From a virus (lineage: Duplodnaviria; Heunggongvirae; Uroviricota; Caudoviricetes): DNA of 17,601 nucleotides. Shown here one piece after another: positions 1 to 17,601 of the stretch. How positions within the stretch are numbered: position 1 is the first letter of the stretch; each line of letters starts with the position of its first letter. The position numbers were made by a program, and so were the translations under genes. Under the pieces are notes generated by a model that worked only from the letters and a program-made list of their open reading frames with translations, had not been told where the DNA came from and did no database searches. The stretch lies in the IMG/VR virus record IMGVR_UViG_2695420739_000021; one strand, written 5' to 3'.

Positions 1-99
1 ATGGCGGCAGCACAACCGCTGGTATTTGATGCAGAACTGGACACCGTGCGTGAGCGTCTTGGTAGCGTAAAGGGCGGCGATGTGGAGTTCGGCAATTAA
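1..99 (+). CDS. 3' end of an upstream host gene (partial; product unknown)
   Basis: Open frame from window start to TAA at 97-99; lies outside the repeated unit; followed by hairpin terminators. Product not recognised. Confidence 0.3.
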   Translation: MAAAQPLVFDAELDTVRERLGSVKGGDVEFGN

Positions 100-296
100 C
101 AGCCGCAACAGCGTGAACACTGATGCGGGAGCTGGCTTTGAGCAAACATTGACGGGCCTGACGCTCGGTATCGATAGTCGTTTCTCCTGTGAAGAAAGCA
201 GCACAACTCAGGCGGGTGTAGTCTGGACGTTCTGATAACAGAAAATAAACAGGCCGTGATGTGTCGCGGTCTGTTTATCGAATTAAATGCAGATAT

Positions 297-328
297 AAAA
301 AAACCAACCGCAATAGGTTGGTTTTCTT
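297..328. terminator. Bidirectional intrinsic terminator in left flank
   Basis: A-run, stem AACCAACC / GGTTGGTT (302-309 / 316-323) with 6-nt loop, then TTCTT; reads as hairpin plus U-tract on both strands. Confidence 0.5.
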
Positions 329-342
329 GGGATTTTTGGTCC

Positions 343-375
343 ACGAGAGTAGTTTAATTGAGTATGTAACTACAT
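343..375. other. Candidate att core region (attL side), with inverted repeat GTAGTT / AACTAC
   Basis: Identity between the two unit starts begins at 342/9051. Inverted repeat 349-354 / 368-373 resembles core-type integrase half-sites. Exact crossover cannot be fixed without attB. Confidence 0.3.
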
Positions 376-410
376 GATTTTAAATAGTATGCTTGATTCA
401 ACTTTTAAAC

Positions 411-434
411 CGTATAACTAAACGTATAACTAAA
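411..434. repeat. Tandem 12-bp direct repeats CGTATAACTAAA x2 (putative integrase arm-type sites, P' arm)
   Basis: Perfect tandem copies at 411-422 and 423-434; same motif occurs four times upstream of int (8858-8912). Confidence 0.45.
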
Positions 435-660
435 ATCATTTGCTGAAAAAGTGTACAATTTAAATGCGAGTTTTCCTGTGGTAAAAGCTCCAACCGTAAC
501 GATGTTCGTTATGGTTGCCTTGATGGTCTGCGTGGTCATTATGACCATTCAGGATTTGAAGGGTGACGCTTCCGACTTCCTCAAATTGAGGTTTCCGAAA
601 ATATCAGCGGGTTAGCGATTAATCTGACCATTAATTAAACTGCGAAAATTTCGTAATTAT

Positions 661-686
661 CCCGATATGGGGATCACCATATCGGG
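661..686 (-). terminator. Hairpin downstream of capsid-like gene (putative operon terminator)
   Basis: Perfect 10-bp inverted repeat CCCGATATGG / CCATATCGGG with 6-nt spacer, just 3' of the gene ending at 703; followed by AU-rich rather than a clean U-tract. Confidence 0.35.
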
Positions 687-702
687 ATTGATGCCGGAAA
701 AA

Positions 703-1629
703 TCAGCTTTTCGCCAGAACGGTGACGGCCTTATCGAGTTTTTGCCATCCGCAATAGGTGATTGCCCTGAACGCTGTAGCGTCATTCTGGAAAAGGCTAA
801 CCGTCCCTGATTCGGTTTTTATTACCGCCTCATCAGTTGGGGTTATAACCGTGGCTTCAACGTTAATAATCAGCTTTTGAGCGTCTATCAGCATCATGCG
901 ATCCGCCTGTTCGCTCACAATTACCGGTATTCTCAAAAGCTCTATCTGCCAGAACTCAGCATCAGTAAGCTGTAAGGCGTTTTCTACGGGCAAGATTAGC
1001 GACGACGTGGCAAGCGTGTTACCGTTCGCTATGTGCTTTTTGAAAAGCTCTATGAAGTTTTCGGCCTCATCAGCACCATTAAGCACGCCCTCAGGGGATA
1101 CGCCCGCCACCTCCTGGTCACTGGAAAGAAATTTTTTATCTATTTCTTTCACCGATTCCGATGTGATCAAGTCTCTGATCGCTGAATTGGTACCAGGGGT
1201 GCTAAATTTGATTAGCTCGTTATTCAGCATCACAATAGCGCCAAGTTTGCACAGTTTTAGCGCACTTTCGTTTACTTCTCCCTCTTTGACAGGGATTTCT
1301 TCGGCTTCTTTAAGCCATTTACTACCCTTGCCTGATATTGACTGCAATTTTGCGCCAAACGGAAGATTCAGCGCGCTGCTGATTAGCTTGCCTGGTACAG
1401 ACTGCGAAAAAATATACTCGCCAAGCTCTCTTACTATCGGCTCTGCCACCAGCGACGGCATATTATCCGTAGTCATTCCGGCAACAATGGATTTTTCAAG
1501 AAATTTCGATACTGCCGGATCATTTTTTTTCGTCATTTCAATTGCGTCTGCATGGCTGAATTTACACGATGTAAGCACGCTGGCGGCGCGAACTGCCGAC
1601 ACGCCTTTCATGTTTTTAGAAATCATCAT
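703..1629 (-). CDS. HK97-fold major capsid protein-like (308 aa, no delta/scaffold domain)
   Basis: ATGATG start with AGGAGG about 8 nt upstream. Segment KLGAIVMLNNELIKF...EVAGVSPEGVLNGA resembles the conserved HK97-family capsid motif. Last gene of the terS operon. Assignment is from memory, not a search. Confidence 0.5.
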   Translation of the reverse strand: MMISKNMKGVSAVRAASVLTSCKFSHADAIEMTKKNDPAVSKFLEKSIVAGMTTDNMPSLVAEPIVRELGEYIFSQSVPGKLISSALNLPFGAKLQSISGKGSKWLKEAEEIPVKEGEVNESALKLCKLGAIVMLNNELIKFSTPGTNSAIRDLITSESVKEIDKKFLSSDQEVAGVSPEGVLNGADEAENFIELFKKHIANGNTLATSSLILPVENALQLTDAEFWQIELLRIPVIVSEQADRMMLIDAQKLIINVEATVITPTDEAVIKTESGTVSLFQNDATAFRAITYCGWQKLDKAVTVLAKS

Positions 1630-1777
1630 CTTCTTCCTCCTGGTAACATGGGGTTAGGGTTTCGTGAAAATATGGCATCAGAACAGCGGCAGCCTGTAAC
1701 CGTATTTCGGTTGGCTGCTGCTTGTCGTTCATGATTTCCGTGAGTACATCAATAGGGTCTGTGATGTATTCGCTCAT
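1616..1777 (-). CDS. Hypothetical small protein (53 aa) with acidic C-terminal tail
   Basis: ATG at 1777, 11 nt after terS stop; MSEYITDPIDVLTEIMNDKQQPTEIRLQAAAVLMPYFHETLTPCYQEEEDDDF; overlaps capsid start by 14 nt. Not in ORF track (under length cutoff). Confidence 0.35.
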   Translation of the reverse strand: MSEYITDPIDVLTEIMNDKQQPTEIRLQAAAVLMPYFHETLTPCYQEEEDDDF

Positions 1778-1788
1778 AGTTCGCTACC

Positions 1789-2277
1789 TCAGTGTTTTAA
1801 GCCAGTTGGTGGCTTAGGGATGGGGAACCGATTTGAGGAGACATTAGCGGCATTGAGTTTTTTAACCTCTTTTTTCCCAATGCTGCCGATCTTGCGGTGG
1901 GTGAACTGGGCCAGCTTAAACGCGGCATCTAAAGCCAGTTTTGGATCTGTGTCCATGTTGTCAATCAGTATCCTGCCCATTGCTTTGATGGGGTCGGGTA
2001 GGCCGTTATCCATCATCTCAATGGTGTTAATTGATGCCCGTTCCGGTGTAACTTTTTCGGTAACTTTCTTTGTAACTTTTTTCGGTTTTGTAACCTGAAA
2101 AGTTACATCAGAAGTTACAGCCTTAAGATACTTTTTCACCTCCGGATCATTGGATAGCTGCCAGCCTTTAACCCTTGCAGTCTTTTCGCTGTATCCCGCA
2201 TGTATCGCGGCTTCCGTTGGATTTGTGCCCTTTGATAACGCATCAGCAAACCGCTTTTTTTTGGTCGTTAATGCCAT
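1789..2277 (-). CDS. terS: Terminase small subunit (N-terminal HTH type)
   Basis: Internal ATG (MALTTKKKRFADALSKGTNPTEAAIHAGYSEKTARVKGWQL...) matches the TerS DNA-binding N-terminus. The track's longer 208-aa start is an unlikely N-terminal extension. Confidence 0.7.
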   Translation of the reverse strand: MALTTKKKRFADALSKGTNPTEAAIHAGYSEKTARVKGWQLSNDPEVKKYLKAVTSDVTFQVTKPKKVTKKVTEKVTPERASINTIEMMDNGLPDPIKAMGRILIDNMDTDPKLALDAAFKLAQFTHRKIGSIGKKEVKKLNAANVSSNRFPIPKPPTGLKH

Positions 2278-2323
2278 GCAAAAACCTCGTTTTGAGGGGG
2301 TGTAACTTTTCGTGTAACTTTTT
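2048..2323. repeat. Cluster of GTAAC(T)TTT repeats inside and just upstream of terS (candidate pac site)
   Basis: Direct copies at about 2048, 2060, 2072, 2090, 2302, 2313 and inverted AGTTAC at about 2101 and 2113. Two copies lie upstream of the terS start codon, so not purely a coding-repeat effect. Confidence 0.35.
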
Positions 2324-2404
2324 TGAAAAGCAAAATTTTCTATGAATGAGACTGGGGGCGGTGTCCAGGGCGATCGACTTTCCGGCCGGAACACTCCCCC
2401 CCTG

Positions 2405-2566
2405 TCATTGCTCACCGAGTAACGAGATCAGGCCTTCAACTTCATCACTCAGCTTGTTTATTCGTGTCTCAAGCTCTGCGATCTTTTCCATCAATGGCGC
2501 TATGGTGTCTCTTGTTTCCTCGCCAATGGCTTTAATGATGCTTGCCTCGCGTTCTGTGATAGCCAT
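2405..2566 (-). CDS. Hypothetical small coiled-coil protein (53 aa)
   Basis: ATG 3 nt after the stop of the preceding 64-aa gene; MAITEREASIIKAIGEETRDTIAPLMEKIAELETRINKLSDEVEGLISLLGEQ. Not in ORF track. Confidence 0.3.
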   Translation of the reverse strand: MAITEREASIIKAIGEETRDTIAPLMEKIAELETRINKLSDEVEGLISLLGEQ

Positions 2567-2569
2567 TGT

Positions 2570-2764
2570 TTACGCCTCACTTGTTGCAATGCCCAGGCGT
2601 TCGCGTAACAGTACGCGCGCAAGATGCCCTATTGTTGGTGTTGCCGCCCTGCCGTAGATACCTGATTCATTCATCCGGCGCACAATATCGAACTGCAACT
2701 TTTTAAGCTCGTTAAGGATTTCATGATCAATCATCACGGTAGCGCTTTGCTTTATCTCTTCCAC
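2570..2764 (-). CDS. Hypothetical small protein (64 aa), first gene of packaging operon; possible DNA-binding
   Basis: GTG start at 2764 with AGGAG 8 nt upstream; sits after an AT-rich promoter-like region and the terminator of the preceding unit. Confidence 0.4.
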   Translation of the reverse strand: MEEIKQSATVMIDHEILNELKKLQFDIVRRMNESGIYGRAATPTIGHLARVLLRERLGIATSEA

Positions 2765-2852
2765 TTTGTTTTCTCCTGATACTTATCATTGCATAACCAG
2801 TATTTTCGATAGATTATCATTAATTAACCATATTTGAAGATATATGAGATCG

Positions 2853-2876
2853 AAAAAAAGCCGGATTGCTCCGGCT
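2853..2876 (-). terminator. Intrinsic terminator after the 81-aa gene
   Basis: Minus-strand hairpin GCCGGAGCAATCCGGC followed by U7 (plus strand: A-run 2853-2859, hairpin 2860-2875). Confidence 0.6.
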
Positions 2877-2894
2877 ATGTGCTCACTTCTTCGG

Positions 2895-3140
2895 TTATTC
2901 TCCAGCGCTTTTAACGTTGATGGTTGTTACCTGTTCCGCTTCGGCAATCTCCCGTTCTGTCAGCGTGGCAAAGTTTGCCGCCGCTGTGGTCATGAATGCG
3001 CTTATCAGTTCGGGATGCTCCTTCGCGTATCCTTCCCCCGCGTGGCGGTCTATCGTTCTGATTGCCACCTTTAAGGAAAGCTCTGTCATGTCTAACGCTT
3101 TATATTTTGGCGCTGTCTTATCTCTGGTTTTTCTGTTCAT
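2895..3140 (-). CDS. Hypothetical protein (81 aa), origin-adjacent
   Basis: ATG at 3140 directly abutting the iteron array; followed by the intrinsic terminator. Confidence 0.35.
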   Translation of the reverse strand: MNRKTRDKTAPKYKALDMTELSLKVAIRTIDRHAGEGYAKEHPELISAFMTTAAANFATLTEREIAEAEQVTTINVKSAGE

Positions 3141-3345
3141 TCCCCACTACTCCCCACTTTTGCTCCCCACTTTTTGAAATTACCCACCGTCTCCCCACCT
3201 CTTTTTTTTGTGATTCTAACGTTATGTTTTTCAATATGTTTTTTACTCCCCACTTTTTTGGGTATATACAGGTGGGAAAGTGGGTAATTATGTTTCAATT
3301 TTGTTAAATTCCCCACTCCCCCCACTTTTACTCCCCACTTTTTAC
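3141..3345. repeat. Replication origin candidate: iterons (C)TCCCCACTTTT plus AT-rich segment
   Basis: At least 8 direct copies (3141, 3150, 3163, 3191, 3245, 3310, 3319, 3331), 2 inverted (GTGGGAAAGTGGGTA at 3272-3286), and AT-rich stretch 3201-3245. Directly 3' of the rep gene. Confidence 0.6.
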
Positions 3346-4675
3346 AGCGGGCGCACGTCATCACCGTCAATAACGATTACGCCATCATTTTCCAGCTTGT
3401 ACAGCCAGCGCCGGAAGTGCTTCATCTCATACCCCAGCTTTTTCATATCGTCGCGGAGAAGGGCGATAGTGCACGCCTCCCCGTGTGCTGTTCGTGTTCT
3501 GATGCACTGCCATAGCGCGGCGTGATTCTCCGTCTTGTTCCCTGCCTCCTCGATGCGCTCCAGTTCAACGGGAGGGCGCGGCTTATCCACCACCACCAGC
3601 GACGTGATTAACTCCCCGTCAGCGTCGGTAAAAAGCTCCACCACGCGTAAGTCATATGCTGCTTCTTTGAGTTCCTCCGCGTCCTTCATTTTGGTACATG
3701 AGATAACCAGCGCTTCGCTGCCTGCGTCCTCCCTGCGTATCCGGTATTCGGCGTCCAGTGATGCACGAAATGCACTGGAACCACGCGCCCCCTTTGTTTC
3801 ATCCTTGCCGGAATGGTGAACCACCAGCACCGTTGCCCCTGTGCGCCGTTTCAGTTCGTCACACCCACGGATAAACGCCCCCATATCACGGGAATCATTT
3901 TCATCATTGCCGCCAAAGCAGCGCGCCAGCGTATCCAGAATAATCATTCGAACCGGTTTACCCGTTTCCCGTTCCACCTGACGGGCAGCGATAACCATTT
4001 CACGTGCACAACCTCCCAGGCTTTTACACGACGCGGAACACCTATACCGCCTTCACCAACCACATAGAGAACCGCACCATGTGCAACCCTGCGGCCTCCC
4101 CACTGGCGACCAGTGGCAACATGGCACGCCCACGATCCGGCAAGGAATGATTTATAGGACCCGCTAGCCCCGTATATGCTGCATAGCGATACCGCCGGAA
4201 TAATCCCCTTAACCACGTAATCCAGTTGCGTGTCGTATCCGGTAGATCCAACGCTCATCGGTAGCGTGGTTTTTCGCTGGTGGTTTTTTTCTTCCGCCGG
4301 CTCTTTCCCGCGCACCCGTTCCAGGTATTCGCGCCAGTTCTCCCGCATATGGCTGTGCATCCCTTCGGGGTAATAATTCGCATCAGTTACACCCGCCGCC
4401 GCCAGCTTGTGCGCAATGGCATTAATATTTGATGGCCTGATGTGGCCTGCCTTGTACAGCCGGACACAATAGCGCCCCTCGTCGATGATTCTCAGGTCTG
4501 CCAGTTCATCCAGTTGATCATCAGCCAGCACAACGGGAGGCACATTATCGCCAGCCAGTCGCCCGTCCTGTTCCTGCCACTGTTTCGCATGTGCCCAGGC
4601 ATCACTACCCGCAAAAATAATGACTTCGGTCATCTTGTCGTAAGGCTGTTTTTTTAAGTTCGGTGCGCTTTTCAT
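3342..4675 (-). pseudogene. Disrupted replication protein (AAA_25/RepA-like), split by 67-bp deletion
   Basis: Copy 2 has one 466-aa ORF; copy 1 is split into 3944..4675 (N-terminal, Walker A GASGSYKSF, frameshifted tail) and 3342..3998 (C-terminal, Walker B MIILD). Deletion at about 3999-4001. Confidence 0.7.
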
Positions 4676-4971
4676 TTCTTGCCCCTGAATCCGTTAATCA
4701 TGGTTTTCAGCTTCTGGATGTTTGCCCGTGCCCTGGCGTTGCTGGTGGGCACGTTATGCGGCGCGGTCTGTACCAGAGAAAAATCACGCCGGAACTGATA
4801 AACAGGCATCACGCAATCATATTCGTAACCTTCACGGCGGTAAGTTACGCACCGTCCCGCCACGCCCTTAATCATTACCGTGCCGCCGTACTGGTCGCGG
4901 TAAATATCACCGCGCGTAAATTTAGGGTGAGTGTTGCCACTGGCAGTTAAGCCAGAATATTTAAGTTTCAT
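4672..4971 (-). CDS. Hypothetical protein (99 aa), translationally coupled to rep
   Basis: ATG at 4971 with GGAG upstream; stop overlaps rep start (ATGA). Confidence 0.4.
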   Translation of the reverse strand: MKLKYSGLTASGNTHPKFTRGDIYRDQYGGTVMIKGVAGRCVTYRREGYEYDCVMPVYQFRRDFSLVQTAPHNVPTSNARARANIQKLKTMINGFRGKK

Positions 4972-4976
4972 TATTT

Positions 4977-5210
4977 TTATTCTCCGGTGTGCTGTTCGTT
5001 ATATCTGTCGTGCAATGTCTCTATTTCCTGCAACTCATTTATTACAGGCTCAAGAAGCGTTATTAATGCCGTGACAATTCTTGATTTTTGTTTGTCGCGT
5101 TCATTGTCGCCAAGTGTTTCAAGCCATATGCGCAATATTTCGTACATACCTTCAGCGTAAGCAAGGGCACTAAATGCGCGGTCTATTGTTTCGTGGTAAA
5201 TATCACGCAT
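4977..5210 (-). CDS. Small acidic helical protein (77 aa)
   Basis: ATG at 5210; net negative charge; overlaps stop of the upstream gene (TAATATG). Confidence 0.4.
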   Translation of the reverse strand: MRDIYHETIDRAFSALAYAEGMYEILRIWLETLGDNERDKQKSRIVTALITLLEPVINELQEIETLHDRYNEQHTGE

Positions 5211-5211
5211 A

Positions 5212-5433
5212 TTAATCCCCGTCCGTTGTTTTTCTTAAAACAGCTTCTGTCACGAAATCAGCATAGTTAGCGGCAATATCAAGAATATTTAGCCCTGTAT
5301 CTCTGTGCTCATCAGTGCAAAGAAAGAAAAAAGCCACCCGCATAATTTCAGATATTGACGAAAGCGCATCAGCCGCATCATCAGGAACGCCGGAAAATTC
5401 TTGTTTCAGGGAATTAAAACGATCATCACGCAT
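5212..5433 (-). CDS. Small acidic protein (73 aa), paralog of the next gene (PDDAADAL motif)
   Basis: Start MRDDRF with a G8 run as ribosome-binding site; overlaps the upstream gene (ATGCGTGA). Confidence 0.4.
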   Translation of the reverse strand: MRDDRFNSLKQEFSGVPDDAADALSSISEIMRVAFFFLCTDEHRDTGLNILDIAANYADFVTEAVLRKTTDGD

Positions 5434-5647
5434 AACCCCCCCCATTTTCACAATCAGCAACAAGAATATTTTTAGCGTCATTCAGCGACCGCGTTGCGAT
5501 GTATCGGATACATTCCAGGGCGAACTGTGTCCGGTCTTTCTGTTCTTCTCCCTGCGCAAGCTCTGCAGTGCATTCAATATCGATAAGCGCGTGCATCAGC
5601 GTAGTGAGCGCGTCGGCTGCTGCGTCCGGTGTGGTTTTATTGCACAT
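5426..5647 (-). CDS. Small acidic protein (73 aa), paralog (TPDAAADAL motif)
   Basis: Start MCNKTT with AGGAGG 7 nt upstream; overlaps the Icd-like stop. Confidence 0.4.
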   Translation of the reverse strand: MCNKTTPDAAADALTTLMHALIDIECTAELAQGEEQKDRTQFALECIRYIATRSLNDAKNILVADCENGGGYA

Positions 5648-6197
5648 GGCACACCTCCTGACGAATACGGGCGGCGAATACAGCAACACAACCGGACGGG
5701 CAACGGCTACGCGCTTCGCGTTCCGTCCAGGCGGTTACGTGGATGATTTGATGTTCTGACGCGCCAAAGATGATAAAGCGCCAGAGAAAGGCGGTTTGAG
5801 AATGTACAAGGGTAGGGATAGTAGCCATGTTGGCAGCCTCCTCAGTGTGGTTAAGATAACCGCCACCGGAAACGCCAATTTCGCTGGTGGCGGACTGTAC
5901 AGGGTTGGCGTAACCGGACACTGAAGAAACCGGCGCGGATTGCTCCGCCCCCGTACAGCCCACCATTGATAAGGTGTGACTATGCGGCACAAAAAAACAC
6001 GCGGGGCGCGTGTTATGCGCTTCAGTTTTGCCCAGGACGCCAATCCCGGCACCCGTTTTATGAGGTGCGCGGGAATCATAGCTATTTTCGACACTGGCGA
6101 TCAACTGGTTTTTTTCTCCGATATTCAGGGCCAGAAAACGCCACACAAAGGCCGTTTGTGTGTGTACAAGGTGTGGTATATGATTTACGGCAACCAT
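5637..6197 (-). CDS. Icd-like (Ash-family) protein, tandem two-domain reading frame; internal start at 5828 gives a 63-aa Icd-like product
   Basis: Two paralogous segments share HLVH(T/S)QTAF(V/L)WRF; distal one ends ...TEREARSR...VFAARIRQEV, like P4-type Icd-like proteins. No stop between them. GAGGAGG precedes the internal ATG at 5828; GGAG precedes ATG at 6197. Confidence 0.45.
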   Translation of the reverse strand: MVAVNHIPHLVHTQTAFVWRFLALNIGEKNQLIASVENSYDSRAPHKTGAGIGVLGKTEAHNTRPACFFVPHSHTLSMVGCTGAEQSAPVSSVSGYANPVQSATSEIGVSGGGYLNHTEEAANMATIPTLVHSQTAFLWRFIIFGASEHQIIHVTAWTEREARSRCPSGCVAVFAARIRQEVCHVQ

Positions 6198-6285
6198 AAC
6201 GGCTCCTAGTTTACGTTGTTGGTTAGACGCCCCGTATGTGTTCCCAGCACTGCGGGGCGTTGATTTTTGTGTAATGGCAAGTACA

Positions 6286-6329
6286 ATGGTAATTACCATG
6301 TAGGTATAGTAATGAAGGGTAATTACCAT
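6286..6329. promoter_or_regulatory. Paired palindromic operators in divergent promoter region
   Basis: Perfect 14-bp palindrome ATGGTAATTACCAT (6286-6299) and 12-bp GGTAATTACCAT (6318-6329), centres 30 bp apart; second overlaps the RHH start codon. Possible TATAGT -10 at 6305-6310. Confidence 0.5.
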
Positions 6330-6501
6330 GTCAACACCATTAGAAAAACGTTCGCCTCCATACCAAATGCGATTACCGGAAGACTTCAGAGCGCAGCTAG
6401 AAGAAGCAGCTAAGGCCGATGGCGACACATCTTTAGCCACTTGGATTAAACGCGTTCTCCGCAAAGAATTACAGCAACGCGGCATAGAACCCAAAGGATA
6501 A
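6328..6501 (+). CDS. Ribbon-helix-helix (Arc/CopG-like) DNA-binding protein, 57 aa; putative element repressor
   Basis: MSTPLEKRSPPYQMRLPEDFRAQLEEAAKADGDTSLATWIKRVLRKELQQRGIEPKG fits the Arc-type RHH pattern. Divergent from the Icd/rep operon. Not in ORF track. Confidence 0.5.
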   Translation: MSTPLEKRSPPYQMRLPEDFRAQLEEAAKADGDTSLATWIKRVLRKELQQRGIEPKG

Positions 6502-6543
6502 AAACTATCAGCGCCGTGGTGTGAGGTATTACGGCGCATTGCT

Positions 6544-6732
6544 ATGCAGGACAACACAATGACCGATAAAGAATTGACCAAAACATTATCACCGGCACGG
6601 AAAAGACGGCGCAGAAAGATAGAGCATGAATCAGAAAGATTCGCGCCATGTGCTTTTGCCCTTGAGCAATTCCTTAAAGAGTACAGGGAAAAGCGCTCAT
6701 TGCAGGTATGGCAACGAACTGAACCAGACTGA
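6544..6732 (+). CDS. Hypothetical basic small protein (62 aa)
   Basis: ORF between RHH gene and the plus-strand terminator; weak ribosome-binding site; arginine-rich stretch KRRRRK. Confidence 0.25.
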   Translation: MQDNTMTDKELTKTLSPARKRRRRKIEHESERFAPCAFALEQFLKEYREKRSLQVWQRTEPD

Positions 6733-6827
6733 TTGCATTGCCCACCAGCCTGATAGCGGCTATCATCCCCGTGCTTATGTTTGGGATCACATACACATAA
6801 GGCGCAGCGGGTTAATTGTTCAGAAAG

Positions 6828-6854
6828 GCGGCTCCATATCGGGGCCGCTTTTTT
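6828..6854 (+). terminator. Intrinsic terminator at convergence of RHH unit and alpA
   Basis: Stem GCGGCTCC / GGGGCCGC (one G-U pair), 5-nt loop, then T6. Confidence 0.55.
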
Positions 6855-6880
6855 CGTGTTTGTCATATCTGTGATACCCG

Positions 6881-7087
6881 TTAAGCAGCCGTTCCGCGTG
6901 CTTCCTCTTCGCGTTCTTTCTGCCAGGACAACACATCATCCTCATACCATCCGCGACGGCGTAAACCAACGCGAAAACCCTGCGGAAATTCTCCGGCGTT
7001 GATCATGCTTTGCAGCGTGCTGTCTGCCTTGATGTGGATAATTTTTTTTACTTCCTGGCGAAAGATAATTTTTCTGATTGCTTCCAT
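6881..7087 (-). CDS. alpA: AlpA-family regulator / excisionase-like protein (68 aa)
   Basis: ...STLQSMINAGEFPQGFRVGLRRRGWYEDDVLSWQ matches the AlpA-family HTH pattern. Confidence 0.75.
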   Translation of the reverse strand: MEAIRKIIFRQEVKKIIHIKADSTLQSMINAGEFPQGFRVGLRRRGWYEDDVLSWQKEREEEARGTAA

Positions 7088-7103
7088 CGTGATTTACCTT
7101 GTG

Positions 7104-7191
7104 AATCCGGTGTATTCCGGTGACAAATACGGTAAATCATCGGATATGGGTAAAAACAGTTCCCACCGTTTTTAAACGGTATACACCGTTT
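7104..7191. promoter_or_regulatory. alpA upstream control region: TCCGGTG repeats and ACCGTTT/AAACGGT inverted repeats
   Basis: ATCCGGTG (7104-7111) and TTCCGGTGA (7114-7122) spaced 10 bp; inverted repeats at 7165-7180 and 7174-7191. The TCCGGTG motif recurs next to the att core. Confidence 0.35.
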
Positions 7192-7220
7192 TTTATATTG
7201 ATGATTTGAAATGGAATTAT

Positions 7221-7243
7221 AAAAAAAGCGGCATTTCTGCCGC
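7221..7243 (-). terminator. Intrinsic terminator of the int / 83-aa unit
   Basis: Minus-strand hairpin GCGGCAGAAATGCCGC followed by U7. Confidence 0.6.
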
Positions 7244-7254
7244 TTCCAGGATTG

Positions 7255-7506
7255 TTACCGCCATTTTTTGGGCCTGCCTCCGATCTTCATAGATGCCGGA
7301 CGTACGACCTTATCAATACTTACCGCCAGATTTCTGGAAGCGCCACGGGATACCAGAAAATCTACTACCTGTTTTTTTGATGGGGCCGTCGTTCTGTCCT
7401 CCGGATCGTAGGTTGACCAAAATTCATGCTGAACCATCAGGGCCAGTTGCAGCCCGTCGCAATTGCATCTGATATTTTTTTGCATCTTAACGGTTTCATG
7501 TTTCAC
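7255..7506 (-). CDS. Hypothetical int-linked small protein (83 aa)
   Basis: ORF downstream of int on the same strand, before the terminator; GTG start at 7506 (alternative ATG at M8); TATAAT motif about 28 nt upstream. Confidence 0.4.
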   Translation of the reverse strand: MKHETVKMQKNIRCNCDGLQLALMVQHEFWSTYDPEDRTTAPSKKQVVDFLVSRGASRNLAVSIDKVVRPASMKIGGRPKKWR

Positions 7507-7583
7507 GGCCTTGTCGTTAAATTTGATGCAATTATACGACGGTTTTACATGGTTTTCGTAGTTTTTACTGGTTTTCTGTACAG

Positions 7584-8825
7584 CTACACGGCTCGGATAC
7601 CCCTTTTACCACTGGCGAGGGTTACGCCCGTCGCCGCAGCCTCGACAAATTCGCCCCACCAGCGCATCAGCACGATGCGTTTTTCTATGTAGTTGCTCCG
7701 GTTGTATGCCCGTCTAACTTCGTTGGTGTCGACGTGGGCAAGTGCCGCCTCTATTACGTCCGGCTCGAATCCTTCCTCGTTCGCTGCTGTGCTGAATATG
7801 GCGCGTAATCCATGAGACACCAGCACGCCAGCGAATCCCATACGCCGCAATGCTGCGTTAGCTGTCTGGCTGTTCATCGGCTGCTGTGGGTCTTTCAGAC
7901 TTGGGAAAACGTAATTGCGGTGGTGGCTGATTGGTTTCATGGCCTCCAGCACCGCCATAGCCTGACCGGAAAGCGGGATAACGTGATCCCTGCGCATCTT
8001 CATGCGTCCGGCAGGTATCGTCCATTGCTTCGCGTCCAGGTTGATTTCATCCCACCGCGTTGATGACGCTTCGGCGGGACGGGTTACGGTCAGTAACTGC
8101 CATTCAATCAGTAATCTGGTCTGCCGTTCTGTTGCCGATACTGATAAAGCCTGCATAAGCTCGGGCAGCTGTTCGGGGCGGATTGTTGGCATATGTTTTT
8201 TTACAGGTGAGGGAAACGCCTTACGCACATTCATAGCCGGATTGGCATCAATCAGCCCACTGTTGGCGGCGTAATCCATTACCTCATTAACGCGCTGTAA
8301 AACCCGCTTGAGTGTTTCCAGGTTGCCGCGCTCCTTGATGGGGGTAAGCACTTCAACGAACCTTCGGGCGGTGAGGGTATCTATTGGCGTGTTGCCGATG
8401 AACGGGAATACATATTTATCCAGCGAACGCCAGATGTCTTTAATCGTGTTGGGGGCCAGATTCTGGCTGATTTTCACCTGGTACCATGCCGCCGCCACAT
8501 TTTCGAACGTGTTCCCTTGTCTTCGGGCCTCTGTCTCTCTTTTTTGCCTCTCGTGGTCCTGCGGGTCAGTTCCGGCACTGATTAACGTCCTGTACTCGCT
8601 ACGGCGTTTTCTGGCATCAGCCAGGGAAACATCTTCAAGCGATCCAAAACTCAGCAATATTCTTTTTTTGTCCGATGGTCGGTAGTAGGAAAATCTCCAG
8701 AGTTTTGATCCAGACGGTTTGACCAGGAGAAAAAGCCCTCCGCCGTCCTGCAGGGTGTACTCCTTTTGCGCTGGTCTGGCTGCTTTGATCTGCACTGTGG
8801 TTAATGGGTGTGTTTTTCTCGCCAT
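7584..8825 (-). CDS. int: Tyrosine integrase, P4-type (413 aa)
   Basis: N-terminus MARKTHPLTTVQIKAARPAQKEYTLQDGGGLFLLVKPSGSKLWRFSYY is typical of P4-like integrases; ATG at 8825 preferred over the upstream GTG. Confidence 0.85.
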   Translation of the reverse strand: MARKTHPLTTVQIKAARPAQKEYTLQDGGGLFLLVKPSGSKLWRFSYYRPSDKKRILLSFGSLEDVSLADARKRRSEYRTLISAGTDPQDHERQKRETEARRQGNTFENVAAAWYQVKISQNLAPNTIKDIWRSLDKYVFPFIGNTPIDTLTARRFVEVLTPIKERGNLETLKRVLQRVNEVMDYAANSGLIDANPAMNVRKAFPSPVKKHMPTIRPEQLPELMQALSVSATERQTRLLIEWQLLTVTRPAEASSTRWDEINLDAKQWTIPAGRMKMRRDHVIPLSGQAMAVLEAMKPISHHRNYVFPSLKDPQQPMNSQTANAALRRMGFAGVLVSHGLRAIFSTAANEEGFEPDVIEAALAHVDTNEVRRAYNRSNYIEKRIVLMRWWGEFVEAAATGVTLASGKRGIRAV

Positions 8826-8857
8826 ATGTCTATGATTCCACACGAAAAAACAGGGTT

Positions 8858-8912
8858 TTAGTTATACGGCTTTAGTTATACGCCAGCCCGTATAACTAAA
8901 CGTATAACTAAA
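8858..8912. repeat. Four copies of CGTATAACTAAA (two inverted, two direct): putative arm-type sites, P arm
   Basis: TTTAGTTATACG at about 8858 and 8871; CGTATAACTAAA at about 8890 and 8901. Same motif as 411-434. Confidence 0.45.
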
Positions 8913-8923
8913 AAATCCGGCTG

Positions 8924-9037
8924 ATAGCTTATAAATCCGGTGATGTTCGGTGACTAAAAAACATAAAAAAACCCGCCAATCAAGTGATTAGCGGGTTATC
9001 CCTGTCTTATCCGGTGCTTTCCGGTGATATCCGGTGG
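8924..9037. repeat. TCCGGTG direct repeats, three phased at 10 bp, next to att core (candidate directionality-factor sites)
   Basis: Copies at about 8924 (variant), 8935, 8946 (variant), 9009, 9019, 9029; the last three are exactly 10 bp apart. Confidence 0.4.
8962..8997 (-). terminator. Intrinsic terminator between the copy-2 capsid operon and int
   Basis: Minus-strand stem AACCCGC / GCGGGTT with 14-nt loop followed by U7. Confidence 0.5.
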
Positions 9038-9119
9038 GCGATTTGGTCGGCACGAGAGTAGTTTAATTGAGTATGTAACTACATGATTTTAAATAGTATG
9101 CTTGATTCAACTTTTAAAC

Positions 9120-9143
9120 CGTATAACTAAACGTATAACTAAA
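9120..9143. repeat. Tandem CGTATAACTAAA x2 (P' arm of junction attP)
   Basis: Copy-2 equivalent of 411-434; with 8858-9037 and the core near 9051 this forms a full attP-like site. Confidence 0.45.
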
Positions 9144-9411
9144 ATCATTTGCTGAAAAAGTGTACAATTTAAATGCGAGTTTTCCTGTGGTAAAAGCTCC
9201 AACCGTAACGATGTTCGTTATGGTTGCCTTGATGGTCTGCGTGGTCATTATGACCATTCAGGATTTGAAGGGTGACGCTTCCGACTTCCTCAAATTGAGG
9301 TTTCCGAAAATATCAGCGGGTTAGCGATTAATCTGACCATTAATTAAACTGCGAAAATTTCGTAATTATCCCGATATGGGGATCACCATATCGGGATTGA
9401 TGCCGGAAAAA

Positions 9412-10338
9412 TCAGCTTTTCGCCAGAACGGTGACGGCCTTATCGAGTTTTTGCCATCCGCAATAGGTGATTGCCCTGAACGCTGTAGCGTCATTCTGGA
9501 AAAGGCTAACCGTCCCTGATTCGGTTTTTATTACCGCCTCATCAGTTGGGGTTATAACCGTGGCTTCAACGTTAATAATCAGCTTTTGAGCGTCTATCAG
9601 CATCATGCGATCCGCCTGTTCGCTCACAATTACCGGTATTCTCAAAAGCTCTATCTGCCAGAACTCAGCATCAGTAAGCTGTAAGGCGTTTTCTACGGGC
9701 AAGATTAGCGACGACGTGGCAAGCGTGTTACCGTTCGCTATGTGCTTTTTGAAAAGCTCTATGAAGTTTTCGGCCTCATCAGCACCATTAAGCACGCCCT
9801 CAGGGGATACGCCCGCCACCTCCTGGTCACTGGAAAGAAATTTTTTATCTATTTCTTTCACCGATTCCGATGTGATCAAGTCTCTGATCGCTGAATTGGT
9901 ACCAGGGGTGCTAAATTTGATTAGCTCGTTATTCAGCATCACAATAGCGCCAAGTTTGCACAGTTTTAGCGCACTTTCGTTTACTTCTCCCTCTTTGACA
10001 GGGATTTCTTCGGCTTCTTTAAGCCATTTACTACCCTTGCCTGATATTGACTGCAATTTTGCGCCAAACGGAAGATTCAGCGCGCTGCTGATTAGCTTGC
10101 CTGGTACAGACTGCGAAAAAATATACTCGCCAAGCTCTCTTACTATCGGCTCTGCCACCAGCGACGGCATATTATCCGTAGTCATTCCGGCAACAATGGA
10201 TTTTTCAAGAAATTTCGATACTGCCGGATCATTTTTTTTCGTCATTTCAATTGCGTCTGCATGGCTGAATTTACACGATGTAAGCACGCTGGCGGCGCGA
10301 ACTGCCGACACGCCTTTCATGTTTTTAGAAATCATCAT
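9412..10338 (-). CDS. HK97-fold major capsid protein-like (copy 2)
   Basis: Identical translation to 703..1629. Confidence 0.5.
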   Translation of the reverse strand: MMISKNMKGVSAVRAASVLTSCKFSHADAIEMTKKNDPAVSKFLEKSIVAGMTTDNMPSLVAEPIVRELGEYIFSQSVPGKLISSALNLPFGAKLQSISGKGSKWLKEAEEIPVKEGEVNESALKLCKLGAIVMLNNELIKFSTPGTNSAIRDLITSESVKEIDKKFLSSDQEVAGVSPEGVLNGADEAENFIELFKKHIANGNTLATSSLILPVENALQLTDAEFWQIELLRIPVIVSEQADRMMLIDAQKLIINVEATVITPTDEAVIKTESGTVSLFQNDATAFRAITYCGWQKLDKAVTVLAKS

Positions 10339-10486
10339 CTTCTTCCTCCTGGTAACATGGGGTTAGGGTTTCGTGAAAATATGGCATCAGAACAGCGGCA
10401 GCCTGTAACCGTATTTCGGTTGGCTGCTGCTTGTCGTTCATGATTTCCGTGAGTACATCAATAGGGTCTGTGATGTATTCGCTCAT
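10325..10486 (-). CDS. Hypothetical small protein with acidic tail (copy 2)
   Basis: Copy of 1616..1777 at +8709. Confidence 0.35.
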   Translation of the reverse strand: MSEYITDPIDVLTEIMNDKQQPTEIRLQAAAVLMPYFHETLTPCYQEEEDDDF

Positions 10487-10497
10487 AGTTCGCTACC

Positions 10498-10986
10498 TCA
10501 GTGTTTTAAGCCAGTTGGTGGCTTAGGGATGGGGAACCGATTTGAGGAGACATTAGCGGCATTGAGTTTTTTAACCTCTTTTTTCCCAATGCTGCCGATC
10601 TTGCGGTGGGTGAACTGGGCCAGCTTAAACGCGGCATCTAAAGCCAGTTTTGGATCTGTGTCCATGTTGTCAATCAGTATCCTGCCCATTGCTTTGATGG
10701 GGTCGGGTAGGCCGTTATCCATCATCTCAATGGTGTTAATTGATGCCCGTTCCGGTGTAACTTTTTCGGTAACTTTCTTTGTAACTTTTTTCGGTTTTGT
10801 AACCTGAAAAGTTACATCAGAAGTTACAGCCTTAAGATACTTTTTCACCTCCGGATCATTGGATAGCTGCCAGCCTTTAACCCTTGCAGTCTTTTCGCTG
10901 TATCCCGCATGTATCGCGGCTTCCGTTGGATTTGTGCCCTTTGATAACGCATCAGCAAACCGCTTTTTTTTGGTCGTTAATGCCAT
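10498..10986 (-). CDS. terS: Terminase small subunit (copy 2)
   Basis: Identical to 1789..2277; ATG confirmed at 10984-10986 (plus-strand CAT). Confidence 0.7.
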   Translation of the reverse strand: MALTTKKKRFADALSKGTNPTEAAIHAGYSEKTARVKGWQLSNDPEVKKYLKAVTSDVTFQVTKPKKVTKKVTEKVTPERASINTIEMMDNGLPDPIKAMGRILIDNMDTDPKLALDAAFKLAQFTHRKIGSIGKKEVKKLNAANVSSNRFPIPKPPTGLKH

Positions 10987-11113
10987 GCAAAAACCTCGTT
11001 TTGAGGGGGTGTAACTTTTCGTGTAACTTTTTTGAAAAGCAAAATTTTCTATGAATGAGACTGGGGGCGGTGTCCAGGGCGATCGACTTTCCGGCCGGAA
11101 CACTCCCCCCCTG

Positions 11114-11275
11114 TCATTGCTCACCGAGTAACGAGATCAGGCCTTCAACTTCATCACTCAGCTTGTTTATTCGTGTCTCAAGCTCTGCGATCTTTTCCAT
11201 CAATGGCGCTATGGTGTCTCTTGTTTCCTCGCCAATGGCTTTAATGATGCTTGCCTCGCGTTCTGTGATAGCCAT
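11114..11275 (-). CDS. Hypothetical coiled-coil protein, 53 aa (copy 2)
   Basis: Copy of 2405..2566. Confidence 0.3.
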   Translation of the reverse strand: MAITEREASIIKAIGEETRDTIAPLMEKIAELETRINKLSDEVEGLISLLGEQ

Positions 11276-11278
11276 TGT

Positions 11279-11473
11279 TTACGCCTCACTTGTTGCAATG
11301 CCCAGGCGTTCGCGTAACAGTACGCGCGCAAGATGCCCTATTGTTGGTGTTGCCGCCCTGCCGTAGATACCTGATTCATTCATCCGGCGCACAATATCGA
11401 ACTGCAACTTTTTAAGCTCGTTAAGGATTTCATGATCAATCATCACGGTAGCGCTTTGCTTTATCTCTTCCAC
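11279..11473 (-). CDS. Hypothetical small protein, 64 aa (copy 2)
   Basis: Identical translation to 2570..2764. Confidence 0.4.
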   Translation of the reverse strand: MEEIKQSATVMIDHEILNELKKLQFDIVRRMNESGIYGRAATPTIGHLARVLLRERLGIATSEA

Positions 11474-11603
11474 TTTGTTTTCTCCTGATACTTATCATTG
11501 CATAACCAGTATTTTCGATAGATTATCATTAATTAACCATATTTGAAGATATATGAGATCGAAAAAAAGCCGGATTGCTCCGGCTATGTGCTCACTTCTT
11601 CGG

Positions 11604-11849
11604 TTATTCTCCAGCGCTTTTAACGTTGATGGTTGTTACCTGTTCCGCTTCGGCAATCTCCCGTTCTGTCAGCGTGGCAAAGTTTGCCGCCGCTGTGGTC
11701 ATGAATGCGCTTATCAGTTCGGGATGCTCCTTCGCGTATCCTTCCCCCGCGTGGCGGTCTATCGTTCTGATTGCCACCTTTAAGGAAAGCTCTGTCATGT
11801 CTAACGCTTTATATTTTGGCGCTGTCTTATCTCTGGTTTTTCTGTTCAT
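11604..11849 (-). CDS. Hypothetical origin-adjacent protein, 81 aa (copy 2)
   Basis: Identical translation to 2895..3140. Confidence 0.35.
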   Translation of the reverse strand: MNRKTRDKTAPKYKALDMTELSLKVAIRTIDRHAGEGYAKEHPELISAFMTTAAANFATLTEREIAEAEQVTTINVKSAGE

Positions 11850-12054
11850 TCCCCACTACTCCCCACTTTTGCTCCCCACTTTTTGAAATTACCCACCGTC
11901 TCCCCACCTCTTTTTTTTGTGATTCTAACGTTATGTTTTTCAATATGTTTTTTACTCCCCACTTTTTTGGGTATATACAGGTGGGAAAGTGGGTAATTAT
12001 GTTTCAATTTTGTTAAATTCCCCACTCCCCCCACTTTTACTCCCCACTTTTTAC
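11850..12054. repeat. Replication origin iterons (copy 2)
   Basis: Same TCCCCACTTTT iteron array as 3141..3345. Confidence 0.6.
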
Positions 12055-13451
12055 AGCGGGCGCACGTCATCACCGTCAATAACGATTACGCCATCATTTT
12101 CCAGCTTGTACAGCCAGCGCCGGAAGTGCTTCATCTCATACCCCAGCTTTTTCATATCGTCGCGGAGAAGGGCGATAGTGCACGCCTCCCCGTGTGCTGT
12201 TCGTGTTCTGATGCACTGCCATAGCGCGGCGTGATTCTCCGTCTTGTTCCCTGCCTCCTCGATGCGCTCCAGTTCAACGGGAGGGCGCGGCTTATCCACC
12301 ACCACCAGCGACGTGATTAACTCCCCGTCAGCGTCGGTAAAAAGCTCCACCACGCGTAAGTCATATGCTGCTTCTTTGAGTTCCTCCGCGTCCTTCATTT
12401 TGGTACATGAGATAACCAGCGCTTCGCTGCCTGCGTCCTCCCTGCGTATCCGGTATTCGGCGTCCAGTGATGCACGAAATGCACTGGAACCACGCGCCCC
12501 CTTTGTTTCATCCTTGCCGGAATGGTGAACCACCAGCACCGTTGCCCCTGTGCGCCGTTTCAGTTCGTCACACCCACGGATAAACGCCCCCATATCACGG
12601 GAATCATTTTCATCATTGCCGCCAAAGCAGCGCGCCAGCGTATCCAGAATAATCATTCGAACCGGTTTACCCGTTTCCCGTTCCACCTGACGGGCAGCGA
12701 TAACCATTTCCTCAACATCAAGCGGGGCAGCCGGAAAGATGGGACGGTTTACCAGATACAGATTTTTCACCTGCTCACCGTGCACAACCTCCCAGGCTTT
12801 TACACGACGCGGAACGCCGATACCGCCTTCACCAACCACATAGAGAACAGCGCCATGCGCCACCCTGCGGCCTCCCCACTGGCGGCCCGTGGAAACGTGA
12901 CACGCCCACGAACCCGCAAGGAACGATTTATATGAACCGCTCGCCCCGTATATGCTGCACAGCGATACCGCCGGAATAATCCCCTTAACCACGTAATCAA
13001 GTTGTGTGTCGTATCCGGCAGATCCCACGCTCATTGGTAGCGTGGTTTTTCGCTGGTGGTGTTTTTCTTCCCCTGGCTTTTTCCCCCGCTCCCGTTCCAG
13101 ATATTCGCGCCAGTTCTCCCGCTTCTGGCTGTGCATCCCTTCGGGGTAATAATTCGCATCAGTTACACCCGCCGCCGCCAGCTTGTGCGCAATGGCATTA
13201 ATATTTGATGGCCTGATGTGGCCTGCCTTGTACAGCCGGACACAATAGCGCCCCTCGTCGATGATTCTCAGGTCTGCCAGTTCATCCAGTTGATCATCAG
13301 CCAGCACAACGGGAGGCACATTATCGCCAGCCAGTCGCCCGTCCTGTTCCTGCCACTGTTTCGCATGTGCCCAGGCATCACTACCCGCAAAAATAATGAC
13401 TTCGGTCATCTTGTCGTAAGGCTGTTTTTTTAAGTTCGGTGCGCTTTTCAT
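12051..13451 (-). CDS. Replication protein, AAA_25/RepA-DnaB-like ATPase with C-terminal winged-helix region (466 aa, intact)
   Basis: Single ORF with Walker A (GASGSYKSF), Walker B (VRMIILDTLARCFGG), VLVVHHSGKDETKGARGSSA motif and basic C-terminal region; ATG at 13451; origin immediately 3'. Confidence 0.75.
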   Translation of the reverse strand: MKSAPNLKKQPYDKMTEVIIFAGSDAWAHAKQWQEQDGRLAGDNVPPVVLADDQLDELADLRIIDEGRYCVRLYKAGHIRPSNINAIAHKLAAAGVTDANYYPEGMHSQKRENWREYLERERGKKPGEEKHHQRKTTLPMSVGSAGYDTQLDYVVKGIIPAVSLCSIYGASGSYKSFLAGSWACHVSTGRQWGGRRVAHGAVLYVVGEGGIGVPRRVKAWEVVHGEQVKNLYLVNRPIFPAAPLDVEEMVIAARQVERETGKPVRMIILDTLARCFGGNDENDSRDMGAFIRGCDELKRRTGATVLVVHHSGKDETKGARGSSAFRASLDAEYRIRREDAGSEALVISCTKMKDAEELKEAAYDLRVVELFTDADGELITSLVVVDKPRPPVELERIEEAGNKTENHAALWQCIRTRTAHGEACTIALLRDDMKKLGYEMKHFRRWLYKLENDGVIVIDGDDVRPL

Positions 13452-13747
13452 TTCTTGCCCCTGAATCCGTTAAACATGGTTTTCAGCTTCTGGATGTTTG
13501 CCCGTGCCCTGGCGTTGCTGGTGGGCACGTTATGCGGCGCGGTCTGTACCAGAGAAAAATCACGCCGGAACTGATAAACAGGCATCACGCAATCATATTC
13601 GTAACCTTCACGGCGGTAAGTTACGCACCGTCCCGCCACGCCCTTAATCATTACCGTGCCGCCGTACTGGTCGCGGTAAATATCACCGCGCGTAAATTTA
13701 GGGTGAGTGTTGCCACTGGCAGTTAAGCCAGAATATTTAAGTTTCAT
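13448..13747 (-). CDS. Hypothetical protein, 99 aa, coupled to rep (copy 2)
   Basis: Copy of 4672..4971 with one substitution (I to F). Confidence 0.4.
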   Translation of the reverse strand: MKLKYSGLTASGNTHPKFTRGDIYRDQYGGTVMIKGVAGRCVTYRREGYEYDCVMPVYQFRRDFSLVQTAPHNVPTSNARARANIQKLKTMFNGFRGKK

Positions 13748-13752
13748 TATTT

Positions 13753-13986
13753 TTATTCTCCGGTGTGCTGTTCGTTATATCTGTCGTGCAATGTCTCTAT
13801 TTCCTGCAACTCATTTATTACAGGCTCAAGAAGCGTTATTAATGCCGTGACAATTCTTGATTTTTGTTTGTCGCGTTCATTGTCGCCAAGTGTTTCAAGC
13901 CATATGCGCAATATTTCGTACATACCTTCAGCGTAAGCAAGGGCACTAAATGCGCGGTCTATTGTTTCGTGGTAAATATCACGCAT
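13753..13986 (-). CDS. Small acidic helical protein, 77 aa (copy 2)
   Basis: Identical translation to 4977..5210. Confidence 0.4.
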   Translation of the reverse strand: MRDIYHETIDRAFSALAYAEGMYEILRIWLETLGDNERDKQKSRIVTALITLLEPVINELQEIETLHDRYNEQHTGE

Positions 13987-13987
13987 A

Positions 13988-14209
13988 TTAATCCCCGTCC
14001 GTTGTTTTTCTTAAAACAGCTTCTGTCACGAAATCAGCATAGTTAGCGGCAATATCAAGAATATTTAGCCCTGTATCTCTGTGCTCATCAGTGCAAAGAA
14101 AGAAAAAAGCCACCCGCATAATTTCAGATATTGACGAAAGCGCATCAGCCGCATCATCAGGAACGCCGGAAAATTCTTGTTTCAGGGAATTAAAACGATC
14201 ATCACGCAT
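13988..14209 (-). CDS. Small acidic protein, 73 aa (copy 2)
   Basis: Copy of 5212..5433. Confidence 0.4.
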   Translation of the reverse strand: MRDDRFNSLKQEFSGVPDDAADALSSISEIMRVAFFFLCTDEHRDTGLNILDIAANYADFVTEAVLRKTTDGD

Positions 14210-14423
14210 AACCCCCCCCATTTTCACAATCAGCAACAAGAATATTTTTAGCGTCATTCAGCGACCGCGTTGCGATGTATCGGATACATTCCAGGGCGAA
14301 CTGTGTCCGGTCTTTCTGTTCTTCTCCCTGCGCAAGCTCTGCAGTGCATTCAATATCGATAAGCGCGTGCATCAGCGTAGTGAGCGCGTCGGCTGCTGCG
14401 TCCGGTGTGGTTTTATTGCACAT
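14202..14423 (-). CDS. Small acidic protein, 73 aa (copy 2)
   Basis: Copy of 5426..5647. Confidence 0.4.
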   Translation of the reverse strand: MCNKTTPDAAADALTTLMHALIDIECTAELAQGEEQKDRTQFALECIRYIATRSLNDAKNILVADCENGGGYA

Positions 14424-14973
14424 GGCACACCTCCTGACGAATACGGGCGGCGAATACAGCAACACAACCGGACGGGCAACGGCTACGCGCTTCGCGTTCC
14501 GTCCAGGCGGTTACGTGGATGATTTGATGTTCTGACGCGCCAAAGATGATAAAGCGCCAGAGAAAGGCGGTTTGAGAATGTACAAGGGTAGGGATAGTAG
14601 CCATGTTGGCAGCCTCCTCAGTGTGGTTAAGATAACCGCCACCGGAAACGCCAATTTCGCTGGTGGCGGACTGTACAGGGTTGGCGTAACCGGACACTGA
14701 AGAAACCGGCGCGGATTGCTCCGCCCCCGTACAGCCCACCATTGATAAGGTGTGACTATGCGGCACAAAAAAACACGCGGGGCGCGTGTTATGCGCTTCA
14801 GTTTTGCCCAGGACGCCAATCCCGGCACCCGTTTTATGAGGTGCGCGGGAATCATAGCTATTTTCGACACTGGCGATCAACTGGTTTTTTTCTCCGATAT
14901 TCAGGGCCAGAAAACGCCACACAAAGGCCGTTTGTGTGTGTACAAGGTGTGGTATATGATTTACGGCAACCAT
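14413..14973 (-). CDS. Icd-like (Ash-family) tandem two-domain protein (copy 2)
   Basis: Copy of 5637..6197; internal start at 14604. Confidence 0.45.
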   Translation of the reverse strand: MVAVNHIPHLVHTQTAFVWRFLALNIGEKNQLIASVENSYDSRAPHKTGAGIGVLGKTEAHNTRPACFFVPHSHTLSMVGCTGAEQSAPVSSVSGYANPVQSATSEIGVSGGGYLNHTEEAANMATIPTLVHSQTAFLWRFIIFGASEHQIIHVTAWTEREARSRCPSGCVAVFAARIRQEVCHVQ

Positions 14974-15061
14974 AACGGCTCCTAGTTTACGTTGTTGGTT
15001 AGACGCCCCGTATGTGTTCCCAGCACTGCGGGGCGTTGATTTTTGTGTAATGGCAAGTACA

Positions 15062-15105
15062 ATGGTAATTACCATGTAGGTATAGTAATGAAGGGTAATT
15101 ACCAT
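15062..15105. promoter_or_regulatory. Paired palindromic operators (copy 2)
   Basis: Copy of 6286..6329. Confidence 0.5.
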
Positions 15106-15277
15106 GTCAACACCATTAGAAAAACGTTCGCCTCCATACCAAATGCGATTACCGGAAGACTTCAGAGCGCAGCTAGAAGAAGCAGCTAAGGCCGATGGCG
15201 ACACATCTTTAGCCACTTGGATTAAACGCGTTCTCCGCAAAGAATTACAGCAACGCGGCATAGAACCCAAAGGATAA
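15104..15277 (+). CDS. Ribbon-helix-helix DNA-binding protein (copy 2)
   Basis: Copy of 6328..6501; ATG confirmed at 15104. Confidence 0.5.
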   Translation: MSTPLEKRSPPYQMRLPEDFRAQLEEAAKADGDTSLATWIKRVLRKELQQRGIEPKG

Positions 15278-15319
15278 AAACTATCAGCGCCGTGGTGTGA
15301 GGTATTACGGCGCATTGCT

Positions 15320-15508
15320 ATGCAGGACAACACAATGACCGATAAAGAATTGACCAAAACATTATCACCGGCACGGAAAAGACGGCGCAGAAAGATAGAG
15401 CATGAATCAGAAAGATTCGCGCCATGTGCTTTTGCCCTTGAGCAATTCCTTAAAGAGTACAGGGAAAAGCGCTCATTGCAGGTATGGCAACGAACTGAAC
15501 CAGACTGA
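15320..15508 (+). CDS. Hypothetical basic small protein, 62 aa (copy 2)
   Basis: Copy of 6544..6732. Confidence 0.25.
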   Translation: MQDNTMTDKELTKTLSPARKRRRRKIEHESERFAPCAFALEQFLKEYREKRSLQVWQRTEPD

Positions 15509-15656
15509 TTGCATTGCCCACCAGCCTGATAGCGGCTATCATCCCCGTGCTTATGTTTGGGATCACATACACATAAGGCGCAGCGGGTTAATTGTTCAGA
15601 AAGGCGGCTCCATATCGGGGCCGCTTTTTTCGTGTTTGTCATATCTGTGATACCCG

Positions 15657-15863
15657 TTAAGCAGCCGTTCCGCGTGCTTCCTCTTCGCGTTCTTTCTGCC
15701 AGGACAACACATCATCCTCATACCATCCGCGACGGCGTAAACCAACGCGAAAACCCTGCGGAAATTCTCCGGCGTTGATCATGCTTTGCAGCGTGCTGTC
15801 TGCCTTGATGTGGATAATTTTTTTTACTTCCTGGCGAAAGATAATTTTTCTGATTGCTTCCAT
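15657..15863 (-). CDS. alpA: AlpA-family regulator (copy 2)
   Basis: Identical translation to 6881..7087. Confidence 0.75.
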   Translation of the reverse strand: MEAIRKIIFRQEVKKIIHIKADSTLQSMINAGEFPQGFRVGLRRRGWYEDDVLSWQKEREEEARGTAA

Positions 15864-16030
15864 CGTGATTTACCTTGTGAATCCGGTGTATTCCGGTGAC
15901 AAATACGGTAAATCATCGGATATGGGTAAAAACAGTTCCCACCGTTTTTAAACGGTATACACCGTTTTTTATATTGATGATTTGAAATGGAATTATAAAA
16001 AAAGCGGCATTTCTGCCGCTTCCAGGATTG

Positions 16031-16282
16031 TTACCGCCATTTTTTGGGCCTGCCTCCGATCTTCATAGATGCCGGACGTACGACCTTATCAATACTTACC
16101 GCCAGATTTCTGGAAGCGCCACGGGATACCAGAAAATCTACTACCTGTTTTTTTGATGGGGCCGTCGTTCTGTCCTCCGGATCGTAGGTTGACCAAAATT
16201 CATGCTGAACCATCAGGGCCAGTTGCAGCCCGTCGCAATTGCATCTGATATTTTTTTGCATCTTAACGGTTTCATGTTTCAC
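16031..16282 (-). CDS. Hypothetical int-linked small protein, 83 aa (copy 2)
   Basis: Identical translation to 7255..7506. Confidence 0.4.
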   Translation of the reverse strand: MKHETVKMQKNIRCNCDGLQLALMVQHEFWSTYDPEDRTTAPSKKQVVDFLVSRGASRNLAVSIDKVVRPASMKIGGRPKKWR

Positions 16283-16359
16283 GGCCTTGTCGTTAAATTT
16301 GATGCAATTATACGACGGTTTTACATGGTTTTCGTAGTTTTTACTGGTTTTCTGTACAG

Positions 16360-17601
16360 CTACACGGCTCGGATACCCCTTTTACCACTGGCGAGGGTTA
16401 CGCCCGTCGCCGCAGCCTCGACAAATTCGCCCCACCAGCGCATCAGCACGATGCGTTTTTCTATGTAGTTGCTCCGGTTGTATGCCCGTCTAACTTCGTT
16501 GGTGTCGACGTGGGCAAGTGCCGCCTCTATTACGTCCGGCTCGAATCCTTCCTCGTTCGCTGCTGTGCTGAATATGGCGCGTAATCCATGAGACACCAGC
16601 ACGCCAGCGAATCCCATACGCCGCAATGCTGCGTTAGCTGTCTGGCTGTTCATCGGCTGCTGTGGGTCTTTCAGACTTGGGAAAACGTAATTGCGGTGGT
16701 GGCTGATTGGTTTCATGGCCTCCAGCACCGCCATAGCCTGACCGGAAAGCGGGATAACGTGATCCCTGCGCATCTTCATGCGTCCGGCAGGTATCGTCCA
16801 TTGCTTCGCGTCCAGGTTGATTTCATCCCACCGCGTTGATGACGCTTCGGCGGGACGGGTTACGGTCAGTAACTGCCATTCAATCAGTAATCTGGTCTGC
16901 CGTTCTGTTGCCGATACTGATAAAGCCTGCATAAGCTCGGGCAGCTGTTCGGGGCGGATTGTTGGCATATGTTTTTTTACAGGTGAGGGAAACGCCTTAC
17001 GCACATTCATAGCCGGATTGGCATCAATCAGCCCACTGTTGGCGGCGTAATCCATTACCTCATTAACGCGCTGTAAAACCCGCTTGAGTGTTTCCAGGTT
17101 GCCGCGCTCCTTGATGGGGGTAAGCACTTCAACGAACCTTCGGGCGGTGAGGGTATCTATTGGCGTGTTGCCGATGAACGGGAATACATATTTATCCAGC
17201 GAACGCCAGATGTCTTTAATCGTGTTGGGGGCCAGATTCTGGCTGATTTTCACCTGGTACCATGCCGCCGCCACATTTTCGAACGTGTTCCCTTGTCTTC
17301 GGGCCTCTGTCTCTCTTTTTTGCCTCTCGTGGTCCTGCGGGTCAGTTCCGGCACTGATTAACGTCCTGTACTCGCTACGGCGTTTTCTGGCATCAGCCAG
17401 GGAAACATCTTCAAGCGATCCAAAACTCAGCAATATTCTTTTTTTGTCCGATGGTCGGTAGTAGGAAAATCTCCAGAGTTTTGATCCAGACGGTTTGACC
17501 AGGAGAAAAAGCCCTCCGCCGTCCTGCAGGGTGTACTCCTTTTGCGCTGGTCTGGCTGCTTTGATCTGCACTGTGGTTAATGGGTGTGTTTTTCTCGCCA
17601 T
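16360..17601 (-). CDS. int: Tyrosine integrase, P4-type (copy 2); start codon is the last 3 nt of the window
   Basis: Identical translation to 7584..8825. Confidence 0.85.
   Translation of the reverse strand: MARKTHPLTTVQIKAARPAQKEYTLQDGGGLFLLVKPSGSKLWRFSYYRPSDKKRILLSFGSLEDVSLADARKRRSEYRTLISAGTDPQDHERQKRETEARRQGNTFENVAAAWYQVKISQNLAPNTIKDIWRSLDKYVFPFIGNTPIDTLTARRFVEVLTPIKERGNLETLKRVLQRVNEVMDYAANSGLIDANPAMNVRKAFPSPVKKHMPTIRPEQLPELMQALSVSATERQTRLLIEWQLLTVTRPAEASSTRWDEINLDAKQWTIPAGRMKMRRDHVIPLSGQAMAVLEAMKPISHHRNYVFPSLKDPQQPMNSQTANAALRRMGFAGVLVSHGLRAIFSTAANEEGFEPDVIEAALAHVDTNEVRRAYNRSNYIEKRIVLMRWWGEFVEAAATGVTLASGKRGIRAV

Follow-up and report, generated by a model that had tools for sequence, protein, structure and literature searches.

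When nearly the same satellite element stands twice in a row in assembled DNA, two questions arise: does the repeat belong to a chromosome or to the assembly, and, if it is real, how did more than one unit come to be there? Both are raised by IMG/VR record IMGVR_UViG_2695420739_000021, a stretch of 17,601 nucleotides that is referred to below as the window.

Two units of one PICI

Self-BLAST and MAFFT alignment confirm that nearly identical units sit head-to-tail in the window, as two copies of one PICI:

350-9041, minus strand: PICI copy A, element-specific sequence, replicase gene disrupted
9059-17601, minus strand: PICI copy B, replicase intact, truncated at the int start codon, where the window stops

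Everything from position 342 on recurs at +8709 and, past a 67-nt indel, at +8776, exactly the offsets given in a preliminary description of this DNA. That description had also read the window as an int-alpA-rep-terS-capsid unit present twice in direct orientation; here, too, it holds, the repeat being confirmed by self-BLAST and MAFFT and the genes by Pfam and PHROGs. The unit length with one core is 8709 bp. In the same alignments, segments 335-4001 and 9042-12710 match without a mismatch and with a single 2-nt gap in the core, and segments 4000-8825 and 12775-17601 with 33 mismatches. The complete list of differences between the copies comprises a GG that is absent from the left core after position 341, 67 nt lost from copy A at 4001/4002 (copy B 12711-12777), 32 substitutions that all fall within 4002-4349, and a lone further SNP at 4698/13474. 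Since 25 of the 33 differences occupy codon position 3 and the sequence contains no Ns, they represent natural allelic variation rather than consensus noise. The window stops at position 17601, the ATG of the copy B integrase gene, short of the right-hand end of the array; hence, two copies are a minimum.

Gene content

The unit is a canonical five-component "Type A" E. coli PICI, matching the SatelliteFinder definition of a class that is found in E. coli in 97% of cases and has a median size of 9.5 kb. It encodes an integrase, an AlpA-like regulator, the isrK/C4 RNAs with icd, a DUF4222 protein, a RepA-type helicase with iterons, TerS, and an HK97-like capsid protein:

703-1629, minus strand (copy B 9412-10338): HK97-like capsid homologue, 308 aa, the PICI 'capsid morphogenesis' component
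1789-2277, minus strand (copy B 10498-10986): small terminase subunit, TerS, 162 aa from ATG
3131-3343, no strand assigned (copy B 11840-12052): putative replication origin
3342-4675, minus strand: RepA-type AAA_25 helicase, the replicase of copy A, broken by the loss of 67 nt at 4001/4002
4672-4971, minus strand (copy B 13448-13747): DUF4222 protein, 99 aa (Pfam PF13973, 2e-23)
5883-6068, minus strand: C4 antisense RNA (5883-5970) and isrK RNA (5992-6068); copy B 14659-14746 and 14768-14844
6881-7087, minus strand (copy B 15657-15863): AlpA-like HTH regulator/excisionase, 68 aa
7584-8825, minus strand (copy B 16360-17601): tyrosine integrase, 413 aa, with an arm-DNA-binding domain

The integrase matches Pfam Arm-DNA-bind_3, Phage_int_M and Phage_integrase as well as NCBIfam NF007246 (552 bits). 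The AlpA-like protein scores under the cutoff in Pfam (AlpA, E=0.0028), matches the PHROG 'excisionase and transcriptional regulator' (2.5e-6) and is named an HTH regulator by RefSeq in the common single-copy version of the element (L001), where the capsid homologue is labelled 'phage major capsid protein'; the latter also matches Pfam PF05065 (28.8 bits, cutoff 24.2) and a major head protein PHROG. TerS is identified by Pfam Terminase_2 (9.7e-11), phrog_641 (1.4e-43) and the RefSeq annotation in L001; its ORF reaches 2415 if started from GTG. The C4/isrK region scores 77.6 and 66 bits in Rfam, both over the gathering scores, and is followed by an Icd-like coding segment (about 5658-5787), overlapped by NCBIfam Icd-like and Pfam Phage_ASH matches, a layout resembling the c4-icd arrangement of P1 immI. 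The putative origin consists of two 45-nt blocks (3131-3175 and 3299-3343) with three CCCCACT iterons apiece, directly 3' of the replicase gene, a placement that fits the PICI ori rule of Fillol-Salom 2018.

Sister copies that are not equivalent

The copies are sisters, but they are not equivalent. In copy A, the replicase gene is split into a 243-aa ORF (3944-4675) and a 218-aa ORF (3342-3998), with the frame shifting after residue 224; in copy B, it encodes an intact protein of 466 aa (12051-13451). The deletion responsible adjoins a further feature:

4002-4349, minus strand: recombination tract in copy A, 348 bp, with 32 substitutions relative to copy B

This tract agrees at 347/347 positions with rep as found in a paralogous PICI at phoQ-roxA (the allele of loci L002 and L011), and the block beside it, 4350-4700, is 100% identical in both PICI types. 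The phoQ-roxA PICI was probably the partner in a homologous exchange or copy-choice event that produced the chimera, given that the identical block adjoins the tract; in L011, these two PICI types have recombined independently. An I92F change is private to the copy B DUF4222 protein.

It had been suggested that a tandem array would double the dosage of the packaging and interference genes. Because the copy A replicase gene is frameshifted and chimeric with the paralogous allele, the dosage of functional replicase is not doubled; only the non-replicase genes would be present at double dose. Copy A retains the iteron origin, int, the AlpA-like gene, TerS and the capsid genes and so should be mobilisable with the copy B replicase acting in trans.

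The chromosomal site

The insertion site is the 3' end of tRNA-Pro, a gene flanked by yejO and yejM. Two features bear on it:

1-334, plus strand: chromosomal flank, non-repeated; 3' remnant of a yejO-type autotransporter pseudogene and the native terminator hairpin of tRNA-Pro
8956-8997, minus strand: element-supplied intrinsic terminator (-23.7 kcal/mol, z-score -7.0), then a U-run

Positions 1-341 are 100% identical to E. coli 536, LF82 and NRG 857C, where tRNA-Pro directly adjoins; the empty attB, a search for which had been proposed earlier, is thus present in B2 strains with an identical flank. The native hairpin (about 295-326, minus-strand reading) has a z-score of -5.65, and in single-copy insertions the element-supplied terminator takes over from this displaced native one.

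The inter-copy junction

What lies between the two units? The relevant sites are:

335-349, no strand assigned: outer (distal) att core, damaged, TTTGGTC--CACGAGAG, the 17-nt core minus GG
411-433, plus strand: P' arm of copy A, with the arm-type site CGTATAACTAA twice in direct orientation
8858-8911, no strand assigned: P arm, an inverted repeat made of four arm-type sites, two per strand
9042-9058, no strand assigned: inner att core, intact, 17 nt, TTTGGTCGGCACGAGAG, the reverse complement of the tRNA-Pro 3' end CTCTCGTGCCGACCAAA
9120-9142, plus strand: P' arm belonging both to copy B and to the inner attP, again with two arm-type sites in direct orientation

The att alignment gives the order as the int-side end of copy A, the intact core, and the left end of copy B, and the inner core with its surroundings (8858-9142) makes up a complete attP (P-O-P'), so that this junction has true attP topology. 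Of the three visible boundaries, then, one is chromosome/damaged core/element, one is element/intact core/element, and one is the window end. The arm motif occurs exactly 8 times, as against 0.18 expected by chance and with none of 200 shuffles reaching 8, and only at 411-433, 8858-8911 and 9120-9142; a diverged metagenomic relative (L005) independently has the same P-O-P' layout. The preliminary description was right that arm-type repeats flank a core in an attP-type junction, whereas its core-like inverted repeat does not stand: the inverted repeat at 8858-8911 is composed of four arm-type sites and is rejected as the core, which is the tRNA-Pro segment. A secondary-site insertion in locus L014 reveals that the strand-exchange point falls within the tRNA 3' end, between CTCTCGTG and CCGACCA.

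After ordinary integration at the tRNA-Pro site, the junction to which the displaced core goes has nearly always lost 1-4 nt. The outer-core deletion begins where deletions of 1 to 4 nt begin in 9 other chromosomal contexts, and damage to the tRNA fragment has been described as PICI-specific (Mageeney et al. 2023), making the 2-nt loss typical. The intact inner core is weak evidence on how the array formed, for in at least one genome the distal core has come through ordinary integration unharmed.

Occurrence in other genomes

Hundreds of STEC-type genomes carry the element as a single copy, 99.9% identical; to this common version, copy B shows 99.94% identity (4 mismatches and 1 gap over 8.55 kb). 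No contiguous inter-copy junction occurs among 5,426 complete E. coli genomes (962 of them match the junction query in part) or in GTDB species representatives, IMG/VR, metagenome contigs, or phage and plasmid records. The arrangement is thus without an independent replicate, and the earlier statement that such arrays are uncommon holds. Still, tandems are known for PICIs and for other integrative elements: the layout is rare, yet an expected outcome of integration.

How did the array form?

The best reading, with a probability of about 0.7, is that the array is real: two or more units of one PICI stand head-to-tail at tRNA-Pro in an E. coli whose flank is of B2 type, and the window covers the left part of this array. 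Its units would derive from a single replicating PICI population and have been inserted in one transduction or induction episode. A multimeric circle might integrate via one of its attP sites, or a sister circle might enter a resident copy, either by Int at the intact tRNA-proximal core or by RecA anywhere along the 8.7 kb of homology. Each route would leave a pristine attP between the units, and all are compatible with the sequence; integration of a second copy into attL or attR, as first proposed, accounts for the attP-type junction but is only one of several routes to the same structure. Published accounts describe PICI replication as yielding concatemers and the packaging of small satellites in multimeric form.

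The same concatemers, formed after excision, suggest a rather unlikely assembly artefact, in which one integrated PICI coexisted with circular or concatemeric DNA excised upon spontaneous helper induction, and attP reads were threaded into the chromosome path. The pristine inner attP is what a circle would contain, the arrangement recurs in no collection searched, and Mageeney et al. (2023) suspected a near-identical 17-kb PICI pair of such an origin. A single integrated copy and its own circles would, however, be identical, whereas these copies are set apart by the 67 nt missing from A, by the tract of 32 substitutions that matches a natural allele exactly, and by the additional SNP, so that two physically distinct versions must have existed in the sample; moreover, the window has neither Ns nor scaffold gaps, and a combination of integrated A with episomal B would require a stable episome without a helper. 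Two sequential, independent acquisitions, the model of the preliminary description, are unlikely too, even though they are the textbook route to tandem arrays: a transduced, intact copy B would have joined a decayed resident copy A via Int at the tRNA-proximal core. This core is intact in 11/11 occupied loci where it was recovered, and the tRNA-nearest copy B is indeed the intact one, close to the widespread STEC version, with the distal copy A decayed. Against this, L001 lacks 3 SNPs and 1 indel that A and B have in common, and the two copies are otherwise identical over about 8.3 kb, which fits one source population better than two acquisitions; the inner junction also lacks the usual deletion, a weak point given the intact example noted above.

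In-situ duplication without an incoming element appears the most doubtful. Unequal exchange between sister chromosomes, by Int-mediated attL x attR recombination in trans or by replication slippage, would yield sister copies, and attL x attR exchange in particular a tandem pair with an attP-type inner junction. Yet the outer distal core has lost 2 nt of the overlap region, so that Int should recombine it poorly, and use of this damaged site would risk passing the defect to the inner junction, which is intact; cores of 15-17 nt are, in turn, too short for efficient RecA exchange.

As regards the age of the array, a perfect 8.7-kb direct repeat should be quickly lost via RecA, and the complex rep event together with the private SNP fits a very recent duplication poorly, unless both were already in an inserted multimer.

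Comparison with known systems

Single-copy Type A PICIs at tRNA-Pro, with yejO and yejM as neighbours (for example NZ_CP027387.1, 3808-3817 kb; O26, O103 and O157 genomes), have the same integrase, att core, arm sites and gene order. They differ in comprising one unit, with a STEC-type background and a 4-nt core deletion, as against at least two units, a B2-type flank, a 2-nt deletion and one chimeric, broken rep here. PICI/PICI tandems were described by Mageeney et al. (2023), simple at fis and complex at tRNA-Ile2/fis, as well as Ecl37.33.fis; a tandem was defined there by three similar att sites, and an internal attP was considered possible via homologous insertion of a circle. Like the present pair, these are two satellites head-to-tail with an internal att site, but they involve another integrase clade and target gene, and the near-identical pair among them was a suspected artefact; the present pair is homotypic, and yet its members are told apart by the rep recombination tract.

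Direct arrays built by tyrosine recombinases, with attP at the internal junctions, are also formed by islands, phages and vectors and can persist through passages. Tandem polylysogens of lambda and of CRIM plasmids are familiar examples. SGI1 arrays contain up to six copies (Doublet et al. 2008), and a general model of attL/attR re-integration has been presented (Mageeney et al. 2020). All these, however, are conjugatively mobilised islands, phages or vectors, whereas the present element is a helper-dependent satellite.

For satellites, packaging of multimers is a possible source of multi-unit DNA for array integration. P4 dimers and trimers occur in P2-size heads. EcCICFT073 is packaged in full-size lambda-type capsids, and PICMI as 8-mers; the passages that describe this mention no integrated arrays as a consequence, and multimer packaging of the present PICI is itself hypothetical. 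The present PICI resembles P4-like satellites in its AlpA-like regulator, in a tyrosine integrase that targets the 3' end of a tRNA, in an antisense RNA of C4/CI type accompanied by icd/'ash' segments, and in the damage to the displaced tRNA fragment, but it lacks Sid, Psu, Delta and an alpha-type primase and possesses, instead, a RepA-type helicase, TerS and an HK97-like capsid homologue.

Two head-to-tail copies of the element

Upon comparison of the window with itself, positions 335-4001 align with 9042-12710 with no mismatches and one 2-nt gap, and 33 mismatches separate 4000-8825 from 12775-17601; the offset between the copies is +8709 and then +8776, just as the preliminary description had it for everything from 342 onward. 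Positions 1-334 are non-repeated, and the window contains no Ns. Copy A (350-9041) and copy B (9059-17601) both lie on the minus strand and are separated by an att site that links the two element ends via the core, as is characteristic of a tandem array. Because the window ends at 17601 on the ATG of the copy B integrase, the right end of the array is outside view, and two units are a minimum. The window also starts with an ATG, its last base being exactly at the integrase start codon, so that it was seemingly cut at ORF boundaries, hiding the right-hand att site and the tRNA.

A base-by-base list of the differences between the copies contains only four kinds.

Differences of copy A from copy B
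after 341: GG absent
4001/4002 in copy A: 67-nt deletion (copy B 12711-12777)
4002-4349: 32 clustered substitutions
4698/13474: one SNP

Relative to the common single-copy version from STEC (L001), copies A and B have three SNPs and one indel in common. By this pattern they are sisters, yet not equivalent; the proposal that a full element is present twice holds for the repeat and for the gene set and not for equivalence, since the rep gene of copy A is frameshifted.

A chimeric rep gene in copy A

Up to position 3972, the rep gene of copy A carries the B-type allele, as judged at 128 informative sites; the 67-nt deletion follows, and the tract 4002-4349 then carries the allele of a paralogous PICI, which in our comparison resides between phoQ and roxA in O157/O26-type strains. 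The agreement with this allele extends to 32/32 tract sites and to 347 of the 347 positions compared. The block 4350-4700 is 100% identical in both PICI types and hence would be an ideal substrate for homologous exchange. The preponderance of third codon positions (25 of the 33 A/B differences) speaks for natural allelic variation and not for consensus error; together with the perfect match to a natural allele, it rules out sequencing or polishing noise as the source of the differences.

With the deletion, the rep frame shifts after residue 224, leaving copy A without a functional replicase; the iterons are retained. The 67-nt deletion was found in none of the genomes of the E. coli set, and an exact-protein look-up of the 243-aa rep fragment and of the DUF4222 I92F variant returned no match.

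A separate locus, L011 (GCA_012632525.1, AASXYH010000002.1 65093-86334), is a recombinant that arose independently from these two PICI types. The tRNA-Pro PICI contributes its int-side half and the phoQ-roxA PICI its late half, the two being joined within the shared replication module, and phoQ follows; the fusion implies a chromosomal rearrangement via recombination between the two PICIs.

Insertion site and attachment cores

Hundreds of complete E. coli genomes match the int side of the junction query at 100% identity, and there the match leads into a tRNA-Pro gene. The single copy in NZ_CP027387.1, which is 99.94% identical to copy B, is located between yejO and tRNA-Pro/yejM. The search for an empty attB in related genomes, suggested at the outset, was successful: the flank (1-341) is 100% identical to that of B2-type strains such as 536 and LF82, in which it directly abuts tRNA-Pro. 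At the left junction of the window, this flank, which strain 536 has unchanged at its empty attB, is followed by a damaged core.

Alignment of att sites
attB: gggattTTTGGTCGGCACGAGAGgatttgaacc
inner junction (core 9042-9058): ggcgaTTTGGTCGGCACGAGAGtagtttaatt
left junction of the window (335-349): gggattTTTGGTC--CACGAGAGtagtttaatt
tRNA-proximal junction of single copies: ggcgaTTTGGTCGGCACGAGAGgatttgaacc

From this alignment, the core comprises 14 nt at the 3' end of the tRNA-Pro gene and 3 nt downstream. The exchange point within it can be located owing to a secondary-site insertion (L014, CP077491.1 2967202-2988443), where the same PICI lies within a lambdoid prophage, with no tRNA-Pro there, flanked by the Q antiterminator gene on one side and the holin/lysozyme genes on the other; its ends are near 9780 and 18550. 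The junctions read ..gagccggag|CCGACCAAATC.. and ..CTCTCGTG|gtactacgtc..; the int-side end retains CCGACCAAATC and the distal end CTCTCGTG, which places the strand exchange by the integrase between CTCTCGTG and CCGACCA.

The distal core, at the displaced tRNA fragment, lacks 1, 2, 3 or 4 nt, always counted from the exchange point, in the nine chromosomal contexts examined (L001, L003, L006-L010, L013 and L015; L026 12050-12075 was compared as well), and the tRNA-proximal core is intact in 11 of the 11 occupied loci where it was recovered. PICI-specific "damage" to the displaced tRNA fragment has been described, with tRNA-Pro among the affected genes (Mageeney et al. 2023). That the missing length varies while the first missing base is fixed points to cleavage at one constant position, in events that were independent of each other. 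In the window, the outer left core is the 2-nt-deleted form and the inner core is intact. We considered the intact inner core as a case against Int-mediated integration of a second copy and downgraded this argument, as a normal single integration in strain Z1323HEC0108 has left the distal core intact: distal damage is frequent but not obligatory.

The inter-copy junction as attP

The motif CGTATAACTAA occurs 8 times in the whole window (0.18 occurrences expected), and only in the att arms.

Elements of the att region
8858-8911: P arm, four arm sites, two inverted and two direct
8956-8997, tRNA strand: terminator hairpin (z-score -7), between the P arm and the core
9120-9142: P' arm, two arm sites
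411-433: copy A equivalents of the P' arm, two arm sites

The inter-copy junction (8858-9142) is accordingly, by its layout, a complete P-O-P' attP with P arm, intact core and P' arm. The arm-type repeats expected on both sides of the junction are therefore present; the inverted repeat previously regarded as core-like proved to be the arm-site cluster at 8858-8911, the true core being at 9042-9058. Insertion of a single copy moves the native terminator (295-326) to the far end, and so the hairpin of the element would end the tRNA transcript.

The same arrangement is seen in an independent, diverged relative, the 2136-nt metagenome contig ERZ1034969 NODE-11656 (L005), in which the 5' end of int, four arm sites, the terminator, an intact core (777-802), the same left end TAGTTTAATTGAG and two arm sites follow one another. 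Directly after the P' arm, where the capsid gene would be, this contig has four iteron-like repeats CCTGTCCCAC. It is other cargo on the same int/att system, being either a circle or another tandem.

Gene content and classification of the unit

Each unit encodes the following features, all on the minus strand.

Features of the unit
tyrosine integrase, minus strand, 413 aa, with arm-binding domain (Arm-DNA-bind_3, Phage_int_M, Phage_integrase; NF007246, 552 bits)
83-aa ORF, minus strand
AlpA-like HTH protein, minus strand, 68 aa (HTH regulator in RefSeq)
isrK and C4 antisense RNA genes, then an Icd-like segment, minus strand
several small ORFs, minus strand
DUF4222 protein, minus strand
RepA-type helicase, minus strand, 466 aa (AAA_25, 2.6e-43; N-terminus matching PHROG primase families)
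CCCCACT iterons, two 45-nt blocks directly 3' of the helicase gene
small terminase subunit, minus strand (Terminase_2, 9.7e-11; phrog_641, 1.4e-43)
HK97-like capsid homologue, minus strand, 308 aa (Pfam Phage_capsid, 28.8 bits, cutoff 24.2)

The 466-aa replicase gene is intact in copy B only. The 68-aa protein matches Pfam AlpA weakly (E=0.0028; 17.9 bits, under the 21-bit cutoff) and the PHROG family 'excisionase and transcriptional regulator' more clearly (2.5e-6); its position next to int and its size fit a PICI regulator, with a weak sequence signal. The 308-aa protein, which scores 26.8 against TIGR01554, slightly below the 27.5 cutoff, counts by its Pfam match as a capsid-morphogenesis homologue of the PICI type. 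No tail, holin, portal, head-tail connector or lysis genes were detected among the scanned ORFs of the unit. With its size of 8.7 kb, the unit matches, by predicted gene content, the five-component Gram-negative PICI, 'Type A' of SatelliteFinder, a class with 97% of its members in E. coli (median size, 9.5 kb).

A 409-aa ORF (5637-6866 and 14413-15642, minus strand) was rejected as a real gene: it overlaps two Rfam RNAs and is represented by pseudogene fragments in the RefSeq annotation. The isrK/C4 RNAs map within it at 5883-5970, 5992-6068, 14659-14746 and 14768-14844, and its residues 263-356, which match Pfam 'Phage_ASH', cover exactly the stretch of these same-strand hits; this suggests that the 'Ash' protein family model in part represents structured RNA genes. 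The layout of the isrK/C4/Icd-like region resembles the c4-icd operon of P1 immI.

Just 3' of the capsid-like gene, at 659-688 and 9368-9397, there is a near-perfect 30-nt palindrome, ATCCCGATATGGGGATCACCATATCGGGAT, which forms a strong hairpin on folding (z-score -3.5) and is probably the terminator of the late operon; alternatively, it could be a packaging or protein-binding site.

Origin of the array

How the array and its att sites are built, that the copies are sisters and that rep is chimeric can be read from the sequence itself; we infer that a single replicating PICI population supplied more than one inserted unit. A multimer circle could have integrated through one of its attP sites; a sister circle could have entered a resident copy via Int at the intact proximal core; or it could have entered via RecA along the homology. 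Each of these routes leaves an intact attP between the units; the sequence cannot choose between them. The preliminary description had the second copy integrate into attL or attR of the first: the tandem with attP is as it anticipated, and the route is one of several. The rep chimera, in turn, would stem from exchange with the phoQ-roxA PICI, either in the donor before packaging or later in this host.

PICIs are described as replicating to concatemers, and small satellites as capable of being packaged as multimers. A further scenario is that the array derives from one packaged multimer that came from a donor with both PICIs and then integrated. In such a donor, the tRNA-Pro PICI and the phoQ-roxA PICI would co-replicate, and a concatemer would form in which one unit bears a copy-choice rep chimera; a capsid would then carry two or more units to a recipient of B2 type, where the dimer circle would integrate via one attP, the other staying intact. 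We consider this scenario unlikely, with a probability of roughly one in five. The main rival explanation is an assembly artefact in which integrated and extrachromosomal forms of the PICI were mixed. PICI/PICI tandems have been reported at fis, one near-identical pair being suspected to be an assembly artefact (Mageeney et al. 2023); in the present case, the allelic differences between the copies argue against the simple form of this explanation.

If real, the array is a natural homotypic PICI array distinguishable from an artefact by an internal marker, and it documents recombination of two co-resident PICI families inside their shared replication module. Interference with helper phages could become stronger through the additional TerS, capsid homologue and regulators; the first description had envisaged a doubled dosage of packaging and interference genes. 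If, in addition, the packaged-multimer scenario were true, transduction as multimers would be routine for small E. coli PICIs, and heteroallelic arrays could establish, with a replication-defective unit using the intact Rep of its neighbour. The analysis also yields an attP map for this integrase, with arm sites in groups of four and two, a core of 17 nt and exchange at the last 7 nt of tRNA-Pro. The current understanding of satellites is unchanged by these findings.

Relation to other satellites and tandem arrays

The contiguous inter-copy junction was found in none of 5,426 complete E. coli genomes, including the 962 that match part of the query, in line with the initial view that such arrays are uncommon. 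The 801-nt junction query had no contiguous match in phage or plasmid records; 40-, 26- and 21-mers across the core were absent from GTDB representatives, IMG/VR and metagenomes, except for contig L005; and none of the 10 distinct genomic contexts of the identical integrase was a tandem. The IMG/VR provirus L016, which shares a private SNP in a start codon, turned out to be a relative with one copy only. In PLSDB CP061244.1, positions 1-459 of the query, its int side, are matched at 100% identity; this 1.41 Mb 'plasmid' is probably a misfiled chromosome fragment. For SaPI tandems, the literature search gave no relevant report.

Five loci (L003, NZ_CP116067.1; L007; L009; L012; L013) combine an identical or near-identical integrase and att system with mosaic cargo, such as D5_N/DUF5906 primases replacing the RepA-type helicase, or a lambda E-like capsid, a decoration protein and a Nu1-type TerS replacing Terminase_2 and the HK97-like capsid. 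The wide spread of near-identical copies and the mosaic relatives may be taken as indirect signs of mobility induced by a helper phage, with excision, replication and transfer at high frequency.

As annotated, the unit falls outside two neighboring satellite definitions. Whereas a cfPICI has its own portal, protease, head-tail adaptor/connector and full head module, the unit has only TerS and one capsid homologue. With P4-like satellites it has in common the C4-type RNA, icd and 'ash' segments, but none of Sid, Psu, Delta and the alpha primase-helicase was matched, the replicase here being a RepA-type AAA_25 protein.

Re-integration into attL or attR is the general model for tandem arrays, and SGI1 arrays comprise up to six units. 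Such arrays matter in practice because software for finding satellites and mapping islands must split them; SatelliteFinder handles tandem satellites explicitly. Taken together, the element is a common, already annotated PICI, and its homotypic tandem is a rare instance of a known phenomenon.

Follow-up and report, generated by a model that had tools for sequence, protein, structure and literature searches.

The region at positions 703–2764 of the window (the whole 17,601-nt stretch of DNA analysed) is, judged from its sequence, the packaging (late) cassette of a Gram-negative PICI of the classical kind. We give a probability of about 55% to a reading in which the small terminase (TerS) of the PICI would divert the large terminase (TerL) and HNH endonuclease of a helper phage at a cos site shared by both, and a capsid homolog would co-assemble into the helper head. 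The set of TerS, cos copy and lone capsid homolog is the usual equipment of E. coli PICIs and is no oddity.

Host Element and Tandem Copies

The window covers a tandem array in the chromosome, next to yejO, with the following features outside the first cassette:

335–9058, minus strand: PICI copy 1, between att repeats at 335–349 and 9042–9058
3342–4675, minus strand: RepA-type replicase of copy 1, split by a 67-bp deletion
4672–4971, minus strand: DUF4222 gene of copy 1
6881–7087, minus strand: alpA-like gene, 68 aa (PF05930, E 0.0028, below the gathering score)
7584–8843, minus strand: int, tyrosine integrase (PF00589, E 5.5e-29), at one end of the element
9412–11473, minus strand: duplicate of the entire cassette in tandem PICI copy 2, with its capsid homolog at 9412–10338
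12051–13451, minus strand: RepA-type replicase of copy 2, intact, 466 aa

Every PICI gene, from int and the AlpA-like regulator through the RepA/AAA_25 replicase to terS and capsid, is on the minus strand within 8.7 kb. The att repeats correspond to the 3′ end of tRNA-Pro, and in lineages of Shiga-toxin-producing E. coli the PICI is found next to tRNA-Pro, with yejO and yejM on its two sides. The 68-aa AlpA-like protein also matches a PHROG excisionase/transcriptional regulator family (2.5e-6) and is an HTH regulator in RefSeq, and the 466-aa copy-2 replicase matches AAA_25 (E 2.6e-43) and phrog_2850 (1.7e-258). The size, integrase and att sites, the AlpA-like regulator with genes in one direction, the replicase and the capsid/terS set are all those of a Gram-negative PICI. 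The integrase, of the Arm-DNA-bind_3 type, is the only P4-like feature of the element; none of the scanned ORFs matched Sid, Psu, Delta or P4 alpha in Pfam or PHROG. Icd/ash pseudogenes are also present.

The unit of copy 1 spans 8,707 bp (335–9041), and copy 2, starting at 9042 and truncated by the end of the window, exceeds it by about 67 bp, so the 8.7-kb repeat unit of the first-pass annotation is real, though not uniform. Self-alignment of the two halves gave 0 mismatches over 335–4001, an interval in which at most one single-base gap, unplaced, separates the copies. The two copies differ by 33 SNPs and the 67-bp indel. Because of these differences, and because positions 1–334 are the yejO-side chromosomal flank, we rejected a circular concatemer or an assembly artefact as the source of the repeat.

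Pfam and PHROG searches and the RefSeq annotation of the identical element revealed no TerL, portal or protease in the 8.7-kb unit, as had been claimed at first reading, and no tail or lysis genes; likewise, no ORF in the unit matches head-tail connector or HNH families and none is annotated as such in RefSeq. The cassette is kept at 96% nucleotide identity in a PICI with a different integrase, att site and primase (L008), and at 47–62% amino-acid identity in another with a different primase (L005). From these alignments it is shown to travel as a unit between PICIs with different integrases and replicases. Unit lengths are all about 8.4–8.8 kb in these three unrelated PICI backbones. A search of IMG/VR returned only copies that are 94–100% identical, word-index homolog searches gave 3–8 close relatives apiece, and a scan of genome contigs and a degenerate DNA pattern, run for wider taxonomic context, gave no match.

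Organization of the Packaging Cassette

The first cassette and the hairpin that precedes it are arranged as follows:

703–1629, minus strand: capsid-like protein, 308 aa (the RefSeq start is the second Met, giving 307 aa)
1616–1777, minus strand: 53b ORF, 53 aa, with an acidic C-terminal tail
1789–2277, minus strand: terS, the PICI small terminase, 162 aa, true start at 2277
2048–2320, minus strand: AAGTTAC repeat array, proposed PICI-specific TerS recognition (cosB-like) site
2336–2402, minus strand: cosN-like site of helper type, with the core GATCGCCCTGGACACCGCCCCCAGTCTCA...AGAAAA
2405–2566, minus strand: 53a ORF, 53 aa, predicted coiled coil
2570–2764, minus strand: 64-aa ORF, the opening gene of the cassette
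2859–2876, minus strand: terminator-like hairpin followed by a T-run (consensus scan)

All five ORFs of 703–2764 were found on the minus strand where the first-pass annotation had placed them, and its inventory of a TerS, a 308-aa capsid-like protein and three tiny ORFs held up against ORF calls, Pfam and PHROG. The gene order is 64-aa, 53-aa, cos site, terS, 53-aa and capsid homolog. The hairpin sets the packaging cassette apart from the replication module, and a similar hairpin and T-run are found at the equivalent place in L008 and L005; a scan of 335–3400 gave no match to a sigma-70-like promoter. A longer terS ORF of 208 aa (GTG start at 2415) was discarded as an over-extension through the non-coding cos-like site, since its first 45 codons translate that site; in RefSeq and in homologs the protein starts with MALTTKKK or MLTNKKK.

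RefSeq annotates the cassette in 220 of 5,426 complete E. coli genomes, with all five ORFs intact in those 220. The three tiny ORFs share 47–62% identity with their counterparts in L005, a PICI with an unrelated integrase and primase, and have dN/dS values of 0.10–0.29 against a 96%-identical copy; on this conservation they are genuine genes.

TerS was identified by PF03592 (E 9.7e-11) and phrog_641 (E 1.4e-43) and has an HTH at the N-terminus, followed by a linker of KVT repeats and a C-terminal region that helper TerS conserves as well. It is 47% identical to the TerS of the Stx1 phage Lys8385Vzw, with identity peaking at residues 92–135; the C-terminal region is about 70% identical to that of the helper (hand count from the alignment), whereas the N-terminal HTH differs. 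The 53b protein (62% identity in L005, dN/dS 0.15) weakly resembles the C-terminal helical core of TerS, aligning with phrog_641 positions 89–126 (E 8.2e-7), with TerS residues 89–129 by hhalign (E 0.034) and with the small terminase 7joq in the PDB (E 0.15); the similarity comes from profile methods only, plain BLASTP giving no alignment to TerS. The N-terminus of 53a (55% identity in L005) resembles that of a 245-aa helper protein encoded just after the portal gene, at 48% identity across 29 residues (a weak pairwise E of 3e-6), and 53a also matches phrog_1289 'portal protein' (E 0.005). Both 53-aa proteins resemble pieces of proteins from the helper head module and may act as competitive mimics. 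The 64-aa protein (47% identity in L005, dN/dS 0.10) matched nothing in Pfam, PHROG, NCBIfam or PDB, and a ribbon-helix-helix-like reading of it was dropped as unsupported by any database match.

A Helper-Type cos Site and a Repeat Array

The PICI carries, in the gap upstream of terS, a copy of the cos core known from lambdoid Stx prophages that are HK97-like and HNH-dependent. The cos region of the PICI is 78% identical to the HNH–terS intergenic region of Lys8385Vzw and 80–81% identical to that of O157 prophages. The 3′ cos end of Lys8385Vzw, CGCCCCCCCT, has been mapped by PhageTerm (PMC7946995) and falls exactly within the shared core, at PICI positions 2351–2360; the sequence there, CGCCCCCAGT, corresponds to the 10-nt 3′ cohesive end of the helper and mismatches that of Lys8385Vzw at 2 of the 10 positions. 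The core was found in all 17 related PICI loci examined; one PICI with proteins of only about 50% identity still matches it at about 91% by hand count. These alignments show the core to be homologous to that of HNH-dependent, HK97-like 3′-cos lambdoid prophages. A full-text literature search for the core sequence found no occurrence.

Next to the core, the stretch 2048–2320 contains all but one of the eight AAGTTAC copies of the 8.7-kb unit: two direct ones upstream of terS and, inside the terS linker, three direct ones spaced 12 nt apart plus two inverted ones. The 10-mer AAAGTTACAC is present 6 times in the window, where 0.03 occurrences would be expected. The layout of the array is identical in L005, and helper prophages carry five copies of GTTAAC at the corresponding place instead of AAGTTAC. 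In HK97 the TerS site lies 15–29 bp downstream of the cut (PMC11331095). We propose that the AAGTTAC array is the recognition site of the PICI TerS.

Candidate Helper Phages

Comparison of cos regions and terminases points to phages of the Lys8385Vzw type as the putative helpers of this PICI. In the candidate helper prophages, the gene upstream of cos encodes an HNH endonuclease, and TerL is of the HK97 type (PF03354/PF20441). Phages sharing the cos core include Lys8385Vzw, BP-4795, 2851, YYZ-2008 and 1717, with Stx1a, Stx2a and Stx2c all represented. The strain from which Lys8385Vzw was induced, RM8385, carries the full PICI together with six copies of the helper head module. Among the matches listed, 4 of the 15 PICI hosts were within the top 60 helper matches, each with 5–6 copies, a co-occurrence that rests on those listed matches and is confounded by lineage. 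A literature search for PICIs in connection with Stx, helper phages and O26 turned up nothing relevant.

The Capsid Homolog

The 308-aa protein matches PF05065 Phage_capsid above the gathering cut-off (E 1.1e-6) and the PHROG major head proteins (phrog_617, E 1.4e-10), and in the PDB a profile of its family matched exclusively proteins of the major capsid or head type. An AF2 model built from a 33-sequence alignment, obtained by a representative-library search, reached a pLDDT of 90.9 with an N-arm, E-loop, P domain and A domain (with 5 sequences the pLDDT was 43.4 and the model unusable). All 50 of the 50 Foldseek matches listed against the PDB are phage, GTA or satellite capsid proteins or encapsulins, the best being the capsids of Bxb1, SaPI1/80alpha, HK97 and SaPIbov5. 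We are therefore confident that the protein is an HK97-fold capsid homolog with, as modelled, a complete fold. The HK97-like identity given in the first-pass annotation is upheld, and the objection that the protein might belong to a non-capsid family fails because its structure and profile matches are all to capsid-type proteins.

Its counterpart in the candidate helper is a 645-aa protease-scaffold-capsid fusion, to residues 291–625 of which it is about 22% identical, the alignment starting at PICI residue 8 and helper residue 291. In TIGR01554, residue 97 aligns with profile position 153, and the N-terminus consists only of a helical stretch of about 45–50 aa that the helper capsid domain also has. 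By the alignment, TIGR01554 and the model, the homolog has neither a protease nor a delta/scaffold domain of about 100 aa, and the earlier remark that the delta/scaffold domain is absent is borne out by the alignment to helper residues 291–625. Identity to capsid proteins of Burkholderia, Moraxella and Salmonella phages is 25–27%, against 22–23% for the candidate helper; since the homolog is no closer to this helper than to other phages, it is not a recent capture from it. A dN/dS of 0.16 against the 96%-identical copy indicates purifying selection. Size redirection, co-assembly and a decoy function are all plausible roles, and by analogy with the SaPIbov5 Ccm the most likely is co-assembly or capsid remodelling.

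Proposed Mechanism and Alternatives

In the mechanism we favour, induction of the helper would lead to excision and replication of the PICI, whose TerS would bind the AAGTTAC array and recruit helper TerL and HNH. These would cut the cosN-like core common to both genomes, and proheads made by the helper would be filled with PICI concatemers and not phage DNA. Because it has no protease or scaffold, the capsid homolog is probably unable to build a shell alone despite its full HK97 fold; it would co-assemble with helper capsid protein, as the SaPIbov5 Ccm does, and the head would be remodelled or shrunk. The 53-aa proteins, one resembling the TerS core and the other the N-terminus of the post-portal protein, could serve as competitive mimics. 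Counting against this mechanism are the weak similarity of 53a and 53b to helper proteins, the two mismatches to Lys8385Vzw in the cos 10-mer, the lineage-confounded co-occurrence, the capsid homolog being no nearer to the helper capsid than to those of other phages, the near fit of six PICI units to a helper-size head, and the case of EcCICFT073, where full-size heads are used and deletion of the capsid homolog affected neither transfer nor interference.

That case is also the starting point for the possibility that normal full-size helper heads take up the PICI as concatemers of roughly six units, with the capsid homolog as an interference factor or a dispensable accessory. EcCICFT073 is found in phage-size capsids and its c1499 deletion was without phenotype; moreover, six units of 8.7 kb amount to 52 kb, near the 50,953-bp genome of Lys8385Vzw, and would fill a head of helper size (50.9 kb), so that size redirection is not required. 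The three unrelated backbones of about 8.4–8.8 kb fit such packaging as well. We consider it possible, though on balance unlikely, since the dN/dS of 0.16 and the retention of the gene alongside terS across backbones speak against dispensability, the complete, confidently folded HK97 domain of the model exceeds the needs of a simple poison, and PmCI172 and SaPIbov5 show that head-size redirection by capsid homologs can occur. At the other extreme, the homolog could form a whole satellite-specific small shell, with the tiny proteins as scaffold and with portal, protease, TerL, HNH, connectors and tail borrowed from the helper, which would place this PICI between the classical and the capsid-forming ones. 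The full modelled fold with N-arm, E-loop, P and A domains, the 22% identity to helper capsid, which could disfavour mixed capsomers, and the three conserved small proteins accompanying the capsid gene, one a predicted coiled coil, are in its favour. We nevertheless think it doubtful, as the unit has no scaffold/delta domain, protease or portal, the SaPIbov5 Ccm by itself forms no capsids (PMC8569155), and the cf-PICIs that do build shells carry a full head gene set.

The type of packaging itself could be questioned, in that the PICI TerS might package by the headful (pac) and the non-coding block upstream of terS be a regulatory element and not cos. Published TerS-encoding PICIs are described as pac-type, the recognition repeats fall partly within terS, which is common for pac sites, and the cassette has a terminator-like hairpin and no sigma-70 promoter match. 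However, the block holds the 3′ cos end that was mapped experimentally in Lys8385Vzw, prophages have it between HNH and terS, and its core stays about 91% identical in a PICI with about 50% identical proteins. The helper TerL, too, belongs to the HK97 cos type and has an HNH next to it; we judge pac packaging to be rather improbable. Least probable by far is a reading of the cassette as the decaying leftover, now functionless, of a head module from a prophage or cf-PICI. The 67-bp replicase deletion in copy 1 and the Icd/ash pseudogenes could be taken as signs of decay, but the five ORFs are intact in 220 complete genomes with dN/dS values of 0.10–0.29, and cassette, cos core and repeat array are kept across three PICI backbones.

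Comparison with Known Satellites

The element resembles the E. coli-type PICIs of Fillol-Salom et al. 2018 and de Sousa et al. 2023 in its 8.7-kb size, integrase at the end, AlpA-like regulator, own replicase, one-strand genes, and capsid homolog with terS; the gene content is the same, whereas the cos site and AAGTTAC array are undescribed there. It is like PICI 'Type B#var03', a variant with terS ahead of capsid and an unrecognised replicase, both in this gene order and in its RepA/AAA_25-type replicase. The first-pass annotation had stated that classical PICIs carry no capsid protein, which is wrong: integrase, AlpA, replicase, capsid homolog and TerS make up the PICI core set, and SatelliteFinder counts capsid morphogenesis and terS as two of these five components (PMC10085698). 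Of 29 Gram-negative PICIs used as reference, 21 have a capsid gene (PMC10111431), and both EcCICFT073 and PmCI172 encode capsid homologs, the latter making small capsids (PMC6092414). Nor is the gene set rare, as had been supposed; 375 published elements, 97% of them in E. coli, hold all five core components (PMC10085698), beside the 220 complete genomes above. We found no experimental study of this PICI sub-lineage in the literature.

A close parallel is SaPIbov5, a satellite that likewise combines a helper cos site with a lone HK97-fold capsid homolog at about 22–24% identity to the helper, and whose helper is an HNH-dependent cos phage, as the candidate helper would be here. Its Ccm, 24% identical to the helper capsid protein, co-assembles with it and occupies pentamers (PMC8569155). 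The E. coli protein is Ccm-like in being an HK97-fold homolog of the (presumed) helper capsid on a satellite with that helper's cos, and differs in its N-terminal delta domain, which is absent, whereas Ccm keeps a cleaved-off one of 87 residues. Further, SaPIbov5 has no TerS and uses that of the phage, while the E. coli PICI has a TerS and a distinct recognition array; the host phyla differ, and Ccm forces small isometric heads, whereas for the E. coli homolog size redirection is a candidate role.

EcCICFT073 shares a helper-like cosN, a different cosB for a PICI specificity factor and a capsid homolog (c1499), the only E. coli PICI capsid homolog to have been knocked out, with no phenotype. 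There, Rpp binds phage TerS, whereas here a complete PICI TerS would probably take that place, a contrast drawn from family and PDB matches of the small proteins; none of the small proteins matched an annotated family or PDB entry named Rpp. The helpers of EcCICFT073 are lambda and phi80 with a lambda-type cos, as opposed to the HK97-type 3′-cos phages with HNH suggested here, and the capsid gene of the EcCICFT073-like HE-PICI 11capE belongs to the lambda gpE family (PMC10111431), whereas the homolog described here belongs to the HK97 gp5 family (PF05065). The cf-PICIs, such as EcCIEDL933, are also E. coli satellites with an HK97-family capsid and TerS that use HNH-type cos phages, but they have HNH, TerL, portal, protease and head-tail connectors of their own; the present unit has none of these beside its capsid and TerS and so falls outside that class. 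As in pac-type SaPIs (TerS_S with Ppi and CpmA/B), an own TerS would redirect helper TerL, and small operon proteins could block helper TerS (Ppi) or remodel scaffold (CpmB), although no similarity to Ppi or CpmA/B was detected in the cassette proteins. In contrast to those SaPIs, cos rather than headful packaging is most likely, and the remodelling factor would be a capsid homolog and not an alternative scaffold.

Significance

As a gene inventory there is little new here, as this is a textbook E. coli PICI already annotated in hundreds of genomes. What the analysis adds is a mapped position for the cos end and a delimited array that is a candidate for TerS binding. With PICI and inducible Lys8385Vzw together in RM8385, a natural pair is available that makes the role of capsid homologs in Gram-negative PICIs testable. 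A bolder view, to which we give little credence, is that the PICI is a dedicated parasite of the HK97-headed HNH/cos prophages of Shiga-toxin-producing E. coli, with a capsid protein that builds or dominates a small shell and 53-aa mimics that sabotage packaging. Those prophages include Stx1a-, Stx2a- and Stx2c-converting phages, and such a shell would be without its own portal and protease. Were this view true, Stx-phage yield and toxin-gene spread would be lowered in O26, O111, O103 and O157 outbreak lineages. More generally, the candidate helpers include Shiga-toxin-converting phages, and interference by the PICI, if true, would bear in pathogenic E. coli on the production and transfer of Stx phages.

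Packaging Cassette Gene Content

Positions 703–2764 contain five ORFs, all on the minus strand, and the inventory of the first-pass annotation was correct. In order of transcription they are:

Genes of the packaging cassette
2570–2764, minus strand: 64-aa protein
2405–2566, minus strand: 53-aa protein (53a)
1789–2277, minus strand: TerS, 162 aa (PF03592, E 9.7e-11; phrog_641, E 1.4e-43)
1616–1777, minus strand: second 53-aa protein (53b)
703–1629, minus strand: capsid-like protein, 308 aa (PF05065, E 1.1e-6, above the curated cut-off; two PHROG major-head families)

A longer 208-aa TerS ORF starting at GTG 2415 was rejected as an artefact, its first 45 codons being translated from a non-coding cos-like site. 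None of the ORFs of the unit matched TerL, portal, protease, connector, tail or lysis families, and the RefSeq annotation of the identical element contains none of these functions, so the proposed lack of a large terminase, portal and protease was borne out by both sources. The cassette was found in 220 of 5,426 complete E. coli genomes and is present in O26:H11 str. 11368. We identify it, with a probability of about 0.95, as the packaging cassette of a PICI (a phage satellite of E. coli) with a TerS and an HK97-fold capsid homolog.

The five components of the PICI core in SatelliteFinder are an integrase, a regulator, a primase-replicase, a capsid morphogenesis protein and a small terminase, and all five occur together in 375 elements, 97% of them in E. 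coli (PMC10085698). A capsid gene is also present in 21 of the 29 reference Gram-negative PICIs (PMC10111431). The earlier view that classical PICIs carry no capsid protein was thus wrong, and the architecture of the cassette is not unusual, since both capsid and terS belong to the core set. The island fits the description of Type B#var03, a common variant in which the replicase goes unrecognised and terS comes before the capsid gene (PMC10085698). A capsid-forming PICI was considered and rejected because TerL, portal, protease and connectors are all absent, and a P4-like satellite was likewise rejected.

Island Organization and Chromosomal Location

The window is 17.6 kb of E. coli chromosome in which a flank on the yejO side (1–334) is followed by two tandem copies of the 8.7-kb island, with every island gene on the minus strand.

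Island copies and their boundaries
335–9041, minus strand: PICI copy 1
from 9042, minus strand: PICI copy 2, ending within the integrase gene at the window end
335–349 and 9042–9058: att repeats that bound the copies and correspond to the tRNA-Pro 3′ end

In the direction of transcription, the island encodes an integrase, a small hypothetical protein, an AlpA-like HTH regulator, Icd/ash-like remnants and DUF4222, and then a RepA/AAA_25 replicase and an 81-aa phrog_1231 protein ahead of the packaging cassette. In 165 complete E. coli genomes (coverage of at least 80%) the island is present once, with yejO on one side and tRNA-Pro/yejM on the other; the hosts are chiefly STEC lineages, strain H19 among them.

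The island is carried here as a head-to-tail pair with the junction at 9042–9058. The sequence across this junction (8750–9350) is contiguous in 0 of 5,426 complete E. coli genomes, and tandem carriage is therefore rare or particular to the source. Between the two copies there are 33 SNPs, every one of them rightward of position 4000, and one 67-bp indel. The deletion is in copy 1, near 4001, where it splits the replicase (3342–4675) into ORFs of 218 and 243 aa; in copy 2 (12051–13451) the replicase is intact at 466 aa. To replicate, copy 1 would need copy 2 or another element. A 409-aa mechanical ORF on the minus strand (5637–6866, repeated at 14413–15642) falls where RefSeq has two Icd-like pieces and an ash-family pseudogene, and the two similar motifs inside it, HLVHTQTAFVWRF and TLVHSQTAFLWRF, suggest duplicated Icd-like remnants and no genuine long gene. 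On the yejO side, window positions 1–206 are 90% identical to the matching part (11015–11234) of a reference genome carrying the island, and about 630 bp that adjoin the island there are missing from the window flank. The source strain thus has a remodelled left junction.

Conservation of the Cassette

A divergent PICI on an 8.4-kb metagenomic contig (L005) has all five genes in unchanged order, together with another integrase, a Toprim/D5 primase and an SSB; amino-acid identities to the window are 47%, 55%, 57.5%, 62% and 48% in cassette order. A 96%-identical cassette is carried by O157:H7 strain Z1615 in another backbone, integrated between clpS and cspD, whose integrase and primase differ from those in the window. 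Between the window and Z1615 copies dN/dS is 0.16 for the capsid homolog and 0.24 for terS, and 0.10, 0.29 and 0.15 for the 64-aa gene, 53a and 53b, respectively, the values for these shortest genes resting on few counted changes. The capsid homolog is under purifying selection and constantly linked to terS and cos in elements of 8.4–8.8 kb. Judged by these comparisons, the cassette is a real functional unit. Upstream of it, after the replication module, is a terminator-like element with equivalents in the Z1615 element and L005:

2859–2876, minus strand: hairpin followed by a T-run

The stretch after this hairpin gave no sigma-70-like promoter, and expression of the cassette may need antitermination or an activator supplied by the helper.

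The Capsid Homolog

A single-sequence PDB search and an AlphaFold run on five sequences gave nothing informative for the 308-aa protein. When 1.84 billion representative proteins were searched exhaustively with HMMER, 564 relatives were recovered; they include one capsid-only group of 310–330 aa and remoter proteins of ~450 aa or protease-capsid fusions of 630–670 aa. The model built from a 33-sequence alignment has a mean pLDDT of 90.9 and a pTM of 0.87, and all 50 of the 50 Foldseek PDB matches listed for it are HK97-fold proteins, among them Bxb1, Adephagia, Muddy, 80alpha/SaPI1, HK97, T5, the SaPIbov5 procapsid, a cf-PICI capsid and encapsulins. The family profile searched against PDB sequences matched major capsid or head proteins only. 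Profile, model and Foldseek agree with the first-pass annotation of an HK97-like capsid protein, and since the 50 listed Foldseek matches and the profile matches are all capsid-type proteins, the protein was not placed in a non-capsid family.

From residue 8 onward, the protein aligns at 22% identity with residues 291–625 of a 645-aa protease-scaffold-capsid fusion that belongs to lambdoid STEC prophages. By this alignment it is the capsid domain alone, with neither a protease nor a long segment of delta or scaffold type; the first-pass annotation had also noted the absence of a delta/scaffold domain. It keeps a helical N-terminal stretch of ~45–50 residues, which the phage capsid domain has as well. 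Its identity to phage capsid proteins from Burkholderia, Moraxella, Ralstonia and Salmonella (25–27%) is marginally higher than to those of E. coli prophages (23%), and because the E. coli helper is no closer than Burkholderia, Moraxella or Salmonella phages, the protein is an old PICI-specific lineage and not a recent capture. A relative with 26% identity is encoded in three unannotated Ralstonia ‘phage’ records of 12.9–13.4 kb (ON170149, ON170171 and ON170322), which, as their size hints, may be satellites sequenced from virions and not phages.

Candidate Helper Phages and the cos-like Site

Among E. coli phages, TerS (47%) and the capsid homolog (23%) both have their nearest relatives in one group of lambdoid prophages comprising Stx1a, Stx2a and Stx2c converting phages, PPompW prophages, and BP-4795, 2851, YYZ-2008, 1717 and Lys8385Vzw. 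Their head module runs HNH endonuclease, terS, HK97-type terL, protease-scaffold-capsid fusion, a 73-aa gene, portal, a 245-aa gene and adaptors, and is found in 1,258 of 5,426 complete E. coli genomes. RM8385, the source of induced Lys8385Vzw, has a complete PICI at tRNA-Pro and six places matching the helper terS-terL-capsid segment. Of 15 listed PICI hosts, four are among the 60 best helper matches, each with 5–6 places; this co-residence is supportive but falls short of a formal test of association, since the lineages are related and only the listed hosts and best matches were counted. In the PPompW prophages (LC567818, LC567822 and others) an IS110-family ISEc20 lies directly upstream of the cos core, the match beginning at query position 26. 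The insertion parts HNH from cos and terS and may have disabled these prophages as packaging-competent helpers.

The gap of 128 nt between 53a and terS contains the following:

2336–2402: cos-like block

Between HNH and terS, the Stx1 phage Lys8385Vzw has an intergenic region with 78% identity to this block, and for the corresponding region of O157 prophages the identity is 80–81%. A core of ATCGCCCyGGACACCGCCCCCnnTCTCA...AGAAAA was present in 17 of the 17 related PICI loci examined and by hand count on the alignment is ~91% identical to phage even in L005, whose proteins are only ~50% identical. Lys8385Vzw packages by cos, with 3′ cohesive ends by PhageTerm and the cos sequence CGCCCCCCCT at its genome end (PMC7946995). 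That end falls exactly in the middle of the shared core, and the first base of the GenBank record directly follows the cos sequence. The corresponding 10-mer is CGCCCCCAGT in the window (2351–2360), CGCCCCCCGT in most PICI copies and one O157 prophage, and CGCCCCCCCT in L005, as in Lys8385Vzw. The shared core is the most informative result of our analysis of the helper and DNA recognition.

Downstream of the core, ahead of terS, the candidate helpers have five GTTAAC motifs, and no such motif was found between core and terS in the PICIs. AAGTTAC occurs seven times within 2048–2320 and only once more in the remaining unit: two direct copies are upstream of terS, and three direct copies (12-nt spacing) and two inverted ones are inside its linker, a layout repeated in L005. 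The 10-mer AAAGTTACAC occurs 6 times in the window, with 0.03 expected by chance. Translated, the in-gene copies (2048–2124) give the KVT repeats seen in the linker of PICI TerS (KKVTKKVTEKVT in the window, QKVTPKVTPKVT in L005), so a DNA signal inside terS itself appears to determine the sequence of the linker. By hand count on the alignment, PICI and helper TerS are ~55% identical in the N-terminal HTH and ~70% in C-terminal residues 92–135, and their linkers are unrelated, a pattern expected if the PICI TerS binds other DNA and the same TerL.

With the helper cos core kept and its own TerS and AAGTTAC array present, we read the island as a cos-type PICI. The helper's cleavage site would be retained, and the island's own TerS and recognition array would select PICI DNA. 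The HK97 TerS site is 15–29 bp downstream of the cut (PMC11331095), which makes the geometry of PICI repeats and core reasonable. Packaging of this kind on HNH/HK97-type lambdoid helpers is probable. The arrangement parallels EcCICFT073, which combines helper cosN with its own cosB, although the island has a full TerS where EcCICFT073 has the specificity factor Rpp.

Small Proteins of the Cassette

The best conserved member of the cassette is 53b, which ends in an acidic tail and aligns with the helical core conserved at the TerS C-terminus (phrog_641, E 8.2e-7). The same core is aligned by hhalign of 53b against TerS (E 0.034), and the PDB small terminase 7joq is matched at E 0.15; the three signals are weak and concordant. 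A coiled coil is predicted for 53a, and its N-terminus shares 48% identity (29 residues, E 3e-6) with that of the helper 245-aa protein. In Lys8385Vzw (4664–6762) the ORF for this protein follows the 454-aa portal gene with a 4-nt overlap; it has a weak CBM_5_12 match, and phrog_2271 shows it to be the C-terminal part of 859-position ‘portal’ proteins, i.e., fused to the portal in some phages. These similarities suggest that 53a and 53b could be cut-down mimics of helper head proteins, with a role analogous to SaPI Ppi. The 64-aa protein had no match in the family or PDB searches.

Possible Role of the Capsid Homolog

The closest worked-out precedent for the capsid homolog is SaPIbov5 Ccm, which shares 24% identity with the helper capsid protein, sits at pentamers and imposes a small T=4 head in a cos system that depends on HNH (PMC8569155). 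PmCI172, a Gram-negative PICI, also has a capsid homolog and small heads (PMC6092414). On these precedents we favour co-assembly with the helper capsid protein and head remodelling, though several observations count against this. Deletion of c1499, the capsid homolog of EcCICFT073, altered neither transfer nor interference, and that element uses full-size heads. Six PICI units amount to 52 kb, enough to fill a head that takes the 50.9-kb helper genome, and the lack of any special closeness between the homolog and the E. coli helper, relative to Burkholderia, Moraxella and Salmonella phage capsids, weighs the same way. By analogy, then, Ccm-like co-assembly or size remodelling is a tentative assignment to which we would give slightly under even odds.

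In the literature we found no account of the cos core shared with phages, the array of AAGTTAC repeats, the connection to HK97-headed prophages of the Stx type or the helper-like mini-proteins. These features are refinements within a known kind of satellite.

Follow-up and report, generated by a model that had tools for sequence, protein, structure and literature searches.

The cos system of phage lambda leaves a 12-nt 5' overhang and operates without an HNH protein; its small terminase, gpNu1, belongs to the winged-helix family, and the R sites all lie upstream of Nu1. The TerS protein of HK97 has no helix-turn-helix and recognizes, via its channel, a single 15-bp A-tract site at +15 to +29 (PMC11331095). 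For phage satellites, the packaging strategies named in the preprint on cf-PICIs are a copied helper cos, an own TerS combined with pac, the Rpp protein and the full cf-PICI machinery (bioRxiv 10.1101/2022.09.08.507074). In EcCICFT073, a lambda-like cosN is kept and an own cosB is read by the island-encoded Rpp (PMC6739421).

The window analyzed here is a stretch of 17,601 nucleotides from IMG/VR record IMGVR_UViG_2695420739_000021. It starts with the end of yejO from the E. coli chromosome (1-334), followed by two tandem copies of an island of about 8.7 kb each (approximately 335-9043 and 9042 to 17601 and beyond, offset 8709), which are inserted at tRNA-Pro between yejO and yejM. Strain 2015C-4944 and many STEC genomes carry one copy of the island between yejO and tRNA-Pro/yejM, and a search of 5,426 complete E. 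coli genomes detected it in about 220, mostly STEC. All of its genes are oriented on the minus strand. They encode an integrase, a 68-aa HTH regulator, Icd-like and Ash proteins, a DUF4222 protein and a RepA helicase as well as three small ORFs, TerS (1789-2277), a 53-aa ORF and a 308-aa homologue of major capsid proteins. By gene layout, the island is a PICI-like phage satellite of the type described for Gram-negative bacteria (PMC6092414). Elements of this type have about 8-15 kb, an integrase at one end, an AlpA-like HTH protein, an own replication module, few late genes, no tail or lysis genes and a dedicated att site; the island conforms to this with its integrase, 68-aa HTH regulator, RepA helicase, DUF4222 protein, terS and capsid homologue and with its insertion at tRNA-Pro. 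A literature search yielded no direct match to a PICI of this type or to a helper among the Stx phages, nor any experimental data on induction or transfer of the island by a helper phage. Neither an HNH nor a TerL gene is found on the island, beside terS or elsewhere, and both would therefore have to come from a helper; taken as a cos system, the island is thus incomplete and helper-dependent.

In the following, we argue that positions 2047-2402 (minus strand) are the packaging site of this satellite, a cos of the HK97/HNH type in which short repeats serve as cosB-like TerS sites and are partly overprinted on terS. We put the probability of this reading at roughly two in three. Papers describing the repeats were not found in the literature search.

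A cos-like block upstream of the terS leader repeats

The terS gene (1789-2277, minus strand) encodes a protein of 162 amino acids. A preliminary description, made from the DNA alone, had already named it as terS, and its assignment as a small terminase is now backed by Pfam Terminase_2 (E=4.8e-11) and PHROG 641 (E=6e-44); against PF03592, that is Terminase_2 of the SF6-SPP1 type, the protein scores 43.9 bits at a cutoff of 26.1. Just upstream of the repeat copies in its leader, a cos-like block (2324-2402, minus strand) shows about 80% identity to the region between HNH and terS in prophages of E. coli. It consists of a G-run (2396-2402), a spacer, GGACAC (2361-2366), the presumed overhang and CTCATTC with an A/T tract further on, such that the G-run is followed after about 35 nt by GGACACCGCCCCCAGT/CTCA, with the slash marking the inferred cut. 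The putative 10-nt 3' cohesive end, CGCCCCCAGT (2351-2360, minus strand), is deduced from its homology to CGCCCCCCCT and CGCCCCCCAT and would place the cut in the island between 2351 and 2350. The A/T tract, GAAAATTTTG (2331-2340, minus strand), then lies at +11 to +20 from this inferred cut; relatives carry AGAAAAAAT at its position.

Both reference ends have been mapped experimentally. For the Stx1 phage Lys8385Vzw, PhageTerm analysis of virion DNA indicated cos packaging with 3' cohesive ends CGCCCCCCCT (PMC7946995), and the GenBank record of this phage begins at the base right after CGCCCCCCCT. For Acinetobacter phage fEg-Aba01, the 10-nt 3' end CGCCCCCCAT was obtained by PhageTerm together with a heat/anneal restriction gel (PMC7354433) and is annotated as such in the record. 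The TerS proteins of the two phages are related to that of the island, the Stx1-type TerS of Lys8385Vzw with 47% and that of fEg-Aba01 with 31% identity. When GGACACCGCCCCCAGT/CTCATTC is aligned with the mapped ends of both, G-run and A-tract fall into register, and the island overhang CGCCCCCAGT differs from the Stx-phage overhang CGCCCCCCCT at two of ten positions. Anchored at the cut, eleven loci exhibit one and the same architecture, namely a G-run, about 35 nt, GGACACCGCCCCCnnT/CTCAyKC, an A-tract and the first repeat. Lys8385Vzw is one of a group of long-tailed Stx1a, Stx2c and PPompW phages, to the TerS proteins of which the island TerS is 47% identical. Phages of these types carry HNH-terS-terL and a protease-capsid fusion, and the order HNH-terS-terL was present in every related phage found.

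Because the leader contains a homologous counterpart of 10-nt 3' cohesive ends that have been mapped by experiment, we conclude that the island would be packaged in the HK97-type, HNH-associated cos mode and not by a headful pac mechanism. As the cos-like block lies upstream of the leader copies, the repeats come to stand where cosB would be, on that side of the cut from which packaging starts, and the DNA is expected to be cleaved some 33 nt before the first repeat and not inside terS. The preliminary description had suggested a candidate pac site inside terS. Its central idea of a DNA signal tied to packaging recognition is retained, but the headful pac part has to be given up in view of the homology of the leader to cos ends. 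A pac site in this place would imply that TerS binds the repeats, that TerL cuts imprecisely nearby and that headful measurement follows. Pac sites inside terS are found in P22, SPP1 and P1-type systems, the repeats of the island are indeed located within and before terS, and the DNA-binding domain of its TerS resembles that of the pac phage SF6. Besides the homologue of mapped ends, however, the HNH-terS-terL order of every related phage found is the hallmark of cos packaging as in HK97, cohesive ends are defined for two relatives in which TerS is homologous, and an 8.7-kb element with a conserved cut motif suits unit-length or multimer cos packaging, all of which makes a headful pac site very improbable. 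The correction from pac to cos bears on transduction, as specific packaging of unit-length or multimer DNA and not generalized transduction would be anticipated.

Repeats in the leader and in the linker codons of terS

On the coding strand of terS, the AAAAGTTACAC motif (GTTACA type) occurs eight times, all within 271 bp, and is absent from the rest of the 8.7-kb island. In the window, the exact 8-mer GTAACTTT is found at 12 places, six in each island copy, at an expectation of 0.46 from shuffled sequences, and 12 matches were reached in none of 200 shuffles; the better defined consensus core AAGTTACA likewise matches 12 times (0.51 expected). All of the 8-mer matches are confined to approximately 2047-2321 and 10757-11030. 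Even the 5-mer core GTAAC/GTTAC, found 25 times in the first island copy, is concentrated here, with eight occurrences within 2048-2318 versus about 0.55 from the background rate. The repeat cluster GTAACTTTT in and upstream of terS, which the preliminary description had pointed out, is borne out by this enrichment and confinement.

The sites are arranged in two groups. The proximal pair, AAAAAAGTTACACG and AAAAGTTACACC, resides in the untranslated leader (2301-2323, minus strand; cores at 2302 and 2314) as direct copies 12 bp apart, at -41 and -29 from the ATG. The distal cluster comprises six AAGTTACA-type sites in the terS linker codons for residues 54-77 (2047-2119, minus strand). Four of these are direct copies with GTAAC on the plus strand, equivalent to GTTAC on the coding strand (2048, 2060, 2072 and 2090), and two are inverted, with GTTAC on the plus strand (2102 and 2114). 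Followed along the coding strand, two direct sites in the leader precede two inverted and then four direct sites in the coding region, at +33, +45, +233, +245, +257, +275, +287 and +299 from the inferred cut. The initial count was right for the two leader copies but too high for the coding region, where six copies, four direct and two inverted, are present instead of about six direct and two inverted ones. As the preliminary description stated, the coding copies encode peptide repeats: all six are read in frame as Val-Thr (AVTSDVTFQVTKPKKVTKKVTEKVT, aa 54-77). All eight sites are found again in the second island copy, offset by +8709, where terS, both repeat clusters and the cos-like block (10498-11111, minus strand) are repeated without mismatches in the module. 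Rfam gave no match in or near the repeats. A Shine-Dalgarno sequence of terS, GAGG, can be read at 2285-2288 (minus strand); a terminator-like match at 2284-2301 was disregarded because of its location on the non-coding strand and its overlap with the Shine-Dalgarno region.

Located 25-46 nt upstream of the ATG and adjoining the Shine-Dalgarno sequence, the leader pair could be taken for operator sites that control the packaging operon, either in autoregulation by TerS or through a late activator of the helper. Locus L006, where a similar pair keeps its distance to the ATG despite a leader that is 150 nt longer, would be in line with such a function. On the other hand, a scan of 1600-3000 gave no sigma-70-like promoter, in the long-leader loci L002 and L006 it is the distance of the first site to the cos cut and not to the ATG that is kept, and sites 160-230 nt inside a coding sequence are unexpected for operators. 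We consider the operator explanation improbable; an operator role could coexist with packaging recognition.

The 12-bp spacing, together with the fact that PICI origins are iteron arrays, might also suggest replication-origin iterons for the RepA or primase of the island (general layout in PMC6092414). PICI origins, however, are situated just 3' of the rep gene and not in terS (PMC6092414). Furthermore, a sister island at another chromosomal site contains a different integrase and a primase in place of the RepA helicase, while its late module is 97.5% identical, and the module is also found in true prophages. This sharing of the packaging module with prophages and with an island that has a different replication module speaks against a replicative or island-regulatory role, and iterons at this position are extremely improbable.

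Homologous terS loci with 55-65% protein identity were compared, coming from an HNH-encoding island of E. coli, a prophage of Hafnia, an element of Salmonella and an unassigned contig, and the repeat sites are kept in them. In five lineages, all 21 Val-Thr dipeptides of the linker are encoded by GTAAC-T or GTTAC-A/C. The threonine codon of the direct copies is the rare ACA in 11 of 13 cases, a T precedes seven of the eight inverted copies although the amino acid in front of them is not constant (A, D, S, G, L, R, S), and the full core AAGTTACA is kept on whichever strand the copy lies. Outside the linker, 27 conserved four- or six-fold degenerate columns served as a control, and not one of them had the same codon in all five lineages. 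Among repeat columns of the same kind, three of five did, and in the other two the codon was shared by four of the five lineages (Fisher p of about 0.002 for codon freezing in repeats versus the rest of terS, computed from column counts). In addition, each of the five lineages has at least one non-coding leader copy with the same flanks (GAAAAAGTTACAC).

As judged from this codon usage, selection on the repeats is shown to act at the level of DNA and not of the peptide. The preliminary description had reached the same view from the leader copies, and it gains strength from synonymous sites that are frozen only within the repeats and from the shared flanks of the leader copies. Absence of the repeats from conserved homologues, named there as possible counter-evidence, was looked for and not encountered: the repeats are either kept, or leader and coding copies are replaced together. 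If the repeat served the protein only, as a basic (K)VT(K/E)K linker, and the copies in the leader were due to chance, the conservation of the peptide repeat among homologues would be accounted for. Such a reading is hardly conceivable in the face of a codon choice frozen in the repeats only, of non-coding copies with identical flanks at a fixed position in every lineage, of a chance expectation of about 0.5 per window for the 8-mer, and of the situation in Proteus, where the same DNA motif yields unrelated peptides.

Covariation of leader and linker motifs and the presumed reader protein

The set of lineages was extended by a profile search for TerS linkers with other dipeptide repeats. The five prophages thus added all possess HNH-terS-terL, a protease-capsid fusion and a portal gene. 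In 12 of 12 TerS lineages, the first repeat is located at +33 to +36 from the inferred cut; the distance of the distal cluster from the cut varies by lineage (+110 to +148 versus +223 to +300). Across the lineages, which represent about three or four independent clades or motif switches and thus few evolutionary events, the motif in the leader is the same as that in the linker codons, with the Stx type lacking coding copies. GTTACA is accompanied by a Lys-Val-Thr linker in the island clade, GTTAAC/T by Lys-Val-Asn in Morganella, Dryocola and two unassigned prophages, and AAGTTAAA (GTTAAA) by Lys-Val-Lys in Acinetobacter. The motif of a Proteus prophage, ATGTTAACA, is translated in a different frame and gives Met-Leu-Thr. 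The Stx-type phages have GTTAAC five times in a 229-nt leader, no coding copies and an unrelated linker, which is deleted in one natural variant (P0042); in a Stx phage, the five leader copies fall within 120 bp, out of 13 GTTAAC in a genome of 49.6 kb. A scan of IMG/VR yielded no clades beyond those of the island and of the Stx type and hence added replication and little diversity, and a TerS-alignment scan of species-representative genome contigs gave no confirmed relative. In Burkholderia relatives, the conserved block to the right of the cut is present, but no clear repeat motif could be defined.

Since the Stx-type phages work with leader copies only, the coding copies are not a general requirement of the packaging system and may be auxiliary. 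Taken further, it could be assumed that leader copies alone are functional and that those in the coding region are by-products, for instance of 12-bp slippage from a chance copy in a disordered linker. The Stx-type phages, whose five sites are confined to the leader, would agree with this, as would the predicted disorder of the linker and the variation of its copy number by 12-bp units: the natural variants P0004 and P0003 lose exactly four or eight residues, corresponding to one or two such units, and two near-identical prophages differ by an expansion of KVN repeats, resulting in TerS proteins of 163 versus 199 aa. Slippage, however, leaves unexplained why core and flanks stay exact in diverged lineages although synonymous positions in the rest of the gene are saturated and why inverted copies with a T before GTAAC are conserved. 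Moreover, the linker copies follow the leader motif in each clade, even in a different reading frame. We rate a function of the leader copies alone as unlikely and infer that the coding copies are functionally used.

TerS is the presumed reader of the sites. AlphaFold predicts a helical DNA-binding domain (aa 5-56), a disordered linker (aa 57-84) and a helical core (aa 96-126). For the N-terminal 56 residues, the model shows a helical domain with good confidence (pLDDT of about 80-87), and Foldseek matches to 4zc3 and 2cmp (TM 0.82-0.87) identify an N-terminal helix-turn-helix; with the DNA-binding domain of SF6 TerS (4zc3), the TM score is 0.87 at an rmsd of 1.5 Å and 30% identity. Residues 57-84, which contain most of the Val-Thr repeats, have a pLDDT below 50 and no secondary structure in the model. 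A linker without fixed structure is the stretch of a protein best able to carry a DNA signal. The core forms a helical hairpin in the monomer model (pLDDT 76-83) and is about 80% conserved with TerS of Stx phages. Most likely, it is TerS rather than another protein that binds the repeats. Against this assignment stands a recognition helix that hardly differs between the clades with GTTACA and GTTAAC. HNH and TerL also co-vary with TerS in the phages, and the repeats might conceivably be recognized by one of these two proteins.

The C-terminal tail of the island TerS (...LKH) matches those of Hafnia, Salmonella and Proteus phages and differs from the Stx-phage tail (...LVVNN...). The true helper may therefore be a phage other than the Stx phages, and the motif of the island may equal that of its real helper.

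Proposed packaging route and comparison with known systems

In the proposed cos mechanism, the island TerS would act as a small terminase of the SF6/SPP1 kind, with a helix-turn-helix N-domain, a disordered linker and a helical oligomerization core. TerS oligomers would bind the AAAAGTTACAC repeats, that is the proximal pair at +33/+45 and the distal six at +233 to +299 within the linker codons of the protein itself, and would thereby place TerL and HNH of the helper phage on the adjacent conserved block. Recruitment of TerL and HNH by TerS is modelled on HK97 (PMC11331095). The two helper proteins would nick the DNA between 2351 and 2350, producing the 10-nt 3' overhang CGCCCCCAGT, and packaging would run through terS toward lower window coordinates up to the next cos on an island concatemer. 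The repeat motif would be the lineage-specific part that takes the role of lambda cosB, with the cut region and A-tract being common with helper-type phages.

The capsid protein homologue (308 aa, 703-1629, minus strand, Pfam Phage_capsid) shares 23% identity with the capsid part of the protease-capsid fusion of Stx1 phage (E=1e-18). Between it and terS, the 53-aa ORF (1616-1777, minus strand) resembles the oligomerization core of TerS only (PHROG 641 positions 89-126, E=8e-7) and ends in an acidic tail (EEEDDDF). Its likeness to TerS is based solely on the PHROG profile and on a TerS from Yokenella (P0110), with the core of which it shares 36% identity over 33 aa (E=8e-6); the hhalign match to the TerS clade of the island itself was weak, and BLASTP against island TerS or Stx TerS gave no match. 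It is possible that the 53-aa protein is an accessory to a packaging switch.

On a wider scale, HNH-cos phages of Escherichia, Hafnia, Salmonella, Morganella, Proteus, Dryocola and Acinetobacter and their satellites may have a recognition array that is partly contained in the terS linker, so that a change of site is mirrored there as KVT, KVN or KVK. A satellite equipped with a variant motif, its own TerS and a core-only mini-protein could then acquire a private packaging identity while borrowing TerL and HNH from the helper. This generalization is offered tentatively, at somewhat less than even odds. The variant motif of the satellite in question is GTTACA, as compared to GTTAAC in the Stx-type phages of E. 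coli. A description of the cosB equivalent of the long-tailed Stx1a/Stx2c-type phages was not found in the literature searched. For this large and medically relevant group, that of long-tailed Stx1a, Stx2c and related STEC prophages with relatives in other Enterobacterales and Acinetobacter, the analysis predicts recognition sites in the form of an 8- to 11-bp motif with exact positions and a specificity difference of one base. If correct, it would also stand as a case from nature in which an array of protein-binding sites is overprinted on the very gene for the protein that presumably binds them.

With lambda cos, the island has in common that the cut site is followed by short repeats in both orientations on the packaging-start side, before or at the small-terminase gene. 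Just as the R sites of lambda cosB, bound by gpNu1, its repeats would constitute a lineage-specific recognition element for the small terminase. Measured against a cosB of the lambda type, position, repetition and lineage specificity fit, whereas TerS belongs to a different family than gpNu1. Unlike lambda, the island has, by homology, a 10-nt 3' overhang, and most of its repeats are inside the terS coding sequence. The resemblance to HK97 comprises, again by homology, a 10-nt 3' cohesive end and an HNH-associated terminase, along with a G-run, a spacer of about 35 nt, a C-rich cut region and, past the cut, an A/T tract. What distinguishes the island from HK97 is that its 8-mer repeats form an array with the first site at +33; the TerS of HK97 was not among the matches in sequence or fold searches with the island TerS. 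The pac system of SPP1/SF6 (pacL, pacC, pacR; G1P) employs a TerS of the same fold family as the island. In SPP1 pac, clusters of binding sites lie upstream of and inside terS, a few hundred bp apart, and the island is organized alike. Headful measurement in SPP1 proceeds from an imprecise cut at pacC, whereas the relatives of the island have defined cohesive ends.

Among satellites, EcCICFT073 is likewise a Gram-negative PICI that combines a helper-like cut region with a lineage-specific recognition element. Its Rpp, however, is a small adaptor that forms heterodimers with a lambda-type TerS, whereas the island encodes a full-length TerS of another family and would target HNH-type cos phages. 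For a redirection of packaging, the 53-aa ORF that resembles the TerS core would be a candidate of another kind than Rpp. In the pac SaPIs, as presumably in the island, an own TerS confers private packaging specificity, but packaging there is headful. SaPIbov5 has, like the island, a cos for an HNH-dependent helper and a capsid-protein homologue (Ccm), but it has no terS and uses a copied helper cos, whereas an own TerS appears to be combined with a cos site in the island. The cf-PICIs such as EcCIEDL933 are also satellites of HNH-type phages with packaging and capsid genes of their own (bioRxiv 10.1101/2022.09.08.507074). They carry genes for capsid, protease, portal and connectors plus hnh, terS and terL, whereas only terS, the mini-ORF resembling the TerS core and the capsid homologue are present on the island. 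The combination of an own TerS with an HNH-type cos, as the island appears to have it, falls outside the strategies named in the cf-PICI preprint and, if the tentative wider reading given above is correct, would represent a route of packaging redirection distinct from SaPI TerS/Ppi, from Rpp and from the cf-PICIs.

Surroundings of the putative HK97-type cos block

About 50 nt separate the cos cut from a run of guanines to its left (2396-2402, minus strand). All lineages examined, HK97 and an Acinetobacter phage included, have 6-10 consecutive G at this distance. The comparison covered the window, HK97 (L015) and the terS loci L002, L006, L008, L010, L012, L094 and L098-L100; in the same loci the sequence of the spacer between G-run and cut is not conserved. 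The G-run may represent a second conserved element of HK97-type cos sites, perhaps serving termination or acting with HNH or TerL. Just before it ends a 53-residue ORF with coiled-coil-like sequence (2405-2566, minus strand). Small ORFs resembling it are found at the equivalent place in the islands L003, L010/L011 and L012, and in prophages this place is occupied by the HNH gene.

In the Morganella prophage L098, five additional copies of GTTAA(C/T/A) are located to the left of the cut, approximately 100-170 nt upstream, distributed over the 3' end of the HNH gene and the vicinity of the G-run, and copies are also present in the leader and in the stretch encoding the TerS linker. Repeats on both sides of the cos cut were not seen in any of the other lineages compared. 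A related E. coli element represented by two contigs (L006/L007) has an HNH gene of its own on the upstream side of cos, followed by a leader of 227 nt that contains six copies of GTTACA and one of GTTAAC, an inverted pair among them, and then by terS and a capsid homologue, with no terL. This element has the look of a transitional form between a prophage and the minimal island.

Variation in the TerS linker and C-terminal tail

The number of repeats in the TerS linker differs among close relatives by whole units of 12 bp. The TerS variants P0003 and P0004 of E. coli islands have lost 4 or 8 residues, and two prophages that are otherwise near-identical (proteins P0051 and P0059, loci L097 and L096) encode TerS proteins of 163 and 199 residues, a difference that consists of an expansion of the KVN (GTTAAC/T) repeat from 4 to 10 motif copies within the coding sequence.

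Two types of C-terminal tail occur. The first, '...P(x)LKH', is shared by the TerS of the window island and those of Hafnia, Salmonella and Proteus elements, and the second, '...PP(K/R)LVVNN...', is found in Stx-type, Morganella, Dryocola, Enterobacter and Citrobacter elements. Tail type does not track the type of DNA motif, as Proteus combines GTTAAC with the KH tail. It may instead mark specificity for the TerL partner and, if so, bears on which phages can help the island.

Two island copies in tandem

The two copies (335-9043 and 9042-17601) share a single tRNA-Pro site, where they are arranged in tandem. Their late and packaging halves (335-4001 in copy 1) are identical except for a single gap, and 33 mismatches fall into the half devoted to integrase, regulation and replication. 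Copy 1 bears a deletion of about 66 bp near position 4001, with RepA broken into ORFs of 218 and 243 residues; RepA of copy 2 is intact (466 residues). Since the best-matching complete E. coli genomes contain a single island copy, the tandem is either the product of two related islands integrating in succession or an arrangement that is rare or assembly-dependent.

Accessory genes and regulatory RNAs

Between terS and the capsid homologue, both copies contain another 53-residue ORF (1616-1777 and 10325-10486, minus strand), whose likeness is confined to the oligomerisation core of small terminases (positions 89-126 of PHROG 641, E=8e-7; 36% identity to the core of Yokenella TerS) and which ends in an acidic tail, EEEDDDF. 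Counterparts of 50-53 residues follow terS in other islands (L003, L011, L012); none was found after terS in the prophages compared. That the product could cap or poison the TerS rings of the helper phage, in a role like that of Ppi or Rpp, is pure speculation.

The neighbouring gene (703-1629, minus strand) encodes an HK97-fold capsid homologue of 308 residues with 23% identity to the capsid part of a protease-capsid fusion of Stx phages. A helper-sized head would hold the 8.7-kb island genome only as a multimer. The homologue recalls Ccm of SaPIbov5, a protein whose feature is the redirection of capsid size.

The Icd-like/Ash region of the island includes a large ORF (5637-6866, minus strand) bearing an Ash domain, within which lie Rfam matches to C4 antisense RNA (5883-5970, minus strand, 77.6 bits) and isrK (5992-6068, minus strand, 66 bits), both exceeding the gathering score. 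The location of the C4 and isrK matches within the regulatory region of a satellite constitutes an arrangement like that of immI in P1 and P7.

Follow-up and report, generated by a model that had tools for sequence, protein, structure and literature searches.

The DNA analysed here, a window of 17,601 nucleotides, holds two copies of one phage satellite arranged head to tail, and the replication gene (rep) is whole in one copy and split in the other. The preliminary description read the split as a real deletion accompanied by recombination with another rep allele. The locus therefore raises the question of whether copy 1 truly carries a disabled rep, or whether the gene was broken only when the sequence was assembled. 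In our analysis the second reading comes out ahead, with modest confidence, and the evidence on which this judgement rests is given below.

Both copies of the PICI-type satellite (~8.8 kb; unit of 8.78 kb) are on the minus strand and follow one another in tandem. Copy 1 occupies 342..9050 and equals copy 2 except at 4002-4349, and copy 2 occupies 9051..17601, where the end of the window cuts it at the int start codon. One short flank precedes copy 1 (1..341, no strand assigned). This flank is chromosomal, comes from the yejO pseudogene side of the proL locus and has no repeat at 8710-9050; beyond it, the gene calls of the deposited contig (L003) include pertactin/autotransporter fragments, narP and ccm genes. 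At the boundary between the copies lies an attP-like att core of 8 bp, CACGAGAG (9051..9058, no strand assigned), and the same 8 bp are found at 342-349 as attL. The boundary was placed there on two grounds: the match to the chromosomal int/tRNA-Pro junction extends to 9058, and the identity between the copies begins at 9051, which is equivalent to 342. ARAGORN detected no tRNA in the window, in which tRNA-Pro is represented by its 3' end only, as the att core.

The island itself, integrated at tRNA-Pro (proL) of E. coli, is well represented in complete genomes. In E. coli O26:H11 strain 11368 it occurs once, with the yejO pseudogene on one side and tRNA-Pro, whose 3' end it abuts, on the other. 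All 8,551 bases of copy 2 are found at 100.0% identity in seven complete STEC genomes and at 99.9% in others, strain 11368 being among the complete genomes that carry the copy 2 island at 99.9-100%. At least 80% of the element is covered at one place in 165 of the 5,426 complete E. coli genomes. The attL junction differs slightly from that of strain 11368 (window 321-349, GGATTTTTGGTCCACGAGAG; L002 ~9980-10008, GGATTTTTGGCACGAGAG), also in the length of a T-run. Because both the junction sequence and the T-run differ, the source strain is not identical to 11368 at attL.

The tandem arrangement is so far unique to the source draft assembly. Its attP-type junction (window 8500-9400) is absent from the 5,426 complete E. 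coli genomes, where the best coverage is 62%, and no other tandem case was found among 10 genomic contexts of the integrase. The tandem may be genuine, given the precise attP-type junction.

On its predicted gene content, the element is an ordinary Gram-negative PICI-type phage satellite. All of its genes are encoded on the minus strand, in the order tyrosine integrase (Pfam matches Phage_integrase, Arm-DNA-bind_3 and Phage_int_M), AlpA-like HTH protein, Ash/Icd-like region, small ORFs, DUF4222, rep, TerS-like and capsid-family genes. The candidate for an AlpA-type regulator next to int, an ORF of 68 aa (15657-15863, minus strand), has a weak PHROG match (E=2.5e-6) to 'excisionase and transcriptional regulator' families and is annotated in RefSeq as a helix-turn-helix regulator. 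Packaging-related matches in the 8.78 kb unit are limited to the TerS-like ORF and a weak capsid-family ORF. The complete capsid and packaging set by which a cf-PICI is recognised (portal, protease, major capsid, connectors, TerS/TerL) is thus not present, and we rejected that class. We also considered and rejected a P4-like satellite: AAA_25 is the sole Pfam match of Rep, with no alpha-type primase domain, and Psu, Delta and Sid were not detected in Pfam and PHROG scans of the larger ORFs.

The only P4/P1-like trait of the element is a C4-clan RNA. Rfam places a C4 antisense RNA (77.6 bits) at 5883-5970, with a second copy at 14659-14746, and isrK (66 bits) at 5992-6068, with a second copy at 14768-14844, all on the minus strand. 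Both matches in copy 1 fall inside a mechanically called ORF of 409 aa (5637-6866), where RefSeq annotates Ash/Icd-like pseudogene fragments. In its sequence, the region looks like a P1/P4-style antisense immunity module within a PICI-type island.

The putative origin of copy 1 (3150..3340, minus strand) lies directly 3' of the rep stop codon and is composed of six AAGTGGGGAG iterons, which form two groups with an A+T-rich spacer between them. Copy 2 has the identical iteron set in the same layout (11859-12049, minus strand), and the window as a whole has 14 matches to the iteron where 0.77 are expected. In Gram-negative PICIs, the origin is likewise made of iteron sets that flank an A+T-rich region right after the replication initiator (Fillol-Salom et al. 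2018, PMC6092414).

The identical 413-aa integrase is found at proL elsewhere (loci L010, L012, L015 and L016) together with other replication modules, either a D5_N/DUF5906 primase of 582-584 aa or a 471-aa RepA. A different packaging module accompanies it as well, with Phage_cap_E and HDPD, and with Nu1 in L015 and L016. Judging from these gene combinations, module shuffling is extensive in the island family that shares the proL integrase.

In copy 2, rep (12051..13451, minus strand) is the single ORF reported in the preliminary description. It encodes an intact RepA-family helicase of 466 aa (Pfam AAA_25, E=2.6e-43; phrog_2850, E=1.7e-258), with the Walker A motif GASGSYKS at ~aa 169-176 and the Walker B motif MIILD at ~aa 266-270, both in one polypeptide. 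As copy 1 is written, one AAA_25 domain is divided between two overlapping ORFs, and the split lies at an N. The Walker A half is an N-terminal fragment of 243 aa (3944..4675, minus strand), the last 19 aa of which are out of frame. The Walker B half is a C-terminal fragment of 218 aa (3342..3998, minus strand), which is CTX16811.1, a 'DNA primase', in the deposited record.

An alignment of copy against copy, the check that the preliminary description had proposed, makes both the missing block and the patch visible. The offset between the copies is 8709 through position 4001 and 8776 from position 4003 on. The single base between them, 4002 (no strand assigned), stands in for 68 nt of copy 2 (12711-12778); GCA_001286345.2 gives it as 'N', the window as 'A'. 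The 67-bp lesion said to separate Walker A from Walker B is therefore present in the window text, where it yields the 243-aa and 218-aa ORFs, but it is not a clean deletion, since 68 nt are replaced by one N.

The divergent patch (4003..4349, minus strand) carries 32 substitutions in the 310 bp at 4040-4349, of which 24 are synonymous and 8 are non-synonymous. The earlier count was about 35 at 4021-4350; number and limits are corrected here, and the accompanying statement that the substitutions stay in frame holds, as there are no indels. Outside the patch, there are 0 differences between the copies over 8,135 bp, in agreement with the earlier view that the rest of the element is essentially identical. 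As a feature of the text, the deletion and the patch together are far beyond chance.

The source of the patch could be identified. In complete genomes, the copy-1 segment is matched best by a second related island, located between roxA and phoQ, which is 98.4% identical and 67 nt longer. In a three-way alignment, all 32 patch substitutions, and no others, agree with the allele of rep found in the roxA-phoQ island of O26:H11 11368 (L001), and the informative sites at or below 3972 and at or above 4843 are of copy-2 type in copy 1. This is the pattern by which gene conversion is recognised, with a tract equal to the donor (32/32 sites L001-type at 4040-4349) between flanks equal to the recipient (copy-2-type). 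The right-hand switch back to copy-2 type is contained in a block of 493 bp (4350..4842, minus strand) that copy 1, copy 2 and the L001 allele share without a difference.

By this comparison, the patch is imported allele sequence and the third rep allele is identified, and the ratio of 24 synonymous to 8 non-synonymous substitutions is that of a functional, diverged allele. A search of the patch against other satellite rep alleles had been suggested; it returned L001 as the exact source, and the proposal of a third rep allele in place of random decay is upheld at all 32 sites. The proL and roxA-phoQ islands co-occur in O26:H11 11368 and in other STEC genomes.

Mosaics of the two alleles are also found outside this assembly. 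The complete genome of strain 10159 (NZ_CP074991.1, L008) has an intact mosaic rep at 473-1873, which is L001-type from ~3570 to 5038 in window-equivalent positions, and the rest of that island is copy-2-type. At the level of sequence, exchange between the two rep lineages thus happens in nature. A draft contig (L014; GCA_012632525.1, AASXYH010000002.1, 10001-21242) runs from yejM through int into the left half of the proL island, changes to the roxA-phoQ island within the common 493-bp block and continues into phoQ. Either the contig is chimeric, or the chromosome has undergone a large rearrangement between the two satellites.

The deposited record bears directly on the junction. The contig CYDY01000008.1 of GCA_001286345.2 (203,833 bp, L003) shows the same tandem arrangement, and over 13,998 bases compared it differs from the window only at 4002 and 13474, where the record reads N and the window A. 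These are the sole non-ACGT bases in 20.6 kb of the record. From these two positions we infer that the 'A' of the window is at both a placeholder for N. Ambiguous bases have apparently been written as A in the window, and false SNPs and hidden gaps are possible as a result.

The second N (13474, no strand assigned, shown as 'A') is the copy-2 equivalent of 4698 and occupies a T/C polymorphic site among the alleles, with T in L001, L002 and L004 and C in L008. A 33rd apparent SNP between the copies (4698 versus 13474) was rejected as not real, since the record has N there and other copies of the element have T. Both Ns fall in the corresponding ~700-bp interval of the two copies. The first and the last base of the missing block (12711-12778) are both sites at which copy 2 and L001 differ. 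Only 9 of 1,332 random 68-nt blocks in rep have both ends on such sites (~0.6-0.7%). The 243-aa N-terminal fragment had no match in a look-up of exact products, because the deposited record reads X at the junction codon. A literature search for a paper on assembly accession GCA_001286345, in which the sequencing method was sought, returned none.

Both the deletion allele and the copy 1 mosaic are absent from the 5,426 complete E. coli genomes, where the best matches are 98.4%, in two pieces, and 98.8%, respectively. The exact deletion junction had 0 matches in genome contigs, which is a weak test, as the set has one genome per species and the pattern included the placeholder 'A'. Besides the source contig, the look-up of the 218-aa fragment returned other rep lesions within the same 70 bp (copy-2 ~12720-12760). 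These comprise a 20-bp deletion with a frameshift in an ENA metagenome scaffold (L004) and the loss of 1 nt in an A5 run of rep in three Logan assemblies (L005-L007), whose contigs are recorded in 5, 1 and 3 samples, respectively. Broken rep alleles thus appear to circulate. We rejected a lesion 'hot spot' at this place: the 218-aa ORF is reported only if the frame is broken shortly before its ATG, and the clustering is probably ascertainment bias.

The RepA protein cluster contains many 'partial' entries of 209-224 aa located at contig ends, and draft or short-read contigs therefore habitually break at this spot in rep. We also checked the alignment by hand for slippage between direct repeats. 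The donor allele carries the repeat TCATC at either end, and slippage between these repeats predicts an in-frame loss of 66 bp with the junction CATTTCATCGTG; the observed junction is CATTTC-N-CGTG. The two do not agree, but with an N as the junction base a slippage origin of the deletion may still apply.

Taken together, we consider that the split rep of copy 1 is probably an unresolved join of the draft assembly and not a real lesion. Two paralogous satellite islands with near-identical rep would have presented alleles between which the assembler, scaffolder or consensus caller failed to distinguish; a segment of the paralog would then have been threaded into one copy and an N left at the sites of conflict. 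In the deposited contig, one N stands in place of 68 nt of the copy 1 rep, and the sequence to the right of it, up to the 493-bp block, is the allele of the sister island. The N probably marks a false or unclosed join, and the copy 1 rep is probably intact in the organism. The fuller version of this account, in which the deletion is the unresolved join and the patch is mis-threaded paralog sequence, is a guess to which we give slightly less than an even chance.

Several observations favour an artefact. The two Ns are the only ambiguous bases over the whole 20.6 kb, both ends of the missing block coincide exactly with SNPs that tell the alleles apart, and the second N, in the same interval of copy 2, occupies a base that varies among the paralogs. 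The absence of any difference between the copies over the 8,135 bp outside the patch, and between the patch and the paralog allele within it, argues in the same direction, as does the absence of deletion, mosaic and tandem junction from all 5,426 complete E. coli genomes. Contigs often break at this spot in rep, and the draft contig L014 switches islands in the same block. A real deletion gives no reason for its ends to lie on paralog SNPs or for two Ns to lie in one ~700-bp interval, whereas such sites are exactly where an assembler or consensus caller would halt or mask when signals from paralogs are mixed. The claim that copy 1 truly carries a frameshifting 67-bp deletion is for these reasons (the N at the junction, block ends on allele SNPs, the second N in the same interval) not supported, and assembly error in the repeats, the objection that the preliminary description itself had raised, is now the favoured reading. 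Against it stands that a de Bruijn assembly of short reads alone would hardly yield two complete and identical ~8.7 kb units in tandem; long-range data were probably used, and long reads normally also close a gap of 68 nt. The precise attP-type junction and the genuine, intact mosaics of complete genomes (L008) also speak against an artefact, and a real conversion tract is biologically plausible.

The main alternative, which we regard as unlikely though a serious contender, is a real event in which gene conversion or patch recombination carried sequence of a co-resident roxA-phoQ island into copy 1, the tandem pair being genuine. Homology in 4350-4842 would have resolved one end, and an illegitimate join at 4001/4003 the other, with the loss of 67-68 nt and a frameshift between Walker A and Walker B. 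The complete identity of the patch to the L001 allele and of both flanks to copy-2 type suits this account, as do the co-occurrence of the two islands in O26:H11 11368 and other STEC genomes and the natural mosaics in rep (L008). The deletion lies at the left end of the tract, as a single event predicts, and the independent frameshifts elsewhere (1-nt in L005-L007, 20-bp in L004) suggest that loss of rep is tolerated. As a consequence, copy 1 would be a rep-dead, ori-intact satellite replicated by the Rep of copy 2 in trans after induction. The origin of copy 1 was correctly described as intact, its iteron set being identical to that of copy 2, and because the origins are identical, replication of copy 1 in trans is plausible in principle. 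Yet the deposited record has an N as the junction base, the two outermost bases of the missing block are SNP sites (~0.7% by chance), and allele, mosaic and tandem are all confined to one draft assembly. Nor is there a clean microhomology at the junction: by hand, the TCATC repeats would give an in-frame deletion of 66 bp with a different junction.

A further possibility, rated lower still and counted within the assembly explanation, is that the patch is real and only the gap is artefactual, so that the rep of copy 1 is a true mosaic, intact and L001-type in its N-terminal part. Intact mosaics exist in nature (L008), the junction is an N, and the patch is in frame with its 24:8 ratio of synonymous to non-synonymous changes. 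However, the tract has its left boundary at the N, which points to a single assembly event behind both the allele switch and the join, and the mosaic of copy 1 occurs in none of the 5,426 complete E. coli genomes searched. Random mutational decay of a redundant duplicate, by independent point mutations and a deletion, we regard as extremely improbable. The redundancy of a tandem duplicate is all that speaks for it, whereas 32/32 substitutions match one pre-existing allele, are clustered in 310 bp with 0 in the other 8,135 bp, and are synonymous in 24 of the 32 cases.

Overall, we lean towards the view that the split rep is not a real feature, and under either reading the biology is ordinary for mosaic satellites. 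If the split is an artefact, the case shows that windows taken from draft assemblies can mask N bases as ordinary letters, and that a lesion seen in only one copy of a repeated mobile element should not be interpreted until it has been compared with the deposited record and the reads. If it is true, it is a modest case of gene conversion between co-resident phage satellites that disables one rep of a tandem pair. The rep-dead, ori-intact copy would then depend on its neighbour's Rep, and exchange between satellites would have created a 'satellite of a satellite' dependency. The mosaicism of these islands is already evident in complete genomes, and a real case would therefore extend known behaviour and would not constitute a new kind of system.

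The element resembles Gram-negative PICIs of the EcCICFT073 type (PMC6092414) in its size of ~8.8 kb, its specific att site (tRNA-Pro), the int gene at one end and a candidate AlpA-like regulator. The resemblance extends to the initiator/helicase followed by two iteron sets around an A+T-rich spacer, and to TerS-like and capsid-like genes without a full phage structural or lysis set (PMC6092414). Unlike in those PICIs, Rep is here a RepA/AAA_25 helicase without a recognisable primase domain, and the regulatory region, with its C4-type antisense RNA, isrK, and Icd-like and Ash remnants, recalls the immunity regions of P1 and P4.

The rep of copy 1 can be compared with two known phenomena. It is like the satellite and prophage mosaicism of STEC genomes in that the patch is the exact allele of a sister island and is bounded on one side by the 493-bp identical block; other breakpoints in rep (L008) and module swapping behind the same integrase are likewise seen in other genomes. 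Unlike in the natural mosaics of complete genomes, one boundary is here a single N with 68 nt missing. Scaffolders and gap fillers leave joins of a single N, and ambiguity calls arise where reads from paralogs mix. In this respect copy 1 is like the assembly artefacts that form at paralogous repeats, with single Ns at paralog-variable sites, sequence lost at the join and the paralog on one side of it, at a spot in rep where contig breaks are common in other drafts.

Follow-up and report, generated by a model that had tools for sequence, protein, structure and literature searches.

The DNA between positions 3141 and 3345, together with its twin at 11850-12054, is very probably the Rep-bound vegetative replication origin of the phage-inducible chromosomal island (PICI) EcCI11368.1, and we infer that this origin fires here. 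The array of short repeats that makes up this region varies among related islands in step with a single residue of the replication protein encoded next to it, Rep residue 442.

The analyzed window (the whole stretch of DNA, 17,601 nucleotides or 17.6 kb) opens with a short left flank (1-334), and the rest is taken up by two copies, in tandem, of an island of ~8.7 kb, in which every gene lies on the minus strand:

335-9040: island copy 1
9041-17601 (window end): island copy 2, cut within the integrase gene

The island begins with the integrase gene, a gene for an AlpA-like 68-aa regulator, Ash and Icd-like genes, small open reading frames (ORFs), a DUF4222 gene, and rep. After rep comes a gap filled with repeats, and then an 81-aa gene, a 64-aa gene, and the genes for a small terminase subunit and a capsid-like protein. 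The element is EcCI11368.1, a PICI already catalogued in Table S1 of Fillol-Salom et al. 2018 (PMC6092414), and it conforms to this class, whose members are recognized by an integrase, an alpA-type regulator, unidirectional genes, a length of ∼8 to 12 kb, and an att site of their own; the integrase, the AlpA-like 68-aa protein, and the placement of all genes on one strand were confirmed here. A single copy resides at tRNA-Pro/yejM in E. coli O26:H11 11368 (99.9% identical there and 100% in other strains), and the island sequence is carried by 165 complete E. coli genomes.

At the junction between the two copies (8844-9060), TTTGGTCGGCACGAGAG is followed directly by TAGTTTAATT, that is, the tRNA-Pro-side att arm is joined to the left end of the island in the manner of an attP site. 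At the left end at 335, the core differs slightly (TGGTCCACGAGAG). Among 5,426 complete E. coli genomes, none contained this junction as a contiguous sequence, and no tRNA gene was found in the 17.6-kb window. Since a 67-nt deletion and 34 substitutions distinguish the two copies, and since the junction is attP-like, we rejected the possibility that the two copies are an assembly artefact.

Two further parts of the island deserve mention. The capsid-like and small terminase subunit genes lie at 703-1629 and 1789-2415 (copy 2, 9412-10338 and 10498-11124; all on the minus strand). The 308-aa capsid-like protein aligns with HK97-type major capsid profiles over their C-terminal part only, and in an 8.7-kb PICI the two products possibly serve capsid-size or packaging-redirection functions. 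A 409-aa ORF, called mechanically at 5637-6866 and 14413-15642 (both on the minus strand), carries an Ash domain in its C-terminal half; the same stretch is annotated in O26:H11 11368 as separate partial Ash and Icd-like pseudogenes, and the ORF may represent a fusion or a decayed region.

The rep stop codon is separated from the neighbouring gene by 201 bp (3141-3341), all of which are taken up by the repeat array. The parts and surroundings of this gap are as follows:

3141-3345: copy 1 putative origin, the whole repeat-filled gap from the rep stop to the next gene
3141-3199, plus strand: rep-distal iteron cluster of five direct repeats, whose cores start at 3143, 3153, 3166, 3183, and 3194
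3200-3246: AT-rich spacer of 47 bp, presumed DNA-unwinding element
3247-3343, plus strand: rep-proximal iteron cluster, with a direct repeat at 3249, an inverted pair at 3272 and 3280 (GGTGGGAAAGTGGG), and direct repeats at 3312, 3321, and 3334
11850-12054: copy 2 putative origin, identical array
2895-3140 (copy 2, 11604-11849), minus strand: 81-aa gene after the array, PHROG 1231, unknown function

The original prediction had counted at least eight direct and two inverted copies of a longer repeat. This count was borne out for the CCCAC core, which occurs in nine direct copies (eight of them reading CCCCAC) and two inverted ones, but not for the full 11-mer, TCCCCACTTTT, of which each array holds four to five (four exact copies and one with a single mismatch per island copy, and none elsewhere in the window). 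The true repeat unit is shorter than the 11-mer, at ∼5 to 7 nt, and is spaced at 9 to 17 nt. There are eleven CCCAC cores in 205 nt where the remainder of the window predicts 0.33 (Poisson P of ∼1e-13), and the 10 matches to the 11-mer in the window compare with 0.47 expected, a number that none of 200 shuffles reached.

Two sets of short iterons thus surround an AT-rich region, with five repeats on one side and six on the other. The spacer, at 47 bp and 79% AT, agrees with the segment of ∼45 bp anticipated earlier, and it is not the AT-richest sequence nearby, with 25% GC at 2790-2849 versus a lowest value of 30% in the array region. The inverted pair is found on the rep-proximal side only, where, with the spacer in between, it faces the five distal repeats. 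Along the rep strand one reads ...CTG TAA AAAGTGGGGA, and the last 11-mer has one base in common with the stop codon (3342-3344), the overlap that had been foreseen; the array sets in with the final base of this codon, directly 3' of the initiator gene. At the far end, the first repeat directly adjoins the ATG (3140) of the 81-aa gene, and its complement, GGGGAG, resembles a ribosome-binding site. Neither a DnaA box nor an IHF consensus (each with at most one mismatch) nor a GATC site was found in 3100-3400.

The rep gene differs between the two island copies, and the positions relevant to what follows are these:

12051-13451, minus strand: intact rep of copy 2, 466 aa
3944-4675, minus strand: 5' fragment of copy 1 rep, frameshifted after residue 224 and carrying a patch of 33 substitutions at 4002-4349
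3342-3998, minus strand: 3' fragment of copy 1 rep, an ORF from internal Met249, identical to Rep residues 249-466 and including the winged-helix domain
12054-12269, minus strand: coding region of the winged-helix domain, Rep residues 395-466
12126-12128, minus strand: His442 codon CAC (copy 1 equivalent, 3417-3419)

As originally proposed, the array is intact in both copies, 3141-3345 being identical base for base to 11850-12054, and rep is intact in copy 2 only; in copy 1 a deletion of 67 nt at 4001/4002 disrupts it by shifting the reading frame. A change at 4698 is the sole difference outside rep, all others falling inside this gene (4001-4349 versus 12711-13125). The deletion directly adjoins the 33 substitutions, which lie within 350 bp and are mostly spaced in multiples of three, so that the patch looks like a gene conversion from another rep allele with the deletion at its edge. 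Since the arrays are identical, the Rep protein of copy 2 could in principle fire either origin, and it is reasonable to suppose that it would act in trans on both. More speculatively, the 3' rep fragment of copy 1, if expressed, might compete for the iterons.

Rep consists of an N-terminal domain (residues 1-125), a RepA/AAA_25 RecA-fold helicase core (∼147-390), and a predicted C-terminal winged helix (∼405-466). AAA_25 is its only Pfam match (E = 2.6e-43, residues 147-315), and the domain contains both the Walker A and the Walker B motif of that family (GASGSYKS and LDTLAR), which are invariant in 45 homologues. The best sequence match in the PDB is RSF1010 RepA (1g8y; E = 0.013 over the ATPase core), and the full-length protein family corresponds to PHROG 2850, annotated as "unknown function." We found no SF3/D5-type helicase core, which in the Pri-Rep/SaPI Rep family often comes with a fused primase. 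Rep is thus a RepA/AAA_25 (RecA-fold) helicase with a predicted winged helix and not a primase/SF3 Pri-Rep.

The full-length AF2 model had a mean pLDDT of 68, with the C-terminal 60 residues confident, and a Foldseek search with it gave no match at E ≤ 1e-3, T7 gp4, RadA, and Rad51 being weak neighbours of the core. Because this search was uninformative, the C-terminal domain had to be modeled separately. The AF2 model of residues 395-466 (mean pLDDT, 85.7) shows a helix-helix-helix-strand-strand order, and its top Foldseek matches are all winged-helix domains, namely those of DtxR/IdeR, the IclR-type PcaR, Fur, LexA, and MCM (WH), with TM scores of 0.6 to 0.69, probabilities of 0.96 to 0.99, and E values that are weak (≥0.05) because the domain is small (72 residues). 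In this model, residue 442 lies directly before helix 3 (443-452), the usual recognition helix. At the other end of the protein, residues 1-125 (13077-13451, minus strand) also match a portion of a PHROG annotated as phage "DNA primase." In E. coli, more than one kind of replication protein is encoded after the same DUF4222 gene (several were seen), and the N-terminal domain of Rep may be a common adaptor domain.

Related loci were collected from one-genome-per-species Enterobacterales (80 loci), from IMG/VR contigs (another 80), and from five E. coli variants. In nearly all of the ∼160 loci with enough downstream sequence, the ∼200 nt after the rep stop contain 4 to 13 CxCAC(TT) repeats. We mapped the layout in 126 distinct regions with at least four repeats. 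The first repeat most often lies ∼6 nt after the rep stop, the repeats span ∼180 to 190 nt, and the largest gap between them is in most regions ∼50 to 66 nt (median, 60) with an AT content of ∼70 to 78%. The pattern of repeat orientation is kept in the closest relatives, and the motif itself varies by lineage (CCCCAC, CTCAC, GCCGCAC, or CCCCCAC). Moreover, the array remains with rep where the downstream genes differ (SSB/PerC versus terminase/capsid genes). No clear repeats after rep were detected in five homologues from other genera (L022, L036, L075, L078, and L080); the C-terminus is cut short or altered in some of them, several of the loci look truncated or degraded, and they may be decayed elements or represent another arrangement of the origin.

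We then compared the last 75 residues of Rep with the repeats in 88 distinct C-terminus/repeat combinations. Residue 442 predicts the base 5' of CAC without a single exception among the 88: His goes with C (22 combinations), Asn with T (31), Ser with G (7), and Lys with C (28). The mutual information of this residue, 1.284 bits, equals the full label entropy, and the next-best column reaches 0.97. In a narrower set of 86 E. coli-like loci (42 with CCCAC and 44 with CTCAC), only residue 442 carried the full information (0.985 of 0.985 bits), and the maxima elsewhere were 0.35 bits for other C-terminal columns, 0.15 for the helicase core, 0.22 for the Rep N-terminus, 0.26 for the DUF4222 protein, and 0.585 for the 81-aa protein. 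The best columns of the 81-aa protein are residues 3-5, and we attribute its comparatively high value to the fact that their codons adjoin the first repeat. As other candidate binders of the repeats, the DUF4222 protein, the 81-aa protein, the Rep N-terminus, and the helicase core were rejected, since they hold little information on the repeat class.

On a tree of the C-terminal domain, the His and Asn alleles are interleaved, with ∼7 switches between them, and the domains of L120 (His) and L128 (Asn) are otherwise alike except at a single position. The aligned origins are homologous position by position, with flanking bases common to both types, and all repeats, including the inverted pair, read CCCAC in the His type and CTCAC in the Asn type, so that ∼10 repeats switch together. 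Codon 442 is only ∼80 nt from the array, and physical linkage contributes to the association. However, codons 443-466 are closer still and yet uninformative, and this, together with the concerted change of ∼10 repeats, means that linkage alone does not explain the pattern. The covariation argues strongly that Rep binds the repeats. In protein-DNA recognition generally, Asn is paired with A:T and His or Lys with G:C base pairs, and the pairings seen at residue 442 would fit this chemistry. The His-type and Asn-type origins also have non-iteron blocks in common, GTATATACAGGTG.GAAAGTG.G around the inverted pair (3262-3290) and TTTTGTTAAAT (3299-3310), which may be further protein-binding or unwinding elements.

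The layout of the array is the one described for other PICIs. Fillol-Salom et al. (PMC6092414) give the PICI origin as two sets of iterons around an AT-rich region 3' of rep, common to all PICIs of that study, and showed for EcCICFT073 that plasmid maintenance is lost when either the ori region or rep is deleted. EcCICFT073 has the same order of genes, with int, an alpA-like gene, an Icd-like gene, DUF4222, rep, the origin gap, a conserved gene of ∼83 aa, and packaging/interference genes, and its origin is likewise the gap directly 3' of rep with repeat clusters around an AT-rich stretch. The resemblance to phage-inducible islands noted in the original prediction is therefore well founded, the element being a catalogued PICI and the equivalent gap being the EcCICFT073 origin. 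Residues 1-125 of the two Rep proteins are 65% identical (L167:5242-5616), and the product of the gene after the EcCICFT073 origin is 77% identical to that of the 81-aa ORF. In contrast, EcCICFT073 Rep is a 584-aa "DNA primase family" Pri-Rep, compared with the 466-aa RepA/AAA_25 helicase here, the two being unrelated beyond residue 125, and its iterons read CTACC/GGTAG instead of CCCCAC. With conserved flanks and an unrelated middle, the helicase, the C-terminal domain, and the origin form one swapped cassette, of which the 81-aa gene marks the distal edge. On sequence grounds, the locus would work like a PICI/SaPI origin and belongs to the PICI origin class, with a Rep outside the Pri-Rep/SF3 family.

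A similar design is found in staphylococcal islands, where the C-terminal winged helix of the SaPI1, SaPIbov1, and SaPI5 Rep proteins binds iterons of 5 to 6 nt (Qiao et al. 2022, PMC9371898). These elements, too, have six to twelve short iterons directly after rep with an AT-rich centre, and their Rep combines helicase and initiator with a C-terminal winged helix, as predicted here. Unlike EcCI11368.1, they reside in Gram-positive hosts, their motor belongs to the AAA+/SF3 clade rather than to the RecA-fold RepA/DnaB-like AAA_25 type, and each side of their origins carries two or more iterons of opposite orientation, whereas the inverted pair here is confined to the rep side. RSF1010/IncQ RepA has the closest solved structure by sequence and belongs to the same Pfam family, AAA_25. 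In IncQ plasmids, the functions are split among the RepA helicase, the iteron-binding initiator RepC, and the primase RepB', and the iterons are ∼20 bp long; here, in contrast, the helicase and the presumed iteron reader are in one protein and the repeats are ∼5 to 7 nt long. Classical iteron plasmids have iterons of 17 to 22 bp, DnaA boxes, and a Rep without helicase, and they use host DnaB/DnaC. The locus does not conform to this type, having a 5- to 7-nt core, no DnaA box with at most one mismatch, and a Rep with a helicase. It can nevertheless be set beside pPS10, F, R6K, and RK2, in which direct repeats are bound by winged-helix domains beside an AT-rich unwinding element (PMC4980987).

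Besides an origin, the repeats could be Rep-binding operators for the downstream operon (the 81-aa gene, small terminase, and capsid-like gene), with the origin located elsewhere. The array does fill the entire region upstream of the 81-aa gene, with the first repeat at its ATG supplying a Shine-Dalgarno-like sequence in the complement, and the covariation speaks for Rep binding and not for origin firing. However, no sigma-70-like promoter was found in 2800-3500, the array stays with rep when the downstream genes change, the equivalent gap of EcCICFT073 is needed for replication, and an AT-rich spacer between facing repeats is the architecture of an origin. We therefore regard operators in place of an origin as improbable, although a regulatory role may coexist with origin function, the two not being mutually exclusive.

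Even less probable, and indeed very unlikely, is a role of the array in packaging, as pac or cos accessory sites to which the small terminase subunit or a redirecting protein would bind. Small terminase subunits often bind arrays of short repeats, and the small terminase gene lies ∼700 bp downstream, but the repeat class tracks Rep residue 442 and not the downstream genes, and two loci with the same kind of array (L082 and L084) have no small terminase annotated in the ∼1.7 kb downstream. Finally, the strong C- and T-skew of the array region on the plus strand might suggest a chance or low-complexity C/T-rich repeat or a structured RNA, a reading that is effectively refuted by the comparative data, the layout being conserved across genera while the motif changes, with the excess of both the core and the 11-mer also standing against chance. 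For a structured RNA, Rfam matches were at chance level with none near the gathering score, and single-strand folding was not unusual (z = -1.2).

For the origin, the following sequence of events may be envisaged. A helper phage would induce the island, and Rep would be made. The C-terminal winged helix of Rep would then bind the (T)CCCCAC(TT) repeats, with His442, at the start of the recognition helix, reading the C:G pair just 5' of CAC. Since the five distal repeats and the rep-side inverted pair face each other, Rep oligomers could assemble on both flanks of the AT-rich spacer. The 47-bp AT-rich stretch would melt, and the RepA-type RecA-fold core would self-load onto the single strands. 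As the island lacks a primase, host primase and polymerase would complete the replisome. Rep binding, melting, helicase self-loading, host-primase dependence, and use of the copy 1 origin in trans by copy 2 Rep are the inferred steps of this scheme. In the literature searched, we found no replication data for EcCI11368.1 or for any RepA-type PICI Rep.

That an origin lies here was to be expected, since the island is a catalogued PICI and the founding paper (PMC6092414) ascribes this layout to all its PICIs; the origin itself is ordinary in kind. What is new is a PICI lineage with a RepA/AAA_25 helicase plus winged helix in place of a primase/SF3 Pri-Rep, which indicates that the same origin design works with a different motor. 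The cassette of helicase, C-terminal domain, and origin between conserved flanks also explains the mosaic rep alleles, and such a rep-ori cassette is relevant to the engineering of orthogonal PICI-based delivery vectors.

The most interesting outcome is the rule, new and free of exceptions in this sample, by which one residue corresponds to one base. We found no description of it, or of a RepA-type PICI Rep, in the literature searched, which did not extend to the iteron figure of PMC6092414 (Fig. 2a). We lean slightly toward the view that residue 442 of a RepA-type self-loading helicase-initiator sets origin specificity (His or Lys for C, Asn for T, and Ser for G) and that a CAC-to-AAC codon change, together with the concerted change of ∼10 repeats, has repeatedly made orthogonal rep-ori pairs among enterobacterial PICIs, which would spare co-resident or tandem satellites cross-talk. 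On this view, PICIs would also have built the combination of helicase, winged helix, and rep-proximal iterons on a helicase superfamily other than that of SaPIs. The rule bears on how satellite replicons diversify their specificity.

What the first reader, a model, noticed from the sequence alone, without database searches (positions are those of the whole stretch)
4977..5647. Three tandem small acidic paralogs between the Icd-like gene and rep
Three overlapping 73-77 aa ORFs are strongly acidic (estimated net charge about -6 to -8) and two share a PDDAADAL / TPDAAADAL motif. They are translationally coupled (TAATATG, ATGCGTGA overlaps). The position corresponds to where P4-like elements carry helper-manipulating genes; small acidic proteins are typical DNA mimics or inhibitors, so these are candidates for helper-interference or anti-defence functions.
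Basis: inference. Interest (0 to 1): 0.5.

Follow-up and report, generated by a model that had tools for sequence, protein, structure and literature searches.

The report
Small acidic genes in satellite early operon
Three real but uncharacterised small acidic helical proteins sit in the RNA-controlled early (replication) operon of an E. coli phage satellite; they are not paralogs, and the first two are one gene in many close relatives, joined or split by a hypervariable run of G's.

Summary
The ORFs exist as described, on the minus strand: orfC 5426-5647, orfB 5212-5433 and orfA 4977-5210. Their net charges are -6, -8 and -8, and the junctions are ATGCGTGA and TAATATG. All three are conserved and under purifying selection.

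"Three paralogs" is not supported. Profile comparisons find only an 11-residue motif shared by orfC and orfB, and nothing for orfA.

orfC and orfB are the two modules of a gene that is a single 144-150 aa ORF in many E. coli relatives. A G-run at the junction is G8 here, which gives two genes. In loci differing by one substitution over 1,157 nt it is G7 or G10 (fused); G9 and G12 are inferred from protein variants. Diverged relatives keep separate, overlapping genes.

The host element is a roughly 8.7 kb PICI-type satellite, present twice in tandem. Just upstream lie isrK and C4 antisense RNAs and an Icd-like ORF, and a C4 loop pairs with the Icd-like Shine-Dalgarno. The chain Icd-like, orfC, orfB, orfA, DUF4222, RepA is tightly coupled. 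The trio therefore occupies the place held by Ant in phage P1.

No sequence or fold homolog of known function was found, so any helper- or host-targeting role is inference only.

The parts
5426..5647 (-). orfC, the 'N-module'. 73 aa, net charge -6. Start ATG with an AGGAGG Shine-Dalgarno, overlapping the Icd-like stop by 11 nt. Ends ...CENGGGYA*.
   Evidence: Matches phrog_5146 and the first half of phrog_2512. Homologs. dN/dS 0.07-0.59.
5436..5443 (-). Poly-G tract (G8 on the coding strand, C8 on the + strand) at the orfC/orfB junction. G8 gives two ORFs. G7 or G10 gives one fused ORF of 144 or 145 aa. G9 or G12 gives an orfC form with an out-of-frame tail (80 aa with G9, 87 aa with G12).
   Evidence: coordinates. 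(G7, G8 and G10 read in DNA of related loci, plus G8 with a compensating T deletion). (proteins implying G9 and G12). (three tract lengths among loci that differ by 1 substitution over 1,157 nt).
5212..5433 (-). orfB, the 'C-module'. 73 aa, net charge -8. Its start overlaps the orfC stop (ATGCGTGA).
   Evidence: Matches phrog_24341 and the second half of phrog_2512. The exact protein is on at least 999 contigs. Alignment. dN/dS 0.16-0.58.
4977..5210 (-). orfA. 77 aa, net charge -8. A separate family, predicted as a two-helix antiparallel hairpin. Starts 1 nt after the orfB stop (TAATATG).
   Evidence: phrog_2196. 519 homologs, nearly all of the 120 listed being 77 aa. AlphaFold2 pLDDT 93.5 with helices 2-32 and 37-75. 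dN/dS 0.17-0.78.
5637..5828 (-). Icd-like leader ORF (63 aa), the first ORF of the coupled chain.
   Evidence: NCBIfam NF033153 phage_ICD_like, 57 bits against a cut-off of 25. RefSeq annotation.
5834..5848 (-). Predicted C4 RNA target: ACACUGAGGAGGCUG, which contains the Shine-Dalgarno of the Icd-like ORF.
   Evidence: C4 nucleotides 39-53 pair over 15 nt (11 Watson-Crick plus 4 G-U). In the shuffle control the 14-nt loop segment pairs over 13 nt, and only 6 of 5000 shuffled loops reach that. Further 7-nt complementary segments at 5872-5878, and at 6037-6043 and 6020-6026 inside isrK.
5883..5970 (-). C4-type antisense (immunity) RNA.
   Evidence: Rfam RF01695, 77.6 bits against a gathering score of 45, full length.
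5992..6068 (-). isrK-type RNA with a terminator-like hairpin at 5996-6014.
   Evidence: Rfam RF01394, 66 bits against a gathering score of 50. Terminator scan.
4672..4971 (-). DUF4222 gene (99 aa, net charge +12). It starts 5 nt after the orfA stop and overlaps the replicase start by 4 nt.
   Evidence: Pfam PF13973, E = 2e-23..
3342..4675 (-). RepA-family (AAA_25) replicative helicase gene, disrupted in this copy by a 67-nt deletion. The intact copy is at 12051-13451.
6881..7087 (-). AlpA-like helix-turn-helix regulator (68 aa).
   Evidence: Pfam Phage_AlpA, 17.9 bits, below the cut-off of 21. RefSeq calls it an 'HTH transcriptional regulator'.
7584..8843 (-). Tyrosine integrase of the satellite. 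Single-copy relatives are integrated next to tRNA-Pro and yejM.
   Evidence: Pfam..
13753..14423 (-). Identical second copy of orfA (13753-13986), orfB (13988-14209) and orfC (14202-14423). Its G8 tract is at 14212-14219, and its C4 and isrK RNAs are at 14659-14746 and 14768-14844.

Best explanation
The three ORFs are accessory genes of the early (replication) operon of a PICI-type phage satellite of E. coli.

Shown by sequence:
- They form links 2 to 4 of a six-ORF chain: Icd-like, orfC, orfB, orfA, DUF4222, RepA. Neighbouring ORFs overlap or lie 1-5 nt apart.
- The chain begins at an Icd-like leader ORF whose Shine-Dalgarno is complementary to a loop of a C4-type antisense RNA encoded just upstream, itself preceded by an isrK-type RNA.

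Inferred, by analogy with P1 c4-icd-ant and Gifsy-1 isrK-orf45-anrP:
- While the satellite is quiescent, the C4 RNA blocks translation of the leader. That silences everything coupled to it.
- When the helper phage activates the satellite, the leader is translated. Ribosomes are then relayed through orfC, orfB and orfA into DUF4222 and the replicase.

The proteins themselves are three unrelated families of about 75 aa: all-helical, strongly acidic and without any catalytic motif.
- orfA is a confident two-helix hairpin.
- orfC and orfB are two modules that work either as separate coupled genes (here and in diverged relatives) or as one fused protein (many E. coli relatives). A hypermutable G-run decides which.

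My committed guess at function is inference only. They are stoichiometric protein-binding modulators made at the onset of the satellite's lytic cycle. They most likely target a helper-phage or host protein, in an antirepressor-like or interference-like manner, rather than acting as core replication factors.
For: Context:
- Integrase, AlpA-like regulator, RepA, TerS and a capsid-like gene in about 8.7 kb, next to tRNA-Pro in relatives.
- C4 RNA at 77.6 bits and isrK RNA at 66 bits, both above their gathering scores.
- Icd-like ORF matching NF033153.
- C4 loop pairing with the Shine-Dalgarno: 15 nt for C4 nt 39-53; in the control the loop segment pairs over 13 nt, reached by 6 of 5000 shuffles. 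A second pair of complementary boxes lies upstream, giving a P1-like layout.
- ORF spacing along the chain is -11, -8, +1, +5 and -4 nt.
- The same overlapping architecture is present in E. ruysiae and Raoultella relatives.

Precedents: translational coupling from a small leader ORF to an antirepressor under isrK control (PMC4825925); P1 C4/Icd/Ant (PMC8201110); immunity RNAs in Gram-negative PICIs (PMC10111431).

The genes are real: dN/dS is below 1 and conservation is wide.

Fused/split evidence.

Arguments for an accessory rather than a core role:
- The families are restricted to satellites. There is no tblastn hit in 50,697 phage genomes.
- Only 51 clusters at 50% identity match the orfC+orfB profile among 1.84 billion proteins.
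- Content between Icd-like and DUF4222 is mosaic: extra modules are inserted, orfA is replaced, the C-module is truncated or deletion-fused, and allelic variants occur.
- The block occurs with two different replicase types and three different late modules.

Structure: orfA is a helical hairpin at pLDDT 93.5. The fused orfC+orfB model is all-helical.
Against: - No experiment and no homolog of known function supports any specific target. Pfam, NCBIfam, PADLOC, PHROG annotations, PDB sequence profiles and Foldseek against PDB and BFVD all gave nothing.
- The trio is always immediately upstream of DUF4222 plus the replicase, which fits a replication role equally well.
- C4 and isrK were not detected in several relatives that carry the same small genes. 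The RNA control is therefore a feature of this regulatory-region type, not of the gene family.
- The fused orfC+orfB structural model is low confidence (pLDDT 52.9).
- Coupling is inferred from ORF spacing only.
Confidence: 0.4

Rival explanations
1. Replication accessory or regulatory proteins. The small acidic proteins, together with DUF4222, would assist or restrain the satellite replicase, for example in helicase loading, origin remodelling or copy-number control, much as Cnr does for P4 alpha.
For: - Invariant synteny and tight coupling with DUF4222 and the replicase in every locus examined.
- The two replicase types that follow them (AAA_25, and D5_N/DUF5906) share a similar N-terminal region of about 40 aa. 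That region could be a common docking surface.
Against: - Content is mosaic and dispensable-looking: orfA is replaced in E. ruysiae, the C-module is truncated in Shigella, and a C-module/orfA deletion chimera is on 36 contigs.
- Variants reassort freely with replicase type.
- Strongly acidic proteins are unlikely to bind DNA directly.
- The Cnr analogy comes from memory and was not tested.
Confidence: 0.25
2. Anti-defence proteins or DNA mimics. Acidic helical proteins would imitate DNA to block restriction enzymes or other host or helper DNA-binding defences.
For: Net charge is -6 to -8 in about 75 aa. Expression is expected early (context). Allelic variants of the N-module are swapped between loci.
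Against: - No similarity to any known anti-defence or DNA-mimic family in sequence or fold.
- dN/dS is below 1 throughout, with no sign of positive selection in the pairwise estimates.
- Acidity alone is weak evidence.
Confidence: 0.12
3. Relay ORFs. On this view the act of translating them matters, because it carries ribosomes from the regulated leader to the replicase and prevents Rho-dependent polarity. The protein products would have little or no function of their own.
For: - The chain is tightly overlapping.
- Frameshifts at the G tract are tolerated in all three reading frames.
- Modules are easily gained, lost or fused.
Against: - Protein-level purifying selection: dN/dS is as low as 0.07-0.3 at dS of 0.09-1.5.
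- Lengths are conserved, with invariant residues across diverged genera.
- orfA folds confidently.
Confidence: 0.1
4. Three tandem paralogs produced by local gene duplication.
For: They have similar size, charge and helical content. orfC and orfB share the PD(D/A)AADAL motif. Both orfB and orfA start with MRD, encoded by the same ATGCGTGAT.
Against: hhalign gives probability 1% for N-module against C-module, and 0.1-0.2% for orfA against either. BLASTP finds no alignment for orfA. The shared motif is an Ala-rich helix start and could be convergent.
Confidence: 0.08

Closest known systems
Phage P1/P7 immI operon (c4 antisense RNA, icd, ant)
   Same: A C4-family RNA (Rfam RF01695) sits upstream of an Icd-like ORF. 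A C4 loop is complementary to the Shine-Dalgarno of that ORF, and a second set of complementary boxes lies upstream. The downstream genes overlap the leader, so their expression should depend on its translation.
   Different: The genes after the leader are not Ant homologs. They are three families without known relatives, followed by DUF4222 and a replicase. The element is an 8.7 kb integrated satellite, not a phage-plasmid. An isrK-type RNA precedes C4.
Gifsy-1 isrK-orf45-anrP locus of Salmonella (PMC4825925)
   Same: An isrK-family RNA (RF01394) with a terminator lies upstream of a small leader ORF that is translationally coupled to effector genes.
   Different: Here a C4 RNA is interposed between isrK and the leader. 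The effector is not an AnrP-like antirepressor. No experiment has been done on this locus.
Satellite P4 early operon (CI RNA controlling epsilon and alpha)
   Same: In a satellite, an immunity RNA controls an operon in which small helper-directed genes precede the replicase. The integrase is annotated in the P4 style and the element carries Ash/Icd-like sequences. The P4 details come from my own knowledge and from PMC10111431.
   Different: No sequence similarity to any protein in the phage collection. I assume that collection includes P4 but did not verify it. The replicase here is a RepA/AAA_25 helicase, and the late genes are TerS plus a capsid-like gene rather than sid/psu/delta.
Gram-negative PICIs such as EcCICFT073 and EcCIEDL933 (PMC6092414; bioRxiv 10.1101/2022.09.08.507074; PMC10111431)
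   Same: [quoted passage not shown] The size is about 9-15 kb. The same orfC/orfB/orfA/DUF4222/replicase block occurs in a capsid-forming-PICI-like relative (L004).
   Different: In the parts of these papers I searched by keyword, the small genes between the regulatory RNAs and the replicase are not described or tested.
Homopolymer contingency (phase-variable) loci
   Same: A G7-G12 run lies inside coding sequence, and its length differs among otherwise almost identical loci.
   Different: Every frame still leaves both modules translatable: fused, coupled, or with a short out-of-frame tail. It may therefore be a tolerated mutational hot spot rather than an ON/OFF switch. No phenotype is known.

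Membership tests
Tandem paralog family (orfC, orfB and orfA homologous to each other) | Statistically significant sequence or profile similarity between the members | tested here: not met
   orfC versus orfB by BLASTP: 11/27 identities, E = 0.002 for the single comparison. hhalign N-module versus C-module: probability 1%, 11 columns. orfA versus N-module 0.2% and versus C-module 0.1%. No BLASTP alignment for orfA.
Tandem paralog family (orfC, orfB and orfA homologous to each other) | Common fold | tested here: inconclusive
   orfA is a confident helical hairpin. The fused orfC+orfB model is helical, with hairpin-like pairs of helices, but pLDDT is only 52.9.
P1-type immI module (c4 - icd - coupled effector) | C4-family antisense RNA encoded upstream on the same strand | tested here: met
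   RF01695, 77.6 bits against a gathering score of 45, at 5883-5970(-).
P1-type immI module (c4 - icd - coupled effector) | Single-stranded C4 segments complementary to the ribosome-binding site of the leader ORF | tested here: met
   C4 nt 39-53 pair over 15 nt with ACACUGAGGAGGCUG at 5848-5834. In the shuffle control the loop segment pairs over 13 nt, reached by 6 of 5000 shuffles. Additional boxes.
P1-type immI module (c4 - icd - coupled effector) | Icd-like leader ORF | tested here: met
   NF033153 phage_ICD_like, 57.1 bits against a cut-off of 25.
P1-type immI module (c4 - icd - coupled effector) | Downstream effector translationally coupled to the leader | tested here: inconclusive
   An 11-nt overlap between Icd-like and orfC, and overlaps or gaps of at most 5 nt along the rest of the chain. 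This is sequence evidence only. Coupling has not been measured.
P1-type immI module (c4 - icd - coupled effector) | Effector is an Ant/AnrP-type antirepressor homolog | tested here: not met
   No Pfam, NCBIfam or PHROG antirepressor family is hit. No tblastn hit in 50,697 phage genomes.
Known DNA-mimic or anti-defence proteins (Ocr, ArdA and similar) | Sequence or fold similarity to a characterised member | tested here: not met
   PADLOC, Pfam and PDB profile searches gave nothing. Foldseek against PDB and BFVD gave no hit with E <= 0.001, only generic helical hairpins. PADLOC models defence systems rather than anti-defence proteins, so that library is only a weak test.
Known DNA-mimic or anti-defence proteins (Ocr, ArdA and similar) | Surface array of carboxylates that matches the spacing of DNA phosphates | not testable with these tools
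   Only the net charge (-6 to -8) is known. No reliable oligomeric model is available.
Gram-negative PICI-type phage satellite (the host element) | int, alpA-like regulator, own replicase, about 10 kb, specific att site, no tail or lysis genes | tested here: met
   Integrase, an AlpA-like HTH (sub-threshold), RepA AAA_25, TerS and a capsid-like gene in an 8.7 kb unit. Relatives sit next to tRNA-Pro and yejM. No tail or lysis genes are annotated.
Gram-negative PICI-type phage satellite (the host element) | Induction and transfer by a helper phage | not testable with these tools
   No experiment is available for this element.
Phase-variable contingency locus | Homopolymer tract in coding sequence whose length varies among near-identical strains | tested here: met
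   G7, G8 and G10 occur in loci that differ by 1 substitution over 1,157 nt. G9 and G12 are inferred from proteins.
Phase-variable contingency locus | Tract length switches expression or phenotype ON and OFF | not testable with these tools
   Both modules stay translatable in every frame, and no expression data exist.

The most novel reading that the evidence does not exclude
The G-run at the orfC/orfB junction could be a true contingency switch of a phage satellite. By slipping between G7/G10 (one fused protein), G8 (two coupled proteins) and G9/G12 (N-module with a hydrophobic tail, and the ribosome relay terminating out of register), it would heritably change two things. One is the form of the N/C protein pair. 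The other, through the translational-coupling chain, is how much DUF4222 and replicase are made. That would give subpopulations of cells whose satellite responds differently to the helper.
Probability: 0.1. Interest if true: 0.6.

Novelty: new member of a known kind. Interest (0 to 1): 0.35.

Why it matters
Gram-negative PICIs are widespread in pathogenic E. coli, yet the small genes between their regulatory region and their replicase have not been characterised in the literature I could search. This analysis gives a concrete, testable wiring diagram: C4/isrK RNA, Icd-like leader, then a coupled chain ending in the replicase. It corrects the gene model, showing that two 'hypothetical proteins' are halves of one module pair that a G-run fuses or splits. 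It also narrows the candidates for helper- or host-directed factors to three short helical acidic proteins that are easy to clone. If one of them proves to be an antirepressor-like or interference factor, it would add a new protein family to satellite-helper biology. If not, these are ordinary accessory ORFs.

Tried and rejected
- **Family libraries.** Pfam, NCBIfam, PADLOC and PHROGs gave only PHROG families of unknown function.
- **PDB sequence profiles.** Searches with the orfA and fused orfC+orfB alignments gave only chance-level hits.
- **Fold searches.** Foldseek of the confident orfA model against PDB and BFVD returned generic helical hairpins: designed heterodimers, HP0062 and YscE, none with E <= 0.001. 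I did not search with the fused model because its pLDDT is 52.9.
- **Rop-like RNA binder.** I considered a Rop-like role for orfA, since it is a helical hairpin next to an antisense-RNA system. I rejected it. The protein has a net charge of -8, and Rop was not among the 50 best Foldseek matches listed.
- **Counting G-tract alleles by BLAST.** I tried short queries against complete E. coli genomes. Flank variation makes the identity bands uninformative: 34 records matched at 99% identity or better with the G8 query, and 2 with the G7 query. I used DNA of fetched loci and protein contig counts instead.
- **Invalid hhalign runs.** The orfA alignment A4 contained a deletion chimera (P0260), which produced a spurious 99.7% match to the C-module. 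I discarded those runs and repeated them with the clean alignment A5.
- **Locus retrieval.** The search for related loci with the diverse C-module alignment failed because no stretch was conserved enough. With the fused alignment it returned only two loci.
- **Plasmid hits.** These are chromosomal fragments filed as plasmids.
- **Literature.** A search for the RefSeq accessions found no paper. Keyword searches within the PICI, cf-PICI, HE-PICI and EcCIMP1 papers found no description of these genes.
- **C4/isrK in relatives.** Neither RNA was detected in relatives L003, L010, L012 or L017. L010 and L012 were also searched at a relaxed threshold.
Full report
**1. What is in the window**

The 17.6 kb window holds two tandem copies of an element of about 8.7 kb, with start-to-start spacing of 8,709-8,776 nt. 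All main genes are on the minus strand. In transcription order they are:
- a tyrosine integrase (7584-8843);
- an AlpA-like HTH (6881-7087);
- a region rich in Icd/Ash-like sequence;
- the three ORFs of the finding;
- a DUF4222 gene (4672-4971);
- a RepA/AAA_25 helicase;
- three small ORFs;
- a small terminase subunit;
- a capsid-like gene.

Near-identical single copies lie next to tRNA-Pro and yejM in Shiga-toxigenic-type E. coli such as O26:H11. RefSeq annotates the three ORFs there as hypothetical proteins between 'host cell division inhibitor Icd-like protein' and 'DUF4222' / 'helicase RepA family protein'. The gene set and size fit a Gram-negative PICI-type phage satellite as laid out in PMC6092414 and PMC10111431.

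**2. Checking the observation**

The ORFs are real and sit at the stated coordinates, on the minus strand:

| ORF | Coordinates | Length | Net charge |
|---|---|---|---|
| orfC | 5426-5647 | 73 aa | -6 |
| orfB | 5212-5433 | 73 aa | -8 |
| orfA | 4977-5210 | 77 aa | -8 |

- pI is 4.3-4.7 for all three.
- The junctions are as described: ATGCGTGA (8-nt overlap) and TAATATG (1-nt gap).
- orfC also overlaps the stop of the upstream Icd-like ORF by 11 nt. orfA ends 5 nt before DUF4222, which overlaps the replicase start by 4 nt.
- The motif is present: TPDAAADAL in orfC and VPDDAADAL in orfB.
- The genes are more than chance ORFs. The exact orfB and orfA proteins are each recorded on about 1,000 contigs, which is the counting limit. 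orfA has 519 homologs, and nearly all of the 120 listed are 77 aa long.
- Pairwise dN/dS is 0.07-0.59 for the orfC module, 0.16-0.58 for the orfB module and 0.17-0.78 for orfA. DUF4222 gives 0.23-0.58 (one pair had no nonsynonymous change).

**3. They are not paralogs**

- BLASTP between orfC and orfB aligns only 27 residues around the motif, with E = 0.002 for that single comparison.
- I built alignments of each module that include diverged relatives. hhalign aligns only 11 columns between them, with probability 1%.
- orfA shows nothing against either module, by BLASTP or by profile (probabilities 0.2% and 0.1%).
- A first profile run was invalid because the orfA alignment contained a natural deletion chimera, P0260.
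- What the three share is size, charge and helical content. AlphaFold2 gives orfA as a two-helix antiparallel hairpin at pLDDT 93.5. The fused orfC+orfB protein is modelled as all-helical, but only at pLDDT 52.9.

**4. orfC and orfB are one gene in many relatives**

- PHROG 2512 is a 154-position profile. Its first half matches orfC and its second half matches orfB.
- I searched with the conceptual fusion. All 120 best of 390 hits carried the orfC-orfB junction in one frame, mostly as fused proteins of 144-151 aa down to 72% identity. A few carried a third N-terminal module of about 73 aa, giving 217-221 aa.
- The junction is a G-run. The window has G8 in both copies, which puts orfB in another frame.
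- G7 gives ...CENGGVMRDD... (144 aa) and G10 gives ...CENGGGVMRDD... (145 aa). G8 with one T deleted restores the frame as ...GGGMRDD.... All four states were read directly in DNA of fetched loci.
- Proteins ending ...GGGLCVMIVLIP and ...GGGGLCVMIVLIP imply that G9 and G12 also exist.
- Over the 1,157 nt from the Icd-like start to the DUF4222 stop, loci with G7 (L004, L005), G8 (window, L001, L016) and G10 (L007) differ from the window by one substitution. The tract therefore mutates far faster than the surrounding sequence.
- Both states are common. The split orfB is on at least 999 contigs plus 703 for a second variant. Fused forms are on 258, 212, 152 and 129 contigs, among others.

**5. 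Which arrangement is older**

- An exhaustive profile search of 1.84 billion representatives found only 51 clusters with E <= 0.001.
- Among them, diverged N-modules (ending ...GHA...HHA or ...DHA) and diverged C-modules (starting M[RLCY]DD...) occur as separate proteins of 72-77 aa.
- The 8-nt overlap was read directly in the E. ruysiae and Raoultella loci.
- Separate coupled genes are therefore probably ancestral. The fusions are a by-product of the G-run in the E. coli/Shigella lineage.

**6. Regulatory context**

- Rfam finds a full-length C4 antisense RNA at 5883-5970(-), scoring 77.6 bits against a gathering score of 45.
- It also finds an isrK RNA at 5992-6068(-), scoring 66 bits against 50. 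Both lie immediately upstream of the Icd-like ORF (5637-5828, NF033153) and on the same strand.
- C4 nucleotides 39-53, which form the apical loop of its second hairpin, can pair over 15 nt with ACACUGAGGAGGCUG (5848-5834). This sequence contains the Shine-Dalgarno of the Icd-like ORF. In the shuffle control the 14-nt loop segment pairs over 13 nt, and only 6 of 5,000 shuffled loops do as well.
- A second unpaired C4 segment (ACGCCAA) is complementary to UUGGCGU at 5878-5872. A further pair of complementary boxes lies inside isrK.
- From my own knowledge of the work of Citron, Biere, Riedel, Heinrich and Schuster, this matches the phage P1 immI layout. There, C4 RNA masks the icd ribosome-binding site, and ant, which is translationally coupled to icd, is then not made. 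PMC8201110 summarises the C4/Icd/Ant relation.
- The Gifsy-1 locus isrK-orf45-anrP works through the same leader-ORF coupling (PMC4825925).
- PMC10111431 reports C4 and isrK hits in some Gram-negative PICIs and links them to the P4 CI immunity RNA.
- The trio thus occupies the effector position of an immI-type cassette. Through the unbroken chain of overlaps, DUF4222 and the replicase occupy it too.
- C4 and isrK were found in the window-type regulatory region (also in L004). They were not found in L003, L010, L012 or L017, which carry the small genes behind other Icd-like leaders.

**7. Distribution and modularity**

- Neither the fused protein nor orfA has any tblastn match in 50,697 phage genomes.
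- Hits in the plasmid collection are chromosomal fragments filed as plasmids.
- The block [Icd-like, N, C, orfA, DUF4222, replicase] recurs with either an AAA_25 helicase or a D5_N/DUF5906 primase. The two replicase types share a similar N-terminal region of about 40 aa.
- It also recurs with three different late modules: TerS plus a capsid-like gene; HK97 capsid, protease and portal; and lambda E/D/Nu1-like genes.
- Between the leader and DUF4222 the content is mosaic:
  - an extra acidic module is fused in front of N (L010);
  - an unrelated gene family of roughly 66-120 aa (MxNLSxxDLNxIQF...) is inserted before N (L012) or between N and C (L003), and a similar ORF replaces orfA in L003 and L017;
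  - the C-module is truncated in Shigella (L002);
  - a C/orfA deletion chimera is on 36 contigs;
  - two sharply different central segments occur in the N-module, and two variant types in the C-module.

**8. Interpretation**

*Shown.* The gene models, the fused/split polymorphism, the lack of paralogy, purifying selection, restriction to satellites, the RNA-leader-chain architecture, and the complementarity between C4 and the Shine-Dalgarno.

*Inferred.* That C4 represses the leader, and that translation is relayed down the chain. This rests on analogy with P1 and Gifsy-1.

*Guess at protein function.* The proteins have no enzymatic motifs. They are short, helical and acidic, and they are made at the start of the satellite's active phase. 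They vary in a modular way, independently of the replicase and late modules. I therefore favour stoichiometric binders of helper or host proteins, acting in an antirepressor-like or interference-like manner (overall confidence 0.4).

*Rivals.*
- A replication-accessory role is the main rival (0.25), because synteny with DUF4222 and the replicase is invariant.
- Anti-defence or DNA mimicry (0.12) rests on charge alone.
- A pure 'ribosome relay' role (0.1) is disfavoured by protein-level constraint.

**9. Novelty and score**

- The element type, the immunity RNAs and the presence of small unknown ORFs are known in outline.
- These particular proteins are annotated only as hypothetical. Keyword searches within the papers I consulted, and a search for their RefSeq accessions, found nothing on them.
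- The corrected gene model and the G-run polymorphism are new details of moderate interest.
- The most novel reading is a contingency switch that tunes the relay to the replicase. It is not excluded, but I put it at about 10%.
- Overall interest is 0.35.

Noticed in passing
window 342-8892 and 9051-17601: The whole satellite is present as two direct tandem copies. They are identical except for a 67-nt deletion plus 32 clustered substitutions in repA of copy 1 (4001-4349, which disrupts the gene) and one substitution in DUF4222 (4698). The copy-to-copy junction (about 8844-9060) is not found contiguous in any of 5,426 complete E. coli genomes; the related loci I examined carry a single copy.
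   Followed up: partly
window 5883-5970(-) and 5992-6068(-); second copy 14659-14746 and 14768-14844: C4 antisense RNA and isrK RNA (Rfam, both above gathering score) lie upstream of the Icd-like ORF. A C4 loop is complementary to that ORF's Shine-Dalgarno. This is a P1 immI-like immunity cassette inside a PICI-type satellite.
   Followed up: yes
window 5637-6866(-): The 409-aa ORF listed mechanically here is not a gene. It runs through the isrK and C4 RNAs and through two Icd-like repeats (…FVWRFLAL… and …FLWRFIIF…TEREARSRCPSGCVAVFAARIRQ). RefSeq annotates the stretch as Ash-family and Icd-like pseudogene fragments plus a 63-aa Icd-like CDS. Close relatives have an intact 186-aa Phage_ASH protein ending at the same stop.
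   Followed up: partly
window 6328-6501(+) and 6544-6732(+): Two small ORFs lie on the opposite strand between the AlpA-like gene and the RNAs. The first (57 aa) has a weak Arc/ribbon-helix-helix match (E = 0.04). Equivalent opposite-strand genes are called in most related loci. They may encode a divergent repressor of the early operon.
   Followed up: no
window 12051-13451(-) compared with L002 6972-8720, L003 6779-8584 and L017 7954-9768: The replicase behind DUF4222 is swapped between a 466-aa AAA_25 RepA helicase and a 582-604-aa D5_N/DUF5906 primase-helicase. Both types share a similar N-terminal region of about 40 aa (MK.AP..K.QP....TEVIIFAGSDAW.HAK.W...).
   Followed up: partly
L012 5799-6011; L003 5682-6068 and 6287-6487; L017 7453-7653: Another small-gene family (MxNLSxxDLNxIQFxEKFTGQLLVN..GRVV.NYHLPD..., roughly 66-120 aa) is inserted at different positions in the same coupled chain in different satellites, and a similar ORF replaces orfA in L003 and L017. 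Module boundaries repeatedly use the same overlap sequences (CATGCGTGA, ATGCA(C/T)AATAA). These may serve as recombination joints.
   Followed up: partly
L010 6001-6666 (proteins P0049 and P0087): In some E. coli elements a third acidic helical module of about 73 aa (MSQEITLQQAAERAH...NAEGY) is fused in frame in front of the N-module, giving proteins of 217-221 aa. It has no Pfam match.
   Followed up: partly
window 703-1629(-) and 1789-2277(-): The late region consists only of a small terminase subunit (Terminase_2) and a 308-aa protein that matches HK97-type capsid models weakly: Pfam 28.8 bits, and NCBIfam just below its cut-off. It may be a capsid-derived size-redirecting or interference protein rather than a full capsid gene.
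   Followed up: no
L003 2409-2477: An int-alpA RNA (Rfam RF02996, 49.8 bits against a gathering score of 35.8) lies between the integrase and alpA in the E. ruysiae relative. It was not detected in the window.
   Followed up: no

Follow-up and report, generated by a model that had tools for sequence, protein, structure and literature searches.

A probable P4 eta/kil-like control region, with a long stop-free frame across isrK and C4 RNA genes, in a putative PICI-like phage satellite

The window analysed here is a stretch of viral DNA of 17,601 nucleotides (IMGVR_UViG_2695420739_000021), and it holds two tandem copies of an 8.7-kb element, with the region under study repeated at +8776. The copies are identical from 5637 to at least 8799, so that the whole frame described below is covered. 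Each 8.7-kb unit gave matches to an integrase, an AAA_25 RepA-like helicase, Terminase_2 and Phage_capsid. With a PICI-like element taken as an island of about 8-15 kb that carries an integrase, alpA, a replication gene and a few packaging or capsid genes, which is the composition found here, the element appears to be a small PICI-like phage satellite. Matches to both C4 and isrK have been reported in Gram-negative PICIs (PMC10111431). The features of the region are listed in Table 1.

Table 1. Features of the region between the AlpA/Vis-like gene and the end of the Icd-like gene, and their second copies in the window.
Feature	Position	Strand or placement	Basis and remarks
AlpA/Vis-like helix-turn-helix (HTH) gene	7087..6881	minus	Pfam Phage_AlpA, E 0.0028, below curated cutoff
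409-codon stop-free frame	6866..5637	minus	from an ATG 14 nt past the stop of the AlpA-like gene to the icd stop
Hairpin terminator	6822-6854	follows the plus-strand 62-aa gene	terminator scan; bidirectional in one reading
62-aa gene (ORF62)	6544..6732	plus	ORF list, terminator scan and substitution pattern
Ribbon-helix-helix (RHH) gene (Arc / YlcI-YnfO-like)	6328..6501	plus	weak Arc and NF041551 matches; presumed repressor
Promoter P1, TTGACA-17-TACTAT	6334-6306	minus	upstream of ATG 6197; promoter scan 10/12; strong
Two GGTAATTACC palindromes	6288-6297 and 6318-6327	flank promoter P1	presumed operators
Plus-strand promoter	6260-6287	plus	promoter scan
186-codon ORF	6197..5637	minus	ATG 6197-6195, stop 5637; no internal stop; Shine-Dalgarno (SD) AGGAG 6207-6203
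Proximal Icd-like remnant, MVAVNHIPHLVHTQTAFVWRFLALNIGE...	6197..6105	minus	beginning of a different icd gene; BLASTP against the distal copy, E 2e-9
Promoter-like P2, TTGATC-18-TATGAT	6104-6075	minus	promoter scan 9/12; sigma-70-like; within the ORF
Alternative-frame 119-aa ORF	6094-5735		open through both RNA genes
isrK / P4-seqA-like sRNA	6068-5991	minus	Rfam RF01394, match 6068-5992, 66 bits
C4 targets b1 and a1	6043-6037 and 6026-6020		carried by IsrK
IsrK terminator stem, with U7	6014-5996		terminator scan; intrinsic
T7 run	5997-5991		U-tail of the IsrK terminator hairpin
C4 / P4-CI-type antisense RNA gene	5970-5883	minus	Rfam RF01695, 77.6 bits, E 5e-14, full length
C4 loop a'	5929-5918
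C4 b' (ACGCCAA)	5911-5905
UUGGCGU, second downstream target b2 of C4 ACGCCAA	5878-5872	minus	sequence inspection
ACACUGAGGAGG, icd Shine-Dalgarno, C4 target a2/seqC	5848-5837	minus	12-15 bp complementarity to C4 positions 42-53
GAGGAGG	5843-5837	minus	8-nt spacer to in-frame ATG 5828
Nested 63-aa Icd-like/Kil-like gene	5828..5637	minus	ATG 5828-5826; NF033153 E 1.4e-15
Second copy of the 409-codon frame	15642..14413	minus	isrK 14844-14768, C4 14746-14659
Second copy of the 186-codon ORF	14413-14973		identical to the first

A first-pass annotation had described one stop-free frame of 186 codons with an internal GAGGAGG and an ATG that would open a 63-aa product, and both were found, on the minus strand. 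The 63-aa product is identical to WP_150322679.1, and PGAP also annotates the nested gene in the E2865 locus, which is 99.9% identical over 5500-6400. Over 6198-6880, the E. coli strains E2865 and 2009C_3996 both match the window at 100% identity. A likeness to the Ash/Icd family had been proposed as well, and it held up in profile searches: Pfam Phage_ASH (PF10554, 63 bits) matched residues 40-133 of the 186-aa ORF, and the NCBIfam Icd-like model NF033153 matched residues 137-180. On the distal 63-aa product alone, NF033153 scored 57.1 bits against a cutoff of 25 and covered residues 14-57. Near-identical proteins in public records are named 'Ash-like/host cell division inhibitor Icd-like protein'. 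A sequencing error as the cause of a missing stop codon can be set aside, since the 186-aa form is the same in both copies in the window, is 100% identical in two complete genomes and falls into protein clusters with 115 and 225 members. The frame does not begin at 6197, as had been assumed; it is open as far as ATG 6866, where sequence inspection found no clear Shine-Dalgarno sequence. The second start, ATG 6197, has a promoter-like site (P1) and a Shine-Dalgarno sequence of its own. We propose that the 409-codon frame is an Eta-like 'ribosome track'.

To identify RNA genes we used an Rfam scan at gathering thresholds, which placed an isrK-like gene and a C4 gene inside the frame. What had been read as a linker between two Icd-like segments is P2, isrK and C4, and there is no linker. 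The P2 sequence ends 7 nt before IsrK +1, and a promoter-like sequence lies directly upstream of IsrK +1 in 21 of 21 Icd-type loci and in the satellite P4; P2 is the counterpart of P4 PLE. The T7 tract pointed out in the first-pass annotation is present and forms the U-tail of the G+C-rich terminator hairpin of IsrK. The Phage_ASH match (residues 40-133) corresponds exactly to translated isrK plus C4, and in P4, too, PF10554 matches the isrK and C4 genes. The likeness to Ash thus stands as a profile match, but the part matched is translated isrK and C4, and at least here the Phage_ASH 'domain' appears to describe the translation of RNA genes and not a protein fold that has been demonstrated.

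The strong internal ribosome-binding site of the nested gene is predicted to be where the C4 antisense RNA binds. ACACUGAGGAGG is complementary to UUUCUUCAGUGU, the loop of C4 hairpin 2. The UUGGCGU heptamer of the second downstream target is found again in the hairpin 2 loop of IsrK; UUGGCGU and ACUGAAG in IsrK are complementary to ACGCCAA and CUUCAGU in C4. Pairing was measured by a search for helices between the C4 loop and the ribosome-binding site, with non-cognate pairs as the control; this search replaced whole-molecule RNAduplex runs of C4 against candidate targets, which had returned long, unrealistic duplexes. Among 33 loci from different Enterobacterales, the C4 loop covaried with the bases 5' of the Shine-Dalgarno sequence, and the mean helix between loop and ribosome-binding site was 10.3 bp for cognate compared with 6.6 bp for non-cognate pairs. 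As judged from complementarity, the layout would follow the a1b1/a'b'/a2b2 logic of phage P1 c4 and the seqA/seqB/seqC logic of P4. For P4, CI, seqA and seqC have been described (PMC4825925).

Upstream of ATG 6197, codons 1-223 of the 409-codon frame run antisense to the plus-strand unit of the RHH gene and the 62-aa gene, and promoter P1 is crossed too. Homologues of the RHH gene are annotated as CDS in relatives, and PGAP names the AlpA-like gene 'helix-turn-helix transcriptional regulator'. To estimate how often such a frame would be open by chance, we used a null model in which the opposite-strand proteins were kept, their codons were resampled and the intergenic DNA was shuffled. This gave P(open) = 1.5e-4 for 6866-6198. 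Segments from relatives with a similar or lower null P included a non-homologous segment of 307 codons in strain 89-3156 and, in OkiPb01689, a frame open over 520 codons or more. We also sampled 10 E. coli relatives irrespective of their ORF status, down to 74% identity and with non-homologous segments included; in 9 of the 10, a single ORF or a pair of ORFs that overlap spanned the interval from the alpA or Bro-N gene to icd (420-1,560 nt, with 1-4 opposite-strand genes). In relatives at 74-79% identity, conservative replacements made up 10/22 in the RHH frame and 8/16 in the ORF62 frame versus 3/24 and 1/18 in the long frame. Because replacements were conservative in the RHH and ORF62 frames and not in the long frame, the latter appears to be kept stop-free without being constrained as a protein. 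The window and O157:H7 differ at only about 10 positions over 6198-6860, too few to separate selection on each strand.

For the part of the frame that spans the two RNA genes, we compared 38 non-redundant loci, all with isrK and C4, 22 of them Icd-type and 16 with longer non-Icd downstream ORFs; the loci share ancestry, and counts among them are not independent. Openness across the RNAs in the window alone was dropped as evidence and is weak, because the frame of the 119-aa ORF is open there too; we used cross-locus statistics instead. In 21 of the 22 Icd-type loci, which come from other Enterobacterales, no stop interrupted the frame between a point upstream of isrK and the beginning of icd, and the frame was in phase with icd in 17 of the 22 (out of phase in 5). 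When the other two frames were examined in those 17 loci, 1-6 stops were found, and just one frame in 34 was open, the one in the present window. With non-Icd downstream ORFs (81-195 aa) the frame was kept in 8 of 16 loci, and an open frame across the RNAs is not universal among loci with isrK and C4. The starts of isrK and C4 lie 98, 101, 128, 140 or 185 nt apart; these five length classes are all 2 mod 3, so that isrK-C4 indels are all multiples of three. In most of 20 loci, the frame's first ATG lies within or right beside the end of the preceding gene, at -3, -7 or -39 nt from the stop of that gene; in the window the value is +15 nt.

These comparisons bear on the view that the open frame is incidental, which we regard as unlikely. 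On that view only the 63-aa protein and the two RNAs function; the frames of 186 and 409 codons are not translated and arise as by-products of structured, G+C-rich RNA genes, of a recombination scar and of the shadow of opposite-strand genes. The second open frame across both RNAs in the window fits it, as does the lack of conservation of the long-frame amino-acid sequence. Residues 1-223 of the 409-codon frame gave no Pfam or NCBIfam match, and PGAP calls upstream parts of the frame pseudogenes. The long frame also shares its wobble positions with the opposite-strand genes, and codon-position analysis left the strands inseparable for that reason. Set against this are the null models, under which the upstream extension had a P of about 1e-4 or below in all eight segments, two of which have no homology to the window; the near absence of other open frames at the 17 loci where the main frame runs on into icd, with the main frame itself spanning the RNAs in 21 of 22 Icd-type loci; the indels in multiples of three; and frame starts that abut upstream genes. 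In addition, P4 eta is reported to be translated (PMC10111431).

The two ends of the 186-aa ORF are paralogous, as the first-pass annotation held (15/27 identical, E 2e-9, BLASTP of proximal against distal), but NF033153, a 48-position model, recognised the distal end only and gave no match to the proximal 43 aa at E up to 1. The remnant DNA is nearly identical to the first ~28 codons of an intact 65-aa icd gene in O157:H7 TR01. There, after about codon 28, the sequence goes straight into a distal-type icd, with no isrK or C4, and relatives of the O157:H7 type do without the RNA cassette. The long frame of the O157 variant has 314 codons. In E. coli DEC9B the order is a complete icd1 with a stop, an a1b1/isrK-like element, C4 and icd2. 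Among the best 120 protein clusters, 34 carry the proximal WRF segment, and 13 of those 34 have a longer proximal form (...WRFIALSTAQPRVITIEATSEQEARQ / KNQLIA); the window has the short form, with 15 codons less. In the same best 120 clusters, the joint of the relic lies invariably just before the P2 -35 sequence, in at least five different N-terminal contexts. The proximal copy is thus an icd relic of ~30 codons into which a P2-isrK-C4-icd cassette was joined with the frame retained, and not a second domain. The suggestion that the proximal copy had lost its stop codon is apt in the evolutionary sense, given that DEC9B icd1 has a stop and that relatives carry a longer fused copy; as noted above, it does not apply as a sequencing error.

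A genuine two-domain Icd protein, with both segments active and, for example, another or a higher degree of division inhibition than the 63-aa form, is very improbable. The in-frame fusion is indeed kept in the 34 clusters with the WRF segment, and at its N-terminus the proximal segment is almost the same as the intact O157:H7 Icd-like protein. However, the proximal piece of ~30 aa lacks most of the NF033153 core, and the middle 100 aa are a translated promoter and two RNA genes whose blocks follow RNA pairing specificity (GIGV/YANP/EIGVS vs GIATP/CSNP/ELATS). The proximal piece moreover varies in length (short, 15 aa longer or absent) while the frame is not lost. The least credible of the proposals is programmed slippage or phase variation at the T7 tract as a means of setting the ratio of long to short product. 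In the long frame, U UUU UUU formally qualifies as a slippery heptamer, and one protein in the database, P0095, is the ORF with a frameshift. But the tract is the U-tail of an Rfam IsrK hairpin terminator, 19 of 21 related loci have T7 and the other two T6 with compensating spacing, the P0095 shift lies inside C4 and away from the tract, the two copies in the window are identical, and no conserved shifted-frame ORF at T7 was found among the loci examined.

We consider it likely, then, that the region is an immunity and early-control region like P4 eta/kil-cI, and that its long frame serves as a ribosome track for antitermination. The arrangement found here is the one known from P4: a C4/CI RNA gene lies between the starts of the long and the short ORF, a seqA/IsrK-like terminator element with CI-complementary sequences lies upstream of CI, the ribosome-binding site of a short Kil/Icd-like gene is the predicted C4 loop target, and the long ORF is in the frame of the short gene and spans both RNAs, with promoter P2 inside. 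By analogy with P4, transcription from P2 in the repressed state would yield IsrK, and read-through followed by processing would yield C4 as well. Bound to the icd ribosome-binding site, C4 would block translation, and termination before the replication genes would follow. Upon induction, either the alpA promoter or promoter P1 would fire, the latter probably under the control of RHH protein bound at the palindromes, and ribosomes in the long frame would pass the hairpin at 6854-6822, the IsrK terminator, C4 and the C4 target. Their passage may melt RNA structures and shield the RNA from Rho, which would make expression insensitive to immunity. Translation of the long Eta-like ORF is in this way predicted to carry transcription past the terminators and past C4 control; both intrinsic and Rho-dependent termination would be prevented, and the long frame would matter as a track for ribosomes and not for its amino-acid sequence. 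Rho has been shown to suppress untranslated antisense transcription (PMC12360218).

A wider reading, for which we would give somewhat less than an even chance, is that selection keeps a ribosome path from an alpA-type gene to the icd end across PICI-like and P4-like satellites, with translation-coupled antitermination as its sole function. Such a path would be one ORF or a chain of overlapping ORFs, from 400 to more than 1,500 nt, in which the amino acids are free to drift, and it would cross 1-4 repressor-side genes antisense, promoters, operators, a bidirectional terminator and two RNA genes. For antitermination, ribosomes would protect the antisense transcript from Rho, melt the IsrK terminator and occlude the C4 target. 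If this reading were true, the single case of P4 eta would stand for a general design principle of such switches in satellites.

Should the long frame indeed be translated only for antitermination, it would offer a compact and testable example of translation as an antitermination device, and ORFs could stay open without constraint at the protein level. The labels Phage_ASH, 'ash family' and 'Icd-like pseudogene' would denote, here, translated RNA genes plus a ribosome-track ORF, a matter that touches the annotation of thousands of enterobacterial records. The four variants, namely icd1 with the cassette and icd2, the long relic, the short relic and the form without a cassette (O157:H7), provide ready-made genetic comparisons, and these bear on how satellites gain, swap or lose RNA-based immunity.

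Among known systems, the immI operon of phages P1 and P7 has the order c4 - icd - ant, and C4 is processed from the transcript that is under its control. The operon was reportedly described by Citron and Schuster in 1990 and Riedel et al. in 1993. The targets of P1 C4 are a1/b1 upstream and a2/b2 at the icd ribosome-binding site; Icd is a small inhibitor of cell division, and its translation is required for downstream expression. DNA of the window matches a P1-like phage over 6068-5775. The downstream gene differs, being the antirepressor ant in P1, whereas small ORFs and a replication helicase follow in the window. To our knowledge, a long ORF across c4 has not been described for P1.

The isrK-orf45-anrP region of Gifsy-1 in Salmonella resembles the window in having an IsrK sRNA with a leaky terminator and, further downstream, STnc1160, a processed RNA with which IsrK pairs; orf45 overlies this C4-like RNA, is conserved in nucleotide and not in amino-acid sequence, and is translated and coupled to the next gene (PMC4825925). 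By position alignment, G28 and G31 of Gifsy-1 IsrK, which pair with orf45, fall in the UUGGCGU motif of the window. In contrast to the window, the Gifsy-1 ORF begins downstream of the IsrK terminator, and orf45 is coupled (AUGA) to an antirepressor-like gene with no nested Icd-like gene. Gifsy-1 IsrK is a trans activator (PMC4825925).

The closest comparison is with P4. In PMC10111431, which summarises Forti et al. (1999), P4 eta/kil is given as a long and a nested short product of one frame; Kil is a truncated Eta, full-length Eta is made only from the upstream late promoter, the constitutive promoter PLE is internal to eta, and CI lies inside eta and is processed from the PLE transcript. The same source has eta coupled to an alpA homologue and its translation preventing termination. 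A further trait of the P4 module is that overexpressed Kil is toxic. The earlier proposal of a long and a nested short product from one frame accords with this precedent and with the retention of the frame in related loci. In the P4 sequence (NC_001609) we found an isrK-like match at 8692-8615 and C4 (CI RNA) at 8507-8420 with 74.9 bits; kil, of 65 aa, starts at ATG 8365 and is nested in eta, an ORF of 197 codons that ends at 8168. Eta matched Phage_ASH at aa 20-144 and the Icd-like model at aa 144-191, Kil matched NF033153, and no internal Icd-like repeat was found in P4 Eta (E 13). The window element differs in carrying a RepA-type helicase, terS and a capsid gene in place of the alpha primase, sid and psu of P4, and in an isrK-C4 gap of 21 nt rather than 107 nt. 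Three of its features are not described for P4: a long antisense stop-free frame, here of 409 codons through the two-gene RHH operon; an additional promoter and start with a Shine-Dalgarno sequence (P1 and ATG 6197); and a fused icd relic, with which the 186-aa version begins. In both systems, the order of the parts is a promoter within the long ORF, an isrK/seqA-like RNA with U7, C4/CI and kil/icd. The distance from C4 start to the kil/icd ATG is 142 nt in both, the long ORF combines Phage_ASH and Icd-like matches and starts next to an alpA/vis homologue (a putative one in the window), the Shine-Dalgarno sequence pairs with the C4 loop, and the short product matches NF033153.

The window consists of one PICI-like satellite present twice in tandem. 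The satellite carries an integrase, an AlpA-like gene, a RepA-type AAA_25 helicase, a small terminase and a capsid-family gene, and the two copies share 99.3-99.9% identity. Among E. coli strains with near-identical versions, the query region occurs in two copies in E2865 and in three in 2009C_3996. Of the 27 substitutions that separate the copies within 4100-8799, 26 cluster at 4109-4349, a pattern resembling a recombination patch. The helicase gene is intact in copy 2 (12051-13451, 466 aa); in copy 1 (3342-4675), it is split into two ORFs of 218 and 243 aa because approximately 65 nt, found at 12711-12774 in copy 2, are missing. In the junction between the copies (8854-9037), CGTATAACTAAA and its inverted partner TTTAGTTATACG each occur two times, together with several (A/T)TCCGGTG repeats; these elements may be arm sites for the integrase or iterons of an origin. 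The window contains no tRNA gene.

Features of the satellite copies and of the isrK-C4-icd region
Feature	Position	Strand	Remark
Satellite copy 1	window 335-8825		PICI-like, ~8.7 kb
Satellite copy 2	window 9042-17601		PICI-like, ~8.7 kb
Pfam PF10554 (Phage_ASH) match	window 5799-6080; L001 (P4) 8330-8704		
Promoter-like site	5830-5857	+	opposite icd start
Terminator-like hairpin, ACGCCCCG...CGGGGCGT then TGATTTTTG	6222-6262	+	370 nt downstream of the promoter-like site
GGTAATTACC palindrome pair	6288-6297 and 6318-6327		spacing 30 bp

Candidate operators were found at P1, the minus-strand promoter-like site. One GGTAATTACC palindrome lies between its -35 and -10 elements and the other at the predicted start site, and the upstream palindrome also adjoins the ATG of the divergent ribbon-helix-helix (RHH) gene. 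The two palindromes are likely an operator pair for the RHH protein. On the plus strand, the promoter-like site opposite icd and the hairpin downstream of it could yield a transcript antisense to both C4 and IsrK, and in transcripts from P1 the same hairpin would form part of the 5' leader. A second hairpin, the terminator of the plus-strand RHH operon (6822-6854), begins 12 nt past the ATG at 6866 that opens the long minus-strand frame; ribosomes starting at this ATG would translate directly across it.

Natural variants of the locus differ in their content of RNA genes and icd. O157:H7 strains carry a single hybrid icd without C4 or IsrK (1704-1901 in L003, the locus of O157:H7 TR01), and DEC9B (L069, 1574-2231) has a complete icd1 followed by an isrK-like gene, C4 and icd2. 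The icd repeats may act as recombination anchors in the gain or loss of the RNA immunity cassette. In four Icd-type loci (L012, L018, L021 and L027), the frame across the RNAs is offset by one base from icd and extends 364-400 nt beyond the icd ATG, overlapping all of icd in a different frame. Rfam searches placed int-alpA RNA (RF02996) upstream of the module in three relatives (L006, L008 and L010) and EFASI RNA (RF02957) 1.4-2.3 kb downstream of it in five (L031, L033, L034, L040 and L041); both families scored below the gathering score in the window.

The variation of Phage_ASH among relatives comes in coordinated blocks that track RNA pairing specificity, for example GIGV/YANP/EIGVS versus GIATP/CSNP/ELATS. 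In the element studied here and in P4 alike, this 'protein domain' falls on the isrK and C4 RNA genes.

Follow-up and report, generated by a model that had tools for sequence, protein, structure and literature searches.

A candidate Arc-like RHH repressor gene with paired putative operators facing the replication operon of a Gram-negative phage satellite

A small, conserved gene of a phage satellite probably encodes an Arc/Mnt-like RHH repressor which, seated on two palindromes, would hold the satellite replication operon silent and limit its own synthesis. We analyzed a viral DNA stretch of 17,601 nucleotides (the window) and observed by computation that a 57-aa reading frame is a real gene, that its product has an RHH fold, that the palindromes and the protein covary across related loci, and that the position and orientation of the gene are conserved. 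DNA binding by the protein, the direction of the regulation and the route of induction are what we infer from this arrangement. Virulence and defence genes are spread by Gram-negative phage satellites, and a conserved, mostly unannotated RHH gene with putative cognate operators on the replication promoter represents a concrete and testable candidate.

The window contains an 8.7-kb island twice, head to tail, with copy 1 at about 335-9042 and copy 2 from 9042 to the window end. Every feature recurs at +8776, and positions 6201-6510 are identical between the copies. An island 99.9% identical to it, in single copy, was found beside tRNA-Pro and yejM in the genome of E. coli O26:H11 strain 11368. 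Elements of the Gram-negative PICI/P4-like type were defined by Int, AlpA, a primase/helicase, few packaging genes, a size of about 8-15 kb and a dedicated att, with neither lysis nor tail genes. The 8.7-kb tRNA-Pro unit carries Int, AlpA, DUF4222, a RepA helicase-primase, TerS and the major capsid protein, and we class it as a Gram-negative PICI / P4-like satellite. As presented in Table 1, its gene order agrees with the four zones described for satellites, namely integration, 'Bro'/immunity, replication and late (PMC10111431). The AlpA-family protein matches PHROG 2790 and 66 ('excisionase and transcriptional regulator', E=2.5e-6) and, below the cut-off, Pfam Phage_AlpA (E=0.0028). The first leftward ORF matches Pfam Phage_ASH (E=3e-17), NCBIfam phage_ICD_like (E=1e-16) and, over its full length, PHROG 29966; in O26 strain 11368, PGAP divides it into an 'ash family' and an 'Icd-like' gene.

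Table 1. Coordinates of the satellite features discussed in the text (copy 1, with copy 2 positions where given).
Feature	Position	Strand	Remarks
Integrase	7584-8843	-	
83-aa ORF		-	between integrase and AlpA
AlpA-family regulator/excisionase	6881-7087	-	convergent with the RHH-orf62 unit
Long open frame, 409 aa	5637-6866	-	possible P4 eta-like read-through; antisense through orf62, RHH and the operators into the Icd-like ORF
Terminator of the RHH-orf62 transcript	6822-6854	+	one-way, before alpA; terminator scan
orf62	6544-6732	+	small basic ORF, co-transcribed with RHH
Arc-like RHH gene (putative repressor), 57 aa	6328-6501	+	copy 2: 15104-15277
Predicted leftward promoter, PLE-like	6306-6334	-	-35 TTGACA 6334-6329, 17-nt spacer, -10 TACTAT 6311-6306; start near 6299
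O2, putative operator	6316-6329		AGGGTAATTACCAT, core GGTAATTACC at 6318-6327; copy 2: 15092-15105
O1, putative operator	6286-6299		ATGGTAATTACCAT, perfect 14-bp palindrome; copy 2: 15062-15075
Predicted RHH promoter	6260-6287	+	-35 TTGATT 6260-6265, 16-nt spacer, -10 TACAAT 6282-6287; start near 6294
Candidate cis-antisense sRNA, about 80 nt	6191-6270	+	-10 TATGAT 6179-6184
First leftward ORF, 186 aa, kil/Icd-like	5637-6197	-	holds the isrK and C4 RNA genes
isrK-type RNA (P4 seqA / c4 target region)	5992-6068	-	Rfam RF01394, 66.0 bits (gathering 50), E=1e-12
C4 antisense RNA (P1 c4 / P4 CI type)	5883-5970	-	Rfam RF01695, 77.6 bits (gathering 45), E=2.6e-14, full length
Leftward genes past the plus-strand unit		-	Icd/ash-like, small ORFs, DUF4222, RepA helicase-primase, small ORFs, TerS, major capsid protein

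The 57-aa ORF claimed by the first-pass annotation was found on the plus strand, with an ATG start. We observed 93 homologues of its product, 54-62 aa long and 64-98% identical, in Enterobacterales, Pasteurellales/Pasteurellaceae, Aeromonas, Oceanimonas and Gilliamella. Among complete E. coli genomes, about 536 of 5426 (about 10%) carry at least 80% of the 296-bp module, O157:H7 and O26:H11 included. The pattern of substitutions is important here because a 409-aa minus frame and an annotated antisense pseudogene cover the gene. This frame is open for 1230 nt from a point 14 nt past the alpA stop, and in the O26 and O157 genomes PGAP/RefSeq places an 'Icd-like' pseudogene at 6351-6866 instead of the RHH gene. 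Codon variability in the RHH ORF peaks at position 3 (0.47; position 1, 0.21; position 2, 0.10). There were 3473 substitutions that are synonymous in the plus frame alone, versus 952 for the reverse case in the wobble-matched minus frame, a ratio of 3.6 to 1, and the plus frame and its length are kept in all the homologous sequences compared. The 57-aa ORF is therefore a real gene.

It could be argued that the long minus frame, which is eta/Icd-like, is the real gene and that it, or RNA structure, gave rise to the 57-aa ORF and the palindromes as by-products. The length of the frame and the PGAP annotation, which omits the RHH gene, speak for this, as does the fact that the frame is open over RHH in 28 of 56 distinct sequences; about half of the distinct loci have it open over the operators as well. 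There is also a precedent in the eta frame of P4, which follows the alpA homologue, includes the early promoter, and is translated through the immunity region, where it prevents termination (PMC10111431). However, the other half of the loci do not keep the minus frame intact, its translation is Cys-rich and junk-like, and the product of the favoured plus frame has both an RHH fold and a family match. Moreover, the two readings can coexist, since the frame may be held open only for translation through the region. On the substitution pattern and the interruptions, we rejected the minus ORF as the true gene in place of RHH and regard this explanation as very unlikely; the antisense 'Icd-like' pseudogene of RefSeq is then an annotation error.

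The fold was first assessed by profile searches, with a mixed outcome. PHROG 228 ('Arc-like repressor') matches residues 6-55 with E=1.5e-6. By contrast, Pfam Arc (E=0.038, 14.3 bits for a curated cut-off of 20.4) and NCBIfam YlcI_YnfO_N (NF041551; E=0.0014, 18.7 bits for a cut-off of 30) both stayed below their curated cut-offs and are therefore insufficient alone for an RHH call. In a PDB profile search with the RHH family, the sole RHH match was AmrZ (E about 1), the others being designed helical repeats. The AlphaFold model of the monomer (pLDDT 77) shows an extended N-terminus, of which 16 residues are of low confidence, followed by two helices, and the protein has the succession of N-terminal beta-strand, helix, turn and helix that defines the RHH fold. 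When profiles are aligned, P22 Arc and Mnt match only weakly (hhalign probability 16-24%), but the alignment sets the beta-strand of the window protein in register with theirs, with RSPQYQMRL falling on their DNA-reading strands. Overall, the PHROG 228 match, the two-helix model and the strand register bear out the RHH identity given at first pass, and we accept an Arc-like RHH fold for the protein, without assigning it to the Pfam Arc family.

We then read the region of the palindromes directly in the window, where it runs ...TACAATGGTAATTACCATGTAGGTATAGTAATGAAGGGTAATTACCATGTCAACACCA... (Table 1). The perfect 14-bp palindrome and the second copy 30 bp away (core centre to core centre) described at first pass are both there, and the second one overlaps the RHH start codon, as claimed, its last two bases being the AT of the ATG (6328-6330). 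O2 matches O1 at 13 of 14 positions, the last 12 bases being identical, and the palindromic core common to both is GGTAATTACC, at 6288-6297 and 6318-6327. Over the whole window, this core with at most one mismatch matches only at 6288, 6318, 15064 and 15094; there are four matches because the element is present twice in tandem, and with this limit of one mismatch no further operator copy was found elsewhere in the element. The expected number was 0.47, and none of 200 dinucleotide shuffles of the window reached four.

To compare the upstream regions, 69 loci were taken from contigs, with one genome per species. The two-site layout is retained in about 55 related loci and, counted over 53 distinct loci, in most of them. 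In nearly all loci, O2 is a 10-bp palindrome centred 5 bp before the start codon, and an O1-like site, often less perfect, lies 27-35 bp upstream of O2 in most of them, the spacing being 30-31 bp in 31 of the 53. In most loci, O2 is perfect and O1 degenerate. The operator core shifts together with the residues of the N-terminal strand, which delimits 3-4 specificity classes: ..SPQ/PY/FQMRL with GGTAATTACC (21 distinct loci), ..TDQYQ(I/L)RL with TGTAATTACA (11), ..SPQFPMRL with GGTATATACC (6) and ..NPPFQFRL with a TGTAATT-type core (4). Because these classes follow phylogeny, the covariation should be counted as 3-4 independent events and not as 50. Even so, the changes go in a direction that is structurally sensible, in that the outer core bases vary with the N-terminal arm and the central bases with the mid-strand residue. 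As the core covaries with the strand, the palindromes are putative cognate operators of the RHH protein and behave as such across these sequences, and the covariation gives indirect support to a protein that would read them as a dimer.

The swapping of neighbouring genes bears on the same question. The O157:H7 island is 98% identical to the window over 6114-6854, which includes RHH and the operators, and differs in alpA, int and the downstream genes; the palindromes remain with RHH where AlpA and integrase are exchanged. One could suppose that the palindromes are read by another factor (AlpA, integrase/Xis or IHF) or are chance repeats in an AT-rich promoter, as the region is indeed AT-rich and AlpA-family proteins bind promoter-near repeats in P4-like elements (PMC6092414). 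Against chance stand the shuffles, and against another reader stand the variation of the core with the RHH strand residues and the retention of the same sites in islands with a different alpA and int but the same RHH. In EcCICFT073, which has a non-homologous RHH protein of the YlcI/YnfO type, different repeats occupy the same place. The chance that another factor or mere accident explains the palindromes is next to negligible.

The operators were also placed relative to the promoters, both of which are consensus matches only. The predicted leftward promoter scores 10/12 matches in the promoter scan. Its minus-strand TTGACA lies over RHH codons 1-3 (ATG TCA A) in 50 of the 53 distinct loci, despite the availability of six Ser codons, with a -10-like hexamer at 16-18 nt from it in related loci, and O2 therefore fills the spacer between the -35 and the -10 of this promoter. 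The predicted RHH promoter scores 9/12, as a pattern match only; a TAnnnT hexamer immediately 5' of O1 was recognized by eye in most loci, and the promoter is hard to discern in the TGTAATTACA class. O1 would cover roughly positions +1 to +14 of the leftward transcript, and it shares 2 nt with the end of the rightward -10. The 'divergent promoter' of the first-pass annotation was thus right as to the existence of two predicted promoters and wrong as to their geometry: given the predicted starts, near 6299 leftward and 6294 rightward, they are face-to-face, overlapping and mutually exclusive, and not back-to-back. The operator positions on these predicted promoters would fit repression of the Icd/replication operon together with autoregulation, and a perfect O2 with a degenerate O1 would suit firm leftward repression with weaker self-limitation.

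The surroundings of the gene were compared in 57 loci by tblastn. Where detectable, the primase is always on the left and on the opposite strand (29 of 57 loci), and AlpA always on the right and on the opposite strand (19 of 57). Of the 30 loci with a detected integrase, 28 have it on the right and on the opposite strand, and the two others have an integrase-like match on the left instead. Some homologues are found in remnants without integrase or primase, for example in Erwinia aphidicola. Downstream, orf62 (PHROG 21027, E=1.6e-15) is conserved in E. coli PICIs only, with an identical protein in EcCICFT073, and no homologue of it follows RHH in other genera. The terminator that closes the unit has -21.7 kcal/mol and a U-run on the plus strand, compared to -14.0 kcal/mol and no U-run on the minus strand.

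These comparisons bear on a toxin-antitoxin reading, in which RHH would be the antitoxin partner in a type II system, the toxin would be orf62 or some other neighbour, and the palindromes an autoregulatory operator of that pair with no part in satellite control. Consistent pairing with a toxin, which the first-pass annotation had named as evidence against a switch, was looked for across distinct loci and no conserved toxin partner appeared. No co-directional downstream ORF is conserved across the distinct loci examined: just under half of those listed have no ORF of at least 35 aa within 150 nt downstream, and the ORFs in the remainder are mutually unrelated. orf62 itself has no homologue outside E. 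coli islands, the toxin-antitoxin genes that flank the Erwinia homologue are complete pairs on the other strand, and the RHH position between AlpA/int and the primase operon is fixed. The toxin-antitoxin reading was rejected for want of a conserved partner and we judge it highly improbable.

The leftward leader also carries RNA elements. We took a C4/CI RNA with an upstream target in the early leader as the mark of P4/P1-type RNA immunity, and both are found there (Table 1), with a terminator-like hairpin at 6014-5996 within the isrK-type region. On the plus strand, a hairpin (6227-6260) and a T-run (6260-6269) form the predicted terminator of a candidate antisense RNA. They lie directly left of the RHH promoter, for which the T-run also serves as the -35, and are present in all loci, even beside the unrelated EcCICFT073 cassette. 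The hairpin is more stable on the plus strand (-24.9 kcal/mol) than on the minus strand (-18.4 kcal/mol), with means of -24.4 and -17.5 across loci, and it has many G-U pairs, which on the minus strand would be A-C. In the hairpin alignment A2 of 35 sequences, 95.3% of the cells are paired and 14 of the 21 pairs are changed on both sides. This level was not reached in any of 500 shuffles, and the slid controls had 34-48%. No Rfam family matched the hairpin/sRNA region, even with lax filters.

Upstream of this terminator, a plus-strand TAnnnT ends exactly 10 nt before the reverse-complemented leftward start codon in 38 of 43 distinct loci, compared to 11.7 in shuffles when counted anywhere in a 14-nt range, and this position is held whatever the first leftward gene encodes. 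The RNA would cover the complement of the start codon (6195-6197) and SD (6203-6207) of that gene. We had also considered the hairpin as a 5'-leader stem of the leftward mRNA and dropped this idea, as the G-U pairs and the fixed plus-strand -10 favour a plus-strand terminator. What is predicted is hence a conserved antisense RNA of about 80 nt (about 6191-6270) whose first stem-loop may present an anti-SD.

From these elements, the following working can be proposed. Each palindrome (10-14 bp) would take one RHH dimer, with centres about three helical turns apart. A strong leftward promoter would drive the leader, the isrK/C4 RNAs, the Icd/kil-like ORF, DUF4222 and the RepA helicase-primase operon. 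Occupancy of O2 would block this promoter between its -35 and -10, and occupancy of O1 would cover the leftward start and the -10/+1 of the weaker, face-to-face RHH promoter. In the integrated state, RHH dimers on O2 and O1 would then shut off the leftward promoter or hold it at a low level, and would set an upper limit to RHH synthesis. The antisense sRNA candidate would stop translation of escaped transcripts at the ribosome-binding site of the first leftward gene, and in the window element the isrK/C4 mechanism would also terminate such transcripts early.

The first-pass annotation had seen in this module the master switch of the element, which the results do not support in this form. The isrK/C4 module in the leftward operon, the conserved sRNA candidate that abuts the operators, and activation by AlpA make RHH one control layer of several; the known on-switch of Gram-negative PICIs, established experimentally in the model EcCICFT073, is indeed the activator AlpA (PMC6092414). 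For induction, we propose, more speculatively, that helper-triggered AlpA leads to transcription from alpA leftwards through the one-way terminator; this transcript would cross orf62 and RHH in antisense and enter the replication operon, so that the repressor would be both bypassed and silenced. The proposal is based on the terminator at 6822-6854, which acts on the plus strand only, on the start of the minus frame just past the alpA stop, on the dependence of downstream expression on alpA in EcCICFT073, and on the P4 frame that prevents termination.

The same layers could be arranged differently, with RHH binding the palindromes and acting after induction like P22 Arc or CopG, so that it would dampen the replication operon and fix the copy number, while the RNA layers and the absence of AlpA would account for quiescence. 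The facing operon does encode replication proteins, and an RHH protein accompanied by a counter-transcript that targets the first gene at its ribosome-binding site recalls pMV158, where CopG is paired with the RNA II counter-transcript. In addition, the equivalent P4 promoter is constitutive in the prophage (PMC10111431), and the published model of Gram-negative PICIs needs AlpA activation only. By analogy with P4, where this promoter must stay active for the immunity RNA, tight repression here would starve C4, and RHH may be only a modulator. However, RHH has its own opposed promoter and terminator, independent of the operon it would control; such a layout is that of maintenance repressors (Mnt, Stl, CI), whereas Arc and CopG lie inside the operon they regulate. 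The perfect O2 and the autoregulatory O1, degenerate in most loci, also suit constant repression with weaker self-limitation. A role confined to the time after induction is thus unlikely, though it deserves more weight than the readings discussed above, and we retain repression in the integrated state as the probable one.

A broader and tentative reading, which we would put at somewhat under even, is that the RHH cassette and its adjacent sRNA are the missing maintenance repressor, or 'Stl equivalent', of Gram-negative PICIs, cf-PICI-like and P4-like satellites. They would form exchangeable immunity cassettes with 3-4 or more operator specificities plus the non-homologous YlcI/YnfO type, embedded antisense in an eta-like read-through frame; late transcription driven by AlpA would then bypass the cassette and silence it. 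If this were true, RHH cassettes would define satellite immunity groups. The natural specificity classes provide a ready-made recognition code for RHH-DNA contacts.

Among known systems, the immI region of P22 is the closest in mechanism. It has the small RHH repressors Mnt and Arc and the sar antisense RNA, with mnt opposite to the silenced operon, the Arc operator between the -35 and -10 of Pant, and promoters that are opposed and overlapping; sar is a short antisense RNA that is transcribed inside the operon and directed at a ribosome-binding site farther downstream. The window likewise has a small RHH gene opposite the controlled operon, O2 between a -35 and a -10, opposed and overlapping predicted promoters and an antisense RNA candidate. 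Unlike immI, it has one repressor and not two, two separate palindromes of 10-14 bp in place of single operators of 17-21 bp, and an operon of Icd/kil-like, DUF4222 and RepA replication proteins where that of P22 encodes the antirepressor (ant). The resemblance is one of mechanism, not of membership. In pMV158/pLS1, copG is inside the repressed operon and has one 13-bp element, whereas the window RHH gene points the other way, carries a promoter and a terminator of its own and has two sites, and the replicon is an integrated satellite.

The comparison with P4 immunity, which comprises the CI RNA/seqA, the nested eta/kil and Vis, and with P1 c4-icd rests on the full-length C4 and isrK matches and the Icd-like ORF. 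As in P4, an alpA homologue lies upstream and is followed directly by a long frame that contains the early promoter (PMC10111431). P4 itself lacks an RHH homologue as well as comparable palindromes and the leader hairpin. Its vis gene and cI region are only about 180 nt apart, and the vis-PLE interval offers neither space for the gene nor a hairpin. Compared to the P4 paradigm, the RHH module is something added.

In the model PICI EcCICFT073, the same slot is occupied by a YlcI/YnfO protein (NF041551), followed by orf62 with an identical protein, the DNA being 98% identical to the window from 8 nt past the RHH stop. Pairwise, the YlcI/YnfO protein and the window RHH share 24% identity (E=0.26, not significant), and the repeats in the promoter region of the former are different, of the GTGGCCCAC or CTGGATTCCAG types. 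In strain STEC1587, a YlcI/YnfO protein is present alongside a window-type module. The 'putative repressor' of EcCIMP1 is unrelated, being a PerC/ANR-like protein. In journals readable without subscription, the literature on RHH or other repressors of Gram-negative PICIs, on YlcI/YnfO and on satellite Icd-like/C4 did not turn up the window protein, nor any characterization of the YlcI/YnfO family.

In SaPI Stl and the Rpr of Gram-positive PICIs, the repressor gene lies opposite the excision-replication operon at the integrase-side boundary (PMC6092414), and the window RHH gene shares this position and the logic of an opposed repressor. Stl is a large HTH protein that loses its activity when it binds helper proteins, and its gene runs in the same direction as int, whereas the window protein is a 57-aa RHH protein whose gene is convergent with alpA and int. 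The published control model of Gram-negative PICIs has AlpA as the activator and calls the existence of a repressor unclear (PMC6092414). The RHH protein is not a demonstrated member of the P22 Mnt/Arc, CopG or Stl families; it resembles Stl in role, and its gene is a good candidate for a repressor not previously known in Gram-negative satellites.

The putative repressor cassettes of these satellites are exchangeable. In EcCICFT073, the model PICI of E. coli CFT073, the slot of the RHH gene is occupied by a YlcI/YnfO-type gene, followed by orf62 encoding an identical protein. In STEC1587, where two modules of different type are found, the second, window-type module lies opposite a truncated leader only. 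Several Photorhabdus loci (L033-L037) carried two RHH modules inside approximately 1.2 kb, with RHH starts about 1.2 kb apart, and in L005, a locus from an Enterobacterales metagenome-assembled genome, we observed a second, divergent RHH-like ORF 6 nt past the stop of the first RHH gene. A homologue was also present in Pasteurella "phage" Pmp8 (OR544139), a 15.3-kb record that is filed as a phage and whose gene complement is that of a capsid-forming PICI. The coordinates of these and the following features are presented in the table.

Coordinates of features in the window and in compared loci (L-numbers)
Feature	Position	Strand	Description
Candidate cis-antisense sRNA, ~80 nt	window 6179-6270; copy 2 at +8776	+	conserved -10, anti-SD stem-loop, GGTYAGA, covarying terminator
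Strong hairpin with U-run	window 6822-6854	plus only	between orf62 and alpA
Pseudogene "Icd-like protein, incomplete"	L001 12752-13267 (= window 6351-6866); L077 9137-9730	opposite RHH	
Open frame, 409 aa	window 5637-6866	-	start 14 nt past alpA stop
CACACAAACGGCCTTTGTGTGGCGTTTT hairpin and T-run encoding Icd-like motif, two occurrences	window 6142-6162; ~5790-5828	-	
EcCICFT073 cassette	L081 (CFT073) 5243-5853		YlcI/YnfO-type small protein in RHH slot, GTGGCCCAC repeats
STEC1587 double cassette	L078 7228-8290		YlcI/YnfO module (CTGGATTCCAG repeats) and window-type module, tandem
RHH homologue of Pmp8, 79% identity	L079 5007-5183		between AlpA-like gene and primase operon

The first leftward gene, here the Icd/ash-like ORF, has a ribosome-binding site complementary to the candidate antisense sRNA. 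The candidate is retained in over 40 distinct loci, where its plus-strand -10 is conserved, a GGTYAGA is invariant and the terminator covaries; Rfam contained no family for it. Downstream of orf62, the hairpin, with its U-run on the plus strand only, should halt RHH-orf62 transcripts and let leftward alpA transcripts through.

The satellite is present twice in tandem within the window (335-9042 and 9042-17601), joined by a short tRNA-Pro att repeat, and no complete tRNA gene was found in the window. Copy 2 and the single-copy element of O26:H11 strain 11368 share 99.9% identity. The RepA helicase gene of copy 1 has a 67-bp deletion together with a cluster of 26 substitutions at 4109-4349, and is split into two ORFs as a result.

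The RHH gene itself is left unannotated by RefSeq/PGAP in O26 and O157 genomes, which show an opposite-strand Icd-like pseudogene in its place; the small genes on the plus strand do carry annotation in CFT073 and STEC1587. Reading antisense, the long minus-strand frame crosses orf62, the RHH gene and the operators, then the leader, isrK and C4, and enters the Icd-like ORF. Across the RHH gene, this frame is likewise open in about half of the related loci, reaching up to 529 aa from stop to stop. A terminator-like hairpin with a T-run, present twice, codes for the conserved Icd-like peptide motif H-T/S-Q-T-A-F-x-W-R-F, and therefore the Icd-like conservation may partly lie at the RNA level. The Pfam Phage_ASH match and the PGAP "ash family protein" (window 5799-6080, minus strand) overlie the RNA genes isrK and C4, and both protein families may thus largely be models of translated RNA genes. 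The same point, a protein family modelling a translated RNA gene, has already been made for P4 cI/eta (PMC10111431), and the long minus-strand frame may, like P4 eta, be held open for translated read-through.

Follow-up and report, generated by a model that had tools for sequence, protein, structure and literature searches.

The window analyzed in this study, i.e., the whole 17,601-nucleotide stretch of DNA of the viral record IMGVR_UViG_2695420739_000021, harbored two head-to-tail copies, each of ~8.7 kb, of a PICI of the EcCI11368.1 family, which were located between yejO and proL. The features of the window were as follows.

1..235, + strand: 3' end of yejO (autotransporter), the left chromosomal flank, from megablast against complete E. 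coli genomes
301..328, - strand: hairpin followed by a U-run
335..349: attL core, damaged, TTTGGTC--CACGAGAG, without the GG of attP, attB and attR
335..9058, - strand: copy 1 of the PICI, core to core
411..434, + strand: putative P' pair of copy 1 at attL, two direct 12-mers (411 and 423)
6881..7087, - strand: 68-aa AlpA/Vis-like helix-turn-helix protein
7584..8825, - strand: integrase of copy 1, 413 aa
8857..8882, - strand: putative P-arm sites nearest int, two 12-mers (8857-8868 and 8871-8882)
8889..8912, + strand: putative P-arm sites on the core side, two abutting 12-mers (8889 and 8901)
8970..8997, - strand: predicted intrinsic terminator from the element
9010..9036, + strand: three TCCGGTG repeats with a 10-bp phase, in the P arm directly next to the core
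9042..9058: attP core, TTTGGTCGGCACGAGAG, 17 bp
9042..17601, - strand: copy 2 of the PICI
9058..9082: GTAGTT/AACTAC inverted repeat, in the P' arm
9120..9143, + strand: putative P' pair of copy 2, two direct 12-mers (9120 and 9132)

The gene content of the island comprised int, an alpA-like gene, an Ash/Icd-like region, DUF4222, a RepA-type helicase, TerS and a capsid-like protein, and the island carried a C4/CI-type antisense RNA. Its catalogued locus, its size of ~8.7 kb and this gene set were those of a PICI, and no full set of phage structural genes was found. The gene content of copy 1 matched that of the single-copy islands L001 and L043, and copy 2 and the single-copy island L040, whose host flank is the same, were 99.93% identical over 8560 bp. 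Positions 335-4001 were the same as 9042-12710, with 0 mismatches and one 2-base gap. The copies differed by 33 substitutions clustered within 4002-4349 and a single one at 4698, and by a deletion of 67 bp at 4001. The deletion, which lies beside the patch of 33 substitutions, broke the repA helicase gene of copy 1, whereas repA of copy 2 was intact. The window ended at the start codon of the copy 2 integrase (16360-17601, - strand), and attR and proL must therefore lie just beyond it.

On the left side, the match to yejO was in two pieces, which covered 1849 bp of the matched record for 1200 bp of the query. The TGA of yejO was placed at 233-235 by homology to L001, and the yejO flank was degraded relative to the versions of E. 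coli O103 and O26. The predicted RNA fold of 288-341 (- strand) had a free energy of -15.8 kcal/mol (z = -4.62; 0 of 200 shuffles were as stable). At the empty site of K-12, the hairpin found at 301..328 directly follows proL, and it would be the native proL terminator, now parted from the tRNA gene by the inserted elements.

The integrase was identified as a heterobivalent P4/CP4-like tyrosine recombinase. It had Pfam matches to Arm-DNA-bind_3 (E = 4.6e-23), Phage_int_M and Phage_integrase, of which the catalytic match covered profile positions 3-170 of 172, and the catalytic motifs TRPAE, HGLR, LAH and RRAY could be read off the translation. Its N-terminal domain matched the solved CP4/P4-like structures 3JU0 and 3JTZ, and its central domain the solved CPS-53 integrase domain 2KJ8. 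The identical integrase protein was found in thousands of assemblies. The 68-aa protein matched the PHROG 'excisionase and transcriptional regulator' (E = 2.5e-6), while its match to Pfam Phage_AlpA was weak and under the curated cut-off. It is a candidate for a regulator that also serves as recombination directionality factor (RDF).

The 12-mer CGTATAACTAAA occurred in exactly eight copies with 0 mismatches in the window, and six of them flanked the junction of the two island copies. When up to 2 mismatches were allowed, 8 matches were still found, against 1.18 expected from 200 shuffles, the largest number in any shuffle being 4. The preliminary description had noted four copies upstream of int, and these were located 32-87 bp upstream of the int ATG (8825, - strand). 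Their orientation, which had gone unmentioned, was mixed: the two copies at 8857..8882, 32-57 bp upstream of the ATG in a position kept in relatives, are inverted relative to those at 8889..8912, and together the four sites form a near-palindrome. The distance from the 8889..8912 sites to the core was 129 bp, compared with 118-119 bp in relatives of other genera. The tandem pair beyond the core was likewise real, although it started 61 bp, rather than the 70 bp first given, from the core as defined below.

The gene adjoining the island in single-copy relatives was that for tRNA-Pro(GGG), proL. Positions 9044-9058 were the reverse complement of the last 15 nt of this tRNA, and the 17-bp sequence at 9042-9058 was shared exactly with attB of K-12 and with attR of L001 and L040. 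The four att sites, which could be aligned in register, read as follows.

attB (K-12): cttgggatt-TTTGGTCGGCACGAGAG-gatttgaacc
attP (window, 9042-9058): ggtgggcga-TTTGGTCGGCACGAGAG-tagtttaattg
attR (L001, L040): P flank, core, tRNA body
attL (window, 335-349): host flank, TTTGGTC--CACGAGAG, P' flank

Thus, comparison with the uninterrupted site of K-12 bore out the proposal that the junction is an attP with the order of P arm, core and P' arm. It also agreed with the assignment of the left end of the window as attL, where the P' pair and its adjoining sequence recurred next to a damaged copy of the core: the 17 bp were identical in attP, attB and attR, and attL had the same sequence with a 2-bp deletion. 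The similarity between the host flank and the P arm, previously described as a weak 7-mer, was in fact TTTGGTC plus CACGAGAG, split by this deletion. ARAGORN found an intact tRNA-Pro(GGG) gene abutting the P arm in L001. The core is the 3' end of this tRNA, which remains whole at the island end next to int. No whole tRNA gene was found by ARAGORN anywhere in the window; the earlier statement that no tRNA was visible was too pessimistic for the junction, at which 15 tRNA bases are present. [quoted passage not shown]

The published table is Table S1 of Fillol-Salom et al. (2018, ISME J, PMC6092414), in which EcCI11368.1 is listed at a 'yejM-luxR' site (AP010953, 3041660-3050231) with TTTAGTTATACGTTTAGTTATACGG as its 'att site core'. 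The published coordinates and repeat mapped onto L043. That this 25-bp tandem repeat is itself the core at which crossover occurs would agree with a pair that recurs in direct orientation at each end of the integrated island and with published coordinates that end exactly on it. The empty K-12 site, however, contained zero copies of CGTATAACTAAA, and the island DNA ran on for 129 bp on the int side and for 61 bp on the other side before reaching the core shared with attB. In addition, the pair was also found inverted beside int, which would not be expected of a crossover core, and the repeat differed between lineages while the target tRNA remained unchanged. We therefore give the TTTAGTTATACGTTTAGTTATACGG reading a negligible probability. 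The published 'att site core' label is wrong, as the sequence is the pair of integrase arm sites. Thus, the catalogued boundaries are too short, and the true ends of the island are 146 bp and ~70 bp beyond the published ones, at the 3' end of proL.

The GTAGTT/AACTAC inverted repeat, which the preliminary description had placed in the core, lies in the P' arm and not in the real core TTTGGTCGGCACGAGAG. Both halves were present (GTAGTT at 9058-9063 and AACTAC at 9077-9082). In 8826-9200, 32 inverted pairs of at least 6 nt were found, and GTAGTT/AACTAC was outside the 25 longest. Moreover, the right half varied among relatives (AACTAC, AACCAC, AACTTC and AACTGC) and GTAGTT was constant, so the sequence was not conserved as a repeat. 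At chance level and unconserved as a repeat, it was rejected as a feature of the core. The constant GTAGTT half probably belongs to the C' core-type region, and the AACTAC half overlapped an IHF-like match with 1 mismatch at 9076-9088 (- strand).

The earlier view that the crossover was undefined was too pessimistic, given that it can be narrowed to about 9051-9052. Judged from the att sequences, it most likely lies at or just to the right of these positions, at the left end of CACGAGAG. The core at the junction was perfect and attL lacked GG, and the single-copy relative L040 had the same damaged attL. The secondary insertion L033 also bears on the position. Its target shares only the dinucleotide at 9051-9052 with the core, and positions matching 9051-9058 went with P' and those matching 9042-9051 with P. 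This insertion also lost 2 nt at one junction and hence provides no clean map of the cleavage sites. If the crossover is where we map it, no more than the final 7 nt of proL and a terminator probably come from the element.

Among the carriers in complete E. coli genomes, for which attL variants were counted by megablast with exact 30-34-mers, the TCGG of attL (9047-9050 in the intact core) was full length in 14, and it was reduced to TCG in 32, to TC in 95, to T in 2 and to nothing in 149. About 95% of the E. coli carriers therefore had attL deletions of 1-4 bp, all of which were in this one four-base stretch. In these carriers, the adjoining CACGAGAG was always kept and attR was always perfect. 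The -2 variant was found with different island types and different host flanks. A gapped pattern search of viral contigs yielded only one match, too few for a survey of variants. Crossover within TTTGGTC, on the left side of the core (9042-9048), with the attL variants as heritable attP polymorphisms instead of damage to host DNA, is an improbable alternative. TTTGGTC has 7 bp, the usual overlap length, and is intact in every attL variant; yet the perfect core at the junction in the window, where attL lacks GG as it does in the closest single-copy relative, would then need an extra assumption. Crossover there would also be at odds with L033, in which 9042-9050 remained joined to the P arm and 9051-9058 to the P' arm, and with the sharing of the -2 variant across island types and host flanks.

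With crossover near 9051-9052, the deletions may be integrase scars instead of random decay, formed by abortive cleavage and subsequent trimming at the edge of the overlap in the displaced 3' end of proL, a tentative suggestion that we regard as rather unlikely. When a single 7-bp overlap with simple 3'-end trimming was considered for both the attL series and the L033 loss, the two implied cut positions only ~1 nt apart, and the cleavage sites are therefore approximate. If crossover occurs to the right of TCGG, excision in ~95% of the carriers would rebuild proL with a truncated acceptor stem, and a working tRNA-Pro(GGG) would be available to the chromosome only as long as the island is there. 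Partial locking of the island in place may follow, and in the tandem copy 2, which has regained two perfect cores, would be the mobile copy.

Similar layouts were found in relatives of six other genera. Those of Phytobacter, Pantoea, Erwinia, Brenneria and Rosenbergiella had integrases that were 67-78% identical, and all were at tRNA-Pro(GGG). These five genera shared the core, the terminator hairpin and, ahead of the int ATG, the 2+2 inverted repeats, of which the first arm site was at 118-119 bp from the core. In Edwardsiella (L007), whose integrase was 75% identical, the arm motif was kept at a site that is not a tRNA gene. Equivalent P' pairs, ~61 bp from the core, were present in L003, L007 and L008. 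The sequence of the repeat depended on the lineage: it was CGTATAACTAAA in one group, CTAGTCCYAAA in Erwinia psidii and Rosenbergiella, and TATGCCTAAA in Brenneria sp. The integrase N-terminal domains of the relatives with switched motifs were 50-55% identical to that of the window protein. The corresponding identities were 71-81% for L004-L007 of other genera and for the metagenome contig L003, and 60.6% for the truncated L013. The rest of the integrase stayed 71-79% identical where the motif switched. Moreover, the motif pair in the P' arm of Erwinia psidii, ~9 kb away, was of the type found in that lineage, and it was 60 bp from the second copy of the core. Thus, simple linkage to int fails to explain the switch; for the P' arm, this co-variation was observed at one switched-motif locus (L008).

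The conserved layout and the switching of the motif together with the integrase N-terminal domain support the earlier suggestion that the 12-mers are arm-type integrase sites, which would be bound by this domain. The 12-mers could also be operators or promoter elements of int or of an adjoining regulator gene, or replication iterons, and be bound by a protein other than the integrase, so that their position around the core would be incidental. Four copies do occupy the stretch 32-87 bp upstream of the int ATG, in which its promoter has to lie, and the element encodes an AlpA-like DNA-binding protein. At the far end, however, the pair is conserved ~61 bp from the core, and no int promoter is located there. 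The spacing to the core is also conserved across genera, at 118-119 bp or at 129 bp with one extra 10-bp repeat, and the motif switches follow the arm-binding domain of the integrase specifically. That the 12-mers act both as arm sites and as operators is to be expected and is compatible with arm-site function. We consider it highly improbable that they serve only another protein.

Between the arm sites and the core, the predicted terminator at 8970..8997 was found by a terminator scan (fold z = -3.5), and an equivalent hairpin was present in all relatives. In attR, it follows the 3' end of proL at a distance of 45 bp. At the junction, this terminator would keep transcription that comes out of copy 2 from running into the int gene of copy 1. 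The sole perfect match to the IHF consensus in the window (8978-8990) falls in the loop of the terminator; IHF pattern matches in the window numbered 11 against 18.8 expected, i.e., below chance. The TCCGGTG repeats are candidate binding sites for accessory factors or an RDF. The E. coli relative L035 had one TCCGGTG fewer, with a core-to-arm distance of 119 instead of 129 bp, and the repeats were not conserved in other genera. A promoter scan of 8700-9450 found no sigma-70 consensus promoter, so the proposed autoregulation of int draws on the position of the arm sites. A search of 8800-9420 against Rfam gave nothing meaningful.

Taken together, 8857-9143 is very probably the attP of a PICI of the EcCI11368.1 family, used by the element's own P4/CP4-like integrase and present here in a tandem at proL. 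The region has what is expected of the attP of a heterobivalent integrase: the domains and catalytic motifs of the enzyme, a core shared with the target, and, on both sides of it and at conserved distances, arm sites that are unrelated in sequence to the core. The attP is physically present because the two island copies are head to tail, and the order would be yejO, attL, copy 1, the P arm, core and P' arm, copy 2, and then attR and proL. The C-terminal domains of the integrase would cut and exchange strands inside the 17-bp core, and its N-terminal arm-binding domain would hold the CGTATAACTAAA sites, four in the P arm and two in the P' arm. The P-arm sites probably also repress int, and the P-arm terminator would replace the displaced proL terminator. 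The tandem was most likely made by the integrase in a strain that already had one copy and a damaged attL, either by integration of a second copy into attL or attR or by recombination of attL with attR between sister chromosomes.

The tandem junction was found in 0 of 5426 complete E. coli genomes. Exact attP-junction patterns had no match in viral contigs or in GTDB species representatives, and the physical reality of the tandem thus rests on the present sequence. In metagenomes, these patterns matched one contig, that of the diverged relative L003, with the same layout. BLAST with the attP region gave no match in the phage collection and, in the plasmid collection, only a partial match to a 1.4-Mb record. 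Look-up of the exact integrase, 409-aa ORF and capsid-like proteins revealed only single-copy islands. Many strains carry several related islands, the query matched up to 7 places per genome, and at least one related island is at a second locus (L033). Both the absence of the junction from complete E. coli genomes and this multiplicity of islands would fit an assembly artefact in which the joining of two related islands of separate loci, or of a collapsed repeat, gave a chimeric attP. The junction, however, is exactly what integrase recombination predicts, with a P arm, a perfect core and a P' arm, and an independent attP contig exists for a diverged relative. The copies differ only in one 350-bp patch and the 67-bp deletion, unlike two diverged islands, and because they are not identical a trivial assembly duplication is also unlikely. 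An artefact is very improbable, and even so the reconstructed attP would remain the correct attP of the excised element.

The kind of system described here is already known from P4, KplE1 and lambda-type attP sites, of which it is otherwise an ordinary member. The attP of lambda consists of P1, P2, H1, X, F, H2, C-O-C', H' and P'1-3. Similar to lambda, the island has arm sites of mixed orientation, ~60-90 bp from the core on one side and 110-190 bp on the opposite side, and the DNA that links arm and core is AT-rich and bendable. Different from lambda, which has two P-arm and three P' sites, the island has four and two, its core is in a tRNA gene and a terminator hairpin is inside its P arm. 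P4, for which attP, Int and Vis have been described, reportedly integrates into a tRNA-Leu gene. The island shares with P4 the Arm-DNA-bind_3 integrase architecture, a core at a tRNA 3' end, arm repeats on both sides of the core, an int gene that reads away from the adjoining att site, arm sites that overlap the int upstream region, an AlpA/Vis-family protein and a C4/CI-type RNA. The target tRNA, the core and the arm-site sequences, however, all differ. None of the P4-specific families (alpha, sid, psu, delta and epsilon) was found among the 10 ORFs scanned. The replication protein of the island is a RepA/AAA_25 helicase, which does not fit a P4-like satellite. For P4, repression of int by Int and Vis is mentioned in PMC2951348, which cites Piazzolla et al. 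(2006).

In KplE1 (CPS-53)/HK620, with IntS and TorI at argW, Int and the RDF repress int, whose promoter overlaps att (Panis et al., 2010, PMC2951348). Similar to KplE1, the integrase gene of the island adjoins a tRNA gene and its upstream region overlaps an att arm. A conserved TAAA is present in the KplE1 arm-type sites and, as CTAAA, in each of the three motif classes described here. The arm with the int promoter is named attL/P' in KplE1, which has five TorI sites; in the island the TCCGGTG repeats are the candidate RDF sites. Compared with the published EcCI11368.1 islands, the window shows the same family, locus and gene content, with copy 2 >99.9% identical to single-copy islands, and differs by its two tandem copies. 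Helper-phage-dependent induction, excision, replication and packaging were shown for EcCICFT073 and not for EcCI11368.1 (Fillol-Salom et al., 2018).

The results fix the true attachment site, the 3' end of proL, for a satellite family that is very widespread in E. coli, Shigella and other Enterobacterales. They also reveal a natural switch of arm-site specificity in a single integrase lineage whose tRNA target is unchanged, which is useful for the engineering of orthogonal integrases. Finally, the series of attL deletions provides a cheap and testable lead to the position at which the integrase cuts and to a possible dependence of the host tRNA on satellites.

The window opens with 235 nt from the 3' end of yejO, a host gene, and continues with two head-to-tail copies of an element of ~8.7 kb. 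The segment flagged in the preliminary description (8858-9150) is the junction of these two copies. Many complete E. coli genomes have just one copy, which is located between yejO and proL, a tRNA-Pro(GGG) gene, and the integrase gene of these single-copy islands abuts proL. The element was identified as EcCI11368.1, a Gram-negative PICI catalogued together with its relatives for the "yejM-luxR" site (Table S1 of PMC6092414). Its integrase contains an Arm-DNA-bind_3 N-domain that matches the solved N-domains of CP4/P4-like integrases, a central domain and a tyrosine-recombinase catalytic domain, and the usual catalytic motifs are legible in the translation. Other element genes tested included those for an AlpA/Vis-like protein of 68 aa, a DUF4222 protein, a RepA/AAA_25 helicase, TerS and a capsid-like protein as well as an Ash/Icd-like region. 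In the latter, Rfam matches to C4 antisense RNA (77.6 bits) and isrK (66 bits) were found at 5883-6068 and 14659-14844 (-), within a 409-aa Ash/Icd-like ORF of each copy, and RefSeq labels this stretch as pseudogene fragments in relatives. The 409-aa ORF may therefore be spurious, and P4/P1-type RNA immunity may operate in the island. The yejO 3' region (1-235) was ~650 bp shorter than that of O103/O26 strains (two aligned pieces, 1849 bp of record for a 1200 bp query) and contained an in-frame stop at 97-99; yejO is therefore degraded in the window strain, as in L040, the closest single-copy relative.

Comparison of 335-4001 with 9042-12710 revealed 0 mismatches and one 2-base gap, while 4000-8825 and 12775-17601 were 99.3% identical. 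All differences between copy 1 and copy 2 were 33 substitutions within 4002-4349, a 67-bp deletion at 4001 and one substitution at 4698 (13474 in copy 2). The deletion shifts the reading frame and thereby disrupts the repA helicase in copy 1. The 350-bp repA patch and the adjacent deletion (4001-4349 vs 12711-13125) have the appearance of a tract converted from a different repA allele, and copy 1 is left replication-defective by these changes. Given these differences, the copies are real and distinguishable, which, together with the exact attP structure at the junction, makes an assembly artefact unlikely. The junction sequence was found in 0 of 5426 complete E. coli genomes, nor was it found in viral contigs, GTDB species representatives, a phage collection or a plasmid collection. 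The tandem structure is the product expected of integrase-mediated events: a second copy could integrate into attL or attR of the resident, or attL and attR could be exchanged between sister chromosomes. Integration of a dimer has a lower likelihood, since the window and a single-copy relative have the damaged attL in common.

The preliminary description had reported copies of a 12-bp motif around the junction, and this observation was confirmed. For CGTATAACTAAA, eight matches were found at ≤2 mismatches, compared with 1.18 expected (200 shuffles, largest 4). All eight were exact:

8857 and 8871 (-), 8889 and 8901 (+): P arm, 32-87 bp upstream of the int ATG
9120 and 9132 (+): P' arm at the junction
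411 and 423 (+): P' arm at attL

Integrases 67-78% identical to that of the window were identified at tRNA-Pro(GGG) in Phytobacter, Pantoea, Erwinia, Brenneria and Rosenbergiella. These relatives share a common plan, in which the tRNA 3' end is followed by a short spacer, a terminator hairpin and two plus two inverted repeats just ahead of the int ATG. The attP of a diverged relative on a metagenome contig (L003) also had the same layout of 2+2 repeats, core and 2 repeats. The sequence of the repeat varied with lineage:

CGTATAACTAAA: E. coli and the closest group
CTAGTCCYAAA: Erwinia psidii and Rosenbergiella
TATGCCTAAA: one Brenneria

In the lineages with switched motifs, the identity of the integrase N-domain with that of the window protein dropped to 50-55%, compared with 71-81% in four relatives from other genera (L004-L007) and L003, and 60.6% in a truncated relative (L013). 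Outside the N-domain, the integrases were still 71-79% identical. Moreover, the P' arm of Erwinia psidii, ~9 kb from int, contains a pair of its own lineage's motif 60 bp from the second core copy, so that physical linkage to int is no explanation for the switch. A relative in Edwardsiella hoshinae (L007) with a 75% identical integrase is not adjacent to a tRNA, although each of its arms contains the arm motif of the E. coli type (9900-9970 and 20214-20237). Its ends share ~10 bp, TTCAGTAGTA, a different, non-tRNA core; the core target was thus changed with the arm specificity unaltered. On the basis of sequence comparison, the 12-mers are probable arm-type integrase sites. In Rosenbergiella epipactidis (L011, 9671-9800), tRNA-Pro is represented ahead of the P arm by its 3' half alone, followed by AT-rich DNA with TTTAG-type repeats, which may be a junction of two different elements stacked at one tRNA. 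The DNA past P' of L003 (1150-1290) contains four tandem CCTGTCCCAC units and inverted GTGGGACAAG units; they are iteron-like and may be a replication origin.

The "att site core" published for this element is TTT(G)TAGTTATACGTTT(G)TAGTTATACGG, and the published bounds of EcCI11368.1 are AP010953 3041660-3050231 (PMC6092414, Table S1). These coordinates fall exactly on two arm-site pairs, 3041661-3041684 and 3050207-3050230 of NC_013361.1 (window 8889-8912 and 411-434), and not on the core at the proL 3' end, which is 146 bp further out on the int side and ~70 bp on the other side. The published sequence was hence rejected as the crossover core, and reading the 12-mers as arm sites, as in the preliminary description, is better than the published label. 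Sites of this type are familiar from lambda, P4 and KplE1, and the element itself is already catalogued. The site description is new and well supported, and the site is of an ordinary kind.

The core was found by placing the four att sites in register:

attB, K-12: cttgggatt-TTTGGTCGGCACGAGAG-gatttgaacc
attP, window 9042-9058: ggtgggcga-TTTGGTCGGCACGAGAG-tagtttaattg
attR, single-copy relatives L001 and L040: P flank, 17-bp TTTGGTCGGCACGAGAG, then tRNA body
attL, window 335-349: host flank, TTTGGTC--CACGAGAG, then P' flank

This register settles the core as the 17-bp TTTGGTCGGCACGAGAG; in reverse complement, its bases 9044-9058 are identical to the final 15 nt of proL. The outline of attP, arm sites and attL in the preliminary description therefore stands, while its core placement and its statement that no tRNA is visible do not. 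What was described there as a weak 7-bp similarity to the host flank is the left part of this core, with two bases missing in attL. The GTAGTT/AACTAC inverted repeat (9058-9082) begins at the last core base and extends into the P' arm. A stretch of 375 bp contained 32 inverted pairs of ≥6 nt, and this pair was not one of the 25 longest. In relatives, its right half is AACCAC, AACTTC or AACTGC while GTAGTT is constant; it is therefore not maintained as a repeat.

In the proposed mechanism, the catalytic and core-binding domains would act on the 17-bp core, and the N-domains would connect it with four sites on the P arm (8857-8912) and two on the P' arm (9120-9143). Int bound to the P-arm sites may repress its own gene, an analogy drawn from KplE1 IntS/TorI and P4 Int/Vis (PMC2951348). 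No sigma-70 consensus promoter was found in 8700-9450. The P arm also contains an intrinsic terminator at 8970-8997 on the proL strand, which would replace the native proL terminator stranded at attL by the insertion (hairpin near 301-328, z = -4.6 for fold vs shuffles; compared with the empty K-12 site). At the tandem junction, it would keep transcription of copy 2 from continuing into the int gene of copy 1. A perfect match to the IHF consensus, a pattern without overall enrichment, occurs in the window only in the terminator loop (8978-8990). Three phased TCCGGTG repeats, 10 bp apart, are beside the core (9010-9036); they are not conserved in other genera and are candidate sites for the AlpA/Vis-like protein. 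The repeat was also noted at 8935-8953 and in the P arm of L035, an E. coli relative. The distance from core to first arm repeat is 118-119 bp in relatives and 129 bp in E. coli, because of one extra 10-bp TCCGGTG unit; L035, with one unit fewer, has 119 bp, a difference of about one helical turn.

Three observations point to a crossover near the left end of CACGAGAG, around 9051-9052. First, L040 shares its host flank with the window (one mismatch in 4001 nt), and its attL likewise lacks GG, while its attR is perfect. The window combines an attL without GG with a perfect junction core, which follows directly if the exchange is to the right of the GG positions, so that these move together with the P side. 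Second, one genome (L033, CP077491.1, 9760-10003 and about 18400-18560) has the same island, its integrase being identical, at a secondary site, namely within a gene of a lambdoid prophage whose annotation is SASA-family esterase or DUF6645. Compared with the uninterrupted target, core positions 9051-9058 stayed with P' and 9042-9051 with P; only the TG dinucleotide (9051-9052) is common to target and core, and one junction lacks 2 nt. Third, the attL deletions abut 9051-9052. A single 7-bp overlap with simple end-trimming did not fit both deletion patterns jointly.

The variable bases of attL are the four between TTTGG and CACGAGAG, and they form a nested deletion series. Alleles were counted by exact 30-34-mers across host flank, variable bases and start of P' in the 5426 complete E. 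coli genomes:

attL bases kept and number of genomes
TCGG (full): 14
TCG: 32
TC: 95
T: 2
none: 149

Only ~5% of the 292 carriers thus have a perfect attL, and attR was perfect at every locus inspected. Among the attL sites compared (window 335-349, L001 and L025-L043), one host-flank type occurred with several attL alleles, and one allele with several flank and island types, which suggests several independent, recurrent deletion events. The deletions may be integrase scars, the outcome of selection for immobilisation, or plain decay. If the crossover is right of the variable bases, these bases would be host-derived, and the acceptor stem of the proL left after excision would be truncated. Of all these results, only the attL micro-deletion series offers a lead that merits pursuit.

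Follow-up and report, generated by a model that had tools for sequence, protein, structure and literature searches.

Gene content and integration site of the satellite element

The analysed window, by which we mean the whole stretch of 17,601 nucleotides, begins with chromosomal DNA carrying a fragment of yejO (bases 1 to about 335) and continues with two tandem copies of an 8.7-kb element, the first at positions 342-9050 and the second from 9051 to the window end. Both copies share an identity of 99.3-99.9% and are distinguished by 33 substitutions and one 67-bp indel, the 67 bp of copy 2 (12710-12775) being missing from copy 1 (at about 3998-4003). This indel breaks the gene of a RepA-type AAA_25 helicase in copy 1 into the ORFs 3342-3998 and 3944-4675, while the gene is whole in copy 2 (12051-13451, 466 aa). 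Replication is probably defective in one of the two copies.

All genes of the element are encoded on the minus strand. The int gene (7584-8825) is predicted to encode a P4-type tyrosine integrase of 413 aa, counted from the ATG at 8825, with an Arm-DNA-bind_3 domain. The alpA gene (6881-7087; 15657-15863 in copy 2) encodes a winged-helix protein of 68 aa, which is proposed below to bind the boxes described here, and a small ORF without assigned function lies between int and alpA. Further genes comprise the Ash/Icd region and those predicted to encode a DUF4222 protein, the AAA_25 RepA-type helicase, the small terminase subunit TerS and a capsid-like protein.

We assign the element to the PICI-type satellites; it occupies the 3' end of tRNA-Pro (proL). 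As criterion for a PICI we used a size of about 8-15 kb, a unidirectional gene arrangement and an integration site that is not used by prophages. The window element measures 8.7 kb and is encoded on one strand in the order int, alpA, immunity zone, replication and late/packaging genes, which matches the four-zone gene plan of Gram-negative PICIs (PMC10111431). In complete E. coli genomes the same element is located between yejO and tRNA-Pro(GGG)/yejM, and 280 of the 5,426 complete E. coli genomes contain a place that covers 80% or more of the alpA-int-att query. Its carriers include Shiga-toxin-producing lineages (O103, O111) and the probiotic strain Nissle 1917.

A mechanically called ORF of 409 aa (5637-6866), which RefSeq splits into Icd-like and Ash pseudogenes, was found to contain two Rfam matches on the minus strand, one to the C4 antisense RNA (5883-5970; 77.6 bits, E = 2.7e-14; about 14659-14746 in copy 2) and one to isrK (5992-6068; 66 bits; about 14768-14844 in copy 2). 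The satellite appears to encode an immunity RNA module of the P1/P4 type.

The attachment junction of the tandem pair

The region 8844-9160 represents the attP-like junction of the tandem pair, composed of P arm, core and P' arm. The preliminary description had referred to this region as attP; it is indeed attP-like, but it constitutes the internal junction of two tandem integrated copies and not a free circle. As one piece this junction was detected in none of the 5,426 complete E. coli genomes, its two halves occurring separately in 291 of them, and tandem occupancy of proL by the satellite is rare. Since the two copies are not identical, the junction reflects a real tandem and not an artefact of circular assembly.

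The att core (9044-9058) reads TGGTCGGCACGAGAG on the plus strand and was identified, from integrated copies in complete genomes, as the reverse complement of the tRNA-Pro(GGG) 3' end, which bears out the core that had been put forward at this place; on the minus strand it reads CTCTCGTGCCGACCA, the last 15 nt of tRNA-Pro(GGG). The segment common to all three junctions is CACGAGAG (9051-9058). At the left junction (window 330-350) the tRNA-Pro 3' end is present as TGGTC-CACGAGAG; compared with the intact core (9044-9058) it shows a gap of 2 nt. This displaced tRNA fragment is imperfect and is adjoined by a chromosomal terminator-like hairpin (300-326).

On both arms the junction carries a doubled motif, CGTATAACTAAA, which is absent upstream of alpA. 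On the P arm (8857-8912) it forms an inverted pair (8857-8882) and a direct pair (8889-8912). On the P' arm it is found as a doubled copy at 9120-9143 on the plus strand, and the same pair recurs at the left end of copy 1 (411-434). These doubled motifs are regarded below as putative arm-type sites of the integrase.

The element furthermore supplies an intrinsic terminator for tRNA-Pro (8960-8997, minus strand), consisting of a 12-bp stem (8970-8997) and a T-run, which is located between two triplets of phased boxes. Hairpin and T-run are found at the same place in all relatives. Within the hairpin, and hence between the box triplets, AATCAAGTGATTA (8968-8980) fits the IHF core consensus WATCAANNNNTTR. 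It was considered as an IHF site and set aside; a similar match occurs in type B and is absent from the other relatives.

Read in gene sense, the junction thus comprises the tRNA-Pro 3' end, 7 nt, three CACCGGA boxes (S6-S4), the terminator, the boxes S3-S1 (CACCGAA, CACCGGA, one empty slot, AGCCGGA), four copies of CGTATAACTAAA and int.

Phased TCCGGTG boxes at the attachment site and upstream of alpA

The core-proximal array S4-S6 (9010-9036, plus strand) consists of exact TCCGGTG copies at 9010, 9020 and 9030. On the gene-sense minus strand these appear as three CACCGGA copies starting 7 nt after the CCA end of tRNA-Pro, and the box nearest the core ends 7 bp from it. The preliminary description had reported three copies beside the core at an exact 10-bp spacing. 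Both the spacing and the position next to the core hold, while the starts it gave (9009, 9019 and 9029) are right only if the preceding W is counted.

More copies had been claimed upstream of this triple and were found as the arm-proximal array S1-S3 (8916-8952, plus strand), which is placed between the putative Int arm-type sites and the terminator. It contains one exact copy at 8936 and two degenerate copies in phase with it, TTCGGTG at 8946 (one mismatch) and TCCGGCT at 8916 (two mismatches), so that the spacings amount to 20 and 10 bp. The att-side boxes are limited to 8916-9036, which places them exclusively on one arm, in the interval from the putative Int arm-type sites to the core. Phased boxes are missing from the native tRNA-Pro trailer, now found at the left junction (about 300-343), and the boxes therefore belong to the element.

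The same motif in the same orientation is present 18-35 nt before alpA. This alpA-proximal pair (7106-7122, plus strand; TCCGGTG at 7106 and 7116) reads CACCGGAATACACCGGA in gene sense and ends 18 nt upstream of the alpA ATG; its counterpart in tandem copy 2 is located at 15882-15898 (TCCGGTG at 15882 and 15892, plus strand). Two copies 10 bp apart had been noticed here before, with the span given as 7104-7122 in place of the actual starts. A weak third box, TACGGTA (7128-7134, plus strand; sense ACCGTAT), lies on the alpA side as well.

Exact TCCGGTG occurs 16 times in the window compared with 1.99 expected occurrences, the maximum in 200 shuffles being six. Neither a triple of one 7-mer at 10-bp spacing nor at least three phased pairs of one 7-mer were obtained in any of 1000 dinucleotide-preserving shuffles of one element copy. 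Tandem Repeats Finder reported the region 9008-9036 as a repeat of period 10 with 2.9 copies and the consensus TATCCGGTGA. The box consensus in the window element is WWTCCGGTGA with the core CCGG.

Isolated TCCGGTG copies at 2042, 4983, 5625 and 5864 are located inside genes, have no phased partner and look incidental. The copy at 5864 adjoins the 3' end of the C4 RNA match within a GC-rich inverted repeat. A scan of viral contigs for CACCGGANNNCACCGGA returned matches that, among those listed, were mostly in unrelated contigs, as chance predicts for 14 specified bases.

The upstream region of alpA

In gene sense the region 5' of alpA comprises a terminator (7247-7224), two palindromes, the weak box, the pair CACCGGAATACACCGGA, 18 nt and the ATG, which is preceded by a Shine-Dalgarno sequence. 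The boxes at this place had been described as lying at the alpA promoter. They do lie upstream of alpA, but no sigma-70 promoter was detected there and their position is better given as 18-35 nt before the start codon. The scan for sigma-70 promoters of both alpA and int on the coding strand detected none, and hexamers picked by hand were unconvincing. Repression is what one would more typically expect from a site that immediately precedes the ribosome-binding site and has no detected promoter on its downstream side.

The palindromes form two tandem 20-bp units (7153-7194; imperfect palindromes AAACGGT-N4-ACCGTTT) upstream of the alpA-proximal boxes. Types A and B both retain them, and L018 and L027 have each lost one unit. 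Their half-site CACCGT resembles the CACCGG box. These palindromes may serve as operator of a dimeric regulator, perhaps in response to a helper-phage signal, and are the better candidate than the boxes for the site of an activator or of such a signal.

Type C differs in this region from types A and B in that it has a good sigma-70-like alpA promoter (TTGACT-N17/18-TATGCT or TATTCT), which types A and B are lacking. Other repeats were also detected between int and alpA in type C (L009, 3700-3760 and 3800-3870; L006, 2400-2480), namely four copies of the 11-bp GGAGCCAATTT and three copies of the approximately 22-bp CATTATTTAAAGTNAGAAG.

Conservation of the boxes across relatives

For comparison we used relatives that occupy the same place in the chromosome (types A, B and C of E. 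coli, E. albertii and, for the alpA side only, 50 IMG/VR loci) and relatives reached via AlpA homologues (Klebsiella, two of Salmonella, a Dickeya-like metagenome contig, Pectobacterium, Pantoea, Edwardsiella and two more of E. coli). A profile scan of genome contigs with the AlpA alignment yielded a single locus, in E. albertii. Since most of the IMG/VR relatives start at the int start codon and do not include the att region, the att comparisons rest on the complete genomes and the contigs with AlpA homologues.

Apart from Edwardsiella, in which the stretch examined contains no tRNA, and from the IMG/VR loci starting at int, the relatives show tRNA-Pro followed by three slots, the terminator hairpin, three further slots, the doubled motif, int, (ORF) and alpA in this order. 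Phased boxes occupy the same slots, at att as well as before alpA, in Escherichia, Klebsiella, Salmonella, Dickeya, Pectobacterium, Pantoea and Edwardsiella. Absence of the repeats from relatives sharing the int/alpA pair had been named in the preliminary description as refuting its proposal; the phased boxes turned out to be kept at both places across these seven genera.

The alpA-proximal pair is kept in the 50 IMG/VR loci and across genera, and the arm-proximal boxes are phased by 20/10 or 10/10 in types B and C and in the other genera. At all three places the relatives keep a CCGG/TCGG/ACGG core in an exact 10-bp register. Examples are ATTCTGGATG, TATCGGATAC and ATACGGAAAC for the core-proximal boxes, ATCGGTTA, TGACCGTTTA and CAGCCGGA for the arm-proximal boxes and CGCCGGAATT and AACCGGTATT for those before alpA. 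In the pooled self-identity only lag 10 peaks in the three regions (z = 6.2, 6.6 and 6.2 with 13, 12 and 10 loci), whereby the z-scores overstate independence as the loci share descent, although the flanking DNA of several loci has diverged too far to be aligned. The number of boxes varies by whole 10-bp units, L003 having two core-proximal and L034 three alpA-proximal boxes. In L034 (IMG/VR 2703718821_000013, about 1690-1730) three CACCGGAATA units precede alpA, which corresponds to the exact gain of one 10-bp unit.

Int and AlpA are the only proteins common to all loci. The AlpA of type C is 59-62% identical and differs in its recognition helix (DSTLTEMVNKG vs DSTLQSMINAG). In the same slots type C has the boxes CATCGTT/CGACGGT/AGCCGTT, and an A(C/T)CGT(T/C)A box replaces the CCGG pair near alpA. 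In Klebsiella, TCTG and ACGGAA variants are found both at att and before alpA. Types A and B have the alpA-proximal motif in common and differ in their att boxes. The box sequence thus appears to track the AlpA allele in part, a covariation which is suggestive and not clean because the boxes of the relatives are degenerate and keep little beyond the CCGG/ACGG/TCGG core. Such degeneracy is usual for sites of recombination directionality factors (RDFs; PMC7498355).

The AlpA protein

The 68-aa AlpA of the window consists of a winged helix-turn-helix and one C-terminal helix only. Its match to the Pfam family Phage_AlpA (PF05930) scores 17.9 bits (E = 0.0028), which is below the gathering threshold of 21 bits, and its match to the PHROG family "excisionase and transcriptional regulator" has a value of 2.5e-6. 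Homologues sharing 56-78% identity carry a precomputed PF05930 match and are called AlpA family by their sources. The structure model of the window protein is a winged helix, and its best structural match is a solved excisionase. Furthermore, the family profile matches PDB 8c3t ("AlpA family phage regulatory protein"; E = 6e-4). This protein, the GIsul2 excisionase, is 21% identical to the window AlpA and belongs to a different kind of mobile element.

The name AlpA is also borne by a Q-like antiterminator of P. aeruginosa, which has a C-terminal HTH reading a short DNA element in common with the window protein. However, P. aeruginosa AlpA is much larger, with the HTH at residues 128-142 as opposed to a total of 68 aa, its N-terminal segment rings the RNA exit channel, and it reads a single GGGACG between -35 and -10, an element followed by a sigma-dependent pause (PMC9371919, PMC7969949). 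A Q-like antitermination by the window AlpA at the terminators 8970-8997 and 7224-7247 was considered and rejected, since the protein is far too small and its putative sites are phased repeats in multiple copies.

AlpA as candidate recombination directionality factor and autoregulator

Phased repeats of the kind found here had been read as an RDF-type layout. In keeping with this, the boxes are arranged head-to-tail, one helical turn apart and on one arm only, as described for RDF sites (PMC7498355), and a small winged-helix protein is encoded beside int. The best explanation for the TCCGGTG boxes is that they are operators of the satellite's own 68-aa AlpA. By elimination and from the comparison of sequences and structures, AlpA is the leading candidate; it probably binds the boxes and acts as RDF and autoregulator.

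According to this proposal AlpA would be made once a helper phage switches alpA on. Its monomers would load cooperatively on S1-S6, one per helical turn, and would thereby bend the P arm. This would bring Int on the doubled motifs within reach of the core and allow its arm- and core-bound domains to assemble the excisive complex. AlpA on the alpA-proximal pair would feed back on its own transcription. The arm-proximal triplet is located where an int promoter would be, and AlpA may also modulate int.

The loading and bending steps are inferred by analogy with lambda Xis, P4 Vis, 186 Apl, KplE1 TorI and RdfS. RDFs are known to bind head-to-tail, one per turn and cooperatively and to bend the arm (PMC7498355), and for several RDFs, namely Apl, Cox, Vis, TorI and RdfS, binding to a promoter has been described as well, often to their own or to that of int (PMC7498355, PMC11963761). 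The dual role of AlpA-family proteins as excisionase and regulator, to which the preliminary description had appealed, agrees with published work on related PICIs. Deletion of alpA abolishes excision or transfer of EcCICFT073 and EcCIMP1, and PICI AlpA acts on its own promoter, for which positive autoregulation has been reported (PMC6092414, PMC11773190).

Several findings count against AlpA as ligand of the boxes. The reported activation fits poorly with the position of the pair, which immediately precedes the ribosome-binding site with no promoter detected on its downstream side. The AlpA of EcCICFT073 did not alter int expression (PMC6092414), and the att-side and alpA-side repeats of EcCICFT073 are in opposite orientation. 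The Pfam score is below the cut-off, and types A and B share the alpA-proximal motif but differ from each other in their att boxes.

Alternative ligands and functions of the boxes

A factor other than AlpA might bind the boxes, either a host protein conserved among enterobacteria, such as an OmpR-class response regulator or a nucleoid protein reading direct repeats of 10 bp, or an inducer that is encoded by the helper phage and acts at att as well as at alpA. A phage factor is responsible for the induction of alpA transcription by helper phages (PMC6092414), the boxes are kept across seven genera as a host-factor site would be, and AlpA itself was assigned to them by elimination. This explanation seems unlikely, since the box sequences differ among same-site elements within one host species (types A, B and C) and EcCICFT073 uses the box ACAAC; different box words within one host species point to a partner encoded by the element. 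The palindromes at 7153-7194 are, moreover, better candidates for the site of an external activator or repressor. We know of no host consensus that is matched by the boxes.

The integrase was considered as the second protein common to all loci. In this case the TCCGGTG boxes would be the arm-type sites of the Int N-terminal domain, which must have such sites somewhere given its Arm-DNA-bind_3 domain, and the doubled CGTATAACTAAA would be the AlpA site. A study of HE-PICIs left undecided whether Int or AlpA binds the doubled motif (PMC10111431). Pairs of relatives with similar AlpA and divergent Int N-termini allow a distinction. L124 and L122, whose Int N-terminal domains are 55% identical, have the doubled motifs GGCATAC and GTTATAC, respectively, whereas their AlpA proteins are 94% identical and their boxes similar. 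Likewise, L127 and L121 share 57% identity in the Int N-termini and 83% in AlpA, and their doubled motifs are GGGACTA and AGCTATAC, respectively.

The doubled motif therefore switches with the arm-binding domain of Int, which identifies the doubled 12-mer, i.e. CGTATAACTAAA in the window, as the predicted Int arm-type site. The phased boxes do not follow the Int sequence, and on the same comparison the integrase would be excluded as their binder. The exchanged assignment is very unlikely also because the doubled motif is present on both arms and absent before alpA and because a function for Int arm sites in front of alpA is not apparent. For the present clade the comparison appears to settle the assignment left undecided for the HE-PICIs. 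Two families of PICI attP repeats can now be told apart on this basis, with the doubled 12-mers presumably assigned to the arm domain of Int and the phased 10-mers to the RDF.

The boxes could also be mainly transcriptional, the array gating the read-through from tRNA-Pro into int and forming a roadblock before alpA, with an effect on excision that is only indirect. S4-S6 are indeed situated between the tRNA 3' end and the terminator and S1-S3 just after it, and int has no detectable promoter of its own. For ICEKp1 and other tRNA-integrated elements, int transcription has been described as starting at the tRNA promoter and passing an attenuating stem-loop (PMC13023037). However, the 68-aa AlpA has no counterpart of the segment with which the P. 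aeruginosa antiterminator surrounds the RNA exit channel (PMC9371919), and the phased geometry on one arm beside the core is what recombination needs. We regard a mainly transcriptional function as highly improbable, whereby the two roles are not exclusive.

Returning to AlpA as the RDF that binds the boxes, its array, split by the tRNA-Pro terminator, might in addition set the tRNA-driven read-through into int. The only visible transcription path into int leads from the tRNA-Pro promoter through S4-S6, the terminator, S1-S3 and the arm sites, and the array is split into two triplets by the terminator in every relative. This additional function is quite doubtful. If it applied, AlpA would form a filament wrapping this segment, and induction by the helper phage, the supply of integrase and excision would be linked through a single nucleoprotein switch, an RDF-gated satellite version of the state-dependent switching of the int promoter in ICEKp1 (PMC13023037).

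That the repeats result from functionless replication slippage of a 10-bp unit, as the variation in copy number by whole units (three boxes in L034, two in L003) might suggest, is hardly credible given that the spacers differ (TAT, AAG, TAA) while the boxes are kept, that positions and phase persist where the flanking DNA has fully diverged and that the motif recurs 1.9 kb away.

Comparison with known systems

[quoted passage not shown] No published operator for any PICI AlpA was found in the searchable literature, and the box therefore represents new information on a known kind of system. With respect to the protein, the HE-PICI study says only that AlpA relatives are known as excisionases (PMC10111431). 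The definition of a box at attP and before alpA makes both the target of AlpA and its role as excisionase directly testable. Since the element is common in E. coli, knowledge of its excision switch has some practical value.

P4 Vis resembles the window AlpA in being a small AlpA-type protein of a satellite that has a P4-type integrase and integrates at the 3' end of a tRNA. Its targets are att, with sites that overlap the integrase promoter, and a promoter region (PMC7498355, PMC6092414), and it acts as excisionase and as regulator of the late promoter; the AlpA alleles of PICIs are only remotely related to it in sequence (PMC6092414). P4 differs from the window element in its integration site (leuX vs proL), its architecture (P4 vs PICI) and the sequence of the boxes.

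The dual-purpose RDFs 186 Apl and P2 Cox are remote from the window AlpA in sequence. They have their second sites between the face-to-face promoters for lysis and lysogeny of a phage, whereas in the window element, a satellite, these are found before the gene of the putative RDF itself. RdfS of ICEMlSymR7A possesses an extra N-terminal oligomerisation helix, and for its sites no consensus motif is definable, in contrast to the sharply defined boxes of the window element.

The AlpA proteins of EcCICFT073 and EcCIMP1 belong to the same element class and, like the window alpA, are encoded just downstream of int. Both elements differ from that of the window in AlpA allele, integrase and integration site. 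The AlpA allele and the integrase of EcCICFT073 are unrelated to those of the window element, and its box is ACAAC. In EcCICFT073 (L131, E. coli CFT073; 27781-27912 and 29188-29483) arrays of ACAAC/GACACAA with a period of 10 were detected after int and before alpA, and four TTGT boxes 10 bp apart are located upstream of int beside a doubled 12-mer, GGTGTAGTTAAT. Judged from its repeats, EcCICFT073 would follow the same design as the window element, written in different words.
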